A DNA stretch of 64,000 nucleotides from an uncultured Gammaproteobacteria bacterium (GTDB lineage Bacteria; Patescibacteriota; Microgenomatia; PFEM01; DATLAM01). A model generated the notes under the pieces. It saw only the letters and a list, made by a program, of their open reading frames with translations, did not search any database and was not told the DNA's origin. The stretch is taken from contig CAZMIZ010000004.1 in assembly GCA_964566925.1 (NCBI GenBank), positions 35,951-99,950 on the forward strand. The letters are read 5' to 3'. How positions within the stretch are numbered: the stretch's first letter is position 1; each line of letters begins with the position of its first letter. Of the stretch, positions 1 to 64,000 are shown piece after piece. The position numbers and the translations under genes were made by a program.

Positions 1-951
1 CAGGGTTATACCCGCTGAAATCATCCCAACCAGAAAAAAGGCTTGAAAAAAGATGTTTTTATATTTTCTGCCGTTCTCATGTCTTTCTGCTACCAATGGA
101 AACATCGCCATTGTAATGGCACCGGAGGCAAAGAAAATGATCTTCCCTAAAACACCAAGGGCAGAATAAAGACCTGCTTGATAAGGTTCCAAAAAATGCT
201 TTATCAAAATAATGTCACTCGTGTAGAGGCTGGTAAGACTAAGGACAACTATAAAGGCAGGGCCAGCATAATTAATTGTCTCCCGCCAGTTAACATTAAG
301 AGTCTTAGCTCTATGTTGAAAGAGAAACCTCAAAGGAAGAAATGAGACCAGGTAGGTTAAATAATCGGCAATGACAAAAGCCAAGACCGCCCCTAAAACA
401 GAAAAGCCAGCCTTGACCAAAAAAAGGGCGATTATCAATTTAGAAACAGCGGCCAACATGTTATTGGCTGAAAGAAATTTAAAGTTCAAAAAACCCTGTA
501 TCAACCCATTATTAATCGGCACCAAAAATCTGATTAAAAAGGTGCTGGCTACAAGGACAATCGCTTGATAGTTAGAAATATTTAAGAATTCAGCCACTGA
601 GCGATGGCCTAAAATAAAAAGAAGGAAAATACTCGCTCCTAAGAGTAAAGAATAGCGACTGAAACCTCGGAAAAGGGAATAGATGCGAGGATAATCTTTC
701 TTGGCCTTAAAAATCGAAGTAAACCGAACCACGACCGTATTAAGAGAAAGAGAAATAACCATACTGAAATAAGCCAAGGACATCAGAGAAACTAAAACAC
801 CATAATCAGCTGGACCCAACATCCGCCCCATGAAAAGGTGATATAAATAGTTGCTCAGGTTGACGGCAGTTGTCCCGACAAACAAGACTAGACTGCCGCT
901 AATAAGCTTGTTTTGAAGGAGTTTAAAAAAATGGTTTTTAATCAATTTCAT
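1..951 (-). CDS. Polysaccharide biosynthesis protein / Wzx-like MOP flippase. Partial: N-terminus in window, gene runs off the 5' edge.
   Basis: Minus-strand ATG at 951 (cat at 949-951). Translation MKLIKNHFFKLLQNKLISGSLVLFVGTTAVNLSNYLYHLFMGRMLGPADYGVLVSLMSLAYFS... is typical of PST/Wzx flippase N-termini. The ORF is open to the window edge. Confidence 0.6.
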   Translation of the reverse strand, partial: MKLIKNHFFKLLQNKLISGSLVLFVGTTAVNLSNYLYHLFMGRMLGPADYGVLVSLMSLAYFSMVISLSLNTVVVRFTSIFKAKKDYPRIYSLFRGFSRYSLLLGASIFLLFILGHRSVAEFLNISNYQAIVLVASTFLIRFLVPINNGLIQGFLNFKFLSANNMLAAVSKLIIALFLVKAGFSVLGAVLAFVIADYLTYLVSFLPLRFLFQHRAKTLNVNWRETINYAGPAFIVVLSLTSLYTSDIILIKHFLEPYQAGLYSALGVLGKIIFFASGAITMAMFPLVAERHENGRKYKNIFFQAFFLVGMISAGITL

Positions 952-969
952 TGGGTAAAATTTCGGCTA

Positions 970-2109
970 TTAAGCAATAAAGAAACCCCGAGTGAAAAGA
1001 GCGACCGAGATAATCAGCAGACCCCCGGCGATGAGCGGATAAACCGTCTTCAGCCAGCGGTATTTTTCTGACCAAAGACTAAGAAGAATGAAGCCAGGAA
1101 AGCAAACCAAGACATAACGAGGCAATGAAGAAAGTGTCCCGGTTAAAGTGGGCGTTAGATAGGCAAGAATCATAAAAGTGAAATAGGAGAGCCTTAAACG
1201 GAGATAAGCGAAAATTGAAAGAAATAAAAATAGGAGGCCAGTTAAAAATTCTAAAATAACGGTGAAATAAGTCGGAGTCATTTTCTCAACCGTCACCAAC
1301 ATCTTCAGATAGCGCCAAAAAACCTGATATAGAAGAATAATCTTGCCCCCAGTCCGCTGAGCTCCGAAAAACGGCTGAACATGAATGAAATAAAGAGGAT
1401 CACTCACCGTCTGTCTCAAGTACCCCATATAGATTAAAAGCCCCAAGCCAATCAAAAATAGAGGCAAAAGACTGGTTAATTTTTTCTTTTTCAATTTTTC
1501 GTTCTGCTGAAACCACTCGACCAGAAGAGCCGGAAATAAAAAAATGCCGATAAATCTGGTTGCGCTGGCCATCGCCCCTAAAACACCAGCCATACCCCAC
1601 TGACCTTTCCGAGCGGCATAAAAAGCGCCCAAAACCAGCAATAAAAATAGAGATTCCGTGTAAATACCGCCGAAGAAGAAGGAAGTAGGGAAAATAAGAA
1701 GGTAAAAAAGAACCCTCTTGGCTTGATTCTCCTTAAGATCTAATCTCGCTAGCTTATACAACAAAACCAGGGCAGCTAAAAAACAGAGGTGGGAAATCAA
1801 AAAACCTGAAAGGAGATAGTTTTTTACAAAAATCGCCAAAGAGCGCATCAGGTAGGGATAAAAAGGAAAAAAGGCCTGTTGAAACTGATAGTAGCCCCTC
1901 TCGGCGATGGTTAGATAATGAACGCCATCAAAATTTGCCCAAGACCAGAGGAAAGGATTTTTCAAATAGGCCCCCCTTCCTCCTCCTAGAAATCCCTCAC
2001 GCAAAGGGAAAAACTTGCTTCCCATCAAAGCAATCAAAATCAAAGCCACCCGCCAAATAATAAAGGCGGTTCCTATCCACTGGAGTAAAGCTTTAGTTTT
2101 CTTGGTCAT
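970..2109 (-). CDS. Polytopic membrane protein, possible GT-C mannosyltransferase (PIG-V/DUF2029-like)
   Basis: 379-aa ORF with multiple hydrophobic segments. Motif WANFDGVHYLTIAERGYYQFQQAFFPFYPYL resembles PIG-V/GT87-like mannosyltransferases. Confidence 0.45.
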   Translation of the reverse strand: MTKKTKALLQWIGTAFIIWRVALILIALMGSKFFPLREGFLGGGRGAYLKNPFLWSWANFDGVHYLTIAERGYYQFQQAFFPFYPYLMRSLAIFVKNYLLSGFLISHLCFLAALVLLYKLARLDLKENQAKRVLFYLLIFPTSFFFGGIYTESLFLLLVLGAFYAARKGQWGMAGVLGAMASATRFIGIFLFPALLVEWFQQNEKLKKKKLTSLLPLFLIGLGLLIYMGYLRQTVSDPLYFIHVQPFFGAQRTGGKIILLYQVFWRYLKMLVTVEKMTPTYFTVILEFLTGLLFLFLSIFAYLRLRLSYFTFMILAYLTPTLTGTLSSLPRYVLVCFPGFILLSLWSEKYRWLKTVYPLIAGGLLIISVALFTRGFFIA

Positions 2110-3151
2110 AAACTTTTTGGTAAACCTTAACTGTCTCTCGAGCGGTTTTCTCCCAACTAAACTTTTCTACTTGTTTTAACCCTTTCTTAACCAGTTTTTC
2201 TCTCAGTATTTTATCATTAAACACTTTTTTAATCCCCCGACCAATCTCTCTTCTCCGGTGGGGATTAACCATGACCGCGGCTCCCCCACAGATTTCTGGC
2301 AAGCTTGAAGTCTCGGCCGCAACTACCGGCGTTCCGCAAGCCATGGCCTCCAAAACTGGCAAACCAAAGCCTTCATAAAAAGAGGGTTGACAATAAACGG
2401 TGGCCAAATTATAGAGGGCCACTAAATCTTTTATTGGCACAAAGCCAATCCGGATAACATCAGGGTCCTTTCCATACAATTTAATTAATTGAACTAAAGG
2501 CTGATCTTCAATATGAGAAGAGTTAAAATTTTCCTGAGCGGCGGGTTTGCTAACAATGACAATTTTAATTTTCGCTTGTTTAGACGCCTCCACTAAACCT
2601 AAAACATTTTTATTATAATTAATATCGCCAACATAAAGAACAAACTTTTCTGGCAAGCTATATTTTTTCTTTAATCTTAATAATAACTTTCCCGACTTGA
2701 TTGGTTTAAACTCCTCTCCAGGCGCCAGATGAATAACCTTAATTCCTTTTTTAGGAAAACCGATAAATCGAACAATATCTTCTTTTGAATTTTGAGAATC
2801 AGTAATAATCGCCTTGGCTCCCTTTAAAGAATGCTTCTGGATCTGATATTTGGCGCTCCCCCGTAAGCCCTTAGGAAATTTATCAGGAAAAACCAGAGGA
2901 GTTAAATCATGAACGGTTACCACCGTCGGCCTAGACTTTTTTAAAGGTAAAGTCAACCAGAATAAGTCAAAGTAGGGATAGTGGATCAGATCAAATTGAT
3001 GATTGATGATTGATGATTGATGATTGATAAGAAAATACTCGTTTTTCTGATCATGTTTTTTTAATGATTCAACCAAGCACTTGGTATAAACTCCCACGCC
3101 CCGAAATTGATGGGAAGACTTTAGTGGAGAAATATCAATTGCCACTTTCAT
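2093..3151 (-). CDS. GT4 (group 1) glycosyltransferase
   Basis: Canonical GT4 C-terminal motif EGFGLPVLEAMACGTPVVAAETSSLPEICGGAAV. Contains an in-frame (ATTGATG)~5 repeat. Confidence 0.85.
   Translation of the reverse strand: MKVAIDISPLKSSHQFRGVGVYTKCLVESLKKHDQKNEYFLINHQSSIINHQFDLIHYPYFDLFWLTLPLKKSRPTVVTVHDLTPLVFPDKFPKGLRGSAKYQIQKHSLKGAKAIITDSQNSKEDIVRFIGFPKKGIKVIHLAPGEEFKPIKSGKLLLRLKKKYSLPEKFVLYVGDINYNKNVLGLVEASKQAKIKIVIVSKPAAQENFNSSHIEDQPLVQLIKLYGKDPDVIRIGFVPIKDLVALYNLATVYCQPSFYEGFGLPVLEAMACGTPVVAAETSSLPEICGGAAVMVNPHRRREIGRGIKKVFNDKILREKLVKKGLKQVEKFSWEKTARETVKVYQKVYDQEN
2995..3028. repeat. (ATTGATG)x~4.9 heptanucleotide tandem repeat inside the GT4 CDS (encodes INHQSSIINHQ)
   Basis: Read directly: attgatg attgatg attgatg attgatg attgat. 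Confidence 0.9.
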
Positions 3152-3165
3152 TTTTCTTACCTAGC

Positions 3166-4653
3166 TTAAGGCTTTTCCTCGTACCACCATTTAACATAAC
3201 GGTCAGAGACATTTCTGGGTGTTTCTTGTTTCCAGTCATTAGCTAAAATCCCTGACTCTGAAGCCCGGGAAAAATCCATTAAAGAGTCGATCAAATGAAG
3301 GTCTTTTTTCTCTTTATCAATAAAAGGTAACTGGCAATCACCATCATCCAGACCTATTTTAAACCCATCATCGCTGTGGGCCTTCTTCAGAGAAAGCATC
3401 AATAAATAAGAATTTCTATTAAAAGCAGTGCCGCTGATTTCATTGCAATAATAGAAACTAAACTTTTCTCTTCCGGTTATCTCTTTCATGGTTTCTACCT
3501 CCTCATCGATTCTCTTGGTTAAATCATCCTCTTTCCAGGCACCACTTCTTAAAGAATTATTTATCAAACCAAACCATAAAACAGCCATTAAGAGAAAAAC
3601 TAGATAGAAATGTTGTTTTTTAACTTTTCGAATTAAGAGATCATAAAAAAACAAACCGGTAAAAATAAAAATATAGGGAGAAAAAAATTGGAGCCAACCT
3701 AAATATCTTTCGCCTCGCCAATAACGGACAACAATCACCTGGATAAGAAAACTGATGATTAACAGAAAGAGGGGTAAAGAAAGTTTTTTTCTTATCAGTC
3801 GGAGTAATAAAACCGCTCCCCCGCCAAACATTAAAAATAATCCCAGCCATAATGGGCCACCGGTAAGCCCTACCCAAGTCTGGGGGAAAAATTCAAAAAC
3901 AAACTTCAGCCAGCGCATACTCGTCCAGAATTGATATTGACGATGGAGGATAAAATCAAAAATTCCCCTGGTGTTAAACCAGTGATTGTTTAATTCAAAA
4001 AAGAGCATGGGCAAAGCCGCCAGAAAAAGGCCTAAAAGAGAAGCTAAAAAGAGACGAAGTCTTTTCTTGCCCAGGAAAAGCAACAAAAAAATCAAAGTTA
4101 AAAGCCCCGCTCCTTGATAATGAGTCAAAAGAGTAAAGCCAACTAGCCAACCTAACAAAGTCCCCCAAGGCCAATTTCTTTTTGGGCTAGAAACTTCAAG
4201 AAAAACTAACAAACAGAGAGAGCTGAGAAAGGCAATTAGAGAAGGGTTCGTCAGTAAGGCGCTGGTGATTATTAAGTTTGGCGAGAAGGTAGCCAAAACA
4301 GCTAAAATTAAACCTAATCTTTGGTCTTCTAAAAGAACGCCGATTCGATACATAATCAAAATAAGACTCAGAGAGGCTAAACCTAAGGCTATCCAGGGCG
4401 CCAACAAGGAGGGAATCAAAAATTTTAAAAAAATCAGAAAATACCAATACCAAGGTCCGATCGTTAAAGGAGCAATCGAGGCCCAAGGGCCAACTAAGGG
4501 CAGTTGTTTCTCTCTCCAACCGACATCGCTAACAAAATAATCCCGAGCGCTCTCCCAGCCCAAACTAATCCGACTTTCATAATTATGGAACCTAAGAAAA
4601 GCGCCAATGATTAAAAGAAGGCCAAGAATAAGCCAGCTTTTTTTAATTTTCAT
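3166..4653 (-). CDS. Polytopic membrane glycosyltransferase, ArnT/PMT (GT39/GT83)-like
   Basis: 495 aa. N-terminal motif GAFLRFHNYESRISLGWESARDY, then many TM segments and a soluble C-terminal domain. Confidence 0.5.
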   Translation of the reverse strand: MKIKKSWLILGLLLIIGAFLRFHNYESRISLGWESARDYFVSDVGWREKQLPLVGPWASIAPLTIGPWYWYFLIFLKFLIPSLLAPWIALGLASLSLILIMYRIGVLLEDQRLGLILAVLATFSPNLIITSALLTNPSLIAFLSSLCLLVFLEVSSPKRNWPWGTLLGWLVGFTLLTHYQGAGLLTLIFLLLFLGKKRLRLFLASLLGLFLAALPMLFFELNNHWFNTRGIFDFILHRQYQFWTSMRWLKFVFEFFPQTWVGLTGGPLWLGLFLMFGGGAVLLLRLIRKKLSLPLFLLIISFLIQVIVVRYWRGERYLGWLQFFSPYIFIFTGLFFYDLLIRKVKKQHFYLVFLLMAVLWFGLINNSLRSGAWKEDDLTKRIDEEVETMKEITGREKFSFYYCNEISGTAFNRNSYLLMLSLKKAHSDDGFKIGLDDGDCQLPFIDKEKKDLHLIDSLMDFSRASESGILANDWKQETPRNVSDRYVKWWYEEKP

Positions 4654-5515
4654 TCTGTTTTCCCCAATATTTAATGTAAGCCACTGTAAATCTTAAACCT
4701 GAAAACAAAGAAAAAACAAATCCCGGGAAGCCATCCATAAAACCTTTGTGGCGAAAGTAAGTCAAAAAAAACCAATGAAGCGGCTTGGCCAATAGATAAT
4801 CAAAACCGTTGATCAGTCCGATGTCAACCTTTTTCTCTTCCATTTCATTGACCATAAGATCGGTGTAGCGGTTAAACCTCAGACGATAACGGCTAAAATT
4901 AGGGTCAGCTAAATGAAGAAGGGCGTTTTGCAACCAACCTACTCTGCCATTAATCTTAATTTGTTCATGAACACTCTGGCACGGGAAACGAGCCTTTGAA
5001 TTTTTGACCAAACGGATCACTCCATCAGGGTAAACGCCACCATGGCGAAGATACCTGCCAAGAAAATAATTTAAGCGGGGGAGAAAAAAACCAACATACT
5101 CCCCCCTTTCTTGCCCAATCTTACCATCTCTTTTCTCAACAATCTCTTGATGCTTTAGAAACAACCGTCTTTGGGGCAATGTTTTTTGATATTCTTCGAT
5201 TTTGTCATCGTTCATCGAAAAAATCTTGAGAATCTCTTCAGCCAGTTTCGAGGTAACTCTCTCATCGGCATCCAGTTGCAAAATCCACTCTCCTTTGCAA
5301 GCATCAACCGCCATCTGTTTGTTGATATGAAAAATAGGCTTATTAGTAGTTTTAATGACCCTGGCCCCGTGTTTTCTGGCTATCTCTCTAGTTTTGTCTT
5401 GCGAGCTCCCATCAACAACAATCATCTCATCCGCCAGCTGGTGAACTGACTCCAAGCAAGGACCAATGTTTTCTTCCTCATTAAAAGTAGCGATGGCCAC
5501 CGAAATTTTTTTCAT
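4643..5515 (-). CDS. GT2 glycosyltransferase (paralog group with 19198 and 23539)
   Basis: MKKISVAIATFNEEENI...VVDGSSQDKT...LDADE, and C-terminal motif HGGVYPDGVIRLVKNSKARFPCQSVHEQ. Start taken at MKKISV; the ORF extends to 5527. Confidence 0.8.
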   Translation of the reverse strand: MKKISVAIATFNEEENIGPCLESVHQLADEMIVVDGSSQDKTREIARKHGARVIKTTNKPIFHINKQMAVDACKGEWILQLDADERVTSKLAEEILKIFSMNDDKIEEYQKTLPQRRLFLKHQEIVEKRDGKIGQERGEYVGFFLPRLNYFLGRYLRHGGVYPDGVIRLVKNSKARFPCQSVHEQIKINGRVGWLQNALLHLADPNFSRYRLRFNRYTDLMVNEMEEKKVDIGLINGFDYLLAKPLHWFFLTYFRHKGFMDGFPGFVFSLFSGLRFTVAYIKYWGKQNEN

Positions 5516-5589
5516 TTTACCACCCAATTATAACACTCATCATCTTGGTAATGTTCTTATATTTGATAAATGAAGCGGTTGTAATAATT

Positions 5590-6849
5590 TCATTTCCTAG
5601 TATAGATATAGTAAAGATAAGATTGGGTCATTGATTCGCTGAATTTAACCTTTTCACCTCTATTAATTTTCTCTATCACTACTTGCCTATCCTTTATCAA
5701 GCCGCCTCTAGGGGAATCGGTCACCGATGTTAAAACGTTCCTGTAGGCCCAAAAAAGCCAAAATAGGATTATCAATATTGCAAGAGGCTTAACCCCTGAA
5801 CGCAAGATCCAAATTGCTAGCCAAGAAACTATATAAATTGCCAGAGGCATCGTAGGAAGGAAATAATAATCTGATAAGGGGCCGCTATAGAGGGTAAAAC
5901 CAACTAAAGTCACCCAAAACCAAAGAAAGAAAACTATCCCAACAAACCGACTGTTCTTGTTCTGAGGGAAGACGATAAATACAATCCCAAAAATTATTGG
6001 CAAAATATACTTTAAAAATTTTAAACTTTCGAAAAAAAGAGCAGAGTCAAACATTATTAAAGCGTCATTCAAACGATAGATCATAAACCGAAAATGAAAT
6101 CCATGATAATAGTATTTTAAGAATTCTTGAAACTTATAATAATCACTTAGCCCGTGTTGAAGCTCATGAATAATATTAGGGATAAAAAATAAACTAAAGG
6201 CCAATATCGATCCCGCCATCCAAGGAAATGCTTGCTTTTTATTCCTTATAAAAAACAAAGAGAGAACCACAATCGGAGGAATAAAAACGGCAGTAAAATG
6301 TAAATGAAAGAAAAATCCCGCCAATAAACCTAAGGGAATAAACCACCTATTATTGCCTTCGTATATTTTGAAAAGGCTGTAAAAAATCCAAACAGAGGCC
6401 ATCATCACTAAAGAAACATTCCAGGGAACCCGATCCATCGAGATAAGATATCGACAAAAAGCGTAAATAAAAGTTGAGAGATAGGCAACTTTTATTCCGA
6501 AGACTTCACGAGCCACCCAGAAAATTGAAATAATTGTTAATAAGCTGGCAAAAATTGAAAAATAACTTGAGGCAATGGGATCAAGGTTTGTCAAAAGATA
6601 AAAAGGGGCCAAAAGATAATAAAAGACAGGGCCGAGATGAAAATGACCAATTCCGGTTCTGGGCCCAATCAAAGGAAGTTTTTTATCAACAAGCATCTCC
6701 TTCATTGCCCAAGCATCCCTCGCTTGATCCCAGCCAAAGGGAGTTACCTTCTCGATGTTGTAAAATCTTAAAAAAAGACCTGCGGCAATCAAGAGGATAA
6801 TCGAAAAGGCTTTAAATTTTTCTAACAATTTTAATTGCTTCTTCGCCAT
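5590..6849 (-). CDS. Polytopic membrane glycosyltransferase, GT39/ArnT-like
   Basis: Internal start MAKKQLKLLEKFKAFSIILLIAAGLFLRFYNIEKVTPFGWDQARD is preferred. The 83-aa extension to 7098 would overlap the upstream gene by ~290 nt. Confidence 0.5.
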   Translation of the reverse strand: MAKKQLKLLEKFKAFSIILLIAAGLFLRFYNIEKVTPFGWDQARDAWAMKEMLVDKKLPLIGPRTGIGHFHLGPVFYYLLAPFYLLTNLDPIASSYFSIFASLLTIISIFWVAREVFGIKVAYLSTFIYAFCRYLISMDRVPWNVSLVMMASVWIFYSLFKIYEGNNRWFIPLGLLAGFFFHLHFTAVFIPPIVVLSLFFIRNKKQAFPWMAGSILAFSLFFIPNIIHELQHGLSDYYKFQEFLKYYYHGFHFRFMIYRLNDALIMFDSALFFESLKFLKYILPIIFGIVFIVFPQNKNSRFVGIVFFLWFWVTLVGFTLYSGPLSDYYFLPTMPLAIYIVSWLAIWILRSGVKPLAILIILFWLFWAYRNVLTSVTDSPRGGLIKDRQVVIEKINRGEKVKFSESMTQSYLYYIYTRK

Positions 6850-8434
6850 TGAGATAATAAATAGTTTTAATGGTCCTAATCCCTTTGGGAAATTCTTCAG
6901 GTAAACCAACAAAAAGAACATTCTCCTCTTCTCTATCCTTTTGCCAATCAATAGGCCGGAATTCGTAGCGGTCAAATTTGTTTCCTTCTTCGGCAAAGCC
7001 CCCGGAAGTCGTTCCTCCCTCAGCCAGATATAGGGCGGGATCATATTGTAAATAGTAAAGCCAAAACATGTGAGGTTGTTCCAGGCTAGTGGAAACAACC
7101 ACTTTTTTATAGCTATCTTTTAAATTTTCGGCTACTTCAACCGCCTTTTTACGCCCGTATTGCCAATCAAAAGACCAATCAAGAGGCATGTGAACATAAT
7201 ATTGATGGAGATAATAGAAAAAGTTGGCCGCCAATAAACAAGAAACAATTAATAGCAAGATTCTCTTGGTTAAAGTGGTCTTCTTTTTAACCAGTTGAAT
7301 AAATTGATAAAACCCATAAGCAGAAAGGAGGTGCATGGGAATCACCATATTTAACGTCCGAACCGCATGAGGCAACTCGGTGGTGGGCGCCGCGGGTACC
7401 GGGGCCAGGAGCAACCAGAGAAAAATTACCTGATAAAATTTCGGCTTCTTCTTGATCAAAAAATAGACGCCGGCCAAAACAAACGGCAATTCCCAAAGAT
7501 ATAAAAGGCCAACATTCGGGGCGTGATGACGATTAAGATCGCTCTTCAGGAATAACCAATTAAGATTGAAATGATAAGAATAACCCTGAAGAAGGATCTT
7601 AGTAAAAACTAGCCGGCGATTATGAAACAATCTTCCTAAAAGGTAGTCTCCCCTTTCTTGATCCTCCTGGATTTTTTCAATTGATCGGTAAAGAATGGCC
7701 GGATCGGAAATCGAACTGACTCCTTTTAGCCTCATTCTGCCTTCCACGGAAGTCATGATACTTATCAACGGAAGAATAATGATTGTTCCTAAGATGGCCG
7801 CCAGAAGACAGTGGCGCCAAAGTTTAATCAATTTCTTTCTAAAGACCACCACCAGGCTCAAGCCTAATAAGGGAACAAAAACCCGAGCGCTGTGATAAGA
7901 ATAAAGGGCGGTGCCAAAAAAGAACATCGCTAGAATTAAAAAATTGCCTTTTTTTAGGCCTTTTAAAAACGCCCAGGTACCAAAAACGGTAAAAGAAAGA
8001 GCAATATTGGTTTCAAAAGCCACCCGAGAAAATTGAAGATGCCAGGGTGAAATCGCTAAAAATAACATCGCCAAAAGAGCCAGCTTTAAATCGCCTAAAA
8101 GCTCTTTAACCAGGAGGAAGAAAACAATGACCGTTAAAGCTCCCAAAAAGGCGGAAGGAAAACGGACTGCCCAGTCGTTAAGGCCAAAAAGAGCCACACT
8201 AGGAATAGTCAGGTAAATATAAACCGGCGGTTTGTAATCATCAAACGAGCGAAAAGTTAAAGGAAAGCGGGTACCGTATTCATCTCGGCCGGTTTTTAGA
8301 AGCGAATAGGCATTATAGCCCAGAGCGGCCTCATCCCAATCTAAACTAGGCGGATTATTTCCTAGTTGATAGAAACGCAAACCAAAGGCTAAAATAATAA
8401 TCCCTACTAAGATCAACTTAAAACGTAAATTCAT
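6812..8434 (-). CDS. GT39 family (PMT/ArnT-type, lipid-carrier-dependent) glycosyltransferase
   Basis: LRFYQLGNNPPSLDWDEAALGYNAYSLLKTGRDEYGTRFPLTFRSFDDYKPPVYIYL... is a typical PMT_2 N-terminal region. 4-nt overlap with the upstream paralog. Confidence 0.8.
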   Translation of the reverse strand: MNLRFKLILVGIIILAFGLRFYQLGNNPPSLDWDEAALGYNAYSLLKTGRDEYGTRFPLTFRSFDDYKPPVYIYLTIPSVALFGLNDWAVRFPSAFLGALTVIVFFLLVKELLGDLKLALLAMLFLAISPWHLQFSRVAFETNIALSFTVFGTWAFLKGLKKGNFLILAMFFFGTALYSYHSARVFVPLLGLSLVVVFRKKLIKLWRHCLLAAILGTIIILPLISIMTSVEGRMRLKGVSSISDPAILYRSIEKIQEDQERGDYLLGRLFHNRRLVFTKILLQGYSYHFNLNWLFLKSDLNRHHAPNVGLLYLWELPFVLAGVYFLIKKKPKFYQVIFLWLLLAPVPAAPTTELPHAVRTLNMVIPMHLLSAYGFYQFIQLVKKKTTLTKRILLLIVSCLLAANFFYYLHQYYVHMPLDWSFDWQYGRKKAVEVAENLKDSYKKVVVSTSLEQPHMFWLYYLQYDPALYLAEGGTTSGGFAEEGNKFDRYEFRPIDWQKDREEENVLFVGLPEEFPKGIRTIKTIYYLNGEEAIKIVRKI

Positions 8435-10065
8435 ATCTCACCACTATCAAAAAGGGTAAACGCCGGTTCGTTATTTAAAAACCGGATGGCTCGCAAAACC
8501 CTGGCCTCTTGAGGCGCTCCCTCTTTGCCAGCCACAAATAAAACTCCTTCTTTTTTTTCTTCTTCCCAGTCAATCTGTCGAAACTCATAGCGATCAAAGC
8601 CAACTACATTGATAAAGCCTGCTGGTTCTTTAATCACCTGATCTTGATACTGCCAAAATTTTTCTGGTGAATATTGCTGATAAAAGAGAAAATAAATATA
8701 GGGCCGGCCCGCACTTTTACTGATTACCACCCGATCGTAGTCTGCTTCAATTTCACCCACCGCCTCAACCATTTCCCGATAACCATACTGCCATTCACTG
8801 GAAAACTCAGTTGGATAGTGGGCATAATAATTGTGAAGGTAATAGAAAAGATTGAGGAAAAGTAAGCCGAAGATAGAAAAGAGCAAACAATTTTTAATAA
8901 GCGACTCTTTTCCCCTCACTCGCTCTAAAAAAACATAAAACCCGTAGGCCGCAATGATCTGCCAGGTAGGCAAGGAGTCAAGAATCCGTAGGGCATGAGG
9001 GGTCTCTCGAGCCGTGGCCGCCGGCAAAGGGGCAACCAAAAACCACCAGAAAATCGGAAAAGCGGCTTTTTCTTTTTTCCGGATCAAGAAATAAATTCCG
9101 GCTAGCAAAAAGGGCAAATCAAACAAATAAAGCTGGCCTACTTCCTGAAGGGAAAATTTAGGATTAACATCACCTGAAAGAAATAAAAACTTCACTTCGA
9201 AATGATGGAAATAATGTTCTAAAAACAAAAGGGCGAAATGAATCCTCCGGTTGTGAATAATCCTTGCCCATAAAGAATTATTATCAGCCGCCAGCCAACG
9301 ATTAGTGGTTTTAATCACCCTCAGATCAGTAAAGATGTTCACTTCCTGAAAGCGCAATTTTCCTTCCGGAGAAACCAGGTGAGGCATTAAGGGTGCCAGT
9401 AAAAAAACGGTTATCAAGCCAGCGAAAACCACCCATCTCCTCATCTGCCACAATCTCTTCCGCTGCCAAAGAAAAAGACCCAAGACTAAAAGGGGCGAAA
9501 AAAGACGCGTACTATTAAAAGTATAGAAAGTAGCCACAAAAGCGATCGCCGCTAAAACTAAAAACCATTTTTGTTTTCTAAGGCTGAGTAAAAACAGCCA
9601 GACTCCCAAGACGACCAAGAAGCTGGCCAAATTTGCTTCCCAGGCAGCTCTGGATAATTGGGTATGCCAGGGGGAGATGGCCAAAAAAAGAGCCGCTATC
9701 TCCGCCAGCCAACTGTTTTTTAATTTAGGAAAAAGTTCTTTAACCAGAAAATAAGTAAGGAAAACGGTCAAAGTGCCAAAAAAAGCTGAGGGAAAGCGAA
9801 CGGCAAATTCATTTAAACCGAAGATTTTGATTGGCAAAACCGCGGCATAAACATAAAGCGGCGGCTTGTAATCACCAAAGGAAGTAAAATAGTCATCAGG
9901 CAAAAATCGGCCAAACTCATCTCTTAAGGTTTCACCAATTGAATAAGCATTATAACCTAAAGCGGTTTCATCCCAGGCTAAAGAAGGTGGATTAACGCCT
10001 AAATGATAAAATCGCAAAACCGTGGCGAGAATCAGGATGATTAGCAAAGGTAAAAACTTCTTCAT
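8431..10065 (-). CDS. GT39 family glycosyltransferase (tandem paralog of 6812..8434)
   Basis: LRFYHLGVNPPSLAWDETALGYNAYSIGETLRDEFGRFLPDDYFTSFGDYKPPLYVY, and the C-terminal halves are also similar. Confidence 0.8.
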   Translation of the reverse strand: MKKFLPLLIILILATVLRFYHLGVNPPSLAWDETALGYNAYSIGETLRDEFGRFLPDDYFTSFGDYKPPLYVYAAVLPIKIFGLNEFAVRFPSAFFGTLTVFLTYFLVKELFPKLKNSWLAEIAALFLAISPWHTQLSRAAWEANLASFLVVLGVWLFLLSLRKQKWFLVLAAIAFVATFYTFNSTRLFSPLLVLGLFLWQRKRLWQMRRWVVFAGLITVFLLAPLMPHLVSPEGKLRFQEVNIFTDLRVIKTTNRWLAADNNSLWARIIHNRRIHFALLFLEHYFHHFEVKFLFLSGDVNPKFSLQEVGQLYLFDLPFLLAGIYFLIRKKEKAAFPIFWWFLVAPLPAATARETPHALRILDSLPTWQIIAAYGFYVFLERVRGKESLIKNCLLFSIFGLLFLNLFYYLHNYYAHYPTEFSSEWQYGYREMVEAVGEIEADYDRVVISKSAGRPYIYFLFYQQYSPEKFWQYQDQVIKEPAGFINVVGFDRYEFRQIDWEEEKKEGVLFVAGKEGAPQEARVLRAIRFLNNEPAFTLFDSGEI

Positions 10066-12530
10066 TTTCTTAAAAAAGCGAAAATTAAGGCCATTGTTAA
10101 AAAAGCAACTAAAGAAACTAGAGAAATTACCTTGCCTATATTATAACCCATGGGGTGATAGACGAAACTAATGAGGTGCTCTCCCTCCGGGACGACCACT
10201 GATCTGAAGGCATAATTAGCCCGATAGACTTTAGTGGGAAAGCCATCAAGGAAGGCTTGCCAGCCAGGATAGTAATTGTCTGAAAAGAAAAGGAGTTGAG
10301 AATGGTCTGTCTCGGCGCTCATCACCACCTCTTGTGGCTCATAAGTTTTGATTTCTAAAAAGGATTCTCTTTGGCTATCCCCCTCCTTAAAATTGTTAGG
10401 CTTTTCTTCTAAAACAACCTTTTCTTTTAAATCAAAATCAGGATTAAAAAGAGAGTCTAGGATTTTTTGAGGGTCTTTTTCAACCACCACCTTGTCAACC
10501 AAAAACGCCCGAGGGAAAACATCCAGATATTCAAACACATACCAGTCTCCTTTATGCCAAACCTGTTTAAAAACTTCTTTAGGGAATCTCTTTTTCAGAG
10601 TCATCACCGACGTTCGGTCGTCATAATAAGCTAAATATTTCACCCCCAAAAGAGATAAAAGCCTCAATCTCCTCTGATTATCCAAAAGGCCCTCTTCGTT
10701 GCCTAAGTCAGAAAGCTTAGCTTCGATTCTGGGAATGTTATTGGTGATCAAACCGTCGTTCTCGGCGGCAAAGAGGAGCTGGCCATATTGATTAGAAAAG
10801 ATCGGATCTAAACCTTCCGGAGAATAAAGCTGTTCATAAGTGGCAATATTGCCCGGTATTGGCTCACCAAAAGCAATAAAGCGATAAGGCGGAAAAGAAT
10901 GTTGTTTTAAAAACGAAAAGACTGGGTGTCGGGGGTATAAAAATTGAGGGTAACCAAGCGAGAGATATTTATTCAAAAAATAAAATTGGCCTAATAAAGT
11001 AAGCAGAATCAGTCCGGCTAAAGCAGGGCGGCGCCATTTTTTCAATCTGATTAAAATAAGTCCTGAGCCGAGCAAGAAGAGAGATAAAAAAATGTTTTTG
11101 ATCATCACCAGGGCACTATTCTGGTCAACTTTTATGCCTGGCCTAATCATCAAATTATTAAGAGGCTGCAAAATTTGAGGATTAAATTTCCACAAAATAA
11201 ACCCGTAAGTCATGGCTAAAACAAGGGTTCCTAAGAGAATGAGAAAAATAATTTTGGTTGATTTTTTGATTTTTAGGGAGCGGTCTTCTAACCAGAAAGA
11301 AAGGCCAAAAGCGGAGAGCGCCGCCAAACAAAAGGTAGTAATAATGAGAATCCGGCTCGGTAAGAAGGTGGGAATCAGCGGCAAGGGCAAATGATAAAAC
11401 GCTTGAGTTAAAGGCGAGTCAATCATCAGAAAAAAGGAAATTAAGGCCCCTAGCCCAAAAAAACGAACTGAATGATTTAGCCTAAATCTTAAAAAGGCCA
11501 GCAAGGCAAAAAACAAAGGGATCACCCCAATAAAAAGCAAGGTTTCGTGATAGAATCCTCGGCCAAAAAAATTATAAACACCAGGATTGCCAAAAATGTC
11601 TGGAACCAGAACGTTTAGAAAGTGGCTGGCTGGCAAAAGATAGGTATCAAACAGATAAAGGGCCGATGAGGTTGGTCTCGGCGATTCAAAGAAAGCCTCT
11701 ATTGATGGCAAAAGCTGGATAGCCGAAAGAGAAAGGGTAAAAATAAACATTCCCACCAAAAGAAGGCTGCTTTTCAACCTCGTTTTCTTCTTTTCCTCTT
11801 TTATTTGGAATAAACCATAAAGAAAAGCAAAAACGAAAAGGTAGAAGCTAATCTGAAAAAAGCCAGCTAAAAAAGAACAAGTTAAAGCCAAAACGCTGAT
11901 TAAGAAAAACCAGCCTTTTTTGGTCCTGAAAAAACCTTCCAGGCCAAACAAAATTAAGGGCAGCCAAAGAGCGGCCTGGGCAACCACAGCATTCTCTTGT
12001 CCCCAAACAATCATAAAACCTGAAAAACCAAAGGCGAAGGCGCCAAAAAAAGCGGCAATTTTGGCAAGCGAAAGTTGTCTTAAAAAAAGATAGGTAAAAA
12101 CCATCGCCAATAAAGGCTGAATAAAAACTAAAATTGACCAGGCAGTAAGCTGGGGCAAAAAAAGATGGAAAACATTAAGCGGATAGAAAATCGCCGATTG
12201 GAAATTGGCTAAATGGGGATTGCCTGAAAAAATGTAAGGGTCCCAAAGGGGAATCTGGCCTTGGTGCAATAAGCGGTTAGTAAAGCTCCGCCAGGGATAA
12301 AAAAGACGGATTTGATCAATCCCGATCGGCTTATGAGGAATTCCCCTCTCCCAGCCTGCAAATTTCTCAGTCGACCAGGGAGAATAAAATTGAGCCAAAA
12401 AATTCGAAGGGAAAACAATCTTTTTTTGAAAAAGAGCTTCTCGATAGAAAAAAAGCTGGCCCAGAAGGACTAAAATAAATAAGAAAACAATTATTTTCCC
12501 TGGTTTGTTTTTCTTTTTTTTCATTCTCAA
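10062..12530 (-). CDS. YfhO-family polytopic membrane protein (glycosyl transfer to envelope polymers/proteins)
   Basis: 822 aa. QIRLFYPWRSFTNRLLHQGQIPLWDPYIFSGNPHLANFQSAIFYPLN is the YfhO signature. Confidence 0.8.
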   Translation of the reverse strand: MRMKKKKNKPGKIIVFLFILVLLGQLFFYREALFQKKIVFPSNFLAQFYSPWSTEKFAGWERGIPHKPIGIDQIRLFYPWRSFTNRLLHQGQIPLWDPYIFSGNPHLANFQSAIFYPLNVFHLFLPQLTAWSILVFIQPLLAMVFTYLFLRQLSLAKIAAFFGAFAFGFSGFMIVWGQENAVVAQAALWLPLILFGLEGFFRTKKGWFFLISVLALTCSFLAGFFQISFYLFVFAFLYGLFQIKEEKKKTRLKSSLLLVGMFIFTLSLSAIQLLPSIEAFFESPRPTSSALYLFDTYLLPASHFLNVLVPDIFGNPGVYNFFGRGFYHETLLFIGVIPLFFALLAFLRFRLNHSVRFFGLGALISFFLMIDSPLTQAFYHLPLPLIPTFLPSRILIITTFCLAALSAFGLSFWLEDRSLKIKKSTKIIFLILLGTLVLAMTYGFILWKFNPQILQPLNNLMIRPGIKVDQNSALVMIKNIFLSLFLLGSGLILIRLKKWRRPALAGLILLTLLGQFYFLNKYLSLGYPQFLYPRHPVFSFLKQHSFPPYRFIAFGEPIPGNIATYEQLYSPEGLDPIFSNQYGQLLFAAENDGLITNNIPRIEAKLSDLGNEEGLLDNQRRLRLLSLLGVKYLAYYDDRTSVMTLKKRFPKEVFKQVWHKGDWYVFEYLDVFPRAFLVDKVVVEKDPQKILDSLFNPDFDLKEKVVLEEKPNNFKEGDSQRESFLEIKTYEPQEVVMSAETDHSQLLFFSDNYYPGWQAFLDGFPTKVYRANYAFRSVVVPEGEHLISFVYHPMGYNIGKVISLVSLVAFLTMALIFAFLRK

Positions 12531-13255
12531 ATAAAAATCTTTGATTTCACTCCCAACGGCCGCAAAAGATATTTAAATAAAGTCAAAATTGTCATTAAGC
12601 CATAGCGAACTGACCGGACGAAGTTGATTGAAGAAGCTTCTGGAAAATAGCGCACCGGGACAGGGATCTCGCCAATGCTGAATCCGGCGGCCACCGCCGA
12701 AATTAAAATCTCCTGATCAAAAACAAAGTCATTAGAGAACTGCTGAAAAGGGAGGGTTCGTAAAACTTCACTCTTAAAGGCTCGAAAACCAGTATGGTAT
12801 TCAGAAAGGTTAAGACCTAAAACAATATTTTCCAAAATCGTTAAAAACCGATTAGAAAGATATTTATAAAATGGCATCCCCCCTTCAAGAGCTTCTTTTC
12901 GACTTCTAATCCGACTGCCTAGCATAATCTCAAACCGCCCATCAAGAAGAGGTTTAACCAAATCAGCCGTCAAGGTAGCGTCATATTGGTAATCTGGATG
13001 AATCATCACCACAATGTCCGGCTTTGTCTTTAACGCTTCCCAATAGCAAGTCTTTTGATTGCCACCATAACCCAAATTGGTTGGGTGAACAAAGACCTTC
13101 AGGCCCAGCTTTTTGGCGATCTTCACCGTCTTGTCCTGACTCTGGTCATCAACTAAGATTACCTCTTCTGCTAATCCTTGGGGAATATCGTGATAGGTCT
13201 TCTCCAGGGTTTTAGCCGCGTTATAGGCAGGCATGATAACCACTATTTTTTCCAT
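12527..13255 (-). CDS. GT2 polyprenol-phosphate sugar synthase-like (Dpm1/GtrB catalytic-domain type)
   Basis: IVVIMPAYNAAKTLEKTYHDIP...VILVDDQSQDKT...HPDYQYD. 242 aa, soluble. Confidence 0.7.
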   Translation of the reverse strand: MEKIVVIMPAYNAAKTLEKTYHDIPQGLAEEVILVDDQSQDKTVKIAKKLGLKVFVHPTNLGYGGNQKTCYWEALKTKPDIVVMIHPDYQYDATLTADLVKPLLDGRFEIMLGSRIRSRKEALEGGMPFYKYLSNRFLTILENIVLGLNLSEYHTGFRAFKSEVLRTLPFQQFSNDFVFDQEILISAVAAGFSIGEIPVPVRYFPEASSINFVRSVRYGLMTILTLFKYLLRPLGVKSKIFI

Positions 13256-14919
13256 AAGTTCCTTAACTGATAACCAATAAAAATTAAGGTCACTAAGGTC
13301 AGCGCTTCTCCTATTATTCTATCCCAGGTTTTTCCAAATTTAAAGAGAACTTCATGCTTCCCCGCCACCACAGGAATCCTCATTAGACCAGTCACTGTCG
13401 TGATTTCCATCTTTTCTTTTTGACCGTCAATGAATAACTCCCAGCCAGGATAATAGATGGTATTGAGAATCAATGAGCTTGCTTCTTTAACCCCGATCCG
13501 ATAAGCCTGAAGATTAGACCGCATCTCAACCACTTCAGTTTCCGCCTGACCGCCGGAACCGGTGACGGGCGTCTCCCTTCTAGGCAAATATTTAGGATTT
13601 ACCCAAAGAGGCCGATATTCATCAAAAGAACTGCTAGATGAGTAATGTTCTTGATAAAAACTGTCAGGCAGGTCAAGATATTGATTGACCCTCAAATGGT
13701 TTCGGTTGCCATAAAAAGTCAAAAACAAAAGTCCTAAAACCACCGGATAAAGAAAGCTCTTCAAGAGCCTTTCTTTTCTTAAAAGAGTCACCAGTCCCCC
13801 GGCAATTAAAGAAGAAAAGAGAGTCGTCAAAGCCAGGTAACGAAAGGGGAAATCAATTTTGAAAAACAAAGACATCATCTGCCAACAAGGCTTTGAAAGA
13901 GAAAGCATTAAAAAAATTGAGGTGGCGAAAAAGAAAACCAATAAACCGGCTAGTTTATGAAAAAATTCAAATTTTTCTTTTCTTATTCTTCGCCAAACTA
14001 AGAGAAAGAACATTAAGATAACAACTAGCCATTGAGCAATTCCGACTTGAAAGGACATCGCGTCTCTTTCAACCCCGGGATGAGAAAAGCCATAACCCCA
14101 AGGCGAGTAAAGGAGTTGCTTAAAATTAGGAAAATGTTGGGTGTAAAAATTGGTTAGCAACCGAGAAAACATCGCCCATCTTCTTTCTATCAATATCGGT
14201 AACCAGTAATAAGCCGATATTCCGGCGGCTAAAATGAAAAGCTTTAAATAGCGATAACCGACTTCCTTTTTCTTCCCGGTTTGCCAAAGGCAAAACCCTG
14301 CCAGAAAAACAAAAAAGGGCAAAAAAAGAAAGGTCAACATGGCATGAGAAAGCAAAAGTCCGGCTAAAGAGAAAGCGCCTATAAAAATAGCTTTTTGGTT
14401 TTCTTTTTCGCGAAGAGAAACGAGAGCCCAGATTGCCAAGGGAAAGAAAAAGAAGCAGACCGCCTCACCCAGACTGGCACGAACAAAAATAGTGGAAAAG
14501 CGCCAAGGGGCCCAAAGATAAAAAAGGGCTCCTATTAAAGCGGCCAAGCGATTACCCCAAATCTTTTTTTGGGCCCAATACATCACGATACCCGAAAAAA
14601 GATAGGCTAAGATGAAAACGGCTTTAATTGAATCACTCAAGGAAAGGCCCAGAAAACTGAAAAATGCTCCCAAGTAAAAGGGGAAACGATAGGTGAAAAC
14701 AAACAACGGATAACCGAAACCCCTAAAAGCGGGTGGGCCTGCCCAGCGAACCGGCCATTGGCCATCTTTTAGACCCACCAGAAAGTGATTAAGCCTAATC
14801 ATTTGGTGCTCGCCGTCGTGGCTGGTATAAAACCCGGGATGAAATAAAGCTTTGACGGCAAAAAGAGAAACCAAAAACAAAAAGAGGACAATCAACCAGT
14901 CAATTTTTTTGGATTTCAA
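13243..14919 (-). CDS. Large polytopic membrane protein, family 'A' (paralogs at 28647 and 31779); function unknown, possibly GT-C/PTPS-related-like
   Basis: N-terminal motif LFHPGFYTSHDGEHQMIRLNHFLVGLKDGQWPVRWAGPPAFRGFGYPLFVFTY is shared with two paralogs. Confidence 0.5.
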   Translation of the reverse strand: MKSKKIDWLIVLFLFLVSLFAVKALFHPGFYTSHDGEHQMIRLNHFLVGLKDGQWPVRWAGPPAFRGFGYPLFVFTYRFPFYLGAFFSFLGLSLSDSIKAVFILAYLFSGIVMYWAQKKIWGNRLAALIGALFYLWAPWRFSTIFVRASLGEAVCFFFFPLAIWALVSLREKENQKAIFIGAFSLAGLLLSHAMLTFLFLPFFVFLAGFCLWQTGKKKEVGYRYLKLFILAAGISAYYWLPILIERRWAMFSRLLTNFYTQHFPNFKQLLYSPWGYGFSHPGVERDAMSFQVGIAQWLVVILMFFLLVWRRIRKEKFEFFHKLAGLLVFFFATSIFLMLSLSKPCWQMMSLFFKIDFPFRYLALTTLFSSLIAGGLVTLLRKERLLKSFLYPVVLGLLFLTFYGNRNHLRVNQYLDLPDSFYQEHYSSSSSFDEYRPLWVNPKYLPRRETPVTGSGGQAETEVVEMRSNLQAYRIGVKEASSLILNTIYYPGWELFIDGQKEKMEITTVTGLMRIPVVAGKHEVLFKFGKTWDRIIGEALTLVTLIFIGYQLRNLWKK

Positions 14920-15839
14920 ACTTTCCCCCTGACCCTAGAATTGATTAGTTCTGGCAGTTGAGCCAGGGCCTTTCCCAGGCCTAACCAGAACAAGAAATCA
15001 GTAGAGAAGGTCGCTCTGATTAAGTGATACGGAAGCCAAAACAAATGGGGAATCAACATCTCTAAATTCGCGTTTTTCCAGACAAACAAAAATTGGTTCT
15101 TATAACCAAAAACTTTCATTTCTTTCTGACCAAATGTAGGGATATTGGTGGTTTCATGTCGGTGGTTAACCCTTGATCCTGGCTCAAAGACAACCCTCCA
15201 ACCTCTTTTTCTTGCCCGCCATGATAAATCAATGTCTTCCCAATAAGCGGGTCGGAAGAGAGGGTCCATTCCACCGAGTTTGAGCCATTTCTCTCGCTCA
15301 ACCGCCATACTGCCGGCAGTGGCCCAAAGAGTATCCCTTTTGTTTTGATCTTTAGCCCGCCAATGAACCAAAAACCCTCGTTTAAACTCTCCCAATCCCC
15401 GTCCACTATAAACCACTTTTCCATTTCTAATGTCTTTCTCTTTACAACCAACAGCAAAAACTAGAGAATCTTCAAAGTGTTTTAAAAGGGGTTCTAAAAA
15501 AGCTGGCTCCGGAGAGACGTCATTATTAAGAAGGACAACAATTTCTCCTTTGGCCGCTTTTACCCCAGTGTTACAAGCGGCCGCAAAGCGCTGGTTTTTT
15601 TGATGAACCATCACTCTAACTTGAGGATAATTCTTTTTTAAAAAGGTAACACTCCCGTCAGTGGAAGCATCATCAACCACAATAATTTCCCAACCTGCCT
15701 CGCCTGCCTTATCAACTGGCGGGTTGGATTTTGACCAGGTCTGACAGGCTTTGATCACCGCTGGCAAGTTTTTCTTCAAGAGTTCCTTGCCGTTGAAGTT
15801 GGGAATAACCAGACTGACTTTAATACCAGCCATATTCAA
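14916..15839 (-). CDS. GT2 glycosyltransferase (WbbL/rhamnosyltransferase-like)
   Basis: VSLVIPNFNGKELL...IIVVDDASTDGS...VLLNNDV. Alternative start at MAGIKV (15833). Confidence 0.75.
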   Translation of the reverse strand: MNMAGIKVSLVIPNFNGKELLKKNLPAVIKACQTWSKSNPPVDKAGEAGWEIIVVDDASTDGSVTFLKKNYPQVRVMVHQKNQRFAAACNTGVKAAKGEIVVLLNNDVSPEPAFLEPLLKHFEDSLVFAVGCKEKDIRNGKVVYSGRGLGEFKRGFLVHWRAKDQNKRDTLWATAGSMAVEREKWLKLGGMDPLFRPAYWEDIDLSWRARKRGWRVVFEPGSRVNHRHETTNIPTFGQKEMKVFGYKNQFLFVWKNANLEMLIPHLFWLPYHLIRATFSTDFLFWLGLGKALAQLPELINSRVRGKV

Positions 15840-18159
15840 AAGTTACTTGATGATTTCCTTCCGGGACAATCACTCCCCGGAAATTATAATCGGCCCGATA
15901 AATTTGAGTTCCTTGGCCGTCAATTTTTGCTTGCCAGCCGGGGTAAAAAGAATCAGTTAAAACCAAAATCCCTGACTGGCTGGTTTCCACCTCAATAAGA
16001 ACCTTGTTTTCTTCATAATCCAGAATGGCTACTTTATTTTCGCCTTTAACCAAACCCGTTTCAGGCTGATCGCTTTCCAAAATGACTGTCTCTCTTAAAT
16101 CAATCCCTTCATTCATTAATAAATCAATCGCTTCTTGCTTATCTTTAGCTAGTTGATATTGGTAAACTATAAAAGCCCGAGGAAAAACATTTTGGTTCTG
16201 ATAAACCTTAGTTTGGCCCTCTTCAAAAACCTTAACCCATTTAGGCGAATCTTCCTCATCTAGGCTTAAAAGATATTTAGTATTCAAAAGATCGATAATT
16301 CTTGATTCGTAATTATGAGGAGTAATAATTCGATTAAATCCAAATGGTGGTTCAATGTTGGCCTCTCCCCTTTCTGAGGCGGCGATGAGCTCAGCGTAGC
16401 GAGAAAGATACAAGGGATCATACCCTTCTATCGTTTGAAGCCTATAAGGAATTGAGAAATTGGGGGCCAAAAGACGGCGATCGGTGGTCATCAAGCGGAA
16501 AACGTCTTGATCTTTTTTCAAAAATTCAACCGTCTCGGTTGAAGGAAAAAGCCATTCTTCTTTAACAAAAGGAGTAAATTTCCAACCAAAACGGAGAAGG
16601 TCGAAGATGGTCAATAAGACAATTCCTATTAGAATTAAGAGTCGAGAATAACGAATTATGAATCTCTTTTTTTTGAATAGTTTCGGGGTTAACCAGCTGG
16701 CCACCATCAAACCAGCCAAGCCAGCAAAGATGGCCGTTGGCAAGATAAGGTTTCTTTGACTAACCGCCAAATTAACTACCCATGGAGCCTCTGGCCAAAT
16801 CTTTTTTGCTCCTAAAACAAAAAGCCATAAGAGACCATAAAAAATAGAAAATGGGATTAGGGTTAAGATTATTTTCCCCCAAGAGATTTTCTTTTTCAGA
16901 AAGGCATCGACGCCCAAGGCAGCCAAAACGGCGAGACAAAAATCAACGATAAAGAGCAGCCTAGTCGGTTGGCTAGTAGAAATCAACGGTAAGTTTAGCC
17001 AGTAGGGCAATTTTGCCCAGGGCGTGGGTAAAGCAAAACTTAAAAACAAAAAAACTAAGAAACTAAAGAATAAGGTTGTTTTATCGCGTCGCCAGATGAT
17101 AGCTAAAAAAGCAAAAATTAAAGGAATCACCCCCAGATATCCCAGGAACTCGGCGTAATTAAAAATCCCCCAATAATTCAAGGTGGTTGGGTTGCCAAAA
17201 AAATCAGGTGCTAAGAATTGAACTAGGTTTTGCCAAGGAATAAACCAGCCAGGTTGATTGAATTGAGACTGATCGATCTCTCTGGCGCTCAATTTAATAA
17301 ATTGAAGAGTGGGTAACCACTGGATTGAGGTAAGCAAAAGGAATAATGAATAAAGAAAACAGAACAGAAGAATTAGTTTGCGGCGATCTTTTTTAGTTTG
17401 GAGTAATCGCCAAACTAAATAGATAATCGAAAATAAAACTAAATAAAAAGAGGTCTGTAAATGGCCAGCCAAAAAAGAGACTGTAAGAGAAAAAACAAAG
17501 ACCAAACCCCAAAGTAGTAAATTTCCACTTTTACTTAATACTTGAGACTTAATACTTAAGACTATCTTGTCGATGGCCAGCAAAATTAAAGGCATCCATA
17601 AGGCCACCTGAAGAACCGTTCCCCATTCGAGCCAGGCAATAAAAAAGCCGGAAAGCGAAAAACTGATTGCCCCCAGAAAAGCGGCCAGCTTTTCTAGCTT
17701 TAGCTGGCGAAGATAAGCATAAAGGAAAAAGCCGGCCAAAAGCGGCTGAAGGAAAATTAGGCCACTCCAAGCCAAATTAAAAGGTAAAACAAAAAATAAA
17801 ATATTCAGAGGGTAAAAAACGGCCCCTTGAAGATTGGCTAAGAGTGGTCCCCCAGCTAAGGTATAAGGATTCCATAAAGGCAGTTGGCCCTGGGAAATTA
17901 AATCAATCCCTAACTCCCGCCAGGGATATTGTTGGCGCACCGGATCAGTGATTAGAAAATTTTTAAAAGGCACCCCGGCGGTGAAATTATCCCAGACAAC
18001 ATCTCTCCAGGGATGATACATGCCCACAATCGTGTCGGCTGGAAGAGGCAAGAGGCCACCAAGTAAAAATTGATGGAAAAAAATCGCCACTACTAGGCCG
18101 ATGAGGATTATCGACCAATGAGCAACGATCAAACTTTTAAGGCTTGATAATTTCATCAA
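15820..18159 (-). CDS. YfhO-family polytopic membrane protein (paralog 2)
   Basis: QYPWRELGIDLISQGQLPLWNPYTLAGGPLLANLQGAVFYPLN. Confidence 0.8.
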   Translation of the reverse strand: MMKLSSLKSLIVAHWSIILIGLVVAIFFHQFLLGGLLPLPADTIVGMYHPWRDVVWDNFTAGVPFKNFLITDPVRQQYPWRELGIDLISQGQLPLWNPYTLAGGPLLANLQGAVFYPLNILFFVLPFNLAWSGLIFLQPLLAGFFLYAYLRQLKLEKLAAFLGAISFSLSGFFIAWLEWGTVLQVALWMPLILLAIDKIVLSIKSQVLSKSGNLLLWGLVFVFSLTVSFLAGHLQTSFYLVLFSIIYLVWRLLQTKKDRRKLILLFCFLYSLFLLLTSIQWLPTLQFIKLSAREIDQSQFNQPGWFIPWQNLVQFLAPDFFGNPTTLNYWGIFNYAEFLGYLGVIPLIFAFLAIIWRRDKTTLFFSFLVFLFLSFALPTPWAKLPYWLNLPLISTSQPTRLLFIVDFCLAVLAALGVDAFLKKKISWGKIILTLIPFSIFYGLLWLFVLGAKKIWPEAPWVVNLAVSQRNLILPTAIFAGLAGLMVASWLTPKLFKKKRFIIRYSRLLILIGIVLLTIFDLLRFGWKFTPFVKEEWLFPSTETVEFLKKDQDVFRLMTTDRRLLAPNFSIPYRLQTIEGYDPLYLSRYAELIAASERGEANIEPPFGFNRIITPHNYESRIIDLLNTKYLLSLDEEDSPKWVKVFEEGQTKVYQNQNVFPRAFIVYQYQLAKDKQEAIDLLMNEGIDLRETVILESDQPETGLVKGENKVAILDYEENKVLIEVETSQSGILVLTDSFYPGWQAKIDGQGTQIYRADYNFRGVIVPEGNHQVTFEYGWY

Positions 18160-19201
18160 ACTTCTGGTAAAAAACTTCCTTTTTAAATCTTTGACTGTCT
18201 TTTATTGCTTGGCGAGAAAGGTTTTTCCATAAAGTCGGTGATTTTGATAGTCTGATGGTCAGCTTTTGAAGCTCTTTCTTTGTTTGCCAGAGGAAGCCAT
18301 TCCTGCCATCTTTGATGATTTCGGGAATGCCGCCTTTACCAATCACCACCGGCACATCACCAGCGGCCATCGCCTCGACCACTGAAATGCCGAAATGCTC
18401 CATTCGTTCAGGATATAAATTTTCGTCCTCGCCAAAACCAGCGGCGTGCCAATATATTTTAGCTCGATCATAATGTTTTTTTAATTCATCAAACTTAACG
18501 TTAGAGCGCACCTCAATCGGATATCCTTCGGCCGCTTTTTTAAGAGCCTTAAGATAGCCTTCATCCGCCTTTAACGCCCCTCCTAATAAGACTAAACGCC
18601 AACCTTTGAGGCCCTGATCATAAACTTTTCTAAAAACCTCAACTAAAATATGCTGCTTCTTAGCATGAAGTGCCTGGGTAAATCGGCCCACCGAAAGAAT
18701 CAGGTTTTCTTTTTTATCTGGTTTAAAATCTTCGACGGAAACCGGCGGATAAATGACTTGGCTTTGGACGCCATACTCCTGGTCAATATATTTTTTGGTG
18801 AATTTCGAGTTACAGACAATTTGGCTAAATTTGGCTAATTTTATTTTGTTTAAAAGGGATTTCCCGTTAACTCTAGTAAAAGGGACCTGAAAATGAAGGA
18901 TGTTTTTCTTGGCAAATAAAAAGGGCAGACTGCCGTCAGATAAATAAAAAACTAGATCGTAATTCCTGGTGATCTGCCATTTATGAACAACATTTCTATT
19001 CGAGGAAAAAATATTCTCAACAAAACTAATTTTGCCTAAATCAAGGTCAAATCTTTCCTTTAACTTTTTCTTTATCTGTTCATCATCCCAAAAAAGATCT
19101 ACTTGATGATCCTGATTGCTTAAATGTTCGGCAAGAGTAAGGACATATTTTTCTCCTCCTCCCAAACTGTTAAGATACGGGTTGAATAAACCAATTTTCA
19201 T
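18137..19201 (-). CDS. GT4 glycosyltransferase
   Basis: MKIGLFNPYLNSLGGGEKY...HFGISVVEAMAAGDVPVV. Start at 19201 gives an ATGA overlap with the upstream stop. The ORF extends to 19228. Confidence 0.8.
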   Translation of the reverse strand: MKIGLFNPYLNSLGGGEKYVLTLAEHLSNQDHQVDLFWDDEQIKKKLKERFDLDLGKISFVENIFSSNRNVVHKWQITRNYDLVFYLSDGSLPFLFAKKNILHFQVPFTRVNGKSLLNKIKLAKFSQIVCNSKFTKKYIDQEYGVQSQVIYPPVSVEDFKPDKKENLILSVGRFTQALHAKKQHILVEVFRKVYDQGLKGWRLVLLGGALKADEGYLKALKKAAEGYPIEVRSNVKFDELKKHYDRAKIYWHAAGFGEDENLYPERMEHFGISVVEAMAAGDVPVVIGKGGIPEIIKDGRNGFLWQTKKELQKLTIRLSKSPTLWKNLSRQAIKDSQRFKKEVFYQKFDEIIKP

Positions 19202-19956
19202 TTCTTGTCTCCCCGCTGCATTTCCCATAAACGAGCGTAAATGATAAAGGTATTAAAGGTTTCAAAAATGGCATTGATCCAACCCTCGGTGCCATCGCGC
19301 CAACCGCCTTGCTTGACGATTCTTTCAAAAAACTTAGTCGCCATCATTCGTAAAAACCGCCACCAAACTACCGGAGGATGCTTCGCCTGGTAAAGAAGCC
19401 TGGCTTCAATCTTGGTCCATTTAATGGTTTTATTCAACATCGAGGTTAAATCTCGATGAGTTAGGTGGATAATGGGATTCTCTAGCTTGCCCGCTTTTCC
19501 CTCAAAAATCGGCCATTCATGAAGTTGGTCCTGCCAACCTTTTAATTTACTTTTTCTAAAAAGTCTTTGAACATAATCTGGCCAAGCACCCCCATGTTTC
19601 ATTTCCCGACCCAGAAAAAAATTGCGCCTCGGGATTTTATAAGCCGCAAACTTATTCTTGGCGATCACCCGCTGAATTTCCTCTCTTAACTGAGGCGTCG
19701 CTCTCTCATCGGCATCCAGATATAAAATCCAGTCGCCTTTGGCTTTTTCTTTGCCTAAATTACGCCACCGAGCAAAGGCCAAACTTTTTGATTTAGCTTC
19801 AACGATCCTCGCCTGATACTTTTTGGCAATCTTCAGAATCTTATCAGTTATCCCGGTATCCACCAGAACAATCTCGTCAGCCCATTTAACTGATTCCAGG
19901 CAGTCACCGATAACTTTCTCTTCATCCTTGGCTAAGACAATCACACTCAATTTCAT
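19198..19956 (-). CDS. GT2 glycosyltransferase (paralog group)
   Basis: MKLSVIVLAKDEEKVIGDCLESVKWADEIVLVDTG...YLDADE...HGGAWPDYVQRLFRKSK. The ORF extends to 19983. Confidence 0.75.
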   Translation of the reverse strand: MKLSVIVLAKDEEKVIGDCLESVKWADEIVLVDTGITDKILKIAKKYQARIVEAKSKSLAFARWRNLGKEKAKGDWILYLDADERATPQLREEIQRVIAKNKFAAYKIPRRNFFLGREMKHGGAWPDYVQRLFRKSKLKGWQDQLHEWPIFEGKAGKLENPIIHLTHRDLTSMLNKTIKWTKIEARLLYQAKHPPVVWWRFLRMMATKFFERIVKQGGWRDGTEGWINAIFETFNTFIIYARLWEMQRGDKK

Positions 19957-20020
19957 CTTAATCCTAATTATACCTCGTTTCACTCAGGTAATCTCTTAGA
20001 TTATACCTTGCCTTACTGGT

Positions 20021-21967
20021 TTAATCTACTTTATAGACGGTCACTTTTTCATTAGTAAAAACGATTGAAAGGGGCAATTTGGTCGGCGAAAGATCCGTTT
20101 CGTCAGTAGTTAAAAGGTAGAGGTAGGCAATGTTATTCTGCTTTAAAAAAGCTCGCTGAAATTCTAAATCATCGGTAATAAAGAAATCTTTTGAAAGGTC
20201 AATCCGGTGTTGATAATCTTCACCGGTAATGGCCGCTGGGATAACATCCGAAAAATAACTTCTCTTCCCTGAAAGAGCGCTGACATACATCCAAGCCAAA
20301 TTGTTCTTATTAGGATAAAGAAGGACCACCGCTTCATCATCAGGTTCTTTTCCCAAAAGAGATAAAGCTTCTAACTCTTCATAAGGAATGGCGGTTGGCG
20401 CTACCGGCGAAGTAAAGAAACCAACCAACATTTTTAGACTCGAAGGGACAGCCAATAAAAAGATTAAAAGAAGAAGAGTTAATTTTTGCCAGCTAGTTCT
20501 CTTTTGGATAAGCTTCATTATCGCCATAGTCGTAAAGAAATTCATTATGATTAAGAAATAAAAAGCAAACTGGATGGTATTGGCCACACTGCCCTTTTGA
20601 ATAAAAAACAGAGGAAAAAGAAAAGAAATGAAAGCGGCCACCAGAAGAAACAATTGGCTCAAGCTAATTTTAAAACCCTTAGAAATCACCAAAAGAAGCC
20701 CACCAAACCCCAAGATTCTAACCCCTAAATTGCCGGTGAGGAAAATCAGGAATTCCATGACTCTCAACCTGAGCAGACCAAGCGAGTCGCCAAGCGTGAT
20801 GTAAGTATTCTCCCGTAAAACCCAGTCGGGCAGGTTAAGACGATCAGCGTTTTCCATCATCGCTCTTAAAAACCAGCCGGGAGCAAAAATAAAGAAATTT
20901 TCGGTGGGACGGTAGTTCGGCAGAAAAACAATCAGGGCAACTGCCAAGGAAGCAATAAATAGCCATAAAACCTTAATCCTTTTATAAAAGATTATCTCAA
21001 CCAAACTAACGGTCAAGAGGGTCCCTAAAGCGATTACTCCTCCATAAGATTTAAATCCAATCAGCATGCCGAGAGTTAAACTGGCTAGCACCAAAACAGA
21101 GAGACTTTTTTCTTTTAAGTATTTCAAAAAAAGAAAAAAGCCAACTAAAAAGATTGGGAGGGAAAGAGCAAATTGAGGATTATAAAGAGCGGCATGGGTT
21201 TGGTTGATCCAAAAAGAAAAATCGCTCCAGGGAGTTCCCGATCCCCTTAAAAGAGGCAAAAAATAACCAAAGTTGCCACAAAAATAAGTGAGGAAAACCA
21301 CCAGATTAGCGGCCACCTCACTTTTTAAGAAAGAACGGGCCGCGATAAAGGCAGCCAATCCCAGAAGCAAAGAGATTAAAATCGGGAAAAAGCGAAAGTA
21401 TAAATCTAATCCAGATAGTTTCGTTAAATTAGAAAAGCCGGCCACTAGCAAATCATAAAAAAAATGATAGTTAGTTAATCTCTCGCTAGCAAAGCCAGGG
21501 TGTTCAGGCGGAAAATGACTTTTTAGCTCATTAATCAAAGCCAAGTGCCAAAAAGCGTCGTGAATCTCCCCTTTAAAAGCAAGACCCTTATCGTTTTCTA
21601 AACCGCTAAAAAAAACGATTGATCCTTGAACAACGATCCCTAAAACCACCAGCAAAATCAGAAAACGATGAGGCGGTTTTAAGCTCATTTTAAAAGATGG
21701 AAAAACCTTTTTTCTCCTCTCCCAGAAGTTTAAAAGGGCAATCAAGCTTAAACCGGAAACCAGCCAGCCTGTCAGATAACGAAGATTTAAAAAACCTAAA
21801 AGATAATTCAGACTCGTAAATAAAAGCAAGCCGCTAATTAAGGAAATCGTTATTGCCTCTAGTCGAGAAAGTTTAAGACGGAGACAGTAAAGAACTAACC
21901 AACCAGGCAAATAAAAAAAGAAAACAACCCCGAGCCCAAAAATTAAAAGGTCAACAAGAAAGCTCAT
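20021..21967 (-). CDS. Large polytopic membrane protein, unknown (possibly GT-C-like)
   Basis: 648 aa, >12 hydrophobic segments, no motif recognised. Confidence 0.4.
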   Translation of the reverse strand: MSFLVDLLIFGLGVVFFFYLPGWLVLYCLRLKLSRLEAITISLISGLLLFTSLNYLLGFLNLRYLTGWLVSGLSLIALLNFWERRKKVFPSFKMSLKPPHRFLILLVVLGIVVQGSIVFFSGLENDKGLAFKGEIHDAFWHLALINELKSHFPPEHPGFASERLTNYHFFYDLLVAGFSNLTKLSGLDLYFRFFPILISLLLGLAAFIAARSFLKSEVAANLVVFLTYFCGNFGYFLPLLRGSGTPWSDFSFWINQTHAALYNPQFALSLPIFLVGFFLFLKYLKEKSLSVLVLASLTLGMLIGFKSYGGVIALGTLLTVSLVEIIFYKRIKVLWLFIASLAVALIVFLPNYRPTENFFIFAPGWFLRAMMENADRLNLPDWVLRENTYITLGDSLGLLRLRVMEFLIFLTGNLGVRILGFGGLLLVISKGFKISLSQLFLLVAAFISFLFPLFFIQKGSVANTIQFAFYFLIIMNFFTTMAIMKLIQKRTSWQKLTLLLLIFLLAVPSSLKMLVGFFTSPVAPTAIPYEELEALSLLGKEPDDEAVVLLYPNKNNLAWMYVSALSGKRSYFSDVIPAAITGEDYQHRIDLSKDFFITDDLEFQRAFLKQNNIAYLYLLTTDETDLSPTKLPLSIVFTNEKVTVYKVD

Positions 21968-22872
21968 AACCGGTAGCTGCCCTTACCCAATTTTCTTAGG
22001 TAGAAATCTTTGATGCCCACTTTTTGCCATTCTCGGCCAAACAAAAGCAACCTGAGACTCTCTCGAATCAAAGCCAGCTTAGCCCTGACTGGCGCGTAAC
22101 GCAAACCAAAAAGCATCCGGTTTCGAGCCAAATAATAATCATGAAGCGGGCTCCCGACCCGGCTGGAACCAGCATTGGCATGCCAAAGTTTTGCCTGGGG
22201 GACATAAACTAATTTAAAACCCGCCTTCTTAGCCCGTTGGCAAAAATCATTATCTTCAAGATAGAGGAAATATCTCTTATCCAGTAAACCAATCTTTTCT
22301 AAAACCTCTCGCTTGATCAACATGGCGCAACCAGAAATAAAGTCAGTCTCTTCCATTTCATCATATTGGCCACGATCGACTTCATCCACTCCCCGATGAG
22401 AAGCTAAAATGTTTGGCCAATCAATAATGCCTCCGGCGTACCAAATGACTTTTCCTTTTTCTTTTTTCTGATAACGGCCTGAATGATATTCACACCCAGG
22501 GGCAAAATAAATCTTTGGGCCTAAAATCCCAAAACTCTCATCTGATTCTCCCACTTTAACTAATTGAAGAAGCATTTGAGAATCAACAACAGTATCATTG
22601 TTTAAAAGAAGAAGATAATCGGCTCCTTGCTTAAGGGCATAGCGGATACCCACGTTATTACCTTCAGCATAACCCAGGTTTTCTTTCTTCTTGATAAAAA
22701 CTTCATTAAAAAACTCTTTCTTCAGCTCATCAATTGGTTCTAGAGACCCGCTTTCGACGACCACCGCCTTAACGGAAAAATTACTGGTTTTAATTTTATT
22801 CAAAGATAAAAGACACTGACGGGTAAATTTTTTACCTTTATAATGAAGAATAATCACAAAAACTTTCTTCAT
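21964..22872 (-). CDS. GT2 glycosyltransferase (rhamnosyltransferase-like)
   Basis: VFVIILHYKGKKFTRQCLLSL...YAEGNNVGIRYALKQGADYLLLLNNDTVV. Confidence 0.75.
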   Translation of the reverse strand: MKKVFVIILHYKGKKFTRQCLLSLNKIKTSNFSVKAVVVESGSLEPIDELKKEFFNEVFIKKKENLGYAEGNNVGIRYALKQGADYLLLLNNDTVVDSQMLLQLVKVGESDESFGILGPKIYFAPGCEYHSGRYQKKEKGKVIWYAGGIIDWPNILASHRGVDEVDRGQYDEMEETDFISGCAMLIKREVLEKIGLLDKRYFLYLEDNDFCQRAKKAGFKLVYVPQAKLWHANAGSSRVGSPLHDYYLARNRMLFGLRYAPVRAKLALIRESLRLLLFGREWQKVGIKDFYLRKLGKGSYRL

Positions 22873-22879
22873 AAGGAGT

Positions 22880-23554
22880 TTATTTAAGTAAGATTTTAAT
22901 TCGGGCCGAATCCAAAATTGCCTCGTAGCCCATGGTCGATTTCATCATCACCCGATAGAGCTTTCTCCCTGAGGCAAGGTTAATCTCGCCTGATTCGGCT
23001 CGGTAGCCATTCAGACTCTCGGCATAGACTTCACTATTCCAAACGTCATGTTTATCGGTAACATTGTAAAGTTTGGCGTAGACCAGACCATTGGCGGTGG
23101 GAATCCGCATTGAGGCTTCAAAAATAATCGATTTAACGTTAGGATAATTGGCCATGTCAATCACCCCTTCTACTCCAATCAATTCGGCGTAGTCTCGGCT
23201 GTTAGTTGAACCTGATCCTAAGGGAATGTAAAATTCTTTGACCGTTGGCTCGACCGGAGCAGGAAGAGAAATCGGGGTGGGCTGAGCCAATCCAGAAAGA
23301 GTTGCCCTGGCAATTTCTTCTAAACAAGCTGGCGGACATGTCCCGGTTTCATCAATGTCTTCAAAAGAAGGGATGGTCGTTGTTTGGCTTTTATCGGCAA
23401 CCGGAGTCGCCACCTCTTCTTCGTTGGTGAAAACTTTAAGATCTAAAATTAGGAGGTTAATCAAAAAAAAGGAAACAAAAATAAGAAGAGCCGCTTTTCC
23501 CCAAGCTAAACGAGTCCAGATGGGTTCATCATTCAAAGCTACCTCCCCAACCAA
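22880..23554 (-). CDS. Hypothetical membrane-anchored extracytoplasmic protein
   Basis: 224 aa. Single N-terminal TM (AALLIFVSFFLINLLIL), then a Thr/Pro-containing linker and a ~150-aa domain with no recognised motif. Confidence 0.35.
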   Translation of the reverse strand: MVGEVALNDEPIWTRLAWGKAALLIFVSFFLINLLILDLKVFTNEEEVATPVADKSQTTTIPSFEDIDETGTCPPACLEEIARATLSGLAQPTPISLPAPVEPTVKEFYIPLGSGSTNSRDYAELIGVEGVIDMANYPNVKSIIFEASMRIPTANGLVYAKLYNVTDKHDVWNSEVYAESLNGYRAESGEINLASGRKLYRVMMKSTMGYEAILDSARIKILLK

Positions 23555-24474
23555 CGCCTAAATTTTAAGAAAAACTTTTTGATAGGACTACCCTCTTTGT
23601 GGATTCGACTAGTCAAAAACCAATATTCCAAATCTTTTTTGGCTTTAACCATTTCTCTTTCTACTTTTTCTAAAAACCTTTCCTCCTTGACTTCTTTAAA
23701 TCCCTGGGCTTCCCAGATTTTGGCAAAGGTGACAAAAGAAGAAAAGGCCTGGAGAAGGCTTAAGACCAAGCCGTGAAGCCCATCTCGATAACCTTTTTCT
23801 TTAAAAAATCTTTTATAAAACTCCTCCAGTGGAAAGGAGATCGAATCTTGCCACTTAATTTTTTTATCTCCGCTCAAAAAAACGTTTTTGTCGTTCTCGG
23901 TATAAAGCCGATTCAATCTCTCAACGAATTGGGAAATTGTCTGGTAATTATAATGAATTAAAGGATTTTTTAAGCGTCCTGCTTTTCCAGAGAGCTTCGG
24001 TTGCTCATGGACGCTCTGGCAAGGAAGGTGGGCTTTATCTTTTTTGAAAAGACGGAGCTGATAGTCAGGATACCACCCCGTATGTTTAATCCACTTACCA
24101 AAAATAATGTTTTTCCTGGGAATCCAAAAACCATTAAATCCTCTCTTTTTTATGGCTGAAAGAATTTCCTTTTTCAACTTTCCGTCCACCCGCTCATCAG
24201 CATCGAGATATAAAATCCAATCACCGGTAGCCGCTTCAAAGGCTTTCTGTTTATTGATATGAAACATTAAAGGGTTTTCTCTGACAATGATTTTAGTCTT
24301 TAATCTTTTTCGGCCAGAGGCCGATCGTCCTATGGACGAAGCGATCTCAACCGTTTTATCAGTGCTCGTCCCGTCCACGATGACCATCTCATCCGCCCAT
24401 TTCACAGACTCAAGACAATCTTTAATGTTTTTTTCTTCATTAAAAGTGGCCAAACAAACTGAGATTTTTTTCAT
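23539..24474 (-). CDS. GT2 glycosyltransferase (paralog group)
   Basis: MKKISVCLATFNEEKNIKDCLESVKWADEMVIVDG...LYLDADE...HTGWYPDYQLRLFKKDKAHLPCQSVHEQ. Confidence 0.8.
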   Translation of the reverse strand: MKKISVCLATFNEEKNIKDCLESVKWADEMVIVDGTSTDKTVEIASSIGRSASGRKRLKTKIIVRENPLMFHINKQKAFEAATGDWILYLDADERVDGKLKKEILSAIKKRGFNGFWIPRKNIIFGKWIKHTGWYPDYQLRLFKKDKAHLPCQSVHEQPKLSGKAGRLKNPLIHYNYQTISQFVERLNRLYTENDKNVFLSGDKKIKWQDSISFPLEEFYKRFFKEKGYRDGLHGLVLSLLQAFSSFVTFAKIWEAQGFKEVKEERFLEKVEREMVKAKKDLEYWFLTSRIHKEGSPIKKFFLKFRRWLGR

Positions 24475-25922
24475 CTGGTTGTCCCTAAAACTAAATTAAC
24501 GGCTTCAAAAATTTTCTCCTTAGCCAGAAAAAGCATGATGCCTAAATAAATTATAACACCCAAGATAATCATTAAAGCGATTCCTATTAAATTTTTCACT
24601 ACTAAAGGAACCGCTAAATAAAGAACCAATCCCATTAACAAGGCTCCTAAAAAGGGTTTGCCTACGTTCTCCCAAAGATTGATATCAACAATCTTTTTCA
24701 CTAACCAGATCGGCAGAACCACGCTGGTGGCCACTAAGACCGCGGCCGGCGCCACTCCATTGTATCCCCAAAGATAAATAAAGACTGGGGTGAAAATCCA
24801 AGTGAGGGCCGTCCAGAAAATCATTAGCTTAAGAGTGGTCTTAATTCTCCCGGTGGCGTTAAGAGTATTAGTTAAAGTGGTGGAAACACAAGCAAAAGCA
24901 GCCTGAACACAGAAAAAGTAAAGGGCTAAAAGGGCTGGCTGCCACTTTAGATAGCGGGGCAAGAATTCAACTAAGGGTGAGGCTAAAAGAGCTAGGCCGA
25001 CCAGGGCCGGAAAAGTTAAAAAGCAAACGGCGAACAAAGCCTTTTCTATCCCAGCTCGTAAAGCCTGAAGATGGTCTTGTAAGCGAGAATAAGCCGGAAA
25101 GGTAACTTTAATAACGCTGTCCATAATAAAACGAAGGGGCGTGTTGGCCCATTTTTGAGCCCAACCAATGAAACCCACCTGGGCAAAAGGTAAAACTTTA
25201 CCTAAAAAAACAGTTAAAAGGTCGTCTTTTAATAAAGCCAAAAGACTATTGGCCTGAAAAGGCACCCCAAAAGAAAGTAACTTTTTAGCGCTGGCCTTAT
25301 TCAGAGCCAAGCCAGGGAGCCAAGGAGAAATCAAGTAAATAAGAATCAGACCGGAAATTCCTCGGACCAAAACCGCCCAAGTAAAGCTGGCCACTCCCGC
25401 CCCTTTCCAGGCAAGAAAAACGGCTACCAAGTTAAATAAAATCGTTTCCCCGATTTGAGGAATCACTAAACGATTAAAGTCAAGCTTCCTCTCTAAGAGG
25501 ACCGAGGGGATCGTTTTCAGAGAAGAAAGGAAAAAGGAGATCACTAAAGCCCGGAAAAGCCAGAGTCCAGCCGAGCTTAAATTATAAAATTTGGCAACCT
25601 GGGTGGAGCCTAAAAAGGCCAAGATTACCAAAAAAATCACTAAGGCTTGCTGGATCGTAAAAGTGGTCTTCAGATCGGCGTCGGTTAGTTTCTCTTTTTT
25701 CTGAATTAAAGCCGCCGCCAAACCGATATCCGAAAAATAGTTTAAGAAATTGACCACGGCCGTGACGACAAAAAAGATGCCAAATGCTTCTGGGGCTAAG
25801 AAGATAGTTAACAGAAACATGGCCACAAAGTTAACAATCTGGAGGAAAAAGGTTCGGGAAGTTAAGGCGACAACGCCGGTAATCGAGCGTTTTTTGATCG
25901 TTGCCAAGTCAAGCTCATCCAT
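24471..25922 (-). CDS. Wzx-type polysaccharide flippase (MOP superfamily)
   Basis: 483 aa. VALTSRTFFLQIVNFVAMFLLTIFLAPEAFGIFFVVTAVVNFLNYFSDIGLAAALIQKKE. Confidence 0.8.
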   Translation of the reverse strand: MDELDLATIKKRSITGVVALTSRTFFLQIVNFVAMFLLTIFLAPEAFGIFFVVTAVVNFLNYFSDIGLAAALIQKKEKLTDADLKTTFTIQQALVIFLVILAFLGSTQVAKFYNLSSAGLWLFRALVISFFLSSLKTIPSVLLERKLDFNRLVIPQIGETILFNLVAVFLAWKGAGVASFTWAVLVRGISGLILIYLISPWLPGLALNKASAKKLLSFGVPFQANSLLALLKDDLLTVFLGKVLPFAQVGFIGWAQKWANTPLRFIMDSVIKVTFPAYSRLQDHLQALRAGIEKALFAVCFLTFPALVGLALLASPLVEFLPRYLKWQPALLALYFFCVQAAFACVSTTLTNTLNATGRIKTTLKLMIFWTALTWIFTPVFIYLWGYNGVAPAAVLVATSVVLPIWLVKKIVDINLWENVGKPFLGALLMGLVLYLAVPLVVKNLIGIALMIILGVIIYLGIMLFLAKEKIFEAVNLVLGTTR

Positions 25923-26047
25923 ACAATCATTTTAACACAAAATCTCATTCTCATCCCGACGCAATAGGACAATTTTCGAACCGTGAAGTGGATATAAATT
26001 ATTGAATGAATATCCTGAAGCAATAATGGGGTCGTTTCAATAATTGT

Positions 26048-26548
26048 TTAATTTGTAACCCTTCTAAAATACTCACTATACAAGGGTTCCAAGCCGTGTT
26101 TCTCAAACAACCTCTGGGCAACTTTGTTAAAGGTGTAGATCCTTGTTTTTATGACTTCTATTCCGTTCTTTTTTGCAATATTGATAGCCTTTTCGATTAA
26201 CTGACTAGCTATTCCCTGCCTTTGATGTTCTTCTTTTACTGCCAAATCATCTAAATAATAAGCCTTTTTATTTTTGAAAAAATTTTCTAATTCAACTTCA
26301 TCTACTTTTAAAATTCCTACAATCTCTCCATCTTTTTCTGCTACTAATACAAATTCACCTTTTCTTTTTAGTGCCTTTTCAAAATATTTAGAAAGACTAA
26401 TATTTGCCAAAACATCTGCTTCTATAAACTCGTCTTCGTTCTTTGCATGACTTAACCACATTGGTCGAAGGAAAAATTCTAGAGCATTCAAGTCCCCTTT
26501 TTGGAGATACCTCACAGTAACTTTTTCATTAAACGCTTTTTTGACCAT
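26048..26548 (-). CDS. GNAT-family N-acetyltransferase
   Basis: QRQGIASQLIEKAINIAKKNGIEVIKTRIYTFNKVAQRLFEKHGLE is an acetyl-CoA binding motif A region. Confidence 0.8.
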   Translation of the reverse strand: MVKKAFNEKVTVRYLQKGDLNALEFFLRPMWLSHAKNEDEFIEADVLANISLSKYFEKALKRKGEFVLVAEKDGEIVGILKVDEVELENFFKNKKAYYLDDLAVKEEHQRQGIASQLIEKAINIAKKNGIEVIKTRIYTFNKVAQRLFEKHGLEPLYSEYFRRVTN

Positions 26549-26622
26549 CTTATAAAGTATACCAAAATTCGATTCCTAACTGAAACTTTTAATTTAACAG
26601 GGTTCTCACCCCTAGGGCCTTT

Positions 26623-27054
26623 TTGGTTTATGATAAAATCTTTTTAGAGAAAGAGGATCTAGTGGGAGAAAAAAACGAAAGACAGTTGACTAAACTCGGA
26701 CTTTTAATCAAAGGTATTTTAAACCTTCTTCTTTTCGGCTTATTCTTGCTTTTTATTCCTGTTAAATACTTTTCTTGGTTAGGCTTAACAGATTTCCCAC
26801 CTTTATTCCTAAAACTAGTTGGCATTTCCGCCTCTTTCTTGGGAACCATCTACATCAAAGCCGCTCTCCAGCCAAAAAGATTTAAAATTATTGCCAGAAT
26901 TACCTATCTTGATGCCTTAATTTACCCAATCGTGATTTTGCTTTTAGGCATTTTTCTAAAGCTTCCCTGGTCGATTTGGCTTAGCGCCTTATTGGTAGGA
27001 ATAGCCGCCATCCTCCTGATCATCGGCAAAGGACACAAACATCTTTTTAAATAA
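26623..27054 (+). CDS. Small hypothetical membrane protein (3-4 TM)
   Basis: It is the only plus-strand ORF in the first 45 kb. Hydrophobic segments only. Confidence 0.35.
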   Translation: MVYDKIFLEKEDLVGEKNERQLTKLGLLIKGILNLLLFGLFLLFIPVKYFSWLGLTDFPPLFLKLVGISASFLGTIYIKAALQPKRFKIIARITYLDALIYPIVILLLGIFLKLPWSIWLSALLVGIAAILLIIGKGHKHLFK

Positions 27055-27055
27055 G

Positions 27056-28684
27056 CTAGTTCAAGTCTTGTCCCGCAGATAAAGGAAGAAAAAAGCCGAA
27101 TTTTTGGATTTCTTCAATCTGTTCGGGTTGAAGGTTGTCTAGCTTGTCTCTTCTCATTAACAAAGGCGAGGGATCATTCCCCTGGCGTAACTGGATGTAA
27201 TCAGCCACCACCGGATCAAAAACGCTTTTGGCGGCCTCGCCAACACTAGAGTATTCATAATAAACAAAAACAGGAGGGTTTCCCTCTAGGTCGTTTTTAA
27301 TTTCGTTTTTTAATCCTTCATTCCAGAAAATCCATTCATAGTAATAAAGAAAGCGATTTTGAGGACTAAGACCGCTAACAAAATACAAAAGCTGTTCAAC
27401 GGGAATCACCATTAGCTTATCATTGCTAGAAGCAAGGTTTCTAATCGCCTGGCCGGTTCCCTCTAAATAAGAAAAGTTCACCCAAAAATCGCGATAATAA
27501 TCCGGTTGGCGAAAATATTCTCTAAAGAAAAACTGGCCGGTAAAGGCAAAAATTAAAATCATCAGAATTAAACCGGCGAAGGTTAGAGTTCTTTTTTTAA
27601 CCGACTGCCAATTCAGCAAGAAAACCCTTTTAATTTGAAGAATAGTCAGGATGATTATCGCGGCCCACCAGGGGAAGCCATGAAAGCCTTCATACAAAAC
27701 CGCTTGAGGATAGACCAAGCGCAAACTGGTGGTCCCGAGCAGAAAAAAACTAAAAACCAGGAATAATTTCTTTTTCTTTTCTTTAAAAAGTAAATACACA
27801 AAGCTGAGAAGGTAAAAACCACACCAGATTTTGGCAAAAAGGCCAAAATCTCCCTTGACAGGCTCAATCAGGGCGATAACCGGCTTTAAAAAAGAATAGG
27901 CCAAAAGACGAGATGCCCCTTGATTGGCGGTATCTTCAAGATAATGGCTGGTGAGTGCCGCCTTAGTATTAAGAAAATATTCTTGATAGCTAACAAGAGG
28001 AGAAAAGAGAAGGAAAAGGAAACCAAAAAAAAGAATTAGGGGGAGGACGATTTTCTTATGAAATTTCTCCCTGACAAGAAGATAGAAAATCAGGATCGCG
28101 GAAAAAGGGATCAGAATAATCAACTGGAAAGGAATTAAAACCAAACTAAAGAGAAAGAGGTATCGCCCCCAGCTATTAATCGGCCCCTTGGCTAACTCTT
28201 TTTTCCAAAGATAGGCAAGAACAAAGGCAAGAGGGTAAATTACCAGCGACTCGCCCAAAAAAAGATCGCCCAACAAAAGCCTTTTTATCAGCTCTATCAC
28301 CAGAGAAAAAGTGAGACCAGCGGCGCCGAAAAAATAAAGAAACCCCAGCCACCAGAGAACCGAATAAAAGAAAACCGCCTCCCGGTGTCTTTTAATAAGG
28401 AGAAACAAAGAATTAGGCTTTAAGGTCTTATTAATTAAGGCGCTGAAAGCCGCGGGCATCGGCTGTTTGTGGGAAAAAATATCAGCGTAAAGTTTCTGGC
28501 CTTGGGCCAGATAATGGCCAGCCATCAAATTTTCGTCTTCGTCAACAAAATGAGTGTTAAACATATGAGACTGAAGCGTCCGGAAAGCAAAAAAGACCAA
28601 ACCAAAAAAAATGATAACCAAGAATATTTTTTTTAATAAAGAAAGATCAGCTGAAGATTTTTTTAGCACCCAACCCCCCTCCAA
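27056..28684 (-). CDS. Large polytopic membrane protein, unknown
   Basis: 542 aa, many TM segments. N-terminal region HFVDEDENLMAGHYLAQGQKLYADIFSHKQPMP. Confidence 0.4.
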   Translation of the reverse strand: MEGGWVLKKSSADLSLLKKIFLVIIFFGLVFFAFRTLQSHMFNTHFVDEDENLMAGHYLAQGQKLYADIFSHKQPMPAAFSALINKTLKPNSLFLLIKRHREAVFFYSVLWWLGFLYFFGAAGLTFSLVIELIKRLLLGDLFLGESLVIYPLAFVLAYLWKKELAKGPINSWGRYLFLFSLVLIPFQLIILIPFSAILIFYLLVREKFHKKIVLPLILFFGFLFLLFSPLVSYQEYFLNTKAALTSHYLEDTANQGASRLLAYSFLKPVIALIEPVKGDFGLFAKIWCGFYLLSFVYLLFKEKKKKLFLVFSFFLLGTTSLRLVYPQAVLYEGFHGFPWWAAIIILTILQIKRVFLLNWQSVKKRTLTFAGLILMILIFAFTGQFFFREYFRQPDYYRDFWVNFSYLEGTGQAIRNLASSNDKLMVIPVEQLLYFVSGLSPQNRFLYYYEWIFWNEGLKNEIKNDLEGNPPVFVYYEYSSVGEAAKSVFDPVVADYIQLRQGNDPSPLLMRRDKLDNLQPEQIEEIQKFGFFLPLSAGQDLN

Positions 28685-30374
28685 CCAAAACGATCGCCGC
28701 TAATAAGGAAACCAAGTTGGCTAAACTGCGCACCGGCGTGTCGGTAAAGACGACCTCGACCTGATGTTCCCCTTCAGGAACATCCAAACTGATCAGTTTC
28801 AACTTACCTGATTCCTGAATCCCAATCTCTTCTTGATCAAGAAAAGCTTTCCAGCCGGGAAAATTATAAACATTAACTCTCAATTCTCCTTGACCTTTTG
28901 TGGTCAAGATTTTTTGATGAGGAAAGTCTTTAACTACTTCAACTTCTAAATCGCCGGTTAAGGCTTGATAGGCTGTCTTGCCAATTCCCTCCTCGGCGAT
29001 ATCCAGCTGGGTGGTACCAATATCAGATAATCTGGTGGCCACTCCTTTGGGAACAAATTCAAAAGAAAGCCCGCTCACTCGCCATTTCAAATCCTTTTCA
29101 GAAGTATAATCACGATCACCAACTTCAAGATAATCAGCAGGCTGAAAATAGGCCTGATTTGAAAAGATAACCAAAACTAAAGGAACTAAAACCGCTCCCC
29201 ACTGAAGAACTCTTTTCCCTTTAAGCTGCTTAAAAATGAAATTGACGCCTCCACCCACAAGCAGAGAAGAAAAAAAGGCGGCTAAGATCAGAAAACGCCA
29301 GGGAAACTGAAGATACCAAAGAGGCTGAATTCGATCCCAGATTAGCTGGGAACGAAAACTGGTCATGAAGAGGGAAAGAATAAAGAATAAAGAATAAAGA
29401 ATAAAGAATAAGCCAGTCTTTTTTCTTTTCAAAAGTAAATAAGGGCCCAAAATACTTGCTAAGAAGCTTAAAATTAGGTGGAGTTTGCCCACTTCGAAGG
29501 AAATCCCGTCCTCCAAGCCCATGATTGAACCACCATAACCCCAGGGGGAATCCCAAAGCTGGCGCAGGTAAACAAAATGAAGCTTATAGTTGGCCAGCTC
29601 ACCGGTCAAAATGGTATCCACTAAGGTTTCTTTCTTCTCCCAAAGGGCTGGCAACCAAAAATAACAGGTAAGGCCTAAAAACAAGATAAACGACACCGAG
29701 ACTAACCAAACTGCTCTTTTCTTTACTTTCTCAAAGAAAAGAAAGAAGAGAACGAAGGCAAAATAAAAGGGCATCAGGATCAGGGCAATGAAGTTATGGC
29801 TTAAAAGCAGAAGAGATAAAAAAAGACTATTGATTATCAACCATTTAATGTTTTTTCTTTTAATCAGCTTGAAGGTTGACCAAAAAACAGCCGGCAAAAA
29901 AACAAAAGTGTAGAATTCGGCAAAGGCACCCCGGACATAAAGATCTAGGGCGTGATACGGTGCATAAATGTAAAAAGCGGCCGCCCCTAAACCGCCAACT
30001 TTCCCAAAAAATTCTTTGGCCAAAAGATAAATAAAAATCCCGGAAAGGATAAACCCCAACCCCATAACGATTTTAGTCGAAACAATTAAGGAAAAACCAA
30101 GCCAATAAAAAATCTCGCCTAAATAATAAACTAAGGGAGGGTAAAAGTTAAAAAGAGGATAGCCATACCCAAAGCCTAAATTCCCTACCCAGCGAGGTGG
30201 AAACTGACCGCCAGTTAAAGCCTGATCAAGTTCGTAAAGTCGAGCAATCTGCTCATCATCATGCATCGGGAAAAAACCGGGAAGAAGGAGAGGTCTAATC
30301 GCCCAAAAAGATAAAAGGAGAATGGCTAACAGCCACCAATGGTTTTTAATTAGAGCGCTTAATCTATTCTTCAT
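28647..30374 (-). CDS. Large polytopic membrane protein, family 'A' paralog 2
   Basis: LLLPGFFPMHDDEQIARLYELDQALTGGQFPPRWVGNLGFGYGYPLFNFYPP. Contains an in-frame (AAAGAAT)5 repeat. Confidence 0.5.
   Translation of the reverse strand: MKNRLSALIKNHWWLLAILLLSFWAIRPLLLPGFFPMHDDEQIARLYELDQALTGGQFPPRWVGNLGFGYGYPLFNFYPPLVYYLGEIFYWLGFSLIVSTKIVMGLGFILSGIFIYLLAKEFFGKVGGLGAAAFYIYAPYHALDLYVRGAFAEFYTFVFLPAVFWSTFKLIKRKNIKWLIINSLFLSLLLLSHNFIALILMPFYFAFVLFFLFFEKVKKRAVWLVSVSFILFLGLTCYFWLPALWEKKETLVDTILTGELANYKLHFVYLRQLWDSPWGYGGSIMGLEDGISFEVGKLHLILSFLASILGPYLLLKRKKTGLFFILYSLFFILSLFMTSFRSQLIWDRIQPLWYLQFPWRFLILAAFFSSLLVGGGVNFIFKQLKGKRVLQWGAVLVPLVLVIFSNQAYFQPADYLEVGDRDYTSEKDLKWRVSGLSFEFVPKGVATRLSDIGTTQLDIAEEGIGKTAYQALTGDLEVEVVKDFPHQKILTTKGQGELRVNVYNFPGWKAFLDQEEIGIQESGKLKLISLDVPEGEHQVEVVFTDTPVRSLANLVSLLAAIVLVGGGLGAKKIFS
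29375..29412. repeat. (AAAGAAT)x5.4 heptanucleotide tandem repeat inside the family-A membrane protein CDS (encodes FFILYSLFFILSLF)
   Basis: Read directly: aaagaat x5 + aag. Confidence 0.9.
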
Positions 30375-31782
30375 TGTTTATCCAGTATAAGCGGCTTTCA
30401 CCTCTTGATTTTACCAGATTTATCCTGCCCTCGTTTTCCATATTTTCAACCGCCTCTCTTAGCTCAACTTCCGAATTAACCAAAAGATGGGTAATTGCCT
30501 GGCCTGGATGGAGATCAACAATCAAATATTCGGGGTTTCCTGACCAAAAAAGCCACCAGCGATCATTTTCCTTTCGCGGCCAAGCGAGGTAGATTTCGTC
30601 TCGGTGAGCCAGGTGAGGCACGAGGTTATTCTGAGCCACCACCGGAGCTTTCTCTTTAATCACCGAGAGAAGTGCTTGATTATTTTTCATCCACTCCTCT
30701 TCTTGCCAAAAATAGGACTTGCTCAATCGATTTAAGGGTAAATGGAGGTAATATTGGAAGAAGAGAGCCGGTAAAATAATCAAGAAAGTCAGATAAAAGA
30801 GTTTTAGTTTACTTTTCAGAAAAACAAGGCCTTCAATTGTTCCCCAAACCAAAAAAGGACCCAAAGAAGCCCGATAGTGCATGAAAAGCCCCCAGGTGCC
30901 CGCGTACTTCTCTCCGGCCAGAAAATGTTGAGCTAAGTCAATCAAGACCGGAATTAAAGTCTGGGGCGCTAAAAGCGGTAAAAAAGAAAACCAGGCTAAA
31001 GAATAAAACCAGGTTTCTAGCTTAACTCTTGGCCAAAACATTCCCTGAAAAAAACCTAATAAGTTTTGAGGCAAGCTGGGTTGATACTCATAGCCAATCG
31101 GTGAAAATAAAGGAATAATGCTTTTTGTCACGAGCAGAAAATAGGTAAAAGAGGCAATAATCATTAATAGCCCCTTCTTCTGTTGCCTTAAAAGCGAGAC
31201 TAAACCCAGGGCCAAGATCATCAATGCCAAGTTCTCTTTCAACCCCACAAATAAAACCGCCGAAAGACTAAATTTCAGCCAATCTTGCTTGTCCCAAAAA
31301 TAAATCAGCCAAGGGGCTAATCCGGCCGCAACCACGCTAGCATGGAAATCAAAATTAAGCGCGTGTTGAAAGCCGAAAAAAGCTAAATAAAGCCCAGTCA
31401 CGAAGAAGCTAGTAAGAACAGGCAGTTTTTTTCTCTTGGCTAAAAGGAAAACCGGATAAGCCGAAAAGGCCAGCCAAAAAGCCTGAAAAAGTAAAAGGGC
31501 GTGGACATCGTTCCAAAGCCAGTAAAGAGGGGCTAATAAAACCAAGGTGGGGGCAAAGTGATCGCCAAAAATATGTTTTCCTTTAAGGGTATTCCAGGGA
31601 ATTTTCAGCTGACTATATTGCCAGATCGTTTGATCAAAGATGCCTAGATCATAAGCAAATGAGTCAAAGCGTTGATGTCGCCTGATAGAAAGCAAACTAT
31701 AAAGAAGGCCAAAAACAACGATTAAAAAAATCAGGAAAACGACCTGCTTGTTCTTGACCAACCTAAAGATTTTCTTTTTCAT
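30364..31782 (-). CDS. DUF2079-like polytopic membrane protein
   Basis: N-terminus IRRHQRFDSFAYDLGIFDQTIWQYSQ resembles the DUF2079 signature. Confidence 0.5.
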   Translation of the reverse strand: MKKKIFRLVKNKQVVFLIFLIVVFGLLYSLLSIRRHQRFDSFAYDLGIFDQTIWQYSQLKIPWNTLKGKHIFGDHFAPTLVLLAPLYWLWNDVHALLLFQAFWLAFSAYPVFLLAKRKKLPVLTSFFVTGLYLAFFGFQHALNFDFHASVVAAGLAPWLIYFWDKQDWLKFSLSAVLFVGLKENLALMILALGLVSLLRQQKKGLLMIIASFTYFLLVTKSIIPLFSPIGYEYQPSLPQNLLGFFQGMFWPRVKLETWFYSLAWFSFLPLLAPQTLIPVLIDLAQHFLAGEKYAGTWGLFMHYRASLGPFLVWGTIEGLVFLKSKLKLFYLTFLIILPALFFQYYLHLPLNRLSKSYFWQEEEWMKNNQALLSVIKEKAPVVAQNNLVPHLAHRDEIYLAWPRKENDRWWLFWSGNPEYLIVDLHPGQAITHLLVNSEVELREAVENMENEGRINLVKSRGESRLYWINNEE

Positions 31783-33425
31783 CTCCTTTTGATCATTAGA
31801 CCGAGGATGGCTGTCAAACCAAGAAGAGAAACAAGGTCAGCTAAAAGCCTGATTGGTGTCTCCTTAAAAACCATCACTGCCTGATGAGCCCCGGGTTCAG
31901 CTTTTATTCTCATTACTCCTTTTTGATTCTGATAGTCTAAAGAGGTTTGGACACCATCAATCGTTGCTTTCCAGCCAGGGAAATAATGACTATTGATCTG
32001 GATTTCGGCTTCGGTTTCCGTCTCGAGATCAAAGTTAATCTTCTTAGAATCAAAAACTAGATTTTCAATCGTTCCTCTGCCGGAAACAATTTCCACCTTT
32101 TCTTCGGCCCGAACCAGAGGCGGCTCCTCAACCCAAATTGGCAAATATTCATTGGCAACCGTGGTTGTGCCTTCGTTAGTCACATAATAATCTTCTCCTC
32201 GGTCAACAAAGTATTCCGGGTGAGTGTAACCATAATTTAGGAAAATCAAAAAGATCACACCTATGATCACCACCCAGGCCCTCAAACGAGGTCTAATTAA
32301 GTGGACCAAGGCCCCTATTAAAACTGCCGAAGCAAAGGTGGTTAAACCCAGAAGTCGCCAAGGAAATTGAATTAAATTATAAATTGGCAGAAGACGCCAA
32401 ACCCAAGAAGAAGCCCCTAACATTAAAAAGAAAGAAACAAGAGCAACCAAGAGAAAGCAAAAGGTTTGAAAATTTTTCTTTAAATGTTCTTTTCTTTTAG
32501 CCGCCTTAATTAAACTTAAGCCGAAGATCAGAGCACCGACGAAAAAGACAATTAAATTGATTACCCCCAACTGGAAGGAAAGCGTGTCTTGATCGGAAAG
32601 CGGCAGAGAAGGACCGTATCCCCAGCCAGGAACAATCAGTTGGCGAAGGGTAGGAAAGTGGAGAAAGAAATTGCTGACCGTCGCTTGATCAAAAAAAACA
32701 AATTGTTTGTCATATAAGGCTGGCAGCCAGAAAAAGCAAGAGAGCATCAAACCAAGAAAGAAAATAACCAGTTGCCGCCCAAAAACCTTGGTCTGACGGA
32801 AAAGCAACCAGCGAAAAACAACCCAACCGCCAAAAACTAAACTGAAAAGCATCGCCATCGTATTATGCGAACTAATCAGGCCAGCAAAAGCTATCGCCCC
32901 CAGGGCCAGATAATACTTATTCCATTTTTTAACCAACTTCGTGGCCGACCAGAAAATCAAGGGCGGGAAAATAAAGGCCACCGCTTCTCCTAGCGAACCC
33001 CGAACATAAACATCTAAAAAACGATAAGGAGTGTAAATATAAAGAAGGGCACTCGCCATTCCGGCCCATTCTCCCCAATCCTCCCGAAGCCAAAGATAAA
33101 TAAAGACTCCGGAAAGCACAAAGCTAAGGATAAAAACCAGCTTGATCGCGTTAACAAAGCTGCCCAAAAAAAGATAAAAAAATTCACCGAGATAAAGAGA
33201 AAAGGGATAAAGAAAGTTAAAAACCGGATAGCCATAACCATGATTAAGTCGAGCGGCCCAGCGCACGGGAATTTGCCCAGAAACCAGACTGCGATGAAAA
33301 TCAGAAAGCCGAATGACCATCCATTCCCCATCATGAGAAGGGAAAAAGCCGGGATGAAAAAGACTCCAAACTGCTGGCAGGGAAAGAATAAAGACCGCTA
33401 ACAGGAAAAGTATTTTCTTTTTCAT
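31779..33425 (-). CDS. Large polytopic membrane protein, family 'A' paralog 3
   Basis: Start MKKKILFLLAVF at 33425 makes an ATGA overlap with the upstream stop. Motif LFHPGFFPSHDGEWMVIRLSDFHRSLVSGQIPVRWAARLNHGYGYPVFNFLYP. Confidence 0.5.
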   Translation of the reverse strand: MKKKILFLLAVFILSLPAVWSLFHPGFFPSHDGEWMVIRLSDFHRSLVSGQIPVRWAARLNHGYGYPVFNFLYPFSLYLGEFFYLFLGSFVNAIKLVFILSFVLSGVFIYLWLREDWGEWAGMASALLYIYTPYRFLDVYVRGSLGEAVAFIFPPLIFWSATKLVKKWNKYYLALGAIAFAGLISSHNTMAMLFSLVFGGWVVFRWLLFRQTKVFGRQLVIFFLGLMLSCFFWLPALYDKQFVFFDQATVSNFFLHFPTLRQLIVPGWGYGPSLPLSDQDTLSFQLGVINLIVFFVGALIFGLSLIKAAKRKEHLKKNFQTFCFLLVALVSFFLMLGASSWVWRLLPIYNLIQFPWRLLGLTTFASAVLIGALVHLIRPRLRAWVVIIGVIFLIFLNYGYTHPEYFVDRGEDYYVTNEGTTTVANEYLPIWVEEPPLVRAEEKVEIVSGRGTIENLVFDSKKINFDLETETEAEIQINSHYFPGWKATIDGVQTSLDYQNQKGVMRIKAEPGAHQAVMVFKETPIRLLADLVSLLGLTAILGLMIKRR

Positions 33426-35833
33426 CTTCTCAACCTCCAGAAACTCAATAAACCTAAACCTAGAAGAGTGGCTGAAGTTATTCCAGAGACAATCGTTCCC
33501 CATTTAAATGAGTCTGGTTCATAGCTAAAAATTATTTGATGTTCTCCGGCGGGAACCAAAACCGCCCGAAAAGCATAATTAGCCCGATAAATTTTCTCCT
33601 GCCTGCCGTCCAAATAAGCCTGCCAACCCGGATAAAAGGCGTCAGAAAGAAAAAGCAGGGCATCACCATTATTTTCGGTTTTTATTTCCACTTGGTTCGG
33701 CGTATAAGCAACCATCTCTACTTTGCCCGGATTGCCTTTGACCAATTCTCTACCCGGAATCTCTTCTTCAAGAATAACCATGGCCGCCATATCGAAATCA
33801 GCGGCAAAGATCTTTTCAATTATCTCCTCGTCATCCTTAATCACCAAATAATCATCAACCAGAAAAGCTCGAGGAAGAGTTTCTAGGTTTTCATAAACCT
33901 TCCACTTCTCTTTCTGCCAAATAAGCTGATATCGGTCTTCAGGATATTTCCAGGGCTGAGGATCCCAGGATCCTTTGGCGGCATCATCTTTGTCTAAAAG
34001 ATACTTTATTCCCAAAAGATTAAAAATCTTTCTTCGATTCTCGCTGTCGTCTTTAGGGAAAACCGCATCCGAGCGCAAATATTCGTCAGGAATTTTTCCA
34101 GATTCAATAGCCGCCACCAGCTCAGCGTATCTGCCAATCCGCAGAGTATCATAACCCTCGGCCGCATAAATCTGATAAAAGGTGGCAAAGTTGTTATCGA
34201 AATGGGCTGTTTCCCACCCATAAAACCGATCAGTAACCAAAGATTTGTCTTTTAAGAATTCGATTATCGGATGATTAGGGAAAAAGAATTTTTCAGGCGA
34301 AAAAGGATTATATTTATGAACTCGATAAAAGAGGCTCAAAAAAAGAAAGCCAATGATTAATCCCCCGGCTAAATGGCGAAAATATTTAAATTTTTTAAGA
34401 TAATTCTGACTAAGAAAAAGGCCGCTAATGATCAGGAGTCCGAAAGTGGGGATAACCAAATTCCGTCGGGTAACAGCTAAATTACCAACCATTGAGGAAT
34501 TAGCCGTCAATATTTTAGGAGTCAGGAAGGCAAAACCCCAAAGAGAAAGAAAAATCAAAACGAAAGCAAAGCCTAAAATGCGGATCCTTTGATCTTTCGT
34601 CGCTTTTGTCACTTTTGGCAAAAAATGGTCGAAACCAAAAGCAGAGAGAAAAGAGAGGTTAAAAAATAGGAGGCATAAAATTCTAGCCGGATTGCCAGAC
34701 GAAAGAATCGGCAAATGGGCCACTTTCACTAAAAAGGAAACTGGACTCCTCACCGCTAAAAGAAGGAAAAAGAGGCTTGTCAAATAAAGAAACTTGAAAA
34801 GTTTATCCTTCCTCTTGAAAAAGAGGGGAATCAAGGCAAAAAACAAAGGGATGATTCCCAGAGAAGGAGTGAGATCGCCATAATCCTTTCCCCAGAAATT
34901 ATTGGCGGCCGGATTGCCAAAAAAATCAGGCGCAAAAAAGCTTAACAACTGACGATAAGGAATCAAAAAATAATCAAAGGTCCAGTGGGCAAAGCTTTGA
35001 GACAATGGAGCCTGTTGATAAAGCTCAATCGTGGGCAGAAGCTGAGCCGCCGCCAAAGCAAAACCCAAGCCTAAAAATAAAAGGAAAGAGGCTATCTGCC
35101 GGCCCTTTTTAGCTAAATGCCAAACCCGGAAAAGAAAATAAAGAAGGGCATAGAGGGCCACTAAAACAGCCGTTTGGGGGTAGCCGGCGAAAATGCTTAG
35201 GGCAATCGCTAAAGAAAGGGCCGGGTAAAAATATCTCTTTTTCTCAGCCAAAATTGATTCGATGAAATAAATGATCAAAGGCAGCCAAAGATAAGCATGA
35301 CCGATGATATCAATTTCAATCCACATAATGAAAAAACTTGAAGAGACAAAGGCGAGACTACCGAAAAGGCTGGCTGGTAGAGAAACTTTAAATTTTCGCA
35401 AAAGCAGAAACATAAAGACCATCGCCAGAAAAACTTGGAGAATGGTCAAGGCGGACCAGGCCATTAAAGGGGTTAAAATTAAGTAAAGAAGATTAAAGGG
35501 ATAAAGAATTCCTGACTGGTAGTTGGCTAAAAGCGGGCTGCCGGTAAAATTATAAGGATTCCATAGCGGTGGCTGGCCTCTTTTTATTTGCTCAAAAGCG
35601 AGGCCTTTCCAAGGCAATTGCATTCTGATGGAGTCAGAACCGATAAATTCTTTGTGGGTCGTCCAGGAATCATAACCGGTAAACCCTCCCCCGCTCCAAG
35701 GAAAGAAAAAAGAAACCAAAAGATTGCCTGCGTAGGGATAGAGCCCAAGAAAAACCTTATAAAAAAGGATCAGGGTTATTAAAAAAAGAAGAATGATCGG
35801 AAAAGCTTTCTTGAAGATAGCCAACCACTTCAT
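33422..35833 (-). CDS. YfhO-family polytopic membrane protein (paralog 3)
   Basis: IRMQLPWKGLAFEQIKRGQPPLWNPYNFTGSPLLANYQSGILYPFN. Confidence 0.8.
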   Translation of the reverse strand: MKWLAIFKKAFPIILLFLITLILFYKVFLGLYPYAGNLLVSFFFPWSGGGFTGYDSWTTHKEFIGSDSIRMQLPWKGLAFEQIKRGQPPLWNPYNFTGSPLLANYQSGILYPFNLLYLILTPLMAWSALTILQVFLAMVFMFLLLRKFKVSLPASLFGSLAFVSSSFFIMWIEIDIIGHAYLWLPLIIYFIESILAEKKRYFYPALSLAIALSIFAGYPQTAVLVALYALLYFLFRVWHLAKKGRQIASFLLFLGLGFALAAAQLLPTIELYQQAPLSQSFAHWTFDYFLIPYRQLLSFFAPDFFGNPAANNFWGKDYGDLTPSLGIIPLFFALIPLFFKRKDKLFKFLYLTSLFFLLLAVRSPVSFLVKVAHLPILSSGNPARILCLLFFNLSFLSAFGFDHFLPKVTKATKDQRIRILGFAFVLIFLSLWGFAFLTPKILTANSSMVGNLAVTRRNLVIPTFGLLIISGLFLSQNYLKKFKYFRHLAGGLIIGFLFLSLFYRVHKYNPFSPEKFFFPNHPIIEFLKDKSLVTDRFYGWETAHFDNNFATFYQIYAAEGYDTLRIGRYAELVAAIESGKIPDEYLRSDAVFPKDDSENRRKIFNLLGIKYLLDKDDAAKGSWDPQPWKYPEDRYQLIWQKEKWKVYENLETLPRAFLVDDYLVIKDDEEIIEKIFAADFDMAAMVILEEEIPGRELVKGNPGKVEMVAYTPNQVEIKTENNGDALLFLSDAFYPGWQAYLDGRQEKIYRANYAFRAVLVPAGEHQIIFSYEPDSFKWGTIVSGITSATLLGLGLLSFWRLRR

Positions 35834-35838
35834 GGGAT

Positions 35839-37335
35839 CTAAAGGACGACTTTATAAAAATAAAGAAAAGTCTTTTCGTTTCCCTTGCTGACCCTAAAAA
35901 CCAACTCTAAAGGCCAGTCGGTCGGTATTTCTTGAGTTTCGTTGAAGAGAAAATAGGCCGGCTTTTCTTTCGCTTTTTCTAAAACTTCCTCAGGAAATTT
36001 GTTTACCGGCCAATAACCTTTAATTTCCACATTTGGGTGATCCCAAAGATAAAGCTCTAATGAAGCCGGCATCAATCCAAAAGTGCCCTCGGTGGCAATA
36101 AAAATTGGTTTATCTTCTGCCTCTTCTCTGGCAAAAGTAACCACCTCATTAACTCCAAAGCCGGCCGGCCAGTTATCAATATACTGCCCTTTGTCAGCTT
36201 CAGGAATAGGAGCCGCTGTTGGTTCAAAAAGAAGCTTGAGGTCAGTGTATAGCGGCAGAACAAAAAACAAACTGCAAACAATCAAAAAAGTCTTTCGGTT
36301 TTTAACCTTGATGGCTAATTGTTCCAAAGAAGCCGCTGCCAAAATCAACAGAGGTAGGCTCATAAAAAGAATAAACCGGGGGTAGATGACTTTGCCAAAA
36401 AAGGCTAAACCGACAATGGGAATTAAAAACCAAGAGACTAAAAGAAGCTTTTCCTTTGGTCTCTCTCTAATCAACAGTAATGAGCCAGCGGCCAAAAGAA
36501 CAATCGGCCAGGTCAAATAAGTGGTCAGCCAATCAAATAATCCCTTGAGATTACCCCAGAAAAAAAGTAAAGGGTGATCCAGCCATTCCTTGATCGGAAA
36601 AACGAAAGTGGTGTCTTTCTGGGCAATCATGTGGAACCAGGGGGAAAGTCGGAGGATTGAATAGAAAATTTGAGAAATCACTACGGCCAAAACAGCTAAG
36701 CCTGCCCATCTTAATAACCTGGGCCATCTTTTTTTATTCTGCCAATCAAAAAGGATTAAGGTCAATGGAAAAAGATAGAGATTGAAAAAACCGGAAGTTT
36801 TGGTCAAAACCGCGCCACCTAAAACCCAGCCCAGAATTAAGGCCACATCTAACCGAAGGGTTTTAACCAGTAAAATCTCAAAGAGAAGGGAGAGGATGAA
36901 AAAGGTTCCCACCATCGCATCCATCAAGGCCATCCGATCGTAGAGCAAGTAAAAAGGAATGAACAAATAAAGAAGCAGGGCGAAAAGAGCCAGCCGTCTT
37001 TTTTTGAAGAGATTAAGGCTTAAAAACCAAAGGCCAACCAAGGAAACTAAACCTGTTCCCACCGAAACCAGGCGGCCAGCGATCAGGGGATCTTTAATCA
37101 CTTTCATAAAAATCATGGTCAGCCAAACGAAAAGAGGCTGTTTGCCGTCGGTTAAAGAAATAAAACGCCAAGAAGCGTCATTCTTGGCAATTTGAGCCCA
37201 GCGAAGATAAATCGCCTCATCAACAAAAATGGGAATAAGACTTAAGTTGATCAATCGAAAGAGGAAGAAAATTGCCAAAAGCAACAAACCGACAGCCAGT
37301 TCAACTCTAAATTTCTTAATTAACTTAACGATCAT
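35839..37335 (-). CDS. GT39/ArnT-like polytopic glycosyltransferase
   Basis: LFRLINLSLIPIFVDEAIYLRWAQ (the DEx motif of ArnT/PMT), then ~12 TM segments. Confidence 0.65.
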   Translation of the reverse strand: MIVKLIKKFRVELAVGLLLLAIFFLFRLINLSLIPIFVDEAIYLRWAQIAKNDASWRFISLTDGKQPLFVWLTMIFMKVIKDPLIAGRLVSVGTGLVSLVGLWFLSLNLFKKRRLALFALLLYLFIPFYLLYDRMALMDAMVGTFFILSLLFEILLVKTLRLDVALILGWVLGGAVLTKTSGFFNLYLFPLTLILFDWQNKKRWPRLLRWAGLAVLAVVISQIFYSILRLSPWFHMIAQKDTTFVFPIKEWLDHPLLFFWGNLKGLFDWLTTYLTWPIVLLAAGSLLLIRERPKEKLLLVSWFLIPIVGLAFFGKVIYPRFILFMSLPLLILAAASLEQLAIKVKNRKTFLIVCSLFFVLPLYTDLKLLFEPTAAPIPEADKGQYIDNWPAGFGVNEVVTFAREEAEDKPIFIATEGTFGLMPASLELYLWDHPNVEIKGYWPVNKFPEEVLEKAKEKPAYFLFNETQEIPTDWPLELVFRVSKGNEKTFLYFYKVVL

Positions 37336-37344
37336 CTAAAGAAA

Positions 37345-38529
37345 TTATACCTCATTTAACTTTTTCTTCCCAATCAGATAGCTGATTAGCCCTAGCCCAA
37401 TCGGAAAAACAGTTAGCCAAAGTTTAATCGTCGGGACCGGCGGATCCCAATTCCCTAAATAAAGGAAAGGTGAATAGCGCAAAAGACTTCCTAGTGAAAA
37501 TCCAATTGTTAACCAAAAAATAAATCTTTCTTTTGCCATCAGAGCTAGAAAGGGCAGAACCCAAAGAAGATACCATGGCTGGAAGCCAATTTGATAAGTG
37601 GTCGCCAAAACCCCTAAAAATAGAAATAAAATACTAAGAGTGATTAATTTTTGGCAGTCAACTTTTTTTACTCTTAACTCTTGCCAGGCTACCAAGCCAA
37701 AAACTGGCAGGAGAACCACGGTGATATATTTAATCCCAGCCGAAAAAAGCCAAGCCAAAAAAGAAAAGAAAGCTTTTCTCTTTAACCACAAATAAAAAGC
37801 CAGTAAAGCAAAAAAGATCATCACCCCATCGTTATGGGCGCTGACTAAACTTTCTATTAACACCAGTGGGCTAAAAGCATAAAAGGCAAGGTTAAACATT
37901 TTTTGTTTAGGCGCAATAACCGCTGAAATTTCCCAAATTAACCAGAGTGTCCCTAAATAAAAACCAGCCATTAAAGTCTTAAAGGCAAGAAGCTGAAGCA
38001 GAAATTTCCCAAAGCCGGCCAGGAAAGGGATGATCGACAGGCCAATCCAGAGCGGAGGATAAATGCTAGGCCGATGCGTCCAATGCATAAAGCGAACCAT
38101 CGGGTCTTCCGGAAAATCAAGGGGTTTCACCTGATATGGGTTCTGCTGATAAAAAGCAACAATTTTAGCATCAAAGATATAATTGAAAACGTCGTGGGAA
38201 AAAGCTGGATAAGCAAAAAAGAGGATGACCATCGTCAAGATAATTAGGGGCCGCAGTTTTCGAGTTGGGAATTTATTTTTCTTAACCAGCCGTAAAATTA
38301 AAAGATAAAAAGAGAAAAGTAAGCCGAGAATCAGCAAATAAATCAAGGTTGAAAGAGGCCGCTGGAAATAACCAAGATACATAAAGGCCTTTTCTAATCT
38401 CTGCCAGACCGAAACTTGAGAAAGGGTAAGATTTAAATCTATTTGGGTAAATGAATAAAGAAAAAGAGAGAAAACAGTTGCCAGCCAGCCGAAAATGATC
38501 AACTTAATTCTCGTGGGCGTTTTGGTCAT
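37345..38529 (-). CDS. Polytopic membrane protein, unknown (DUF2029/GT-C-like?)
   Basis: 394 aa, all hydrophobic segments. Confidence 0.4.
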   Translation of the reverse strand: MTKTPTRIKLIIFGWLATVFSLFLYSFTQIDLNLTLSQVSVWQRLEKAFMYLGYFQRPLSTLIYLLILGLLFSFYLLILRLVKKNKFPTRKLRPLIILTMVILFFAYPAFSHDVFNYIFDAKIVAFYQQNPYQVKPLDFPEDPMVRFMHWTHRPSIYPPLWIGLSIIPFLAGFGKFLLQLLAFKTLMAGFYLGTLWLIWEISAVIAPKQKMFNLAFYAFSPLVLIESLVSAHNDGVMIFFALLAFYLWLKRKAFFSFLAWLFSAGIKYITVVLLPVFGLVAWQELRVKKVDCQKLITLSILFLFLGVLATTYQIGFQPWYLLWVLPFLALMAKERFIFWLTIGFSLGSLLRYSPFLYLGNWDPPVPTIKLWLTVFPIGLGLISYLIGKKKLNEV

Positions 38530-38531
38530 GG

Positions 38532-39290
38532 CTAATCGTAGAGACCCCTTAAATCATTTATTTTAACCCGTAAAATTTCTTTAAACATTTCTTGAGATTC
38601 CCGGAAAAATTTCCTCTCTTTTCCCTCGGCAATATCTTGATCCTGCCACTGAATCGGCACCTCGGCAATTTTATAGCCTTTTTTCTGAGCAATAAACAGG
38701 AGTTCAACATCCCAAGCCCCTACTCGCCAACCCTTGACTTTTTTGCCTTCTTTAAAAATCAACAACTGCTTAAAAAGATCTTTGCCGACCTGGTTGCTGA
38801 AGGCTTTAAAGCCACACTGGGTGTCAGCGATTTCCCGAAGAAGCAAGGTTTGTCTGACCAGACGGAAAGCATTGGAAGCCACTTGCCGAAACAAGGAGTA
38901 GCCGGTTCGCCTCTGCCCTCTAGAGCCAATAACAACCGGAAAGCCTTTTTTGAAGAAGGGTAAAAGTTTTTCGATTTGGTTAATAGGCGTTGATTGATCC
39001 ATATCACTAAATAGAATAATCTTCCCTTTAGCCTCGATCACTCCGGCTTTAACAGCATAAGGTTTACCAGAGTGAGGATTTTTAAAAAGCTTAAATCGCG
39101 GATGATCTTTAATAAAACTCTCAATTATCTTTCGGCTTTTATCAGTCGAGCCGTCATCAGAAATAATTACTTCACTGGAATAACTTTGTTTTTCGAGATA
39201 ACCATCGATGCCTTCAAGAACGCCTCTTTTAAGGTTTTTCTCTTCGTTATAGCAAGGAATAACCACTGATAAAAATATATTTTTTTTCAT
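38532..39290 (-). CDS. GT2 Dpm1-like polyprenol-phosphate glycosyltransferase
   Basis: MKKNIFLSVVIPCYNEEKNL...VIISDDGSTDKS...FSDMDQSTP...IADTQCGFKAF. The internal start gives an ATGA overlap; the ORF extends to 39410. Confidence 0.75.
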   Translation of the reverse strand: MKKNIFLSVVIPCYNEEKNLKRGVLEGIDGYLEKQSYSSEVIISDDGSTDKSRKIIESFIKDHPRFKLFKNPHSGKPYAVKAGVIEAKGKIILFSDMDQSTPINQIEKLLPFFKKGFPVVIGSRGQRRTGYSLFRQVASNAFRLVRQTLLLREIADTQCGFKAFSNQVGKDLFKQLLIFKEGKKVKGWRVGAWDVELLFIAQKKGYKIAEVPIQWQDQDIAEGKERKFFRESQEMFKEILRVKINDLRGLYD

Positions 39291-40792
39291 TCTTCGGTAT
39301 AATGACTCAATTTCATCACCGTAATCCCTCCGGGAGCAGGCCAACTGCCAACAATCTCGGCTCGGCCAAACCCGGCAATTTCCCAAAGGGAATGACCAAG
39401 AGGCTGGCAATCAGAAACCTCGCAGACTATCAAAAGCTGATCGGTAACCGTTTTTCTTTCAGGATCATTCTGGGGGTTTTCAATCACCACCGGCCGATTT
39501 CCCCAAATTTCTAAAAAATAGCGATAGGCATGATCAGAATTCTGCCTGGTTATAAGGGCAAAGTTAAAAGGCTCCCCATTAGCCTCCCTCAGAATGATGG
39601 CGGCAATCTTTTTTGTCTGATCAAGCTGGCGATTGGGAGTATAACGGAAAGGAACTCCCTTGAGATTGACGGCCACCAGAACAACTAAGAAAAGACTGGC
39701 CGCCATTCGACCTATTGATGATTTCGAAGAAGAAGAAAAGGTAAGACCGGCGAGTAGAAACGGCAGAGGAAACATAAACCCCAAATAGTAATCATAAATT
39801 CCTCTTTGATAAAAACCAAAAAGGCCAACGCCAAAAATTAACCACAAACCAAAAAGAGAAAGGGCTAGAAACCTCTTCTTTTTCCTTGAGGTTATCCAAA
39901 AAAAGATAAAAGTAGCGAGGGTAACCACCAAGGTTATTTGGGCAATGAAAACATAATTGTTGGTCATCAGGCGATTAAAAAGGCGAAAAAGAACATCGCT
40001 AATGGTTGGCCAAAACTGATCCGCCAAAAAACCTGTTTCTTCGCCGTAAAGAAAAAACTGGAAAAAGGTTTTAAAGTTGGGAAATTGATGGCGAAATTCA
40101 AATAAAAGAAAAGGAGACCAGCCGACCAAGAATCCTAGAATGCCTAGAAAATAATATTTTAGATTCTCAATCTTTCGGGTAAAAATCAGGAGATAAAGAA
40201 CAATTACCGGCACCAAAAAGGTGGCCAGATAGTGAAGCTGAAAGGCAATTCCCATTAAGAGACCCACCCCTCCCAGAAGTTTTAATTTTTTCCGAGCAAC
40301 CACCAGCCAAAGAAGATAAAGAGTTAAGAGACAGAAGAAAGGCATCAGGTTAGGATTCCACGAAGAACGGGAATAAGCAAGAATCACCGGCGGCAGAGCA
40401 TAAAGGCCAGCTGCCACTAAGCCTGTCAAGGGATTGAAAAAATCACGACCCACTTTCCAAACTAGGAAAACAGTCGCCACCCCAAAAAGAGCGACCATCA
40501 CCGCCGGCCCTACCGGATCAAGACGGAAAAGCCATAGAAAAGGAAGCATAAAATAGTAATAAATCGGTCCCAAGAAAAAACCGCCCACGCTGGCTGTCGG
40601 ACCAAGAAGAGTCAATTTATGGTCAACCAGAATTCTTTTAACCACTAAAACGTCCCGGCCCTCATCACCCAAAAAAGTCATGTAATCGGCAATCCGATAA
40701 AGGCGCAAAAAGGCAGCCACTCCCAAAATAGCTAACAAAATTGTTGCTTCAAGCTTGTTCTTTTTAAGCCAGCTAATTAATTTTTCCCTCAT
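39287..40792 (-). CDS. GT39/GT83 ArnT-like polytopic glycosyltransferase
   Basis: LRLYRIADYMTFLGDEGRDVLVVKRILVDHKLTLLGPTASVGGFFLGPIYYY. Confidence 0.6.
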   Translation of the reverse strand: MREKLISWLKKNKLEATILLAILGVAAFLRLYRIADYMTFLGDEGRDVLVVKRILVDHKLTLLGPTASVGGFFLGPIYYYFMLPFLWLFRLDPVGPAVMVALFGVATVFLVWKVGRDFFNPLTGLVAAGLYALPPVILAYSRSSWNPNLMPFFCLLTLYLLWLVVARKKLKLLGGVGLLMGIAFQLHYLATFLVPVIVLYLLIFTRKIENLKYYFLGILGFLVGWSPFLLFEFRHQFPNFKTFFQFFLYGEETGFLADQFWPTISDVLFRLFNRLMTNNYVFIAQITLVVTLATFIFFWITSRKKKRFLALSLFGLWLIFGVGLFGFYQRGIYDYYLGFMFPLPFLLAGLTFSSSSKSSIGRMAASLFLVVLVAVNLKGVPFRYTPNRQLDQTKKIAAIILREANGEPFNFALITRQNSDHAYRYFLEIWGNRPVVIENPQNDPERKTVTDQLLIVCEVSDCQPLGHSLWEIAGFGRAEIVGSWPAPGGITVMKLSHYTEE

Positions 40793-41490
40793 AACTTTCT
40801 TCTTAGCTTCATCAATTCAATCAGGCCGCTCAAGCCTACTTTCAAACTGGCTCCAGTTGCCCTGCCTGATTCCCGAGGATAATGATGAACTCCAATCTCT
40901 ACTATTTTAAAACCGGCTTTCTTAGCTTTAATTAAAAGCTCGCTAGAAATAAAAGGGCCCCTCTCTGATTCCAATCGGGGAATTCGATTAATCACCTCTC
41001 TGCTGATCAATTTAAAACCACAATCAATATCTCTTACTTTTAAACCAAATATCAAAGAAACAATCAACTCCCAAACTTTTGATGCCCAAATCCGATATTG
41101 AGGCACTGCTCTTTTTAAATAGTAACCAATTACTAAGTCGGCCTTTGTTTTCTTTTTGGTTTCCAGAAAGTTAGTAATTTCAGAAAAATCAAACTGGCCA
41201 TCAGCATCAATAAGAACAGTTAGGTCGTAAGAAGAATGATAAAGGCCGGATTTAACCGCCGCTCCATAACCCCGATTGGGAGTATGGGCAATCATTCGAA
41301 TCCGCTTCTCTTCGGCGATGAGTCTTTCCACTATCTCGCCAGTTTTGTCGGTTGAGCCATCATTAACCACAATAATCTCCCATTTCTGGGCCACATCAGG
41401 AAGGATTCTGGTTGCCCGGGTGACGGTTTTCTTAATATTGGCTTCTTCATTGTAGGCAGGAAAGAAAACCGAAAGTTCAGCAACCTTCAT
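40789..41490 (-). CDS. GT2 dolichyl/polyprenyl-phosphate mannose (or hexose) synthase, Dpm1-like
   Basis: LSVFFPAYNEEANI...IIVVNDGSTDKT...VLIDADGQFD. Confidence 0.8.
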   Translation of the reverse strand: MKVAELSVFFPAYNEEANIKKTVTRATRILPDVAQKWEIIVVNDGSTDKTGEIVERLIAEEKRIRMIAHTPNRGYGAAVKSGLYHSSYDLTVLIDADGQFDFSEITNFLETKKKTKADLVIGYYLKRAVPQYRIWASKVWELIVSLIFGLKVRDIDCGFKLISREVINRIPRLESERGPFISSELLIKAKKAGFKIVEIGVHHYPRESGRATGASLKVGLSGLIELMKLRRKL

Positions 41491-41529
41491 GGCAGTTAAA
41501 GTATAACATACAGATAAGAATGAGCGGGA

Positions 41530-42735
41530 TTAGCTGATCTTTTTCTGGAGCCAACCGAAGAGTTTGGATTTTCTGGTTTTCCAAATAAAGGTGGTATAAG
41601 CAAAATAGTTCCAAATCAGGCCAAAACCAATTCCCATAATAAAGAAGAAGCGATAACCTTCATCTCCCCAGTATGGTTTTAAAACACCCGAAAAAAGACC
41701 ATCCATTAAGCCACCGAAAAACAAAGTACCTAATTCAATCGTTACTCCCTGAATAATAATCGCCCCGACCGAAGTTAAATTAAATTGGAAAAATTTAACT
41801 GGAACCTTTCTTAATGAGGTAATCCTTTTGGCCGCAAAAGTCCAGAAATTATTAAGAGTAAAGTTCGAGATAATCGCCATTTCCGCTCCCAACATCCCGG
41901 AAACCGAAGGCCGGAATCCTAAACGAACAAAAAGCTCCAGACCAATCGTGTTAACAATAAAACCAATAAAACCCACAATCGCGAATTTGATAAACTGAGC
42001 CGAGCGCTCAATTCTAATCTTGGTAGCATTAATCACCGTTTCAATAACGTCTTTGATAAACTGAAGATTAAAGCCAACTTTGGTTTCGCCTGCCCGACGC
42101 TCGCCATAGATAGCCGGAATCTCACAAAATTTGGCTCCGGTTTTAGACAGCTCATAAATCATTGTCGGCTGGATAACAAAACCTTTAACATTTAGCCGGC
42201 TAAAATTGACTTTTTCTAAAACCCCTTTAACCCGAATGGCTTTAAAGTTGCCGGCTAAATCTTTAACCTCTCTAATGCCGGCCCAATAGTGGTTAATCAA
42301 AGTGTTGGAAACAAAGTGAGTTAATTTTCGAAACCAGTCAAAATTATCCTCGCCGCCAGGAACATGGCGTGAAGGCACGACCACATCATAACCTTCTTCA
42401 ATTTTTTTGAGCATCTGGGGAATATATTTGGGGTGCCATTGAAAATCAGCATCATTAGGAATTACTACCTCGGCTTTTAATTTCTTGACTGCATATTGAT
42501 AGCCCTTAATCAAAGAGATGCCCAACCCCCGAGGGGTGAGAAGAAGAAAAAGGTTCTTTCTGGTTTTGGCCATCTTTTTAACCAAATCACCTGTCCCGTC
42601 AGGCGAATGACTATCCACCACTAAATTGATAAATTCATGCTGGGGTAATTTCTTGGCCAACTTCTCTAGATATACAACCATTGGCCTAATGTTTTCTTTC
42701 TCGTTGTAGGTAGAAAGAAGATGGACGATCCGCAT
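41530..42735 (-). CDS. GT2 (Dpm1/Ppm1-like) fused to a C-terminal GtrA-like 4-TM domain
   Basis: N-terminus HLLSTYNEKENI...VVDSHSPDGT...IPNDADFQ. C-terminus FIKFAIVGFIGFIVNTIGLELF...AIISNFTLNNFWTFA is the GtrA signature. Confidence 0.75.
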   Translation of the reverse strand: MRIVHLLSTYNEKENIRPMVVYLEKLAKKLPQHEFINLVVDSHSPDGTGDLVKKMAKTRKNLFLLLTPRGLGISLIKGYQYAVKKLKAEVVIPNDADFQWHPKYIPQMLKKIEEGYDVVVPSRHVPGGEDNFDWFRKLTHFVSNTLINHYWAGIREVKDLAGNFKAIRVKGVLEKVNFSRLNVKGFVIQPTMIYELSKTGAKFCEIPAIYGERRAGETKVGFNLQFIKDVIETVINATKIRIERSAQFIKFAIVGFIGFIVNTIGLELFVRLGFRPSVSGMLGAEMAIISNFTLNNFWTFAAKRITSLRKVPVKFFQFNLTSVGAIIIQGVTIELGTLFFGGLMDGLFSGVLKPYWGDEGYRFFFIMGIGFGLIWNYFAYTTFIWKTRKSKLFGWLQKKIS

Positions 42736-42737
42736 TT

Positions 42738-43691
42738 TTAGACCCTTTCTCGCCAGTAGTCCAGCAAGTCTCTTAAGGTTTTTTCAAAAGGAATTCTTGG
42801 TTGCCAACCTGTCCTTTTTCTAAATTGAGAGTAGTTGCCCTCTAAAATAGGAACATCCGAAGGCCTCATCCGGGCCGGATCCTTTTTTACCTCAATTCTG
42901 GTTTTAGCCATACCGAGGAGCAAATTTAAAACTTCTTTAATGGTAATCGCTTTCCCGGAACAAAGATTGTAAACCTCACCCGGCTCCCCTTTCTGAACTG
43001 CCAATAAGTAGCCCCGGACAATGTCGCGAACGTCAGTAAAATCCCGCTTAGCCTCAAGGTTGCCGACCATCAGCACCGGCTTTTTCTTGCCTTTTTCGAT
43101 CTGGGCAATCTGCTTAGCAAAATTGGAACAGACAAAGGATTCTCCTCTTCTTGGCCCGGTGTGATTAAAAGCCCGGGTACGAATAATTTTCATTTGGTAG
43201 CTTTGAAAATATTGGTAGCCCAACATGTCCATCGCCACTTTGGAAACCGCGTAAGGCGAAAGTGGCCGAAGAGGGTTGGCTTCTTTAACCGGGATTTCAC
43301 TGGGTTTAATTAAGCCATACTCTTCCGAAGAACAGGCAATTTGAATTCTTGGTTTAATCTCTAGTTTTCTGACGGCTTCAAAAAGATGGACCGAACCGAT
43401 GAGGTTAATCTCCAAAGTATTGGCGGGGCTCGCCCAAGAAGTGGGGACAAAAGATTGGGCAGCCAGATGGAAAATAAAATCAGGCTTAACGGTGTGAATC
43501 ACCTCATAAACACTATGGGAATCTAAGATATCAGCGTCGAAAAGTTTTATTTTCTGGCTTAGATGGTCAATGTTTTCGGTTTTACTCCGAGGCCGGGCAG
43601 TACCGAAAACCTGATAACCATTCTTGAGCAGAAGTTCGCTTAGGTGGCTACCGGCAAAACCGGTGATGCCCGTAATTAAAACTTTTTTCAT
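42738..43691 (-). CDS. NAD(P)-dependent sugar epimerase/dehydratase (SDR; GDP-/UDP-sugar 4-reductase/epimerase-like)
   Basis: MKKVLITGITGFAGSHLSELLL is a Rossmann GxxGxxG motif. It also has the YAVSK catalytic motif. Confidence 0.7.
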   Translation of the reverse strand: MKKVLITGITGFAGSHLSELLLKNGYQVFGTARPRSKTENIDHLSQKIKLFDADILDSHSVYEVIHTVKPDFIFHLAAQSFVPTSWASPANTLEINLIGSVHLFEAVRKLEIKPRIQIACSSEEYGLIKPSEIPVKEANPLRPLSPYAVSKVAMDMLGYQYFQSYQMKIIRTRAFNHTGPRRGESFVCSNFAKQIAQIEKGKKKPVLMVGNLEAKRDFTDVRDIVRGYLLAVQKGEPGEVYNLCSGKAITIKEVLNLLLGMAKTRIEVKKDPARMRPSDVPILEGNYSQFRKRTGWQPRIPFEKTLRDLLDYWRERV

Positions 43692-44971
43692 CGACCAACT
43701 CCTTCGTAGATAAAGCCAAGTTTTTCTAACTTTTTTCGATTATAAACGTTTCTGCCATCAACTACAAGTGAAGTTTTCATTAATTTCTTGACTTTTTGGA
43801 AATCCAGTTCCTGATACTCCTTCCACTCTGTTACTAAAAGGAGTGCATTTGCTCCTTTCAGCGCTTGATAAGGGTCAGAAAAAAATCTCACCCCTTTTAA
43901 AATCTTTTTCGCTTCCGGAATGGCCGCCGGATCACAAGCCCGAACCTGAGCTCCTCTTTTCTTTAAGCCTTTAACTACGTAAATTGAGCGGGCGGCGCGC
44001 ATATCCGAAGTCTCCGGCTTAAAAGCAAGGCCTAAGACAGCCACTTTTTTACCTTTAATGGTTCCGCCACAAAGTCGAACGGCTTTTCCAAGAAAATAAT
44101 CAATTTGGGCCTGATTAGCTGCCTGAACCGCTTTTAAAATTTGAAAATCATATTTTTCTCTAGCGGCCAACCTAATCAGGGCTTCAACGTCTTTAGGGAA
44201 ACAAGCCCCACCATAACCAAGTCCGGCTCTAAGAAAATCAGGACCCACTCTTTTATCCATTCCTAAACCTGCCATCACCTTATTAACATCCGCCCCAAAA
44301 CGATCGCAAAGAACTGCAATGGCGTTAGCAAATGAGATCTTAGTAGGCAAAAAGGCATTGGCCGCATATTTAATCATTTGGGCGCTGGCCGGATCGCAAA
44401 TCAATCTTTTTCCTGGAAGCTTCTGGTGTAACTTGAGCAATTCCTTGGCCACCGAATTCTTGTTAGTACCAATAATCACCCGATAAGGATTTAAGGTGTC
44501 TTCGATTGCCCTACCTTCAGCCAAAAATTCTGGCACTGAAGCAAGCTCAAAATTCGATCGCGTATGTTTTTTTATCCATTTTTCAAGCTCTTGGTTAATA
44601 CCTGGAGGAACGGTACTTTTAAGAACAATAATCGCTGGCTTCTTAAGGTTCTCGGCAATCGATTTCGTTGCCGAATAAACAAAATTTAAATCGATTTCGC
44701 CGTTTTTATTAGGAGTGCCCACACAAACAAAAATTACCTCCGCTCCAGGGATAGCTTCTCGATAATGACTGGTAAATTTAAGCCGGTTCGCTTTAAGATT
44801 CTTGGTAATTAACTTTTCCAACCCAGGCTCGTAAAAAGGGACTTTTCCTTGAGAAAGTTTTTTTATCTTTTGACGATCAATCTCCACTACCCAAACTTGA
44901 TGGCCAAGATCAGCAAAAACCCCAGCGGTGACTAAACCAACAAAACCAGCGCCAATGACCGCTAAATTCAT
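43688..44971 (-). CDS. ugd: UDP-glucose/GDP-mannose dehydrogenase family (UDP-glucose 6-dehydrogenase-like)
   Basis: MNLAVIGAGFVGLVTAGVFADLGHQV and GGACFPKDVEAL are the catalytic Cys motif. Confidence 0.85.
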   Translation of the reverse strand: MNLAVIGAGFVGLVTAGVFADLGHQVWVVEIDRQKIKKLSQGKVPFYEPGLEKLITKNLKANRLKFTSHYREAIPGAEVIFVCVGTPNKNGEIDLNFVYSATKSIAENLKKPAIIVLKSTVPPGINQELEKWIKKHTRSNFELASVPEFLAEGRAIEDTLNPYRVIIGTNKNSVAKELLKLHQKLPGKRLICDPASAQMIKYAANAFLPTKISFANAIAVLCDRFGADVNKVMAGLGMDKRVGPDFLRAGLGYGGACFPKDVEALIRLAAREKYDFQILKAVQAANQAQIDYFLGKAVRLCGGTIKGKKVAVLGLAFKPETSDMRAARSIYVVKGLKKRGAQVRACDPAAIPEAKKILKGVRFFSDPYQALKGANALLLVTEWKEYQELDFQKVKKLMKTSLVVDGRNVYNRKKLEKLGFIYEGVGR

Positions 44972-45378
44972 TCAGCTTTTTTTAAATATTCTATTAACTC
45001 TTTAATATCATAAGCGATGTAATCAAAAAAACCAGCTAGCCATTCCGAAACCTTTCCTTCCTCTCCAACCCTAGTTTCTTCAACCTTTAACCCGTAAATC
45101 TTTTTACCTAATCCTTTAGCGTAACCTGCTTCTAAATACGCGCCCCGGGTGTCAGACAAAATAGCAATTAAAAATTCGCAGTCCCTAATCATTCTCAACT
45201 CTTTCTCCAATGTCAGTTTTTCTGATTTTTTTTGGTTTTCTTGGGGCAAGAAAACATCGAGGCCATTTTCGATTAATTTTTGAGCAATCTTCTTATTCCT
45301 TAATAATTTTTTTCGGGAAAAGGAGTATCCGTCTAGTCTTTTGGTAGAGGCCATCGGGCTTGCTAGGTAAATAGCCAT
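44968..45378 (-). CDS. Nucleoside 2-deoxyribosyltransferase-like (PF05014-like) small protein
   Basis: 136 aa. VFLPQENQ and GAYLEAGYAKGLGKKIYGL resemble the NDT catalytic-Glu region. ATGA overlap with ugd. Confidence 0.4.
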   Translation of the reverse strand: MAIYLASPMASTKRLDGYSFSRKKLLRNKKIAQKLIENGLDVFLPQENQKKSEKLTLEKELRMIRDCEFLIAILSDTRGAYLEAGYAKGLGKKIYGLKVEETRVGEEGKVSEWLAGFFDYIAYDIKELIEYLKKAE

Positions 45379-45485
45379 AGTTTATTTTTTAAGTCTCTAT
45401 AGAGATCCTTCTCTTATACTATATTAATGAAAAAATCACAAAAAAGCCAATAGATTAATGATCGTAAAAATGATAAACTAGGCTC

Positions 45486-46160
45486 ATGAGAATTGATATT
45501 CTAACTCTTTTCCCAAAAATGTTCAACGGCCCGTTTGCGGAGTCCATTATTAAAATAGCCCAAGAAAAAGGCCTGGTCGCCATCAGAATCCATAACTTAC
45601 GGAAATGGGCTAAAGATAAACGCCGAACCATTGACGAGCGGCCTTTTGGTGGGGGGATAGGCATGGTTTTAATGATTGAACCCATTGATCAAGCCTTAAA
45701 GGAACTTCGCCGAAAAAATTCAAAGGTAATCTTGCTCACTCCCCAAGGTAAACCCTTCAATCAAAAAACAGCCCAGAAATTAGCTAAATTAAAACATCTG
45801 ATTTTGATCTGCGGCCATTATGAGGGTGTTGATGAGCGGGTTCGCGAACACCTAGTTGACGAAGAAATCTCAATTGGCGATTACGTTTTAACCGGCGGTG
45901 AGCTGCCGGCAATGGTGGTGGCCGATACAATTAGTCGTCTTATCCCTGGAGTCCTAGAAAAACCCGAAGCAACCAAGAACGAAAGCTTTCAAACCCCAAC
46001 CCTTGAATACCCCCAATACACCCGGCCCGCGAACTTTAAAGGCTGGCAAGTGCCGAAGATTTTGCTTTCTGGCGATCATCAAAAAATTAAAGAATGGCGA
46101 AAAGAGAAGGCGCTAAAACGAACCAAGCAACGCCGTCCCGACCTCCTTAAAAACTTTTAG
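45486..46160 (+). CDS. trmD: tRNA (guanine37-N1)-methyltransferase
   Basis: [17 protein letters not shown]...[16 protein letters not shown]...[12 protein letters not shown]...[14 protein letters not shown]. Confidence 0.95.
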
Positions 46161-47038
46161 CCGCTTGGTTGTTCTTTGATTAATTGAAGTGCTTCCTTAA
46201 CGGTTTTCATCTTAATCCCCAGCTCTTTTTGAACCTTTTGATTAGAAAGACCCATATTAAATCCCCGCGGACGGGAGGTGGTTTTTAGAAACTCTACCAG
46301 GCTCCCCTTCTCTATCTTTTTTTTATCAAAACCAAAAACTTCCGCTATTTCACCAGCTAATTCATAAGGGCTAAGGACGGTAGAACCCACCAGATGGTAA
46401 ATCCCCGTTGGCCTTTTCTGGAGAAAAACATCTAAAGCATCCACTAGATCATCAATAAAAGTCGGGGTAATTTTCTGATCAGCAAACATCGGAGGCAAAG
46501 AATCTTCTTCGAATCTTTCAATAATCTTCCTGACCAGATCTTTTTTAGATTTAAATTCGGCTCGAAACGGGAAAGCGATCCTGGTAATAGCAAACTTCGC
46601 TCCAGAATCCCCGACCGCTTTTTCAGCCCATAATTTTGTCTGGCCATACCACTCAATTGGTTTAGGCTTATCCTCTTCGGTATAAGGTGATTCTTTCTTA
46701 CCATCGAAAACGTAATCAGTGGAAATATGGATTAAATACTTTCCGGATTGAGCACAGAGCTGAGCCATATTCTTGGTGCCGATAACGTTAACTTGATAAC
46801 AAGGCCCCTTCTTATCGCCCTGCTGCTCCCAGGCCCGATCAACGTCGGTAAAAGCCGCCAAATGAATAACTGCTTCGGCTTCACTTTCTTTAATCTTTTT
46901 TTCAATTTGATCAACTTGGGTGAGATCAACACCTGTTTCTAGGCTTAAATCCAAAAAGTCATATTTATCGGCCAGAAGCTCAACGATCCGGGAGCCCACT
47001 AAGCCAGAAAGGCCGGTGCCAATGATTTTCAACTTCAT
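46157..47038 (-). CDS. rfbD: dTDP-4-dehydrorhamnose reductase
   Basis: [38 protein letters not shown], 293 aa. Confidence 0.85.
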
Positions 47039-47589
47039 GAAGCTTTTTTTACTTTATCCCAACTGAAAGTTTTTCCGTTAAGAGAAGAGACGGGAATTTT
47101 ATCAAAGGCAATTCTTCCTTCCTCTTTGGGATTATATTCTAGACTAGGGTGATTGACTAACTCGGCGTCACCTGGGCCGGGCGCCATGATCCCATGATAA
47201 ACCCCCGGGGGGATAATAATAGTAAAAACTTTTTGTTCCTTTTTTTCTCTTACACCCTGATCCGCTCCTTTAACCTCAACCACTTCTAATCTCCCCTCAG
47301 TTGGAGAATCCTTCCTCGTGTCCAAAAGGAGAATCCACATCACTCCCCGAACGACTGTCATTCGGTCAAATTGTTCCTGATGAAAGTGATATTGATCCGA
47401 ATCCTTAGCTTGACCTTCTCGGACAAGAGAGGTATAAGCATAGGCACCTTTGGCCCCTTCTTTAGACTGAGCAAAAGTCTCCACTAGATAGCCACGCTCG
47501 TCATAAAAAATTGTTCGTTCGATCGCCCTCACCTCTTTAATTTTTATTTCGGTTGGCGAACTTAACTGGATAAATTTATTTTCTTCCAT
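47035..47589 (-). CDS. rfbC: dTDP-4-dehydrorhamnose 3,5-epimerase-like cupin
   Basis: FYDERGYLVETF, 184 aa. Sits between rfbB and rfbD with overlaps. Confidence 0.7.
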   Translation of the reverse strand: MEENKFIQLSSPTEIKIKEVRAIERTIFYDERGYLVETFAQSKEGAKGAYAYTSLVREGQAKDSDQYHFHQEQFDRMTVVRGVMWILLLDTRKDSPTEGRLEVVEVKGADQGVREKKEQKVFTIIIPPGVYHGIMAPGPGDAELVNHPSLEYNPKEEGRIAFDKIPVSSLNGKTFSWDKVKKAS

Positions 47590-48589
47590 ACTGCCTCTGA
47601 TAATACTGCTGATATTCTCCGCTTTTAATTTTTTTCCACCAAGCTTTATTCTCCTGGTACCACTTAATTGTCCTCACCAGATAATCATTAAAATGACGTT
47701 GGGGTTGATAGCCTAATTCTTTTTGGGCTTTAGACCAATCAATGGCGTAACGACGATCGTGACCGGGCCGGTCTTTAACGAATTTTATCATTGTTTCCTT
47801 TTTCCCTAAAATCTTAATAATTTTTTTAATCACCGCCAGATTGGTGATGTCTTTAGTCAACCCACCAAGACAATAGGTTTCCCCAGGCTTGCCTTTTGCT
47901 AAAACCAGATCTATTCCCCGACAGTGATCTTTAACATAGAGCCAATCCCGAACATAAAGACCGTCACCGTAAATTGGCACCTTTTTCCCTTCTAAAAGAT
48001 TGGTCACCGCCAAAGGAATTAATTTTTCCGGAAATTGATAGGGACCATAGTTATTAGCCGTGTTGGTAATCGTAATCGGTAAACCATAGGTGGTGAAATA
48101 GGCCCTGACCAAATGATCGGAGGCGGCTTTACTAGCCGAATAGGGGTTCCGGGGATTGTAGGAAGTCGTTTCTGAAAATTTTTCTTTTGAGTTAAGTTGC
48201 AAGCTACCAAAAACCTCATCGGTGGAAACGTGGTGAAACCTTTTAACCTTTCTTTTAAGGGCTTTATCTAAAAGGACTTGAGTCCCAACGACATTGGTCA
48301 TAATAAAATCGGCCGGATTGAGAATCGACCGATCAACATGGGTTTCGGCAGCGAAATGAACAATCACCTCAACTCCTGCCAGCGCCTGATCAACAGCTTT
48401 AGGATGACAAATATCGCCCTTGATAAAAGAATAATTAGGCTTACTCTCAACCTCTTTGAGACTGGCGAGATTGCCCGCGTAGGTCAGTTTGTCAAAATTA
48501 ACCAATTGGTCTTTAGGGTGATGTTTCAACCAATAATGAATGAAATTTGAGCCAATAAAACCAGCCCCGCCAGTGACTAATAGTTTCAT
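47576..48589 (-). CDS. rfbB: dTDP-glucose 4,6-dehydratase
   Basis: MKLLVTGGAGFIGSNFIHYWL...HVSTDEVFGSL...YSASKAASDHLVRAY. Confidence 0.9.
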   Translation of the reverse strand: MKLLVTGGAGFIGSNFIHYWLKHHPKDQLVNFDKLTYAGNLASLKEVESKPNYSFIKGDICHPKAVDQALAGVEVIVHFAAETHVDRSILNPADFIMTNVVGTQVLLDKALKRKVKRFHHVSTDEVFGSLQLNSKEKFSETTSYNPRNPYSASKAASDHLVRAYFTTYGLPITITNTANNYGPYQFPEKLIPLAVTNLLEGKKVPIYGDGLYVRDWLYVKDHCRGIDLVLAKGKPGETYCLGGLTKDITNLAVIKKIIKILGKKETMIKFVKDRPGHDRRYAIDWSKAQKELGYQPQRHFNDYLVRTIKWYQENKAWWKKIKSGEYQQYYQRQYGRK

Positions 48590-48591
48590 TT

Positions 48592-49905
48592 TTAAAAGAC
48601 TCCTAACAGGGTCACTACCTTGCGACCCTGGCGACCATTGGGAGCGAATTTTAAACTCCCATTTTTTAAGTATCTATATTTTAAGTAAAAGAGGTTACCA
48701 AAAACAACTATTTTCTTATTATCACGATAAACCATCTTCGCTGAGCCACCGGGATCAGTGGCCACCACTTTAATTGCCTGAGGATACATTTCAAAAGCAA
48801 AGTCAGCCAATTCTTGAGGGGTCACCCCAGGATAAATATTACCCGCTTGAGGGATGCCATCCACGGTGATGGCCACCAGTCGGCCATCTTTTAGGAGCGC
48901 CAAAGCGGCTCGGGCCAATTTGATTCCTTCTCGATGAGGCCGGTTACAAAGAGACGCGTCGTTTTCGTGGCCCTCAACGATGGACTGTTGAATCCGTTTT
49001 TTCTTATTTCGGAAAAGTTGAGGTCCAATACTGACGGCATCTAAAATTCCCTCTTGATCCAACCAGCGGATGTCAATCGCTGACAAAAGATCGCCTTTTT
49101 TGACTCCTTCTAAAAGCTTTTCTTTGCCGGAGAGAACCATCAACCCTTGGGTCACCGCTGTCCCTCCGCCTTTCCTAATTTCGACTACTCTCAATTTGCC
49201 TCTCCGGTGGTCAATGATCAGATCAGTCACCCCCTGCTTCGGGGTTAAAACTTTTTTGGCCAATCTTCCTGCTCCCATGATTCTATCCATATAAGGAATA
49301 ATCCGGCTCGCTGAGGCAGTGTAAACAATTATCTCGTCTGGCGCCAAGCAAGATCTGGCTAGCATTTTCGCCCCTCGCCACTTAAATTTTTGGTTGCCAA
49401 TTTTCAAAGTTCCCTTGGCTTCCACAAAAGGCAGTTTAATTCGGCCGTCTTGGTAAATCGCCGCCGCTGTCCGATTAACCACTGGCAGCTGATAAAGTTT
49501 TTTCTGATGAATAAAAAGATTGTTAACTTTAATCTTGGGGGCCGGGATTTCGTCTTCTTTAGAGTTGGTGGTGAAATAAAAATAGCCCAGGGTGGCTAAA
49601 CCTAAGATTTTAGGGGTCTTTTCAAAAACCTTAACCGGAAACTCTCCTTTATTTTTAAAAATAATCCTCAATTTTCTTTTTTGAGGATCTATTTCCAAAC
49701 AACGATAATTAGTAAAACCTTGCTTAAAGTCGAGGTGGCCCTTTTTTAGGATTAGGCCGGGGGCTAACGCTTGCTGGCTTTTTTTATCCCTTACCTGATT
49801 GAGGGCAAAGAGCCGATGTGATTGCTCCCAAGAAGTAATCCTTTTAGGGGCGTCAAAAGTGCCTAGAGGAAAAAGATGTTTATATTTTGAAACCAAATAA
49901 GTCAT
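48592..49905 (-). CDS. Phosphodiester glycosidase-family (DUF2233/NAGPA-like) protein
   Basis: C-terminus DGRLVAITVDGIPQAGNIYPGVTPQELADFAFEMYPQAIKVVATDPGGSAKMV matches the DGR...G.T..ELA.....A.NLDGGGS..M pattern. Confidence 0.5.
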   Translation of the reverse strand: MTYLVSKYKHLFPLGTFDAPKRITSWEQSHRLFALNQVRDKKSQQALAPGLILKKGHLDFKQGFTNYRCLEIDPQKRKLRIIFKNKGEFPVKVFEKTPKILGLATLGYFYFTTNSKEDEIPAPKIKVNNLFIHQKKLYQLPVVNRTAAAIYQDGRIKLPFVEAKGTLKIGNQKFKWRGAKMLARSCLAPDEIIVYTASASRIIPYMDRIMGAGRLAKKVLTPKQGVTDLIIDHRRGKLRVVEIRKGGGTAVTQGLMVLSGKEKLLEGVKKGDLLSAIDIRWLDQEGILDAVSIGPQLFRNKKKRIQQSIVEGHENDASLCNRPHREGIKLARAALALLKDGRLVAITVDGIPQAGNIYPGVTPQELADFAFEMYPQAIKVVATDPGGSAKMVYRDNKKIVVFGNLFYLKYRYLKNGSLKFAPNGRQGRKVVTLLGVF

Positions 49906-49909
49906 TTAT

Positions 49910-50791
49910 TTACCAACTCCCGCTGGCACCGCCACCTCCAGAAGAACCGCCACCAAAACCACCAAAACCACCGCCACCACCACCGCCTGAGGAGAAACCG
50001 CCCCAGCTGGAGAAAAATCCGGTTGATTTACCTTTCTTTTTAAGCTTTTTGTAATTCTTAGAAAGGATGTAGTCTAAGATTAGACCCAGTAAGACCAAAC
50101 CCAGCGCTGAAAAAACAATCGCCAGGAGACTACCGATAATCAGTCCGATTATTGTCCCTAGAATTCCCCCAATTACCCCGCCAGCCCAATAACTTTTGCT
50201 TCTCGCTAAAAAGGCTGAAGAATAAATAAAAACCAAAAAGGTGATAATTAAAAAGAAGACCAATGGCGGTAAGTTCTCGGCTGCCTCATCGGTTTCAGGT
50301 GCTGGTTCACCAGAACGAATGTATCCTTGGATTTTTTCAATGGCTGATCTAACTCCCTGATCATAATCTTCCTCGCGGAAGGCATCCCTCATCTGTTCAC
50401 GAATAATCCTTCCCGCCCGGCCGTCAGTAATAATTGGCTCCAAACCATAGCCCACTTCAATTCGAATTTGACGCTCTTCTTTGGCGATTAAAAGCAAAAG
50501 GCCGTTATCTTTTTCCTTCTTGCCGATTTTCCAATCCTCAAAAAGCCGGACTGCATAATCTTCAAGTGAATTGCCCTCTAAAGAGTTAATCGTCACCACC
50601 GCAATTTCGACCGTGGTTTCTTTCTCAAACTCAGCTAAATCCGTCTCCAGAGACTGGCGAAAGGTCGGCGAAAGGATTTCTGCAAAATCATTAACATAAC
50701 CAACTGGCTGAGGAAAATCAATCGCCAAAACAGAAGAAACAATTAGGAAAAATCCTAAGATAAATAAAGCTAAACCTTTCAAAATTTTCAT
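49910..50791 (-). CDS. TPM-domain (YgcG-like) membrane protein with Gly-rich C-terminal tail
   Basis: VNDFAEILSPTFRQSLETDLAEFEKETTVEIAVVTINSL...NGLLLLIAKEERQIRIEVGYGLE. The tail is GGFSSGGGGGGGFGGFGGGSSGGGGASGSW. Confidence 0.85.
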   Translation of the reverse strand: MKILKGLALFILGFFLIVSSVLAIDFPQPVGYVNDFAEILSPTFRQSLETDLAEFEKETTVEIAVVTINSLEGNSLEDYAVRLFEDWKIGKKEKDNGLLLLIAKEERQIRIEVGYGLEPIITDGRAGRIIREQMRDAFREEDYDQGVRSAIEKIQGYIRSGEPAPETDEAAENLPPLVFFLIITFLVFIYSSAFLARSKSYWAGGVIGGILGTIIGLIIGSLLAIVFSALGLVLLGLILDYILSKNYKKLKKKGKSTGFFSSWGGFSSGGGGGGGFGGFGGGSSGGGGASGSW

Positions 50792-51360
50792 TCAGGTTTT
50801 TCCGGACTAATTTCCACTTCTGGGGCTTGTTCGGCACCTTCAGCTGCCTCAAAATAAGAGCGCTCGCTAAAACCTAAAGCACCAGCAATTAAATTAGCGG
50901 GAAACTGCTTGATGGCCGTATTATAATCCCGAACCAAGTCATTAAACCGCCGCCGCTCAACGGCAATTCGATTCTCGGTCCCGGCTAATTCGTCCATTAA
51001 TTGAGACACGTTTTGGGAAGAACGAAGCTCCGGGTAATTCTCGACGATCACCAAGAGTCGCCCTAAGGCGGATTCGACTTCGGAAGCCGCCTTCACTTTC
51101 TCTTCGGTGGAGGTGGCTCCGGAATATTTGGTTCTGGCTTCAGCGATTTGGCCAAAAACAGCTTGCTCCTGAGTCATGATCCCTTCAACTGATTTCACTA
51201 AATTGGGGATTAAATCAAAACGTCTTTGATACTGAGTTTCAACTTGGGCCCACTGATTTTCAATTGCCTGACTTTGGGTAATCAAACTATTATAGAAGTT
51301 AACCAAACCAACGCCTAAAATTAAAACAATGGCAGCGATAACAATCCAAGATCTTTTCAA
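50788..51360 (-). CDS. lemA: LemA family protein
   Basis: NFYNSLITQSQAIENQWAQVETQYQRRFDLIPNLV. Adjacent to the TPM protein, which is the usual LemA-TPM pairing. Confidence 0.9.
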   Translation of the reverse strand: MKRSWIVIAAIVLILGVGLVNFYNSLITQSQAIENQWAQVETQYQRRFDLIPNLVKSVEGIMTQEQAVFGQIAEARTKYSGATSTEEKVKAASEVESALGRLLVIVENYPELRSSQNVSQLMDELAGTENRIAVERRRFNDLVRDYNTAIKQFPANLIAGALGFSERSYFEAAEGAEQAPEVEISPEKPE

Positions 51361-51440
51361 TTTATCTCACCTCCTTCCCAATTAGGTACTAGGCACTAGT
51401 AAAAATAAAACCAAACCTCATTTCTGTCCTAAACCCTATC

Positions 51441-51938
51441 TTAGGTATGCTTATCAGCCACGACAAAAGCGCCATAAGATTCCGGTTTAGTTTTAGCAGT
51501 AAAACCATTGCCGTTAACCATCCCGACCACTTCTTTAATCATCTCTCTGGTAGAACCATTCTGGCCGACATCAATGTGGATTTCAAGTTCATAGGGTTCA
51601 CCGTTAAGGCGCTTCTGTAACTGAGGCAATAAAATCTCCGCTAAATCAAGTGAATATAGGGTTTCGGTATAAATTTTATCCCGGAGGGAGTTAACTTTAT
51701 TCTTTTTATTGCGTTGCCAGAAATAGCGACCACCTTTGCCCTTACGATGAATAACCACCGCGGTAATAATGTCCAACCTCTTTCCTTTTTTGTCCCGGTG
51801 GGATTTAGAATCAGTGCCAATGACGAGACGATAGAAATTGCCTGGCTCTTCATCAATAAAACCAGCCAATTCACTCACCATTCTTTTAATGGTCAACTTC
51901 CCGGCACTAGGGCTAATAAAAAAACCATTCTTTTTCAT
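51441..51938 (-). CDS. DUF458/YkuK-like RNase H-fold protein
   Basis: FFISPSAG...YRLVIGTDSK...IITAVVIHRKGKGGRYFW...LEIHIDVGQNGSTREMI. Confidence 0.5.
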   Translation of the reverse strand: MKKNGFFISPSAGKLTIKRMVSELAGFIDEEPGNFYRLVIGTDSKSHRDKKGKRLDIITAVVIHRKGKGGRYFWQRNKKNKVNSLRDKIYTETLYSLDLAEILLPQLQKRLNGEPYELEIHIDVGQNGSTREMIKEVVGMVNGNGFTAKTKPESYGAFVVADKHT

Positions 51939-52026
51939 AGGTTTGAGCTTAGTATATCACAAATTCTGACCTTTTTAAATATCCCTACCAGGCCGTTTTG
52001 GCAGGCCATCCTGTATAATAATAGCT

Positions 52027-53445
52027 ATGGCCGTTAAGCTCAAAAAAGTCGGTCTTAACAAGTGGCAAATCGAGCGGTTGCCGCAGATGAAAGCCGAGGC
52101 AATCATCTTTGCCAAAGAAGAAATGCTTCCTCAAATCCAGGGCGATCTCTCTTTAACTCAGCTTCAAGAAGCAGCCATGCTCCCTCAAGTCGTTTCCCCG
52201 GTAGTGGGGATGCCGGATATCCACGAAGGTTTTGGTTTGCCAATTGGCGGAGTGATGGCCACCGAAGGTCTCATTTCTGTTGGGGCAGTCGGGATGGATA
52301 TTAATTGCGGCGTCAGGCTTTTGGCAAGCAATCTTAGCTATGATTCTAAGCTTTTTAATCGGGTAGCCCTCCAGACTATCATCCGGAAAATCGAGCAAGA
52401 AATTCCGGTTGGCTTAGGTGGTAGACGTAAAGGAAAAATTCCCGGATTAACCTTATCCGAGATTGTTACTCGCGGAGCCGAAGTTTTGGTGAAAAAAGGC
52501 TTTGGAACTAAAGAAGATCTTGAAGGTACCGAAGAAGGAGGCAAATTAGAAGGCGCCTCTTTAGAAGCCCTCACTGACCGTGCTCAGAAAAGAGGTAAAA
52601 AACAACTAGGGACCTTAGGTTCAGGCAATCATTTCATTGAAATTCAAAAAGTGGCAGGAATTTTTGATAAAACTTTAGCTAAAACCTGGGGGCTTTCTCT
52701 AAATCAAATCTGTATCATGGTCCACTGCGGTTCCCGGGGCTTAGGCCATCAAACTTGTCTTGACTACACCAATCGATTCTGGGGCTTAAAAGATAAATAT
52801 CAGATTGATGTGCCCAGAAAAGGTTTGGCAGCTCTTCCGCTTGACACTCCTGAGGGCACTGCCTATTTCGGGGCCATGGCGGCGGCCGTTAATTTTGCTT
52901 TTGCCAACCGCCAATATATCGAATACCAATTGCAAAGTGTTTTCCATCGCTTTTTCAAAGGCAAAGCTAAGCTCAAAATTATTTATGATGTCGCCCATAA
53001 CATTGCCAAATGGGAACCCTTCGACTCCACTCAGGGTAAACAGCTTTTAGTTCATCGGAAGGGCGCCACCAGAGCTTTGCCTGCCGATCATCCCAAAAAT
53101 CCCCAGCGATATAAAAAAACCGGCCATCCGGCCATTATTCCTGGCACAATGGGAACCCCTTCCTTTATTCTCGTTGGTCTGCCTGGCGCCCAGGAGACCT
53201 ATTTTTCGGTTAATCATGGCGCTGGTCGGGCGATGAGCCGGAAAGAAGCCAAAAGAAAAATCAGCCAAGAGGAATTTGAAAAGCAAATGGGGGAAATTGT
53301 CTATAACAAACCCTTCTGGGTAATCGCTGATGAAGCCCCAGGTGCTTATAAAGATATTAATCAGGTAATTGAAACGCTTGAAGAGGCGGGCATTGCTAAA
53401 AAAGTGGTCCAAATGATTCCTTTGGCGGTAATTAAAGGAGATTGA
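52027..53445 (+). CDS. rtcB: RNA-splicing ligase RtcB (3'-phosphate/5'-OH RNA ligase)
   Basis: VVGMPDIHEGFGLPIGGVMAT...GMDINCGVRLL...GTLGSGNHFIEIQ...NHGAGR. Confidence 0.95.
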   Translation: MAVKLKKVGLNKWQIERLPQMKAEAIIFAKEEMLPQIQGDLSLTQLQEAAMLPQVVSPVVGMPDIHEGFGLPIGGVMATEGLISVGAVGMDINCGVRLLASNLSYDSKLFNRVALQTIIRKIEQEIPVGLGGRRKGKIPGLTLSEIVTRGAEVLVKKGFGTKEDLEGTEEGGKLEGASLEALTDRAQKRGKKQLGTLGSGNHFIEIQKVAGIFDKTLAKTWGLSLNQICIMVHCGSRGLGHQTCLDYTNRFWGLKDKYQIDVPRKGLAALPLDTPEGTAYFGAMAAAVNFAFANRQYIEYQLQSVFHRFFKGKAKLKIIYDVAHNIAKWEPFDSTQGKQLLVHRKGATRALPADHPKNPQRYKKTGHPAIIPGTMGTPSFILVGLPGAQETYFSVNHGAGRAMSRKEAKRKISQEEFEKQMGEIVYNKPFWVIADEAPGAYKDINQVIETLEEAGIAKKVVQMIPLAVIKGD

Positions 53446-53477
53446 GTTTGCCTTTTTTCTTTTCTGCCTTACCTCGC

Positions 53478-53505
53478 TATAATAAACTCCACTATTATAC
53501 TAAGT
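53478..53505. repeat. Copy 1 of a ~28-bp element TATAATAAACTCCACTATTATACTAAGT (internal 7-8-7 inverted repeat plus a TATACTAAG box)
   Basis: Near-identical copy at 53974-53999 on the other side of the TrpR-like gene. The TATACTAAG box also occurs at 51946-51954. Confidence 0.7.
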
Positions 53506-53970
53506 GCGAACTCTTACTGATCGGCGCTTTTTGACTCTTTTAATTTTTTTAAGGGCAGCGTCGGTGCCAAGCTTTACTGCCGCTTCAACAAGAGTTGAAC
53601 CAGCTGTCTTGGGAGCGCGGATTATTGTCCTTGGTTTGGGCCTTTTTTGCTCCTCCAGCTTAATAATCCGACCAATGGTTTTCTTTAAACCGAAACCATT
53701 GGTGTTTAGTTGATTATTAATCTTGGCAATAGTATTGCTAGTCACCCTGACCTTGCTTTTGATTGTCTGATAGTCAGCCCTATTTATAAGCATTTTGGCA
53801 ATCTGAATCCGCTTAGCCAACATTTTCACTTCTGTATGGCTTAAGAGATCTTTTAAGAATTCTCTCGTTTCTGCCTTTGACTCAAGCAAAGTAATGGCAT
53901 TCCAGAAGTTATCAATATAAACGCCCATCAATTCCGGAGGCTCAACTGGGATTCGGGAAACTTTGGTCAT
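53500..53970 (-). CDS. TrpR/YerC-YecD-like small DNA-binding protein with basic C-terminal extension
   Basis: TREFLKDLLSHTEVKMLAKRIQIAKMLINRADYQTIKSKVRVTSNTIAKINNQL, then a Lys/Arg-rich tail. Confidence 0.5.
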   Translation of the reverse strand: MTKVSRIPVEPPELMGVYIDNFWNAITLLESKAETREFLKDLLSHTEVKMLAKRIQIAKMLINRADYQTIKSKVRVTSNTIAKINNQLNTNGFGLKKTIGRIIKLEEQKRPKPRTIIRAPKTAGSTLVEAAVKLGTDAALKKIKRVKKRRSVRVRT

Positions 53971-53973
53971 GGG

Positions 53974-53999
53974 CTTAGTATAATAAACTCCATTATTAG
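53974..53999. promoter_or_regulatory. Copy 2 of the element; the TATACTAAGC box lies 2-11 nt upstream of the minus-strand ATG of the TrpR-like gene (-10-like TATACT)
   Basis: cttagtataataaactccattattag. The same box sits 8-17 nt upstream of the DUF458 ATG. Confidence 0.5.
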
Positions 54000-54006
54000 A
54001 GTAAAG

Positions 54007-54276
54007 TTAGGTTCGAGAAAGCAAAAAGAGGGTCGTCATGCTGGCTAAAAGAGCGACCAGACAATATTCGAGAACCACCCTAAAGTGTAGATCTCGATGA
54101 AGGGCATGATGAATCATCCCCCAAATAACATAAGCGACCGCTGTACCGACAACCACCAGCTGCTGAGCAGCCCGGTAATAATCAAAGAGCAAAAATAGAC
54201 TGAACCCCACCGCCAAAATGGAAAAAAGGGCCAGATAGTCTTTTACTTTATATTCTTTAACTAGTTCTTCAAACAT
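54007..54276 (-). CDS. Small 2-TM membrane protein, hypothetical
   Basis: 89 aa, hydrophobic. Confidence 0.35.
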   Translation of the reverse strand: MFEELVKEYKVKDYLALFSILAVGFSLFLLFDYYRAAQQLVVVGTAVAYVIWGMIHHALHRDLHFRVVLEYCLVALLASMTTLFLLSRT

Positions 54277-54285
54277 AAACTCTCT

Positions 54286-55209
54286 TTATAAAATGGCTCC
54301 TTGCTGGGTTAAAAGAGCGGCTAAAAGCAAAGTGCCAATTAAGGCGAGATGAGCTAAATTCCGCCCTGCTAGCCGGACGACCTTCTTACGGTGGACTAAA
54401 ACCAGATCAAAAATAAGCGCCCCAAAAAGGACCCCCATAACCAAAATTGCCAAAGTCTTAGTTAGGAAAAAAGGGCTGAAAAGGGGTGGAGTCGATCTTT
54501 CCTCACCGGTAGATTGATTGAGAGCGGCTACCAATTCTTCTTCAACCGCCGAAGCTTCTCCAAGCCTGCTAACCGGCGATTCAACCGTTTCTGGAGGAGA
54601 GGTTTGAGAATAGTTCTGGACGACGGGAGCCGGAGCGGGAGTCGGTGTTCCAAAAAGCTGAACGACTAAAGTCGTCTCTATTCCTTGTAAGGTTCCGTCC
54701 ACCACCGCCAAGCCAATCTCTTCATAATGACCATTCAAGAGATTGTCTTTATGAGACGGGGAAGCCATCCAGGCCTGAACTACCTCTTCAGGGGTATAAA
54801 AATCTCGGGCCAAGTTTTCACCGGCATAAAGGTAACTATAGCCGGCTTGCTGGAAAAAGAACCAAGGATTCCGTCCCGAAGGAGAATTATGCGCCCAGTA
54901 ATCCAAGGCAAACATATCCCCGGCCTTGGCTAAGGCGGCTTGGTTTAAAGTTTGATTAATCTCTAAGGGTGCCAAACCATTTTCTAATCGTTTTTGATTG
55001 GTTAACTCAATCACCCGCTCAGGCGTAATTGCTGAAGCAAAACCAAGAACATGAGGTGAAACAAGAATAAAAAAGTTTAATCCAAATTGGCCAACCAAGA
55101 ACAAAGCCACTAAAACCGATAAAGAAGCAGGGTGAAGAATCTTAGCTTTGTAGTTATTACCCTGATGGGGAATGAAAAAATGGTGGCACCATTTGAGCAG
55201 GTTTTCCAT
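54286..55209 (-). CDS. CAP/SCP (PR-1-like, YkwD-type) domain membrane protein
   Basis: ELTNQKRLENGLAPLEINQTLNQAALAKAGDMFALDYWAHNSPSGRNPW...GENLARDF...SPSHKDNLLNGHYEEIGLAV, with N- and C-terminal TM segments. Confidence 0.8.
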   Translation of the reverse strand: MENLLKWCHHFFIPHQGNNYKAKILHPASLSVLVALFLVGQFGLNFFILVSPHVLGFASAITPERVIELTNQKRLENGLAPLEINQTLNQAALAKAGDMFALDYWAHNSPSGRNPWFFFQQAGYSYLYAGENLARDFYTPEEVVQAWMASPSHKDNLLNGHYEEIGLAVVDGTLQGIETTLVVQLFGTPTPAPAPVVQNYSQTSPPETVESPVSRLGEASAVEEELVAALNQSTGEERSTPPLFSPFFLTKTLAILVMGVLFGALIFDLVLVHRKKVVRLAGRNLAHLALIGTLLLAALLTQQGAIL

Positions 55210-55280
55210 TTTGAGTGTTAACGAAAAACAAGGTTCTTGCCAAAGGCAAGGTTCTTATCAGTTTTCATGATAGCACTACT

Positions 55281-55850
55281 TCATTCTGGTTGCAATCTAG
55301 CTCTCACCACATAGCGTTGGGAATCCCAAAAACCAGTGCAAGTATAGAGAGTTAAGATGGCTTCTTTGGTGGGAGACAAGATCTCGACGAAATCAGGGGA
55401 AACTGTTTTAGTTTCCGTTAGTTGGTAAACAAATTCCTCTCCTTTTTTATTAAAAATTTTAATCTCAACTCCCTTTTCCAGCCACCTGATTGGCCCAAAA
55501 AGATTATTTTTATTGTGGCCGTAAATAACCGTATTTCCTTCTCTCCCAGGAATACCGGAGCCAAGAAGATAAGAAACGCCTTCGTCGGCAACTTGCCACT
55601 GATCATTGGTTACTTCGGCCAAAAAAACAGGCAAATCAATCCCTACCTGGGGAATTACAACTCTTTCCGGTAAATCCTCTTCTTTAACCTCGGTTTGGGT
55701 TTCAGGAAAACTGGCAAAGGAAAGGCTGTTCTCCTGGAATTGAGAGGCTTTTTGCCAAAGAAAAGCTAAAATTAAAAAAGAAAAACCAAGAAAAAAGAGG
55801 ATTAAGCCGATCTTTTGACGGGAAGAAGCCTTAAGCCAACACCGGTGCAT
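55281..55850 (-). CDS. Sortase (class E-like transpeptidase)
   Basis: N-terminal TM, His in NTVIYGHN, and the TLxTC motif LTLYTCTG with a downstream Arg. 49-nt overlap with the upstream substrate gene. Confidence 0.8.
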   Translation of the reverse strand: MHRCWLKASSRQKIGLILFFLGFSFLILAFLWQKASQFQENSLSFASFPETQTEVKEEDLPERVVIPQVGIDLPVFLAEVTNDQWQVADEGVSYLLGSGIPGREGNTVIYGHNKNNLFGPIRWLEKGVEIKIFNKKGEEFVYQLTETKTVSPDFVEILSPTKEAILTLYTCTGFWDSQRYVVRARLQPE

Positions 55851-56674
55851 ACACTACCCATTATAAACAAAAGGTAAAAAAGATTCTCGGCTAAACTGCC
55901 TGTGTCTGCTAAAGTGGTCGCTCCTAAGACCTGACCTCTTCCTAAAACTTGACCAGTACAAATTTCATTGGAAGGATCACTCGGAGCACAATCATTAACC
56001 GCCCGAACAATAAAGCAATAATCAGATCCCAAATCTAAACCGCCTACAGAATAAGCGGTAACCTTGCCAGTATTATCAACCCCATAAAGATAACTACCTG
56101 AAGAAAAACCATAGGAAATCTGGTAGTGGGTGGCTGGTTCAACGGCCGTCCAACTTAAATCAGCACTGCTCCCACTTTTAATGGCACTCAAAAGAGTTGG
56201 CGCTGACGGAATGGTGGCCCCACAAACAAAAGGTTCACCTGGTCCGCCGGTACCCCCATTATCACCGCCATCGCCACCGTCCCCGCCGTTACTGGGGGGA
56301 GTGGTGGGAGTCGGAGTTGGAGTCAAGGTTGAGGTTGGGGTGGGGGTTTCTCCTGAACAGTCGCAGTCTGTTTCTTCCCAACAAGCCGGATTCCGACAAA
56401 CCAGCCTACCATCTATCTCATATTCGTTTAAATCTCCTAAGCAGAATGATGGACAACCACCACACTCACAAGGAGTCTGATCACATCCACCACAATCTTG
56501 ACAATCTGGACAATCTGGACAAGAGCATTCTCCACAATCCTCACAAATTGAACCACAACCACTAGGACAAACCCCGTCTTGAATGGCTAAGGCTGCAGCG
56601 CTTGTCAAGAATAAAAGCGCCAGGAAAATGAAACCGATTTTAATTAGTCGCGGAGAAATTTTTTGTTTAAACAT
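55802..56674 (-). CDS. Secreted Cys-rich surface protein with Thr/Pro linker, Fn3-like domain and C-terminal LAxTG-type sorting signal
   Basis: Signal peptide; CPDCPDCQDCGGC-type Cys cluster; TPTPTSTLTPTPTPTT linker. C-terminus LADTGS + hydrophobic LFYLLFIMGSVCTGVGL + RLLPVKRSA. Confidence 0.6.
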   Translation of the reverse strand: MFKQKISPRLIKIGFIFLALLFLTSAAALAIQDGVCPSGCGSICEDCGECSCPDCPDCQDCGGCDQTPCECGGCPSFCLGDLNEYEIDGRLVCRNPACWEETDCDCSGETPTPTSTLTPTPTPTTPPSNGGDGGDGGDNGGTGGPGEPFVCGATIPSAPTLLSAIKSGSSADLSWTAVEPATHYQISYGFSSGSYLYGVDNTGKVTAYSVGGLDLGSDYCFIVRAVNDCAPSDPSNEICTGQVLGRGQVLGATTLADTGSLAENLFYLLFIMGSVCTGVGLRLLPVKRSA

Positions 56675-56731
56675 TCTATCGAGGCAGTTGGCCTATATTA
56701 TACACACCGAAACAAACTTGTCAAGTGAAAA

Positions 56732-58846
56732 CTAACTAAAGAAAGAAGCCAAACTCATTAAGAAGGAGCGAAAAGCCGCTGATCTGGCGCTAAGAAAGCC
56801 TCGGCTGGTTGCTAAAGCCCCTATTAGTTCTCTTCTTCTTCGGTATCCCTTAGTTGATAGGTAGGTGGCCAAGGAACCGAAAAGAATCACCCATAGTTTT
56901 TGTTCTTGGGTCATTCCCGCCGGGGCCGTTGTCACTCCTAAAGTACCGCCACCCCCAGCCGCTTCCACCTCTTGACTGGCTCCAGGAATCAAAGGTAAAG
57001 AACCACCGATCAGAAAAGGACTCTCTGATGAAGCCGAAATCAACTGATCATCTGGGCCAACGTAACCTGAAGCCACGGCTCGAGCTAGATATTCACCCGG
57101 GGGAGCATCTTGGGAAAGAACCAAGCCGGTAGTCACCTTAACGCCTTTACCGGCATCAAGATCACCTAAATCAAAAATCCCGCCACCCATATCAATTCCG
57201 TCCTTAATCAAATTAATCGCCAGCTTAGTATCATAAACTCGACCGGTTCCCGGATTTTTAACGACAACAAAGAAAGTAACGGTGTCGCCCGGAAGAACAT
57301 GAGTGCCCACATTATGACTCAAATTAACTTCCAGAAGTCCCCCTTCTTGGTGAAGCTCTAAACCTGAATCTTCATGAGCCGAAGTTGTCTCAATTGGGGA
57401 GTCAGGGTTATTTTCCGGATCAGTGGCAAAAAGACTGGCGCCACCAATATCCCCATCAAGAGAACCAAAGATATTAATAAAACCTAAAAAGCCAAACGAA
57501 CGAATAATTGAGGAATTAACAAAATTAATAATCGAAATCGCACTGTAGGCATCCCCAGTTTCAATCTCTGCTTCCCCACCTTCAATTGAATTCCCGCCGG
57601 TATTGGCAGTTGAGGAAACATTGTTGACCACACAGGCTTGATTATCAACCAAAACCACATCGCCACAGGTGGAACAACTACTATCACTATCAGTACTTGA
57701 ACTAGTGGAACTCAATAACAAATTGCCGCCTCCAGCTAAACCTTCCAGCTCATTCCAACCCAAAAAGTCTCCTAGCCATTGGCCAAAAGTATTAACCACC
57801 AAATGATAGAAAGTAACGTCAACCAAACTGGTATTAACTAAATTAACCAAATTAACCACGCTTTGGGCATTACCGGTAGTGATACTGGCGCTCTCGGTGC
57901 TCGTAATTGAGTTCTGGCCACTGATGGCTGAGGAATCAACCTGATTTTCAACCGTCGCCTCGTTTTCTATTTTTACGACCTCACCGCAGCAGTTATCTTC
58001 AGTCGAGAACTCAGGTAAAAGAATGTTTCCTTCAACCCCGCCAAAAATGTTAATCGTCACGATATGAACGGTGGAATCAATAAAGGTCGTATTCACCTTA
58101 TTAAGTAAGGAAACAATTGAAACGGCATCGCCGGTATTGATCACCGCTTCTTCAGCCCCTTCAATTGAGTTATCCCCGGTATTGGCTGAAGAAACAATCT
58201 CGTTAGAGAGATAGGCGAAATTCTGATTATTAATGACGGAAACATTAACCACCGGTTCTTGATTGTCATTTTGAATAAAAACGTTATTGGCAATTGCCAG
58301 GGGTGTCGTGGTTAAATCGATATCCCCACCCTGGGGAACAAAAATATTTAAAGTTTGGTACAAAACCTGGGAATTGACTTCCGTCGAATTGACTTCATTT
58401 TCCACTTCCACCACGGAAACGGCATCACCGGTTTCAATTACCGCCGGTGAAGGCGTGGGCGTCGGCGTCTCTTCAGGAAGGGTTTCGGTTTCTCCCGTCG
58501 TTTCTTCGGTGGCACTGGGAGTGGCTTCTTCAGTGGTTAAGGGATCAATCGTTGGAGTGGGCGTCGGTTCCTCAATTGAATTTTCACCACTGATCGCCGT
58601 TGAGTCAACTTCGTTGGTCACTTCGGCTTCGTTTTCAATTTCGGCGGTCGTCGCCTCTTCTTCAGTTTCCTCAGGTGGGTCGCAAGGCGGCAAAGAATCA
58701 CCAGATTCATCCGTGGTTTCCGTTGTCTGCACCTCTGGATCGTCTCCTGAACCAGCTTCTTCAGCTAAAACGGCTCTAAAGCCCAGCTGACCCACGGCCA
58801 GTAAGAAAATGATCCAGATTGCTAAACCTTTTTTAATTTTTTTCAT
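56732..58846 (-). CDS. Secreted 704-aa acidic repeat protein ('TGDNSI' repeat family), Thr/Pro-rich N-terminal region
   Basis: Signal peptide MKKIKKGLAIWIIFLLAVG. Four ~90-aa repeats with core N.V.S.A.TG.NSI.G....I.TGDA.S...L.N.VN(T/S). Confidence 0.6.
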   Translation of the reverse strand: MKKIKKGLAIWIIFLLAVGQLGFRAVLAEEAGSGDDPEVQTTETTDESGDSLPPCDPPEETEEEATTAEIENEAEVTNEVDSTAISGENSIEEPTPTPTIDPLTTEEATPSATEETTGETETLPEETPTPTPSPAVIETGDAVSVVEVENEVNSTEVNSQVLYQTLNIFVPQGGDIDLTTTPLAIANNVFIQNDNQEPVVNVSVINNQNFAYLSNEIVSSANTGDNSIEGAEEAVINTGDAVSIVSLLNKVNTTFIDSTVHIVTINIFGGVEGNILLPEFSTEDNCCGEVVKIENEATVENQVDSSAISGQNSITSTESASITTGNAQSVVNLVNLVNTSLVDVTFYHLVVNTFGQWLGDFLGWNELEGLAGGGNLLLSSTSSSTDSDSSCSTCGDVVLVDNQACVVNNVSSTANTGGNSIEGGEAEIETGDAYSAISIINFVNSSIIRSFGFLGFINIFGSLDGDIGGASLFATDPENNPDSPIETTSAHEDSGLELHQEGGLLEVNLSHNVGTHVLPGDTVTFFVVVKNPGTGRVYDTKLAINLIKDGIDMGGGIFDLGDLDAGKGVKVTTGLVLSQDAPPGEYLARAVASGYVGPDDQLISASSESPFLIGGSLPLIPGASQEVEAAGGGGTLGVTTAPAGMTQEQKLWVILFGSLATYLSTKGYRRRRELIGALATSRGFLSARSAAFRSFLMSLASFFS

Positions 58847-58877
58847 TAATCTTTCTTCTTAAACTTACTTAACTCGT

Positions 58878-58911
58878 CCCTGGGAAGGGGGCCAAAACCC
58901 CCTTCCCTAGG
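58878..58911. other. GC-rich perfect 10-bp stem hairpin (GGGAAGGGGG-ccaaaa-CCCCCTTCCC) between the 143-aa and 704-aa repeat-protein genes
   Basis: Read directly. No flanking U/A tract on either strand. Confidence 0.7.
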
Positions 58912-58941
58912 ACAAAAACAAGCGCTCCTTTTGCGGAGTGA

Positions 58942-59373
58942 TTACATGCCAATCAAACTATAATTGACAAAGCTAGTCACAACCGAGGTTGCGCTTGCAG
59001 CACCGGTGTTAATTGATCCGCTTCCGACCATTCCCCCGCTAATCATGTTGTCTCCACTGTCGGCTTTGGTCTTAACCCAGTTAGAAACCACCCCACCATT
59101 GTAGATATTCCCTCCGAAACAACCAACACATCCTCCGATCCCAGTGCTATTAACATCATTGCCCACATTGGCGTAGGCGCTAGCGGCACCAGTGCGAATT
59201 GAGCCGCCACAGACCCACATCCCGCCAATCATGTTGTCTCCACTGTCGGCTTTGGTCCGAACACTATTGGAAACAAGACCATAATTGTGAATGTTCCACA
59301 TACCCATGGCTGGGCCAGCAACGGAAAGAAGCATTAAGCCTGCGGCACCGAACGCAATTGCTTTTTTAACCAT
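58942..59373 (-). CDS. Small secreted protein with 2 copies of the same TGDN repeat
   Basis: Signal peptide. VSNSVRTKADSGDNMIGG...IRTGAASAYANVGNDVNST is duplicated. Confidence 0.55.
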   Translation of the reverse strand: MVKKAIAFGAAGLMLLSVAGPAMGMWNIHNYGLVSNSVRTKADSGDNMIGGMWVCGGSIRTGAASAYANVGNDVNSTGIGGCVGCFGGNIYNGGVVSNWVKTKADSGDNMISGGMVGSGSINTGAASATSVVTSFVNYSLIGM

Positions 59374-59432
59374 TTAATTTTCACCCCCTTTCCCTGCCTC
59401 GCCATCACCTAGAAGGCAAAGACGGGCTTAAG

Positions 59433-59452
59433 AATTTTCTTCGAAGAAAATT
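59433..59452. promoter_or_regulatory. Perfect 20-bp palindrome AATTTTCTTCGAAGAAAATT, ~60-80 bp upstream of the 143-aa secreted-protein gene; candidate operator
   Basis: Read directly; it sits in a 230-bp intergenic region. Confidence 0.5.
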
Positions 59453-59603
59453 TTTAGAATAGTAAAAGAATTCCAGCAAGAAATATTTACCTCTCTTGGT
59501 ATCTAGCAAAACCAAATCTGACTTCTTATAGGGCAGAAAGTTAAGAAGTTAACTAGCAATATAGAGCAGAAAAAGAGATTTTGTCAAGAGCCAACTTTCT
59601 CTC

Positions 59604-59990
59604 TTAAGGCGAAAACCAGAAAAATCCTATAATTTCTGAAAAAAGACGGCTGACAAAATCCAATAGTTTTTTTCTAAAAACCTCTATTGATTGGGAAGCC
59701 TTTTCCTGAGATTCTTCATTTGGCTGATCAGGAGAAACCGAGGTAACCACCAATGAACCTTCTGGGCTGGATTCAACTTTAACCTCCCCATCCTCCACTT
59801 CCACTTTAATCGTGCCTGGACTGGTGCTTTCCACGTGAGTCGTTTCTCCATTGACAACATTGGTGATTTCCGTTTGGGCAGAAGCATTATCGCCAGAAAC
59901 TTCGTTAATCACCTCTGTTTCTACTTTAGCTGAGGCCAGATTGGAAATAATCAGGGGAAAGAAAACAAAACTTAGAAAAACCCTTCTCAT
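59604..59990 (-). CDS. Small secreted protein, one degenerate copy of the repeat
   Basis: Signal peptide. INEVSGDNASAQTEITNVVNGETTHV. Confidence 0.45.
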   Translation of the reverse strand: MRRVFLSFVFFPLIISNLASAKVETEVINEVSGDNASAQTEITNVVNGETTHVESTSPGTIKVEVEDGEVKVESSPEGSLVVTSVSPDQPNEESQEKASQSIEVFRKKLLDFVSRLFSEIIGFFWFSP

Positions 59991-60024
59991 TAAGCCTTTC
60001 TGTCTTTTATATAATCCAAATCAG

Positions 60025-60041
60025 TTAAGTTGTCAACTTAA
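60025..60041. promoter_or_regulatory. Perfect 8-1-8 palindrome TTAAGTTGTCAACTTAA in the divergent promoter region; contains TTGACA (minus strand) spaced ~17 bp from TATATAAT at 60008-60015
   Basis: Read directly; lies between the 128-aa gene (minus) and the Clp-like gene (plus). Confidence 0.5.
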
Positions 60042-60088
60042 ATAGTTAGGTTTACTAACCCCTCTTTTTATGCTAAATTAGAATTGTC

Positions 60089-62548
60089 ATGGAAACCTTT
60101 TCTGCCTATCTTTTTTGGCATTATGTCTTTGCGCCAAAGAAGCTTTTAAGGATCACAACCAATTTTTTCCTTTTCTTTTATTATTACTTCTCAGTCAGAA
60201 TTTTGGTCCGAACCTTCTTCTCTCCCTGGAAAAGGCAAACGATTAAAAGAGAAAGGAGGCTTAGTCTTTCTAACCTCCTCCAGGTTCTTTCTTTTAACCT
60301 TATCTCCCGAACGATTGGGGCCATTGTTCGAGGAATCGTTTTATTGGGCTGGTTCTGGAGTGAAGTCGTCGTCTTTTTCTTTTTTCTTTTCCTTTTCCCC
60401 GCCTGGATAATCATTCCGGGGTTCACCTCCCCTCTTTTCCTTTACTTGAGGAAGCCACCTGATCCTGCCTTAAAGTTAATTAAAAAGAGGGTTAGCGATC
60501 CAGAAAAAATCTTTCGGTTTCTGCTTAAAACCGAGATGGGCAAATTTCTTTTCTCTCGACTAGGCATTTTACCAGGGAAGTTCACCGACTCATTAACCAA
60601 AACCCCTCCCAAAGACCAACCCTTCCCCTTACCCAAAACCCCTTCCTCAACCCGCCTCTTCTATCTTTTGGCTAAAAACTGGTCACCTTTTAAAAAATTT
60701 CTTTTTGAAAAAGAATTGGACGAAAAAGACATCCTCACTGTTTGCCGTTGGTTTGAAAGGATTAAGAAAGAGGAACGACACCAGATTCGCTTCTGGGAGT
60801 CCGAAAATCTTTTAAGCATGAGGGGGATTGGCAAAGATTGGGCCTATGGTTACACCCTTGATTTGGATAAATACTCGGATGATTTAACCCAACCTTTGCC
60901 TTTTTCTCACCATCTGGTCGGCCGCGAAAAAGAAGTCGAACTGATCCAACAGGTTCTCTCCCGAGCCGAAGAAAACAACGTTTTGCTGGTTGGCCAACCG
61001 GGCATTGGCCGTCACACAATTATTTTAGAGTTGGCCAAAAAAGTGAAAGAAGGAAGAGTCCATCCTTCTTTAGCTCATAAACGAGTTCTCTCTTTAAATC
61101 TTAATCTCCTCTTGGGTTCTTCGGAATCACTGGTAAAGGCAAAAGGTCTTATTGAGACCGTTCTTCAAGAAGCCACCAAGGCCGGCAATGTCATCCTGGT
61201 CATTGACAGTTTTGACAAATTTGTTTCCAGTGGTTCTGGCCGAATCGACTTAACTGACCTTTTTAAAGAAAGTTCAACTGGAGCCAGGCTTCAAGTCATT
61301 GGCATTACCACCCCCGCTGCTTTCCAGAAATATATCTTCCCTAACCAGGAAATTATGAAAGCTTTTGAAAAGGTCGAGGCTGAACCACCCAGTCTCAAAG
61401 AGGCCCTGGTGATTCTCCAAGACACGACTCCTTTTTATGAGAAACGAAATAATGTTTTTGTTCTTCATCAAACCTTAACCGAGATCGTTACCAAGTCTGA
61501 CCAGTATGTGACCGAAATTCCCTTTCCGGAGAAAGCAATTGACCTTCTTGATGAGAGCTGCGTCTTTACCTCAACAAAAGCCAAAAAGCCTCTCGTCACC
61601 CCTAAGGAAGTTAATCAAGTTTTGGCGGAAAAAATCAAAATTCCTTTAGGCGATATTAAAAAAGAGGAGCAAGAAAAACTGAAACAGCTAGAAAGTCTCT
61701 TGCATAAAAGAATCGTTAACCAAGAAATAGCTGTCAGTCAAATTGCCAAAGCGATGCGTCGAGCTAGGCTAGGAATTGCCCAAAAAGACAAGCCAATTGG
61801 TACTTTCCTCTTTTTGGGCCCCACCGGGGTGGGTAAAACCGAAACCGCTAAAGCCTTAGCCGAAGCCTATTTTGGCCACGAAAAACGAATGATTCGTTTC
61901 GATATGAGCGAATATCAAGGCCAAGACGCGATCAAAAGAGTTCTTGGCAATCAAACGACTGAAGAACCAGGTTTAATCGCCTCGGCCATCCGGAAAAATC
62001 CTTTCTCTTTGCTTCTTTTGGATGAAATTGAAAAAGCCCACCCTGATATTCTTAATCTTTTTCTGGTTCTCCTTGATGAAGGTTTTTTCACTGACGCCTT
62101 TGGTAAAAAAATCGATTGTCGTAACCTGATTGTCATTGGCACTTCCAACGCTGGCAGTGAATTTATTCGGGAAGAACTTAACCGAGGGACTGATAAAAAC
62201 CAATTGCCAGCCAAAGTTTTAGACTTCGTTCAGAAAAAGGAAATCTTTTCTCCGGAATTTCTTAATCGTTTTGATGCGGTCGTTGTTTATGGGCCATTAA
62301 ATAAAGACCAATTAAAAAAGGTTGCCCAACTCCTTCTCCAAAGACTAAACCAGAGACTGGCCGAAAAAGATCTGAAGCTAAAAATTGATGATCAACTAAT
62401 TGAAAAAGTGGCTGAGTTAGGCTATAGTCCCACCCTTGGCGCCCGACCAATGAAACGAGTTATCCAAGACAAAATCGAGGATCAAATTGCCCAGCGAATC
62501 CTTAAAGGAGAATTAAAAAGAGGCCAAAAAGTCGAAATCAACCTTTAA
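60089..62548 (+). CDS. ClpA/ClpB-like double-AAA+ ATPase with N-terminal transmembrane region; degenerate first nucleotide-binding module
   Basis: D1: LVGREKEVELIQQVLSRAEENNVLLVGQPGIGRHTI (Walker A K->R) and VILVIDSFD (Walker B DE->DS). D2 intact: FLGPTGVGKTE and LLLLDEIEKAH. TM segments at ~aa 70-115. Confidence 0.75.
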   Translation: METFSAYLFWHYVFAPKKLLRITTNFFLFFYYYFSVRILVRTFFSPWKRQTIKRERRLSLSNLLQVLSFNLISRTIGAIVRGIVLLGWFWSEVVVFFFFLFLFPAWIIIPGFTSPLFLYLRKPPDPALKLIKKRVSDPEKIFRFLLKTEMGKFLFSRLGILPGKFTDSLTKTPPKDQPFPLPKTPSSTRLFYLLAKNWSPFKKFLFEKELDEKDILTVCRWFERIKKEERHQIRFWESENLLSMRGIGKDWAYGYTLDLDKYSDDLTQPLPFSHHLVGREKEVELIQQVLSRAEENNVLLVGQPGIGRHTIILELAKKVKEGRVHPSLAHKRVLSLNLNLLLGSSESLVKAKGLIETVLQEATKAGNVILVIDSFDKFVSSGSGRIDLTDLFKESSTGARLQVIGITTPAAFQKYIFPNQEIMKAFEKVEAEPPSLKEALVILQDTTPFYEKRNNVFVLHQTLTEIVTKSDQYVTEIPFPEKAIDLLDESCVFTSTKAKKPLVTPKEVNQVLAEKIKIPLGDIKKEEQEKLKQLESLLHKRIVNQEIAVSQIAKAMRRARLGIAQKDKPIGTFLFLGPTGVGKTETAKALAEAYFGHEKRMIRFDMSEYQGQDAIKRVLGNQTTEEPGLIASAIRKNPFSLLLLDEIEKAHPDILNLFLVLLDEGFFTDAFGKKIDCRNLIVIGTSNAGSEFIREELNRGTDKNQLPAKVLDFVQKKEIFSPEFLNRFDAVVVYGPLNKDQLKKVAQLLLQRLNQRLAEKDLKLKIDDQLIEKVAELGYSPTLGARPMKRVIQDKIEDQIAQRILKGELKRGQKVEINL

Positions 62549-63540
62549 CCCTGATAACCTTGAGGATGGCTTTGGTGCCACTGCCAAGCGCTCTTCACAA
62601 TTGATTCCAAATCAGAATATTTTGGTTGCCAGGAAAATTCCTTTTTAATTTTGCGATTATCGGCATAAAGTCGGGCAGGATCACCTGGTCTTCGGGGACC
62701 AATTTCGGTTTTAAAATCAAGGCCGGAGACTTTCTTTACCTTGGCCACCACCTCTTTAACCGAATAGCCTTGGCCAGTGCCCACATTAAAAAACTCCGTT
62801 TTTTTTCTCTTTTCTAATCTTTCTAAAGCCAAAAGATGAACTTTAGCCAAATCAAGAACATGGATATAATCCCGAATACAGGTTCCATCAGGGGTTGGGT
62901 AGTCGTCCCCATAAATAACTAGCTTTTTCCTCTTCCCTAAAGCGGTTTGGCAAGCCAGGGGAATCAAGTGGGTTTCCGGATCATGATCCTCGCCTATTGA
63001 GCCATCAGGAGCCGCCCCCGCGGCATTAAAATAGCGAAGAGAAATTGAATGAAGACCAAAAATATTTTCATACCAACTCAAGATCTTTTCGACCATCAAT
63101 TTTGATTCGCCATAAGGACTTTCTGGTTTTTTCTTCTCCCCTTCAACAATCGGCAGTTTCTCGGGCTGACCATAAACAGCACAGGTTGAGGAAAAAACGA
63201 TTTTCTTAACCTGATTTTTTCTCATTGCTTCCAGTAAATTCAGGGTCCCACCCACATTATTGAGAAAATACTTGGCTGGTTTTTCCATTGACTCCCCCGT
63301 CAGGGCATAGGCGGCAAAATGAACCACCCCAGCAAATTTTTCTTTTTTGAAGGTTCCTTCCAGGAGATCCTTATCGGTTGTCAAATCACCCTTGATTAGA
63401 TTGAAGCCAGTCACCGCCTCTTGATGGCCATATCGAAGATTATCAAAAATAACGACCTCGTAACCCTTTTTTTTAAGAGCTTGAGCCGTAAAACTACCAA
63501 TGTAACCAGCTCCGCCAGTGACTAAAATCTTTTTATTCAT
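62545..63540 (-). CDS. galE: UDP-glucose 4-epimerase
   Basis: MNKKILVTGGAGYIGSFTAQALKKKGYEVVIFDNL...YGESKLMVEKIL. Confidence 0.9.
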   Translation of the reverse strand: MNKKILVTGGAGYIGSFTAQALKKKGYEVVIFDNLRYGHQEAVTGFNLIKGDLTTDKDLLEGTFKKEKFAGVVHFAAYALTGESMEKPAKYFLNNVGGTLNLLEAMRKNQVKKIVFSSTCAVYGQPEKLPIVEGEKKKPESPYGESKLMVEKILSWYENIFGLHSISLRYFNAAGAAPDGSIGEDHDPETHLIPLACQTALGKRKKLVIYGDDYPTPDGTCIRDYIHVLDLAKVHLLALERLEKRKKTEFFNVGTGQGYSVKEVVAKVKKVSGLDFKTEIGPRRPGDPARLYADNRKIKKEFSWQPKYSDLESIVKSAWQWHQSHPQGYQG

Positions 63541-63832
63541 ACTTTGGTTCTGCTAGCTTCCCGACTTTTTGGTTGTTAATGGGAATCTTTAAAGCCCAGC
63601 CTAAAGCATTGGCCACCGAAATCCCCACTCTTAAACCAGTAAATGATCCCGGCCCCAGATTAACCTTAATCTCCTTAATCTGTTTAAGCGAAACCCGGCT
63701 CTTTTTCAAAACTTGATCAATTTCGGCCAACAACTGTTGGCTTCGATGTTCTTTGGCCGTAAAGGTCCAGGTCTTTTTATCCAACCCTATTATAGTTTTT
63801 TTATTATCGGATGTGTCAAGAAAGAGAATCAT
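63533..63832 (-). CDS. tsaB: TsaB/YeaZ-like protein, N-terminal half only (99 aa)
   Basis: MILFLDTSDNKKTIIGL...NLGPGSFTGLRVGISVANALGWALKIP. It ends where full-length TsaB would continue, and overlaps galE by 8 nt. Confidence 0.55.
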   Translation of the reverse strand: MILFLDTSDNKKTIIGLDKKTWTFTAKEHRSQQLLAEIDQVLKKSRVSLKQIKEIKVNLGPGSFTGLRVGISVANALGWALKIPINNQKVGKLAEPKYE

Positions 63833-63920
63833 AATTAATGACTAATGATTAATGACTGATGACTGATGATTGATGAATTCGACCATTAATCATTGATCAT
63901 CGATCATTAATCATTAATTT
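63833..63920. repeat. Imperfect palindromic array of YTRATGA heptamers (6 direct + ~4.5 inverted) around an EcoRI-like centre GAATTC
   Basis: ttaatga ctaatga ttaatga ctgatga ctgatga ttgatga attcgacc attaatc attgatc atcgatc attaatc attaat. Confidence 0.8.
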
Positions 63921-64000
63921 CAATTTTCCTCTGCTTTTCGCCTGCATACTCAAAATAAACCTCAATTCTTTTCTTAGGCAGAATGGTTTTAATCTTTTCG
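63908..64000 (-). CDS. 3' end of an unknown minus-strand CDS running off the window (...EYAGEKQRKIEIND*)
   Basis: Open minus-strand frame from the window edge to a stop inside the palindromic element. Confidence 0.25.

Follow-up and report, generated by a model that had tools for sequence, protein, structure and literature searches.

A heptanucleotide array in a predicted GT-C glycosyltransferase gene of a Microgenomatia bacterium is probably a tolerated slippage product rather than a dedicated glycan switch

A perfect heptanucleotide array inside a glycosylation gene raises the question of whether gain and loss of its units turn a glycan decoration ON and OFF, or whether the array is an ordinary product of mutation in its lineage. 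The array lies in a 64,000-nt stretch of DNA that was analysed as a whole and is referred to here as the window. A phase-variable glycan switch at this site would, if true, be the first contingency locus described in the candidate-phyla radiation; we found no paper on either simple sequence repeats (SSRs) or phase variation in Patescibacteria. The evidence points to something more ordinary, namely that the tract is probably a lineage-typical coding heptamer slippage microsatellite at a permissive site, tolerated rather than dedicated to switching.

TRF placed a perfect period-7 array at 29375..29411 on the minus strand, with 5.3 copies, 100% matches and no indels, and an independent scan of our own returned a 37-nt perfect run with identical coordinates. 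The array is (ATTCTTT)5.3 on the coding strand, which corresponds to (AAAGAAT)5.3 on the plus strand. An earlier note on this DNA had recognized the repeat correctly, as (AAAGAAT)5.4 at 29375-29412, but its end was set one base too far, and there are 5.3 copies rather than 5.4. The array encodes L322-L333 (LFFILYSLFFIL) of the open reading frame (ORF) 28647..30374, and its coding strand runs through the codons TTA, TTC, TTT, ATT, CTT, TAT and TCT, then TTA to CTT once more, followed by a single T. When the window was scanned for perfect tandem repeats (period of at least 2, at least three copies, at least 15 nt), only two were present in the 64 kb, this array and a (ATTGATG)4.9 array at 2995..3028 in a GT4 gene. 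Their period-7 runs measured 37 and 34 nt, whereas such runs stayed below 21 nt in all of 200 dinucleotide-preserving shuffles of the window (maximum 20 nt). The tract is real, perfect and not random. Promoter-like matches near it were at chance level only, and there were no Rfam matches anywhere in the window.

The second perfect array, found by both TRF and our own scan, is also on the minus strand, with (ATCAATC)4.9 as its coding-strand form. It is in frame and specifies residues 42-53 (INHQSSIINHQ) of a GT4 glycosyltransferase (Pfam) encoded by 2093..3151. TRF and translation additionally revealed a decayed heptamer array of AGTCTTA/AGTATTA units at 17533..17563 on the minus strand (4.4 units, 79% matches), which makes up residues 199-209 of the YfhO-like gene 15820..18159; perfect arrays in YfhO-family genes of two related loci (L012 and L005) lie at about the same residue position. 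An intergenic spacer at 63834..63919 carries, according to TRF, an inverted pair of degenerate heptamer arrays, with TRATGAY repeated about five times and then its complement five times. This pair folds into a hairpin whose stem spans about 35 bp (RNA fold dG of -34.9 kcal/mol, z = -6.15). Its unit TGATGAT is a phase of the GT4 array unit.

The host gene, 28647..30374 on the minus strand, encodes a polytopic protein of 575 aa, which the Pfam profiles, ortholog alignment, AlphaFold2 model and Foldseek search together assign to the GT-C-fold glycosyltransferases. The profiles PTPS_related (PF10131) and PMT_2 (PF13231) matched with 30.7 and 27.6 bits against cut-offs of 26.4 and 26.1, respectively. 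The AlphaFold2 model (pLDDT 83, pTM 0.87) retrieved STT3, PglB, AglB, Pmt4, ArnT and AftA in Foldseek with a probability of 1.0 and TM-scores of about 0.35-0.45. An HD(DE) motif occupies residues 38-41 in the first extracytoplasmic loop; among 28 homologs, H38 and D39 never vary and D40 and E41 hardly do. With profiles above cut-off, a polytopic fold and this acidic loop motif, the protein is predicted to be a GT-C enzyme, and the neighbouring GT2/GtrA-type genes would be compatible with polyprenyl-phosphate sugar donors. About 15 GT-C paralogs, this gene among them, form a single gene array.

In the model, the array falls within a predicted transmembrane (TM) helix of residues 320-338 (29361..29417, minus strand), as called by DSSP and characterized by conservation analysis and ortholog alignment, and the residue blocks covering 321-340 have a pLDDT of 91-96. 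TRF, Pfam, our own scan and the model thus bear out what the earlier note had said of a 7-nt, non-triplet unit in a membrane helix of a glycosylation gene, except that the trailing 'SLF' of its TM peptide lies outside the repeat. The 12-aa stretch specified by the array is among the least conserved of the protein (7th-8th percentile). In orthologs of 57-77% identity, the helix has the same length and is rich in Phe, Leu and Ile throughout, and the DNA at the tract site shows no heptamer periodicity. The array therefore does not come down to plain codon repetition in a conserved helix, one of the conditions under which the earlier note would have given up its idea. Judging from this alignment, the array takes the place of a poorly conserved helix segment and leaves the length of the helix as it was. 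The site is permissive.

Unit gain and loss were simulated on the 575-aa gene. Alleles with one unit less or more encoded 334 and 383 aa, and those with two units less or more encoded 376 and 341 aa, while changes of three units in either direction kept the frame (568/582 aa). A non-triplet coding unit whose gain or loss shifts the frame, a trait of SSR phase-variable loci, is present here, and the earlier claim of a frameshift-prone tract with truncating single-unit changes is confirmed to this extent. On the model, which has a C-terminal beta-sandwich at about 440-543 and its last TM helix at 547-569, a change of one or two units would end the protein ahead of the last three TM helices and the extracytoplasmic beta-sandwich. 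Because such changes truncate the host protein, 29375..29411 is a latent frameshift hotspot. The present allele is predicted to encode a full-length, normally folding enzyme.

How common such arrays are was assessed in 1.6 Mb of DNA from related Microgenomatia. Perfect tandem repeats in 80 related glycosylation loci numbered 44, of which 28, including all of the 26 longest, were of period 7, and none had a period of 8-15; TRF listed 47 period-7 arrays in 1.34 Mb. A long tail (>21 nt) of the length spectrum was seen only at period 7, whereas shuffles ended at 19-20 nt. The period-7 spectrum was bimodal: runs formed a hump at 31-35 nt and broke off sharply at 37 nt. Periods 5, 6, 8 and 9 decayed geometrically. 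The copy number never exceeded 5.4 in the surveyed arrays, whose lower size bound was set by the TRF score threshold. About 30 different units occurred among 30 arrays, most of them coding, and the small sample of non-coding arrays also had about five units. Heptamers are thus clearly more frequent than other unit lengths and than chance would give, as is typical of over-represented SSRs; among perfect tandem repeats, period-7 arrays predominate, and they form a lineage-wide background.

All 48 coding period-7 arrays surveyed kept the frame. Seven candidates were flagged as out of frame by the frame test, which measured ORF extension upon unit change. Four of them, those with large gains (L054 2274, L034 9801, L017 16376 and L004 17730), were discarded as OFF alleles, as their arrays are located where genes meet, at the 5' end of a gene or in an intergenic promoter region; in the other three, a one-unit change extended the open frame by merely 2-8 aa in this ORF-extension test. 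For perfect arrays, glycosylation loci had a density of 21/Mb and distant rtcB loci one of 1.7/Mb, and 23 loci surrounding rtcB in close relatives (187 kb) contained 8 perfect arrays, or 43/Mb. Within the glycosylation loci, 25 of 28 arrays were in glycosylation-like ORFs, which make up 69% of the DNA, a mild enrichment (p = 0.013).

Arrays were also found in housekeeping genes: inside rtcB of three species, at the same loop; inside trmD of two species, at the same position in a linker; and inside a Mur ligase gene. The peptide encoded by the rtcB array (AAGTGCA)4.6 was identical in all 17 examined members (one partial) of a 23-member RtcB cluster, and that encoded by (ACTATTT)5.0 was identical in 8 of 8 members of a Curtissbacteria GT-C homolog cluster, from at least 30 contigs. 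A 540-aa Curtissbacteria GT-C protein, considered as a tract variant, proved to have lost 45 aa between two IFLAL direct repeats, which is not a case of unit slippage. The rtcB arrays of L092 and L093 were both perfect and of equal length, with units differing at 3 of 7 positions, and two RtcB clusters of about 89% identity had four different loop alleles. These comparisons indicate that the arrays turn over on evolutionary time. The same protein positions recurred across species with unrelated units (the rtcB loop, the trmD linker, YfhO at about residue 200 and two GT-C helices), and arrays in TM helices substituted sequence with zero net change in length.

For the window tract itself, the exact protein was absent from the contig index, a homolog search returned one identical NCBI protein with the next match at 77% identity, and a search of metagenome contigs for both flanks separated by 16-46 nt gave 0 matches. 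All-against-all blastn of the fetched loci yielded no informative Microgenomatia pair of near-identical sequences with 7-nt indels. Neither ON/OFF nor variable-unit states, which a contingency locus would call for, were seen among the analogous tracts surveyed in the lineage, and the tracts were neither concentrated in surface or host-interaction genes nor absent from essential ones.

The preferred reading would run as follows. Heptamer-biased slippage or misalignment mutagenesis, pervasive in Microgenomatia (Patescibacteria), would have produced the array, which would survive by being in frame within a weakly constrained hydrophobic TM helix of a GT-C glycosyltransferase; purifying selection would keep such arrays in frame, as in the housekeeping and essential genes of relatives. 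We infer that polymerase slippage or transient misalignment, with a preference for 7 nt, gave rise to the array and that the array is nearly neutral. Since similar repeats occur across the genes of the lineage, essential ones included, a tolerated slippage product is likelier than a dedicated switch. Two features are not accounted for by simple slippage: the rise of a 37-nt perfect array with no change in helix length, and the stop at about five units even in non-coding DNA.

That slipped-strand mispairing alters the unit number at an appreciable rate and reversibly switches the GT-C enzyme between ON and OFF (334-383 aa), diversifying the cell-surface glycan as a bet-hedge against phage or host recognition, is unlikely in our judgement. 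The array is perfect, non-triplet and far beyond chance, and the losses caused by one- or two-unit changes would suit a switch. So would the high redundancy of the glycosyltransferase array, in which loss of the host gene could be tolerated or even useful, the unit differences between orthologous arrays, which show slippage over evolutionary time, and the mild enrichment in glycosylation-like ORFs; heptanucleotide phase variation is, moreover, established for Neisseria pglE (PMC7157529) and proposed for H. influenzae (PMC2651432). However, an OFF state in rtcB, trmD or the Mur ligase gene would be deleterious or lethal, and 0 of 48 coding arrays were out of frame where random phase would leave about two-thirds OFF. 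The density in glycosylation loci is no higher than around rtcB in close relatives, the 5.3 units fall short of the 6-38 of most H. influenzae candidates, the array sits mid-gene (residue 322 of 575), away from the 5' end, and the closest analogue, the 5.0-unit array of a homologous GT-C gene, does not vary within its cluster. The earlier note had argued from two heptamer tracts in two glycosylation genes of one locus to ON/OFF switching of glycans. This argument loses its force, as about 70% of the window consists of glycosylation genes anyway and heptamers occur lineage-wide at equal or higher density around rtcB; the arrays in housekeeping genes, the intact frames and the two invariant analogues tell against it as well. 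The phase-variation reading is not specifically supported.

It is also quite doubtful that a lineage-specific Microgenomatia process writes heptamer arrays of about 31-37 nt into coding hot spots, essential genes included, with the GT-C tract as a recent product. We likewise consider it highly improbable that the tract comes from a lineage-specific process more active than ordinary slippage. The candidate would be reiterative 'stuttering' synthesis, in which a repair or replicative polymerase lays down about 31-37 nt (about 5 x 7 nt) at recurrent hot spots and so generates in-frame peptide cassettes in loops and helices. The bimodal period-7 spectrum beside the geometric decay at other periods, the reuse of protein positions with unrelated units, the five or so units of non-coding arrays and the length-neutral swaps in TM helices would all be in keeping with it. 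Yet the analysis brought up no candidate enzyme or element, the hump could also arise from chance seeds of 10-14 nt combined with the sole in-frame expansion (three units, 21 nt), the recurrence of positions may simply reflect permissive sites, and the non-coding arrays are few, with a lower size bound imposed by the TRF threshold. A chance by-product of T-rich codons in an F/I/L-rich helix, or an assembly artefact, is scarcely conceivable. All orthologs do have a Phe/Leu/Ile-rich helix, and one ortholog peptide, FFILCFLFFVF, is only four residues off the window peptide, but chance and codon bias are refuted by the shuffles and by the ortholog DNA. An artefact is hard to reconcile with a 37-nt tract that is shorter than typical short sequencing reads and with the same array class in many independent assemblies.

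If an array-writing process did exist, its arrays would rapidly give rise to in-frame peptide cassettes and, at low frequency, to frameshift (OFF) variants, which would be a way of diversifying proteins and surfaces not described before in ultra-small bacteria of the candidate-phyla radiation. For the slippage reading, the lesson is that a perfect non-triplet repeat within a gene is insufficient by itself to call a contingency locus in these genomes. The pattern in the lineage, with tens of in-frame heptamer arrays per Mb that recur in loops and helices with different units and reach essential genes, is a tractable case of mutational bias remodelling proteins in tiny genomes, and it could test the old suggestion that the 7-nt preference in slippage reflects polymerase geometry.

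Among known systems, the tract resembles Neisseria pglE, in which a heptanucleotide repeat drives phase variation of a glycosylation gene (PMC7157529), and the H. influenzae heptanucleotide SSRs proposed to be phase-variable (PMC2651432), in that the 7-nt unit is intragenic and a one-unit change truncates the enzyme. It has 5.3 units, whereas the H. influenzae tracts mostly have 6-38 (PMC2651432). Known contingency loci show ON and OFF alleles among isolates, in contrast to the 0 OFF alleles among 48 analogous arrays here, and they also differ from the invariance of the two sampled analogues and from the presence of equivalent arrays in essential genes. The amino-acid tandem repeats of Borgs (PMC9879509), often located in membrane or extracellular proteins, are likewise perfect, recent, independently arisen repeats within ORFs that leave the frame intact and yield repeated peptides. 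However, Borg units in ORFs are divisible by three, a rule that the 7-nt unit fails, so the tract is not a member of that class; here only the overall length of the array preserves the frame, and the unit is translated in each of its three frames along the peptide.

In having period 7 and short arrays, the tract is like the cyanobacterial heptanucleotide repeats, Xanthomonas GGGAATC and Beggiatoaceae TAACTGA (PMC4692102, PMC4679880), and some of these dispersed fixed-unit families share hairpin-capable inverted pairs with the window element 63834-63919. Such a family needs one shared unit at many, mainly intergenic loci, and membership was rejected, as nearly every array here has its own unit and most are coding. 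According to Mrazek et al. 2007, as cited in PMC4692102, heptameric SSRs are over-represented in many bacterial genomes, and the proposed cause is how long a stretch of DNA the polymerase active site holds. The arrays described here are like the SSRs of Mrazek, Guo and Shah 2007, as reported there, in that 7-nt units strongly prevail over units of adjacent lengths within the same genomes. The published cases described in detail are mostly intergenic (Xanthomonas GGGAATC, Nostoc GGGGAYT), in contrast to the mostly in-gene arrays here. Unlike those cases, the Microgenomatia arrays are always in frame when coding, have 3-5.4 units, recur at permissive sites and belong to the ultra-small genomes of Patescibacteria.

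A perfect heptanucleotide array with a 7-nt unit, (AAAGAAT)5.3 on the forward strand and (ATTCTTT)5.3 on the coding strand, was located at 29375-29411 (37 nt) within a minus-strand ORF (28647-30374, 575 aa) by both TRF and an independent scan, with zero mismatches and zero indels. The tandem heptamer inside a membrane-protein gene that the earlier note had described was thus borne out, although its end at 29412 lay one base too far. The tract encodes residues L322-L333, LFFILYSLFFIL. When the 64 kb was scanned for perfect tandem repeats (period of at least 2, at least 3 copies, at least 15 nt), only this tract and (ATTGATG)4.9 at 2995-3028 in a GT4 gene (2093-3151) were found, and period-7 runs of at least 21 nt appeared in 0 of 200 dinucleotide-preserving shuffles of the window. 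At the tract position, orthologs of 57-77% identity had a helix of equal length without periodicity (e.g., FFILCFLFFVF), so codon repetition conserved in orthologs does not account for the array. At the DNA level, the closest ortholog available (L001, 72% identity) could be aligned codon by codon and lacked any heptamer pattern. A chance origin of the tract was refuted by the shuffles together with this non-periodic ortholog DNA. The 12 tract residues fell in the 7th-8th percentile of conservation among the protein's 12-aa windows, and across 78 aligned family members, array-carrying helices were not longer than array-free ones. Judged from these alignments, the tract is new to its lineage and lies at a permissive site.

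The 575-aa host protein matched Pfam PTPS_related and PMT_2, both exceeding the cut-offs. Its AlphaFold2 model, built from 28 homologs, was confident (pLDDT 83, pTM 0.87), and the top Foldseek matches were the GT-C enzymes STT3, PglB, AglB, Pmt4, ArnT, and AftA, with a probability of 1.0. In the homolog alignment, H38 and D39 of the first loop after TM1 were invariant and D40 and E41 nearly invariant, a motif that we take to fit the GT-C first-loop acidic catalytic motif. In the model, the tract lies in the helix of residues 320-338, followed by TM helices 358-383 and 388-410, a beta-sandwich (residues ~440-543), and a last helix (547-569). When one-unit alleles were simulated, a check that the earlier note had suggested, both were truncated, to 334 aa (-1) and 383 aa (+1) versus 575 aa; two-unit changes gave 376 aa (-2) and 341 aa (+2), and three-unit changes kept the frame. 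According to the model, the frameshifted products would lose both TM helices, the beta-sandwich, and the last helix. The nearest homologs came from MAGs of Gottesmanbacteria, Microgenomates, and other Patescibacteria. Many MAGs with clear Microgenomatia-type genes (L001, L003, L005, and others) were titled Nevskiaceae, Bathyarchaeia, or "uncultured Gammaproteobacteria", which suggests that the source records are taxonomically mislabelled.

The host gene belongs to a single co-directional and exceptionally long gene array (window 1-45000), in which stop and start codons overlap between many genes. Some 15 polytopic membrane proteins of the GT-C type (PMT_2, YfhO, PTPS-related, DUF2079, and PIG-V-like) are encoded there, and between them lie genes for GT2, GT4, and sugar-nucleotide enzymes, a flippase-like protein (Polysacc_synt), and a GNAT acetyltransferase. 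A decayed heptamer array was present at 17533-17563 (residues 199-209) in a YfhO-like gene (15820-18159), and perfect arrays built of other units were present at a similar residue number in YfhO-family genes of two related loci (L012 and L005). An intergenic inverted pair of degenerate heptamer arrays at 63834-63919 (TAATGAC/TGATGAT-type units ×~5, a 14-nt spacer, CATTAAT-type units ×5) formed a hairpin with a stem of ~35 bp (dG -34.9 kcal/mol, z = -6.15), and one of its units, TGATGAT, is the array unit of the GT4 gene read in another phase. This hairpin lies immediately upstream of a short ORF on the minus strand whose translation, made by eye, resembles a TsaB/YeaZ-type protein.

The survey of other heptamer tracts that the earlier note had proposed was run on related loci, and period-7 arrays were many across the lineage. 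In 80 glycosylation loci (1.34 Mb) around homologs of the host gene in species-representative genomes, period 7 accounted for 28 of 44 perfect tandem repeats, including all 26 longest, and none had a period of 8-15; TRF reported 47 period-7 arrays. Members of the host's own GT-C family held 14 of 30 perfect arrays (window counted in), concentrated in two hot spots (helices ~200-246 and 308-350) with a different unit in each array, and the remaining arrays were in GT2, YfhO, and PMT-type genes. The run-length spectrum had a long tail at period 7 only, with periods 5, 6, 8, and 9 falling geometrically. Across L001-L103 and the window (1.59 Mb), perfect period-7 runs were bimodal in length, falling geometrically to ~20 nt and forming a second hump between 31 and 35 nt, and no run was longer than 37 nt. 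Heptamer arrays are therefore a lineage-wide feature.

If such arrays were glycan contingency switches, they should be rare elsewhere. The control set comprised 80 loci that surround relatives of the housekeeping RNA ligase RtcB encoded in the window. The 23 closest rtcB loci (187 kb) contained 8 perfect heptamer arrays, or 43/Mb, versus 21/Mb in the glycosylation loci, so the reading of two heptamer tracts as a sign of glycan ON/OFF switching was not supported; the window itself had 31/Mb, and distant rtcB loci had 1.7/Mb. Within the glycosylation loci, glycosylation-like ORFs held 25 of 28 arrays versus 69% of the DNA (p = 0.013), a weak enrichment. Arrays inside rtcB (L092 1254-1288, L093 10018-10049, and L081 1246-1272) shared one hypervariable loop, AHNIAKWE to LVHRKGATRALP, which repeatedly hosts them; a second heptamer-derived insert within this gene was SLTSHFSPLT, and in the RtcB of the window the loop is short and free of arrays. 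Perfect, in-frame arrays of 4-5 units were also found in trmD (L093 4488-4517 and L100 806-833, at the same protein position in two species with different units) and in a Mur ligase gene (L148 1826-1860). Both TrmD and the Mur ligases are essential bacterial enzymes, which makes an ON/OFF function of their arrays implausible. Two non-coding arrays (L089 4497-4531 and L103 6724-6761) were directly 5ʹ of TATAAT-like boxes followed by GCTCC; they are similarly placed downstream of rtcB in the two species and could be promoter-associated. In the distant rtcB group, two tandem duplications, one of 7 nt (GGGTTCC GGGTTCC) and one of 21 nt, distinguished a pair of contigs (L124 and L131, 82% identical).

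All 48 coding period-7 arrays were in frame, with about two thirds expected out of frame under random phase. Another seven were flagged as candidate OFF alleles; of these, the four with a large frame gain lay at gene junctions, at a 5ʹ end, or between genes, and in the other three, a one-unit change added only 2-8 aa. The peptide encoded by (AAGTGCA)4.6 was identical in all 17 proteins examined from a cluster of 23 RtcB members whose sequences differed elsewhere, and that encoded by (ACTATTT)5.0 in 8/8 cluster members of a homologous Curtissbacteria GT-C protein (at least 30 contigs), indicating that ~5-unit arrays are stable at the consensus-assembly level. In a 540-aa variant of the latter protein (P0273, compared with L023 9989-11743), 45 aa between two IFLAL direct repeats, including the array-carrying helix, are deleted in frame; the deletion may be genuine or an artefact of assembly.

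Over evolutionary time, sequence comparison shows the arrays to be dynamic. The rtcB genes of L092 and L093 had ~90% identical flanks and perfect arrays of equal length whose units differed at 3/7 positions, two RtcB clusters ~89% identical to each other had four different, unrelated loop alleles, and many RtcB orthologs had 7-aa-periodic loop peptides resembling decayed arrays. Two GT-C paralogs of one Chisholmbacteria genome (L010 7847-7876 and 10652-10674) shared a (CTCTACG)4 array that was 29/30 identical between flanks only roughly two-thirds identical, which suggests gene conversion or array maintenance.

The tract is probably a lineage-typical heptameric slippage microsatellite kept in frame at a permissive helix. 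RtcB arrays typically lengthen a 6-aa loop by 7 aa (three units); chance seeds of 10-14 nt growing by three units, the sole in-frame expansion, would explain the 31-35 nt hump. Simple slippage accounts neither for the cap at ~5 units, which non-coding arrays show as well, nor for the length-neutral origin in helices. Both would fit a more active array-writing process, which we consider a long shot. That the tract is a phase-variation (contingency) locus seems unlikely: real precedents exist in Neisseria pglE (PMC7157529) and H. influenzae (PMC2651432), but the model fails the lineage-level tests, given the rtcB, trmD, and Mur ligase arrays, the uniformly in-frame state, and the invariant analogues. 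For Patescibacteria, our literature search found no papers on either simple sequence repeats or phase variation, so the lineage-wide, in-frame, hot-spot pattern may be undescribed. Heptameric simple sequence repeats as such are already known: Mrazek et al. 2007 (cited in PMC4692102) proposed that bacterial repeats of this class favour heptamers and that the preference reflects the segment of DNA that the polymerase holds.

Follow-up and report, generated by a model that had tools for sequence, protein, structure and literature searches.

Does this locus encode a protein O-mannosylation pathway of the actinobacterial kind, in which GT39 Pmt enzymes and Ppm1-type GT2s modify the Thr/Pro linkers of two secreted proteins encoded nearby, as the original prediction held? 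The region concerned (35839-58846) lies within a stretch of 64,000 nucleotides, hereafter the window, from an uncultured, ultra-small Microgenomates bacterium (Patescibacteria, CPR). The window has a GC content of 41% and its homologues are Patescibacteria throughout (named Gottesman-, Levy-, Shapiro-, Curtiss- and Beckwithbacteria), hence the source is not actinobacterial and that frame does not apply. The explanation that we favour, at a probability of roughly 0.6, is that this region forms the conserved core of an extensive island for cell-envelope glycans, encoding a multi-module, lipid-phosphate-sugar-dependent extracytoplasmic glycosylation system.

Thirty-five glycan-related genes occupy 45.5 kb (71%) of the window. 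They include nine GT2s and 17 polytopic GT-C-like proteins, among the latter three YfhO, three PTPS_related, one DUF2079, one PIG-V-like and one MptA_B-like. With the gathering score as threshold, PMT_2 (PF13231) is passed by six ORFs (5590-7098, 6812-8434, 8431-10065, 28647-30374, 35839-37335 and 39287-40792), so that the predicted number of about six GT39-like enzymes stands for the window, only the last two lying within 35839-58846; their GT39 identity is not supported, as described below. The island and its core comprise the following features.

970..28684, minus strand: rest of the island, with a Wzx flippase (24471-25922), two GT4, six GT2, two YfhO proteins (10062-12530 and 15820-18159, each adjoining a GT2; Pfam), PMT-like paralogues (6812-8434 and 8431-10065; Pfam PMT), a PMT_2 protein (5590-7098; Pfam), a PIG-V-like protein (970-2109) and unassigned polytopic proteins
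28647..35833, minus strand: four GT-C-like proteins directly downstream of PMT2b, by Pfam PTPS_related/PMT_2 (28647-30374), DUF2079 (30364-31782), PTPS_related (31779-33503) and YfhO (33422-35833)
35839..37335, minus strand: GT-C 'PMT2b' (Pfam PMT_2, 40.5 bits)
37345..38529, minus strand: MptA/MptB-like GT-C, from a family of polymer-extending mannosyltransferases
38532..39290, minus strand: third short GT2, GtrB/ArnC/PgfS-like (Pfam GT2)
39287..40792, minus strand: GT-C 'PMT2a', 501 aa, conserved partner of the DPMS-type synthase
40789..41490, minus strand: soluble GT2 of the Dpm1/ArnC/GtrB type, a second candidate for lipid-phosphate-sugar synthesis
41530..42735, minus strand: DPMS-type polyprenyl-phosphate-sugar synthase, with a GT2 catalytic domain and a C-terminal GtrA/DPMS four-TM domain
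42738..43691, minus strand: extended SDR, Rmd-like, nearest to GDP-6-deoxy-D-lyxo-4-hexulose reductase (Rmd)
43688..44971, minus strand: Ugd (UDP-glucose 6-dehydrogenase), with all three UDPG_MGDP_dh domains
46157..48589, minus strand: dTDP-rhamnose genes RmlD (46157-47038), RmlC-like (47035-47589) and RmlB (47576-48589); Pfam RmlD_sub_bind, dTDP_sugar_isom and GDP_Man_Dehyd/Epimerase

The four predicted Dpm1-like GT2s were all found with Pfam as short Dpm1/GtrB-like proteins (12527-13255, 38532-39410, 40789-41490 and 41530-42735), as was the GT2-GtrA fusion, in which the GT2 domain spans residues 8-152 and GtrA_DPMS_TM residues 250-385. The best solved relative of the fusion is dolichol-P-mannose synthase; its residues 2-328 match residues 24-333 of the P. 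furiosus enzyme (5mlz, E=1.3e-29) over both catalytic and TM domains, and the DAD motif is kept (NDADFQ aligned to MDADLQ). Among 80 related genomes or loci, to which the gene-neighbourhood counts refer, this synthase adjoins PMT2a in 77. The soluble GT2 at 40789-41490 is closest among solved structures to ArnC (E=3.4e-20), followed by GtrB (9e-14) and DPMS (1.3e-13); its NCBIfam matches all fall far under their own cut-offs, and a counterpart is present in only five relatives. The third short GT2 is present in 39/80 and reaches 56-59 bits with the NCBIfam PgfS and ArnC models, under their cut-offs. Its true start is probably near 39266-39290, the listed start at 39410 overlapping the upstream gene, and on an identical contig it is called as a 244-aa product. 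Homology thus supports the assignment of polyprenyl-phosphate-sugar synthases to this region.

The sugar-nucleotide genes are part of a conserved row, typically CAP-RmlA-RmlB-RmlD-Ugd-SDR-DPMS-PMT2a-GT2-MptAB-PMT2b-PTPS-PTPS-GT2-Wzx-GT2. RmlB and RmlD lie upstream of the core module in 66 and 64 loci, Ugd directly upstream of it in 66, and the Rmd-like SDR is found in 69 with one to three copies each. An ABC-2 transporter pair follows PMT2a in two related genomes examined and is absent from this window.

The succession Ugd-SDR-GT2-GT-C, conserved in 66-77 of the 80 relatives, mirrors ugd/arnA/arnC/arnT and would fit an ArnT-like lipid modification, in which a UDP-glucuronate-derived sugar is placed on a lipid or glycolipid head group by an ArnC-like GT2 and an ArnT-like GT-C. 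The source annotations ('ArnT family' or '4-amino-4-deoxy-L-arabinose transferase-like') point the same way. ArnT is the top Foldseek match; for 6812-8434 and its family profile it is also the best sequence/profile match among solved structures, STT3 being the only other GT-C family matched. However, scores are far from the NCBIfam equivalog cut-offs (ArnT 17 versus 567 bits, ArnC 80 versus 529 bits), and Pfam found neither an ArnB aminotransferase nor an ArnA formyltransferase or ArnD domain. Moreover, the SDR is Rmd/GMD-like (PDB 2pk3, E=3.1e-91) rather than decarboxylase-like (UXS, about 1e-23); it reaches no NCBIfam equivalog cut-off. CPR bacteria are monoderm and not known to have lipid A, so that a lipid A acceptor is unexpected. 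We consider this pathway improbable.

The loop-1 DE motif on which the original prediction relied is retained after TM1 in six GT-C paralogues; in PMT2b the sequence PIF(T)DEAIY is invariant in 25 orthologues, and HDGE and HDDE follow TM1 in GT-C-like proteins of 28647-35833. The motif is, however, generic to GT-C enzymes (PMC6801728, PMC8698208). The prediction had proposed to separate Pmt from ArnT by a better alignment to ArnT together with loss of DE; ArnT is indeed the better match by sequence and by Foldseek, whereas the motif is present, and because DE does not discriminate this outcome leaves the Pmt question undecided.

Some features do favour GT39 enzymes. The ORFs 6812-8434 and 8431-10065, both outside 35839-58846, also pass PF02366 (PMT), and their structure-based identity to Pmt4 and Pmt2 (17-18%) is the highest among solved GT-Cs. 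Rmd, the best solved relative of the SDR, uses a GDP-mannose-derived sugar, and known Pmt acceptors are Ser/Thr-rich linkers (PMC11727336). In contrast, none of the GT-Cs has a PMT C-terminal domain (PMT_4TMC) or MIR domain at E<=10, and sequence and profile searches gave weak matches to ArnT or STT3 but none to any Pmt chain. Foldseek ranked ArnT 1st and Pmt4 23rd, with ArnT, ALG12, AglB and Pmt4 about equally distant in the fold searches. Pfam showed neither ManB/ManC nor a Ppm1 domain of the Lnt-like kind in the window. Hence, of the predicted pathway, the polyprenyl-phosphate-sugar synthases beside GT-Cs with a loop-1 motif are retained and the actinobacterial Pmt/Ppm1 identity is not; O-mannosylation of the two linker proteins by such enzymes appears unlikely.

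No feature that discriminates the two families marks the GT-Cs as GT39 Pmt or as GT83 ArnT. The paralogues are deeply diverged, mostly below 30% identity, so that donor and acceptor probably differ from one to the next. PMT2b, present in 33/80 relatives, matches nothing in the PDB by sequence or profile. The MptA/MptB-like protein, with eight predicted TM segments and present in 37/80, carries a precomputed PF26314 MptA_B_family assignment on an identical protein and matches TIGR03459 MptA at E=1.5e-9 (37 bits against a cut-off of 439).

The proposed acceptors belong to a surface-protein cluster.

54286..55209, minus strand: membrane-anchored CAP/YkwD-family protein (Pfam CAP) with a Pro/Thr/Ser-containing linker
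55281..55850, minus strand: sortase (Pfam Sortase, 84.9 bits; NCBIfam sortase_fam above cut-off, family level only)
55802..56674, minus strand: 290-aa secreted protein with signal peptide, Cys-rich region, TPTPTSTLTPTPTPTT linker, fn3, and LADTG, TM and basic tail
56732..58846, minus strand: 704-aa surface protein that has a signal peptide and four internal repeats and is anchored by a C-terminal TM segment
58942..59373, minus strand: secreted 143-aa protein with two copies of the 704-aa protein's repeat, its gene being a conserved companion of the 704-aa family

The predicted ORFs all lie at the stated coordinates, and both linker strings occur in the proteins translated from 55802-56674 and 56732-58846. 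Secretion of both proteins is supported by signal-peptide-like N-termini (by inspection) and surface-anchor features. From its LADTG signal, 55802-56674 is a probable sortase substrate; its Beckwithbacteria counterparts have Ser-Pro linkers and end in GQVLGAMADTG, a TM segment and KK. The 704-aa protein matches no Pfam or NCBIfam model but has at least 235 homologues, from Microgenomates wherever named. Its Thr/Pro/Glu-rich stretch sits within repeat 1, and 25 of 29 homologues sampled likewise carry a region rich in Ser, Thr and Pro, disordered, at the same position and with a median S+T+P fraction of 0.41 in the N-region versus 0.20 elsewhere in the protein. Such regions also occur in sortase-cluster proteins of two related genomes examined (L085 and L088), whose (S/T)P linkers score 17-19 of 20 residues, with Ser and Thr exchanged and Pro kept. 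In L085-L088 a gene for a 142-158-aa protein lies immediately ahead of the 704-family gene, and all three products whose sequences were read (L085, L087 and L088) show the repeat motif. A strict Thr/Pro filter is passed by only one of 62 coding-strand ORFs of at least 80 aa.

The linker-protein genes lie about 10 kb from the nearest GT-C gene and outside the same operon, since plus-strand TrmD and RtcB and several unrelated genes intervene, and their linkage to the island is conserved in only 0-2 of 80 related loci, which counts against the predicted pathway. The CAP gene has a conserved position near the sugar-nucleotide genes, lying within 10 kb of the GT-C in 51/80 relatives and usually first in the row; its product has a linker of variable composition and scores 110.9 bits with NCBIfam YkwD, under the 171-bit cut-off.

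These proteins raise the further possibility of O-glycosylation of the streptococcal type, in which a GtrB/PgfS-like GT2 and a YfhO or other GT-C paralogue would act on Ser/Thr/Pro-rich disordered regions of anchored surface proteins. Streptococcal YfhO-family GT-Cs are proven protein O-glycosyltransferases: GtrB with PgtC2, and PgfS with PgfM1, glycosylate Ser/Thr-rich disordered regions, including those of sortase-anchored adhesins of the Pgf cluster (PMC12041528). Here Pfam recognises three YfhO proteins above its cut-off, two of them beside a GT2, and there is weak similarity to PgfM1/PgfM2 (27-28 bits for 33422-35833) and PgfS. Pgf equivalog scores are nevertheless only 27-57 bits against cut-offs of 500-1500, teichoic acids are also glycosylated by YfhO enzymes (PMC8035078), the surface cluster has no conserved linkage to GT-C genes, and Pro-rich linkers can be mere spacers. 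As an account of the locus we regard it as tentative and rather doubtful.

On the favoured glycan-island reading, homology shows that cytoplasmic RmlBCD, Ugd and the Rmd-like reductase supply nucleotide sugars, and that three short GT2s, one with DPMS architecture, resemble enzymes which put a single sugar onto polyprenyl phosphate. The lipid-linked sugar would then be flipped to the outer face of the membrane, where each GT-C (PMT2a, MptA/B-like, PMT2b, YfhO, PTPS-related and DUF2079) would pass it to an acceptor outside the cell by means of the acidic motif that follows TM1. The neighbouring rhamnose genes, Wzx, GT4s and GT2s, MptA/B-like protein and, in two relatives, ABC-2 pair suggest that the greater part of the island assembles and decorates a glycopolymer linked to wall or membrane. 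Such a polymer is only inferred, because with Pfam the window yielded no recognisable gene for an initiating phosphoglycosyltransferase, a Wzy polymerase, an LCP ligase or teichoic acid. In a published list (PMC8035078, Table 2), the Gram-positive PMT_2-domain GT-Cs with a known function all act on LTA, WTA, rhamnan or secondary cell-wall polysaccharide. At least one of the GT-Cs may also O-glycosylate the Ser/Thr/Pro-rich linkers of surface proteins; part of the island may well have a protein acceptor, given the YfhO precedent, the Pfam PMT pass and Pmt4/Pmt2 identity of 6812-8434 and 8431-10065, and the surface cluster within 10-20 kb.

Among known systems, the ArnT/ArnC lipid A aminoarabinose pathway (GT83) shares gene order and best structural match, but here the aminotransferase, formyltransferase and deformylase are missing and equivalog thresholds are not reached. 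Actinobacterial Ppm1/Pmt (GT39) shares the lipid-phosphate-sugar donor, GT-Cs with loop-1 DE and secreted Ser/Thr-rich linkers as plausible acceptors (PMC5882110, PMC8698208, PMC11727336), and two paralogues here pass the Pfam PMT N-terminal model; here PMT_4TMC, nearby GDP-mannose genes and a Ppm1-type synthase with an Lnt-like domain are missing, sequence and profile searches show no similarity to solved Pmts, and the organism is not actinobacterial. Streptococcal O-glycosylation also takes place in a monoderm, with a GT2, a YfhO-family GT-C and sortase- or membrane-anchored proteins bearing Ser/Thr-rich disordered stretches, which here lie in the wider neighbourhood; the similarity is at superfamily level only, and the candidate substrates are neither in the operon nor conserved neighbours. 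The nearest parallels are actinobacterial lipomannan and Gram-positive rhamnan and teichoic-acid decoration. Mycobacterial and corynebacterial lipomannan-lipoarabinomannan assembly (Ppm1, MptA/MptB and other GT-Cs) likewise uses many GT-C paralogues to extend an envelope glycan outside the membrane from polyprenyl-phosphate sugars, and an MptA_B-family member occurs here, although its MptA similarity is weak, the polymer is hypothetical and no PimA/PimE or Emb/Aft equivalents were identified. The Gram-positive three-component systems (CsbB-GtcA-YfhO, GtlA-GtlB, CsdAB/CD/EF-CflA and GacI-GacJ-GacK-GacL; PMC8035078) differ from this island, which gathers 17 GT-C-like paralogues, shows no recognised teichoic-acid or rhamnan backbone genes, has a synthase built like archaeal/eukaryotic DPMS, in which a GtrA-like TM domain is fused on in place of a separate GtrA flippase, belongs to a CPR lineage, and has sequences too distant for any equivalog model. 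They resemble it in that a GT-A/GT2 enzyme makes a polyprenyl-phosphate monosaccharide that a PMT_2 or YfhO GT-C transfers outside the membrane, and in that the GT2 and GT-C genes are paired and tied to rhamnose-polysaccharide genes and a Wzx-type flippase.

The window has a GC content of 41% along its whole length, and its minus-strand genes run nearly uninterrupted from 970 to 45378. A total of 35 glycan-related genes occupy 71% of the window (45.5 kb). Pfam matches together with unassigned membrane proteins give 17 GT-C-like polytopic proteins, among them three YfhO, three PTPS_related, one DUF2079, one PIG-V-like and one MptA_B-family protein, and there are nine GT2s. Other glycan genes encode two GT4s, a Wzx flippase, RmlB, RmlC and RmlD, Ugd, an Rmd-like SDR and a GalE-like epimerase. 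A tRNA scan and an Rfam scan of the window gave no matches.

All the ORFs named in the original prediction are present, and its count of four Dpm1-like GT2s agrees with the four short Dpm1/GtrB-like proteins among the nine. Its roughly six GT39-like enzymes have a counterpart in six ORFs that pass the Pfam PMT_2 model (5590-7098, 6812-8434, 8431-10065, 28647-30374, 35839-37335 and 39287-40792), but only the last two, here PMT2b and PMT2a, lie within 35839-58846, the region of that prediction. The mechanical starts of ORFs 5590-7098 and 38532-39410, both TTG, overrun the upstream genes by ~290 and ~120 bases; internal ATGs near 6849 and 39290, or a 244-aa product as on the identical contig, are more likely.

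The actinobacterial frame in which the pathway had been cast does not apply, because for each of three different proteins every homologue comes from Patescibacteria, within the Microgenomates group (Gottesman-, Levy-, Shapiro-, Curtiss-, Davies- and Beckwithbacteria). The closest match among GTDB species representatives is at 72%, a Logan contig from SRR14817123 carries an identical GT-C, and an exact-sequence look-up of the GT2 fusion returned no record. MAG records with this Microgenomates module are often titled 'uncultured Gammaproteobacteria bacterium' (binchicken co-assemblies; related loci L004, L008, L009 and many more), and one homologue carries a Bathyarchaeia label. Such titles seem to be placeholders or wrong taxonomic assignments.

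Residues 2-328 of the GT2 at 41530-42735 align with residues 24-333 of the Pyrococcus furiosus dolichol-phosphate-mannose synthase (DPMS; 5mlz, E=1.3e-29), spanning the catalytic domain and extending into the transmembrane domain, with NDADFQ aligned to the metal-binding MDADLQ of DPMS. This enzyme combines a DxD-containing GT2 with similarity to a characterised DPMS that reaches into the membrane. The Pfam GtrA_DPMS_TM model matches it at 48.6 bits, GtrA/DPMS TM being the present Pfam name for this C-terminal domain. The predicted GT2-GtrA fusion is real in that a GtrA-like domain follows a GT2, but homology assigns it the architecture of DPMS rather than that of a flippase fusion. Mycobacterial Ppm1 is a fusion to an Lnt-like (CN-hydrolase) membrane domain; in Pfam searches of 41530-42735 such a domain was not found, only GT2 and GtrA_DPMS_TM. 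There is no free-standing GtrA in the window, and the flippase candidates are the GtrA-like domain of 41530-42735 and the Wzx at 24471-25922.

Of the other GT2s, 40789-41490 is nearest to ArnC (3.4e-20), then GtrB and DPMS, and 38532-39410 gave PgfS- and ArnC-type matches. Since these GT2s reach no equivalog threshold and score comparably against ArnC, GtrB, PgfS and PpgS, which are synthases with different sugars, the donor sugar cannot be called from such matches. The SDR beside DPMS is nearest to a GDP-6-deoxy-D-lyxo-4-hexulose reductase (2pk3, 3.1e-91), and this Rmd-like similarity is compatible with a GDP-mannose-derived sugar. Ugd adjoins the SDR, and no ManB or ManC was seen within the window. 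A 437-aa protein adjoining RmlB (48592-49905) has a C-terminal NAGPA domain (phosphodiester glycosidase, 'uncovering enzyme') and no obvious signal peptide; it is present in none of 80 related loci.

In order to define the conserved context we used 80 species-level relatives, each fetched around its homologue of PMT2a. The DPMS-type synthase adjoins PMT2a in 77 of these, so that a GT2 of the lipid-P-sugar-synthase type is genetically paired with a GT-C membrane enzyme. Sugar genes are also frequent (Rmd-like SDR 69/80, Ugd 66/80, RmlB 66/80, RmlD 64/80), followed by a CAP/YkwD protein (51/80), a third GT2 (39/80), an MptA/B-like protein (37/80), PMT2b (33/80), two PTPS-related proteins (31/80 and 27/80) and Wzx (25/80). 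The usual order on one strand is CAP-RmlA-RmlB-RmlD-Ugd-SDR-DPMS-PMT2a-GT2-MptAB-PMT2b-PTPS-PTPS-GT2-Wzx-GT2. In L002 and L003, the two relatives for which all gene calls were read, an ABC-2 exporter pair immediately follows PMT2a, and in Curtissbacteria the 6812-8434 family is part of arrays that number up to six PMT/PMT_2 genes and also contain YfhO and GT2 genes. The syntenic context is that of cell-envelope glycan assembly. Gram-positive PMT_2-domain GT-Cs with an assigned function (GtlB, GttB, GtcC, CsdD, CsdF, GtsC and GacL) all act on lipoteichoic acid, wall teichoic acid, rhamnan or secondary wall polysaccharide (PMC8035078, Table 2).

The CAP/YkwD protein at 54286-55209 is membrane-anchored, is the conserved head gene of the CAP-RmlA-RmlB-RmlD-Ugd-SDR-DPMS-GT-C row across Microgenomates, and shows weak similarity to the divisome-associated lipoprotein DalA. 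We considered it as a conserved substrate, given that it is a neighbour in 51/80 relatives, yet its linker varies in composition and is often not Ser/Thr-rich, and we rejected it.

Whether the GT-Cs are protein O-mannosyltransferases (GT39), as originally predicted, or ArnT-like enzymes (GT83) was assessed with family models, structures and motifs. Two proteins, 6812-8434 at 40.3 bits and 8431-10065 at 34.5 bits, pass the PF02366 gathering score; both lie outside 35839-58846 and both score higher against PMT_2. PMT2a and PMT2b do not reach PF02366 and match PMT_2 only. PMT_4TMC (PF16192) is the C-terminal four-TM domain of both eukaryotic and actinobacterial Pmts. Neither it nor MIR was found at E≤10 in any of these four proteins, and PMT_4TMC is in 0 of the 240 homologues listed (precomputed Pfam column). 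For 6812-8434, the most PMT-like paralogue, PDB searches gave ArnT (E=0.005, or 5.6e-4 with a 32-sequence profile) and STT3 (5.8e-3), with no Pmt chain up to E=10 by sequence or profile. Solved Pmt1/2/4 were no nearer to the GT-Cs than were other families of this fold. The NCBIfam ArnT equivalog NF009784 is not reached either: 6812-8434 and 8431-10065 score 17.5 bits for a cut-off of 567, and PMT2b and PMT2a give no match; Pfam finds no ArnA/B/D-type aminotransferase, formyltransferase or deformylase domains. Sequence searches with PMT2a, PMT2b and the YfhO protein 33422-35833, and searches with profiles A1 and A2 (A2 being the orthologues of PMT2b), gave no GT-C match among PDB chains, and because of this the GT-C classification rests on predicted folds.

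An acidic motif in loop 1, after TM1, is retained in 10/10 aligned paralogues and is an exact Asp-Glu in six (GDE, VDE, WDE or DDE; ORFs 39287, 35839, 27056, 6812, 8431 and 28647); it is unchanged throughout three orthologue alignments. The motif is there, but it has no power to tell Pmt from ArnT or other GT-Cs, because the literature gives it to GT-Cs generally: a loop-1 DE is a hallmark of the GT-C fold, equivalent to D55 of ArnT (PMC8698208), and the acidic motif occurs in all GT-C families (PMC6801728). Neither this motif nor the Pfam 'PMT_2' and 'glycosyltransferase family 39' labels are proof of a protein mannosyltransferase. The GT-C paralogues are ancient, most pairs being below 30% identity or beyond BLAST detection. 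The C-terminal part of PMT2a (residues ~380-501) is an alpha/beta domain for which a position outside the membrane is predicted; its many invariant residues include NFAL, NSDH, RYF, two Cys and LWE.AGFG, and it may be the acceptor-binding domain.

By homology and conserved synteny, nucleotide-sugar supply feeds a polyprenyl-P-sugar synthase, a GT2 of DPMS architecture, paired with GT-C transferases whose acidic loop after TM1 faces outside by GT-C topology. The lipid-P-sugar would be flipped and its sugar passed to extracellular acceptors, each diverged GT-C paralogue probably having a distinct donor and acceptor, and most of the island would build or decorate a glycopolymer.

The two nearby secreted proteins proposed as substrates, and the surface-protein cluster in which they lie, are the following.

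55802-56674, minus strand: 290-aa protein with signal peptide, Cys-rich region, Thr-Pro linker, fn3, and LADTG followed by a hydrophobic segment and KRSA
56732-58846, minus strand: 704-aa protein with signal peptide, four repeat copies and a C-terminal TM anchor
55281-59990, minus strand in the window: surface-protein cluster with ~110-128, ~143-158 and ~700 aa proteins; counterparts at 7511-14231 (L085), 9469-12220 (L087) and 9010-13290 (L088), loci around homologues of the 704-aa protein

Translation of 55802-56674 and 56732-58846 yields the two linker strings that had been quoted, and one linker sequence reads TPTPTSTLTPTPTPTT. Both proteins have signal peptides and linkers as predicted, but in the 704-aa protein the Thr/Pro/Glu-rich stretch is an insertion within the first repeat, not an inter-domain linker. 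The 290-aa protein has the LPXTG-like motif, hydrophobic segment and basic tail of a sortase substrate, with a sortase gene directly downstream, and its homologues in L085 have MADTG signals. No sorting motif is present in 56732-58846, which has only the C-terminal TM anchor.

The repeat of the 704-aa protein, N.V.S.A.(S/T)G.NSI ... TG(D/N)A.S.V...N.VN(S/T)(S/T), occurs four times. At least 235 proteins make up its family; they lack Pfam domains and come from Microgenomates wherever the source names an organism. Between signal peptide and first repeat core, 25 members have a region of 64-161 aa, with a median Ser+Thr+Pro fraction of 0.41 vs 0.20 in the remainder of the protein. In the slightly looser form N.V.(S/T).A.(S/T)G.N.I ... 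TG(D/N)A.S.V...N.VN(S/T)(S/T) this undescribed repeat is found four times in 56732-58846 and twice in the 143-aa protein 58942-59373, and all six units in the window finish with an N-x-S/T sequon. We considered N-glycosylation of these sites and rejected it; the WWDxG oligosaccharyltransferase motif is in no window protein, and for this reason the sequon may be structural.

A cluster of ~110 aa, ~145-158 aa, ~700 aa and (L/M)ADTG proteins with a sortase recurs in Beckwithbacteria and others, with Ser-Pro/Thr-Pro runs that score 17-19 of 20 residues. One or two of its proteins are small and Cys-rich with (L/M)ADTG, a TM and a basic tail, and its structural proteins belong to no Pfam or NCBIfam family. 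L088 has a single 313-aa protein in which the repeat domain is fused to a Thr-Pro linker and a sortase domain. Next to the cluster of L087, at 5090-6501, lie a protein of the Peptidase_M73 type (camelysin/TasA-like) and one of 222 aa with an N-terminal TM, a hint that the cluster may be fibre- or matrix-forming. The linker proteins are genuine surface proteins whose low-complexity linkers are rich in hydroxy-amino acids and proline, a composition that recurs in the relatives examined. In actinobacteria such linkers are glycosylated by Pmt (PMC11727336), and in streptococci by GtrB/PgtC2 or Pgf enzymes (PMC12041528).

Among the 80 relatives, the 10 kb around the conserved GT-C contain the sortase in 2 loci, the 290-aa protein in 1 and a member of the 704-aa family in 0; under relaxed criteria, 2-3 of 32 loci had sortase/repeat proteins upstream of CAP. 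From the side of the 704-aa family (L085-L088), 2/4 genomes have adjacent Rml/CAP genes and 0/4 have the DPMS/GT-C core module at a distance of up to 10 kb. In the window itself the two sets are ~10 kb apart, with two plus-strand genes among those intervening. Hence these are surface proteins with suitable linkers and plausible as substrates, but conserved linkage (0-2/80) does not back the assignment.

The CPR/Patescibacteria cell envelope is almost uncharacterised, and a study of Saccharibacteria calls glycosylation processes 'unexplored' (PMC11623550); our literature search for CPR together with GT-C or mannosyltransferase found nothing specific. Here one Microgenomates genome gives ~45 kb to what appears to be lipid-linked extramembrane glycosylation. 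We put at roughly one in four the chance that in Microgenomates, with their ~1-Mb genomes, the conserved DPMS and GT-C module and up to 17 diverged GT-Cs build an undescribed CPR envelope glycoconjugate (a lipomannan-like or rhamnose-/uronic-acid-containing polymer, or dense O-glycosylation of (S/T)P linkers in a lineage-wide sortase-linked cluster), possibly underlying the presentation of episymbionts to hosts and phages. If so, GT-C families with no profile-level match to solved GT-Cs would count as new at the CAZy family level, and their acceptor specificities would be new too. The DPMS-type synthase and the 501-aa GT-C are a tractable pair for heterologous expression, and the conserved surface proteins with Ser/Thr-Pro linkers are potential reporters.

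Among known systems, an O-antigen-ligase-like enzyme that O-glycosylates en bloc was rejected, with no Wzy_C/O-antigen-ligase Pfam match in the window. By analogy, the closest mechanistic counterpart for a monoderm non-actinobacterium glycosylating such linkers is the streptococcal GT2 and YfhO system. The window has three YfhO genes that pass the Pfam model, one of which begins 6 bases past the left boundary of 35839-58846; the equivalog scores are far below threshold, at 27-28 bits vs cut-offs of 1400-1500 for PgfM1/PgfM2 and 57-68 bits vs 500 for PgfS. The Ppm1/Pmt pathway of the original prediction is matched in its chemistry but not in any demonstrable GT39 or Ppm1 membership, so the observation was correct and its interpretation is partly supported. 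With multi-component transmembrane glycosylation (GT-A, flippase and GT-C) the island shares the pairing of GT2 and GT-C.

Follow-up and report, generated by a model that had tools for sequence, protein, structure and literature searches.

Two putative operators bracket a YerC/HisR-like regulator gene in Microgenomates-type bacteria, one at its promoter and one at its stop codon

A gene for a helix-turn-helix protein of the TrpR family was found to lie between two near-identical palindromic sites of 26 bp in the window analysed here, by which we mean the whole 64-kb stretch of DNA. The upstream site overlaps the predicted promoter of the gene and the downstream site overlaps its stop codon. 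The same bracket, a promoter site together with a stop-codon site, was present in all of the ~30 distinct homologous loci examined, and the 6-nt centre of the palindrome differed between genomes while the two copies within a genome stayed alike. The best explanation of the whole, to which we give a probability of about 0.7, is that both sites are operators of the encoded protein, with repression of the promoter at the 5' site and a roadblock to transcription at the 3' site. The part of it that makes both sites operators of the YerC/HisR-like repressor, with autoregulation, is somewhat firmer than the whole on the sequence comparisons given below. We put forward only tentatively, by analogy with the lacI gene, that the 3' site serves mainly as a roadblock.

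The regulator gene and its two flanking sites

The features of the window that are needed for the argument are the following:

52027..53445, plus strand: rtcB (RNA ligase; Pfam RtcB, 3e-145), the convergent neighbour
53476-53501: 3' site, in gene sense (minus strand) AGTATAATAG-TGGAGT-TTATTATAGC, weight-matrix score 38.8 bits
53500..53970, minus strand: YerC/YecD (HisR-like) TrpR-family helix-turn-helix gene, 471 nt, 156 aa (PF01371, TIGR02531)
53977-54002: 5' site, in gene sense (minus strand) ACTCTAATAA-TGGAGT-TTATTATACT, weight-matrix score 38.4 bits
53977..54005, minus strand: putative 5' operator with promoter, -35 TTTACT at 54000-54005 and -10 TATACT at 53977-53982
54007..54276, minus strand: hydrophobic ORF of 89 aa (from the ORF list), co-oriented with the regulator gene and upstream of it

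The 156-aa protein matched the Pfam Trp_repressor profile (PF01371) at 49.3 bits (cut-off 27, E = 5e-13) and the yecD_yerC profile TIGR02531 at 48.2 bits (cut-off 42.2, E = 1e-12). With TIGR01321, the equivalog profile of true TrpR, it reached 23.7 bits, below the cut-off of 67. By these profile matches, the protein is a member of the YerC/YecD (HisR-like) subfamily of the TrpR family. Its nearest solved structures in the PDB were 3KOR (2e-18), 3G1C and 3FRW, which are described as 'putative Trp repressors'. The AlphaFold2 model had a mean pLDDT of 79, with a TrpR-like core (residues ~12-109) above 89. Foldseek recovered the all-helical TrpR-like fold in this model, with target-normalised TM-scores of 0.81-0.86 to 3FRW, 3G1C and 3KOR and of 0.65-0.73 to E. 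coli TrpR.

At 156 aa, the regulator is longer than a short single-domain protein (under ~100-110 aa), and its core is followed by a C-terminal extension made up of a linker and a long basic helix (residues 123-153), which was modelled with low confidence (pLDDT 51-60). The extension was conserved in homologues of 145-163 aa, the last residues of which read K-K-R-x-S-V-K. A homologue of 102 aa (L061) keeps the bracket despite being without the C-terminal helix, so that the helix is dispensable for the bracket.

The weight matrix used to score the sites was built from the six sites of the window clade (the window, L001 and L002), whose common form is A[CG]T[CA]TAATA[AG]-TGGAGT-[TG]TAT[TC]ATA[CG][TC]. 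When the window was scanned with this matrix, the two sites scored 38 bits, the next best match 8 bits, and shuffled sequences up to 15 bits. Exact matches to TATAATAAACTCCA occurred only twice in the 64 kb, at 53478-53491 and 53979-53992, and TATTATACTAAG was matched exactly once per strand of the window, at 53493-53504 (+) and 53974-53985 (-). The pattern TATAATA-N8-TATTATA, with up to two mismatches allowed, was found only at the two sites in 64 kb, against 0.23 expected matches, and none of 100 shuffles contained two matches. Neither a third site nor a paralogue of the regulator was found in the 64-kb window. A similar TATACTAAGC box was observed at 51948-51959, ahead of an RNase H-like gene.

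Each site is a palindrome with arms of ~10-11 nt and a centre of 6 nt. Aligned as direct repeats, the two sites were identical at 23/26 positions in the best alignment of the repeat finder, at a spacing of 501 nt, and at 21/26 positions in a common register, against only 18/26 in inverted alignment. The repeat finder also gave one inverted match of 12/12, which arises because each copy is itself palindromic. The centre is asymmetric (0/6 self-complementarity in the window clade) and has the same orientation in both copies, reading ACTCCA on the plus strand and TGGAGT in gene sense. At the end of the gene, the 3' site overlaps the TAG stop codon (53500-53502) by 2 nt, from its second base onwards, and lies within the 54 nt that separate the regulator gene from the convergent rtcB.

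At the other end, the promoter scan of the minus strand returned TTTACT-17-TATACT from 54005 to 53977, with a score of 9/12. The right arm of the 5' site supplies the -10 hexamer. The -35 hexamer abuts the left arm and begins 1 nt past the stop codon with which the 89-aa ORF upstream ends. Only 6 nt (AAGCCC), without a Shine-Dalgarno sequence, separate the -10 hexamer from the ATG, so that a transcription start 7 nt past the -10 hexamer would coincide with the first base of the ATG. A leaderless-type layout of the regulator promoter is supported by the sequence. Among relatives, the distance from the end of the upstream site to the start codon ranged from -2 to 33 nt, with 6 nt as the commonest value. 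TTG stood directly ahead of the upstream site in nine of the first 16 loci, giving TTGACT-17-TAGAGT, and in the window as in relatives the left arm of this site carries the fused TTGACT or TTTACT. Transcription that reads through from the 89-aa ORF would meet the 5' site. Beyond this ORF, a CAP-domain gene and a sortase gene follow upstream on the regulator strand, and the order of CAP-domain gene, small ORF and regulator was repeated in L001 and L002.

Much of what the earlier note had described was borne out by these results. The 471-bp gene that it called TrpR/YerC-like exceeds the cut-offs of both PF01371 and TIGR02531, its TATAATA-N8-TATTATA element and box recur at both flanks as exact or near matches above chance, and the TATACT that it saw as a leaderless-type promoter before the ATG stands at the distance commonest in relatives. 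With two copies in 64 kb, the element is not the ubiquitous promoter consensus that the note had considered. The note was right to place the copies on the two flanks, although in a common register they occupy 53476-53501 and 53977-54002. Its opposite orientation for the 3' copy has to be given up, the copies being direct repeats.

The bracket and its centres in related loci

Related loci were gathered by exact-protein look-ups (L001-L007 and L140-L143), by a scan of GTDB genomes (L008-L019), and by a scan of metagenomes with the arm pattern (L020-L139, at least 120 stretches). A further locus, a paralogue at 8509-8946 of L016, was met in passing. The homologues came from Gottesman-, Levyi-, Davies-, Chisholm-, Curtiss-, Shapiro- and Roizmanbacteria-type genomes and from metagenomes, and the consensus of the sites across lineages was ACTCTAATAC-N6-GTATTAGAGT. 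It is by these homologues only that the organism of the window is placed as a Microgenomates-like CPR bacterium.

The upstream and downstream copies were identical at 20-26 of 26 positions, and the best other matches in the same loci reached 16-19. Across ~30 loci, the start of the downstream site was offset by -17 to +17 nt relative to the first stop-codon base, with L088 as an exception in position, where both sites lie ~45 nt off the start and stop codons. The position on the stop codon was kept even where the downstream intergenic region measured 100-690 nt. The next gene was convergent in the window and in ~11 other loci, and the mean identity of the 3' site was 24.0/26 with convergent neighbours and 23.6/26 with co-oriented ones. 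The spacing of the two sites tracked the length of the gene, from 373 nt around the 102-aa homologue, through 442-469 nt around a 145-aa paralogue, to 535 nt around a 163-aa homologue. Helical phasing of the two sites was considered and rejected, as spacings of 483-514 nt had no common phase and the wider sample followed gene length. The gene order LysRS(class I)-regulator-Ham1-SerRS was conserved across distant lineages, and no gene-less (unoccupied) bracket was seen among the homologous loci.

The centres behaved differently within and between genomes. Centre identity was 5.70/6 within a genome versus 2.36/6 between genomes, a value that none of 10000 permutations reached, and 18 centre types were counted among the compared loci; the corresponding identities of the arms were 18.1/20 and 15.6/20. 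At the LysRS(class I)-regulator-Ham1-SerRS loci, the centres were TATACY, TAGACT or TGCGCY and had changed together in place. Where a third site adjoined the bracket (L026, L030 and L077), it had the centre of the bracket, and two paralogues in one genome had separate centres, RCTATC and ACTAGA. Both copies were in direct orientation in 22/22 loci with an asymmetric centre, and about a quarter of the centres were perfectly palindromic. The simplest account that fits this sequence pattern is a trans-acting protein that would read the whole 26 bp, with a specificity that drifts and is followed by all of its sites. Since identical starting sites that track one target keep one orientation, a mechanism that reads orientation would be unnecessary.

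Sites were also found away from the bracket. Among the matches listed in the metagenome scan, 86 sites had at least 600 nt on both sides; 25 of these adjoined a YerC-like ORF, 42 were single intergenic sites, and 19 lay inside long ORFs. The arm pattern is estimated to give 35-50 chance matches in the whole metagenome collection, and some of the single sites listed are probably unrelated, for example those at a eukaryotic RING-finger ORF, a phage scaffold protein and a MalT-like protein. A group with a TTGATG centre ahead of a MetN-like ABC ATPase gene is probably unrelated as well. Many single sites among the matches listed had lineage-typical centres, and the genes downstream of single sites in this set encoded Ham1, NUDIX, an HD-domain 5'-deoxynucleotidase-like protein, PEP-utilising enzymes, a 6-phosphogluconolactonase-like protein and an ABC ATPase.

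The intragenic sites among the matches listed were in frame and translated as TLI[HL]xSIRV or TLLLRxNRV. Their hosts in this set were the genes for ThrRS (three species, at the same position), HisRS (two species), Sua5/YrdC, a RecG-like helicase, an RsmI-like methylase, family-2 glycosyltransferases, Wzy_C-domain proteins and thymidine kinase. A tRNA gene directly followed the site in only 1 of 34 loci, and none of the sites examined was adjoined by his genes. No TTG was found ahead of single or 3' sites, a difference from the regulator's own 5' site that fits a protein predicted to act often downstream of promoters.

Roles of the two sites and alternative readings

We propose that the regulator, when bound at the 5' operator, would occlude the leaderless-type promoter and repress its own transcription, which would start at or next to the ATG and yield a leaderless mRNA. 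The 3' operator would be a second autoregulatory site, at which elongating RNA polymerase would be halted. Such a roadblock would stop both read-through out of the gene and convergent transcription from rtcB, and looping between the two sites possibly adds to it. The RNA of a stalled polymerase ends ~15 nt before the bound protein, so that transcripts without a stop codon would result, as in lacI-O3. We favour a roadblock for the 3' site because its position is tied to the stop codon whatever the context, as would be expected if polymerase had to be halted ahead of leaving the gene or of entering it from a convergent neighbour.

The regulator is assigned to the sites by proximity and by the similarity of the motif. 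A shared operator for autoregulation was among the suggestions of the earlier note, and it gains from the presence of the bracket in ~30/30 loci, the co-variation of centres within genomes, the HisR-like half-site and the overlap with the promoter. Against the operator model, the many asymmetric centres are not obviously explained by a symmetric dimer. The distance of the sites in L088, the 3' copies without a -35 hexamer and a half-site separation unlike that of HisR also count against it. The tight fit of the sites to the gene ends may also have come about through genome compaction, or through ancestry as the promoter of a downstream gene.

Looping as the principal role is a possible though doubtful alternative. 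A repressor tetramer would bridge the sites and form a ~500-bp loop round the gene, with sharper repression of the promoter as the outcome. Two near-identical putative operators flank the gene in all loci, and loops are known for LacI (O1-O3 and O1-O2); the extra long C-terminal helix, which is absent from the ~100-aa HisR and TrpR proteins, could mediate oligomerisation. However, the spacing is variable and tracks gene length without helical phasing, and the distal site of a loop need not be on the stop codon. The C-terminal helix itself is of low model confidence, and the 102-aa homologue has the bracket without it.

A role of the 3' copy as regulated promoter or operator of something downstream is unlikely; in the window, its target would be an RNA antisense to the 3' end of rtcB (minus strand) or one running into the regulator gene (plus strand). 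A co-oriented gene (Ham1, TatD or others) does follow 10-85 nt past the 3' site in 10 of the first 16 loci, and a -10-like hexamer is present on the plus strand of the window copy, as it is on both strands because the site is palindromic. This hexamer has no -35 partner, however, and the promoter scan gave no match at the window 3' site on either strand, which leaves little of the antisense promoter that had been suggested earlier. No 3' copy is preceded by TTG, and at the gene-sense -10 position the window copy reads TATAGC, without the final T. As rtcB is convergent, the 3' site in this genome has no co-oriented gene to drive, and in the ~12 loci with a convergent next gene, the window included, the 3' site is conserved equally well.

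That the sites serve as RNA hairpins (a terminator, a 3' stabiliser or a processing signal) instead of DNA operators is very improbable. The 3' site would form part of the transcript and is able to fold, and in L012 its hairpin reached -12.6 kcal/mol (z = -4.8). The fold in the window is weak by comparison (-8 kcal/mol, z = -1.4), with an A/U-rich stem and no U tract, and the terminator scan was empty at the 3' site. Rfam gave no family at the sites and a single weak match (E = 0.24) elsewhere in the region. The 5' copy lies upstream of the predicted start and would therefore not be in the mRNA.

The chances are slimmer still that the sites are recombination sites of the lox/dif type, with the regulator gene as an excisable or once-inserted cassette. 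The layout of 11-6-11 nt would suit such a role, as would direct repeats with identical centres (direct in all 22 loci with asymmetric centres) set tight against the gene ends, and in some loci (L026 and L077) three sites punctuate two genes. The order LysRS-yerC-Ham1-SerRS was kept, however, while both centres changed together in place, and the quarter of centres that are perfect palindromes give no directionality. The 5' copy sits in exact promoter register, and single sites lie in frame within essential genes such as those for ThrRS and for HisRS (unrelated to HisR). No unoccupied bracket was seen, and no recombinase or transposase was found within ~6-10 kb of the bracket. The small mobile cassette raised in the earlier note is disfavoured by the conserved synteny, by the single sites elsewhere and by these two negative results. 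A MITE- or IS-type element was likewise rejected, given two copies only in 64 kb, direct repeats and no transposase nearby.

Finally, a chance match or a generic promoter consensus of the organism, to which the AT-rich, -10-like hexamers and the TATACTAAGC box ahead of the RNase H-like gene might point, has a negligible probability in view of two copies in 64 kb versus 0.23 expected and of a co-varying arrangement conserved in ~30 loci.

The operator model with promoter repression and a roadblock can be extended to the sites outside the bracket, although we regard this extension as speculative. The YerC-like protein of Microgenomates might be a 'punctuation' regulator that works mainly as an elongation roadblock, through strong 26-bp palindromes at gene boundaries and in frame inside the ThrRS, HisRS, Sua5 and RecG genes. 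Its own gene would be sealed at both ends, and stop-less transcripts would be cleared via tmRNA.

Significance and comparison with known systems

To our knowledge, gene regulation is almost unexplored in CPR/Patescibacteria, organisms that cannot be grown alone. Our literature search for CPR regulators with such motifs returned nothing relevant. The protein family and autoregulation through a promoter operator are already ordinary. We did not find described an obligatory second putative operator on the stop codon, shared by a whole CPR lineage, nor a putative 26-bp operator with a lineage-specific centre, nor in-frame intragenic copies of such a site. The bracket provides a concrete, predicted regulator-operator pair conserved across a superphylum-level group, and the 26-bp motif with its lineage-specific centre could be used for regulon prediction straight from metagenomes. 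The co-varying centres are in addition a natural data set on the joint evolution of repressor and operator specificity.

Xer/dif and loxP sites have a 28-bp layout of 11-6-11 nt and can flank a gene as direct repeats. The geometry of such core sites is found here, with arms of 10-11 nt, a 6-nt centre and direct copies. Unlike dif/lox modules, the bracket has no recombinase nearby and no presence/absence polymorphism was seen among the loci, many of its centres are palindromic, and its 5' copy stands in promoter register.

The CI repressor gene of phage lambda lies between OR and OL, both of which are bound by its product and are joined by a DNA loop. The lambda regions have three sites each, are 2.3 kb apart, both contain promoters and belong to a phage, whereas here single 26-bp sites stand tight against a 0.47-kb chromosomal gene.

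The controller protein C.Kpn2I is reported to block elongation, instead of initiation, on its own gene (PMC6237814). The likeness lies in a small helix-turn-helix regulator that limits its own expression, by a roadblock that is predicted in our case, and the differences lie in a restriction-modification system, another protein family and another position of the site.

A close relative by family is YerC of B. subtilis, which is the predicted histidine repressor (HisR) and has a 20-bp palindromic operator, cacTTTA-N6-TAAAgtg, with the published motif cacTTTAnnnnnnTAAAgtg (PMC9413887). HisR and TrpR resemble the regulator in family (Pfam and TIGRFAM), in fold and in a palindromic operator, which is putative here, and the site arms ACTCTA/ACTTTA...TAAAGT/TAGAGT are similar to HisR half-sites. 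The HisR operator has 20 bp with a 6-nt gap, whereas the sites described here have 26-28 bp with half-sites 14 nt apart; HisR has <100 aa, whereas the regulator has 156 aa, ~50 aa more, with the extra basic helix at the C-terminus. HisR sites lie upstream of his biosynthesis or uptake genes, whereas the sites here are at the regulator's own gene, at genes for Ham1, NUDIX, HD-domain and PEP-utilising proteins, and inside aminoacyl-tRNA synthetase genes. With a 26-bp site and his genes adjoining none of the sites examined, the set does not have the make-up of a HisR regulon. The search for HisR sites covered the upstream regions of the hisR repressor genes (PMC9413887). The second site at the stop codon is obligatory here, unlike in HisR and TrpR systems.

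The closest parallel for the 3' site is the lac system, in which LacI bound at O3 roadblocks transcription of lacI and gives rise to truncated lacI mRNA and SsrA-tagged products (PMC3711431). As in lacI, the coding region of the regulator has a site at its end. LacI is autoregulated solely by the roadblock, from a weak O3 that depends on looping to O1, and the lacI promoter is constitutive; unlike lac, the bracket has a promoter site too, both of its sites are strong and near-identical, and the roadblock is predicted from sequence. If the roadblock is true, the lacI-O3 mechanism would prove to be a general design. It would also hint at the way in which very compact genomes, poor in recognisable terminators, keep their transcription units insulated. 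If the wider 'punctuation' reading were also true, it would be a conserved, lineage-wide form of a mechanism until now known as peculiar to lacI-O3.

Regulator paralogues and site centres

In addition to the 152-aa copy of the YerC/TrpR-family regulator, the genome at locus L016 encodes a second YerC-like paralogue of 145 aa with its own bracket (8476-8970), that is, one site at the promoter and one at the stop codon. The sites around the 145-aa paralogue have the centre ACTAGA, whereas those around the 152-aa copy have RCTATC. Since the bracket centres differ between two paralogues of one genome, the sequences suggest that the site centre keeps their specificities apart. The 145-aa paralogue and its bracket were also found at further loci:

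L049, 5871-6365: 145-aa YerC-like paralogue with bracket
L030, 2444-2911: 145-aa YerC-like paralogue with bracket

A 102-aa homologue without the C-terminal extension (L061, 3204-3602) still had a perfect bracket, with copies matching at 26/26 positions and a spacing of 373 nt. In L026 (611/3646/4158) and L077 (108/1740/2338), three equal-centre sites punctuate two consecutive genes: the first lies ahead of a PEP-utilising or 512-aa gene, the second between that gene and the regulator, and the third after the regulator. Each gene boundary thus has one site.

Sites within genes and away from the regulator

Among the metagenome matches listed, the 26-nt palindrome with lineage-typical centres was found in frame within coding regions, where it is translated as TLI[HL]xSIRV or TLLLRxNRV, a reading frame that is partly imposed because the other two frames contain stop codons.

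Intragenic sites by gene product (locus, with position where given)
ThrRS: L029 3444; L070 2846; L114 1496
HisRS: L104 2789; L120 1997
Sua5/YrdC: L031, L087, L121
RecG-like: L040
RsmI-like: L042
Family-2 glycosyltransferase: L071, L112, L130

The ThrRS and HisRS sites lie at an equal position across different species, ~72-76 aa from the C-terminus. The intragenic palindromes are possible operators, or possible roadblock sites at which bound protein would halt elongating RNA polymerase.

A site with the centre TTGATG, identical in L027, L039, L060, L084, L099, L119, and L137 among the matches listed, is located 32 nt ahead of a MetN-like ABC ATPase gene. The contigs are long (115-212 kb), and none has a YerC-like gene close to the site. 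This group may represent a different organism, or a different regulator sharing the arms. A lone site with the centre TATATA lies 12 nt 5′ of a tRNA-Thr gene (L089, 1008-1033), the sole tRNA-adjacent case among the 34 loci checked.

A partial match and -10 boxes in the window, and neighbouring genes

At 57224-57242 in the window, CTTAGTATCATAAACTCGA matches 17/19 positions of the left part (CTTAGTATAATAAACTCCA) of site B, the promoter copy; no second arm is present beside it, and the similarity could reflect either a half-site or chance. It is contained in an ORF without a Pfam match:

56732-58846, minus strand: 704-aa ORF

Two further window genes have -10 boxes very near the ATG:

51939-51962: RNase H-like gene (51441-51938), TGATATACTAAGC, 9 nt, ATG
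52010-52029: rtcB, TGTATAAT, 7 nt, ATG

The region upstream of the RNase H-like gene shares a TATACTAAGC box with the regulator promoter. Many of this organism's mRNAs may be leaderless or nearly so.

The regulator gene is usually preceded by an aminoacyl-tRNA synthetase gene (L009, L010, L011, L012, and L143; also L008, L013, L015, L017, and L018), with a class I LysRS confirmed by Pfam in L143 and the MetRS, GluRS, and TyrRS-like assignments made from N-terminal sequences only. Ham1/RdgB and SerRS often follow the regulator, and its neighbour in the window is the RNA ligase RtcB. These neighbours (aminoacyl-tRNA synthetases, Ham1/RdgB, and RtcB) may hint at the signal sensed by the regulator.
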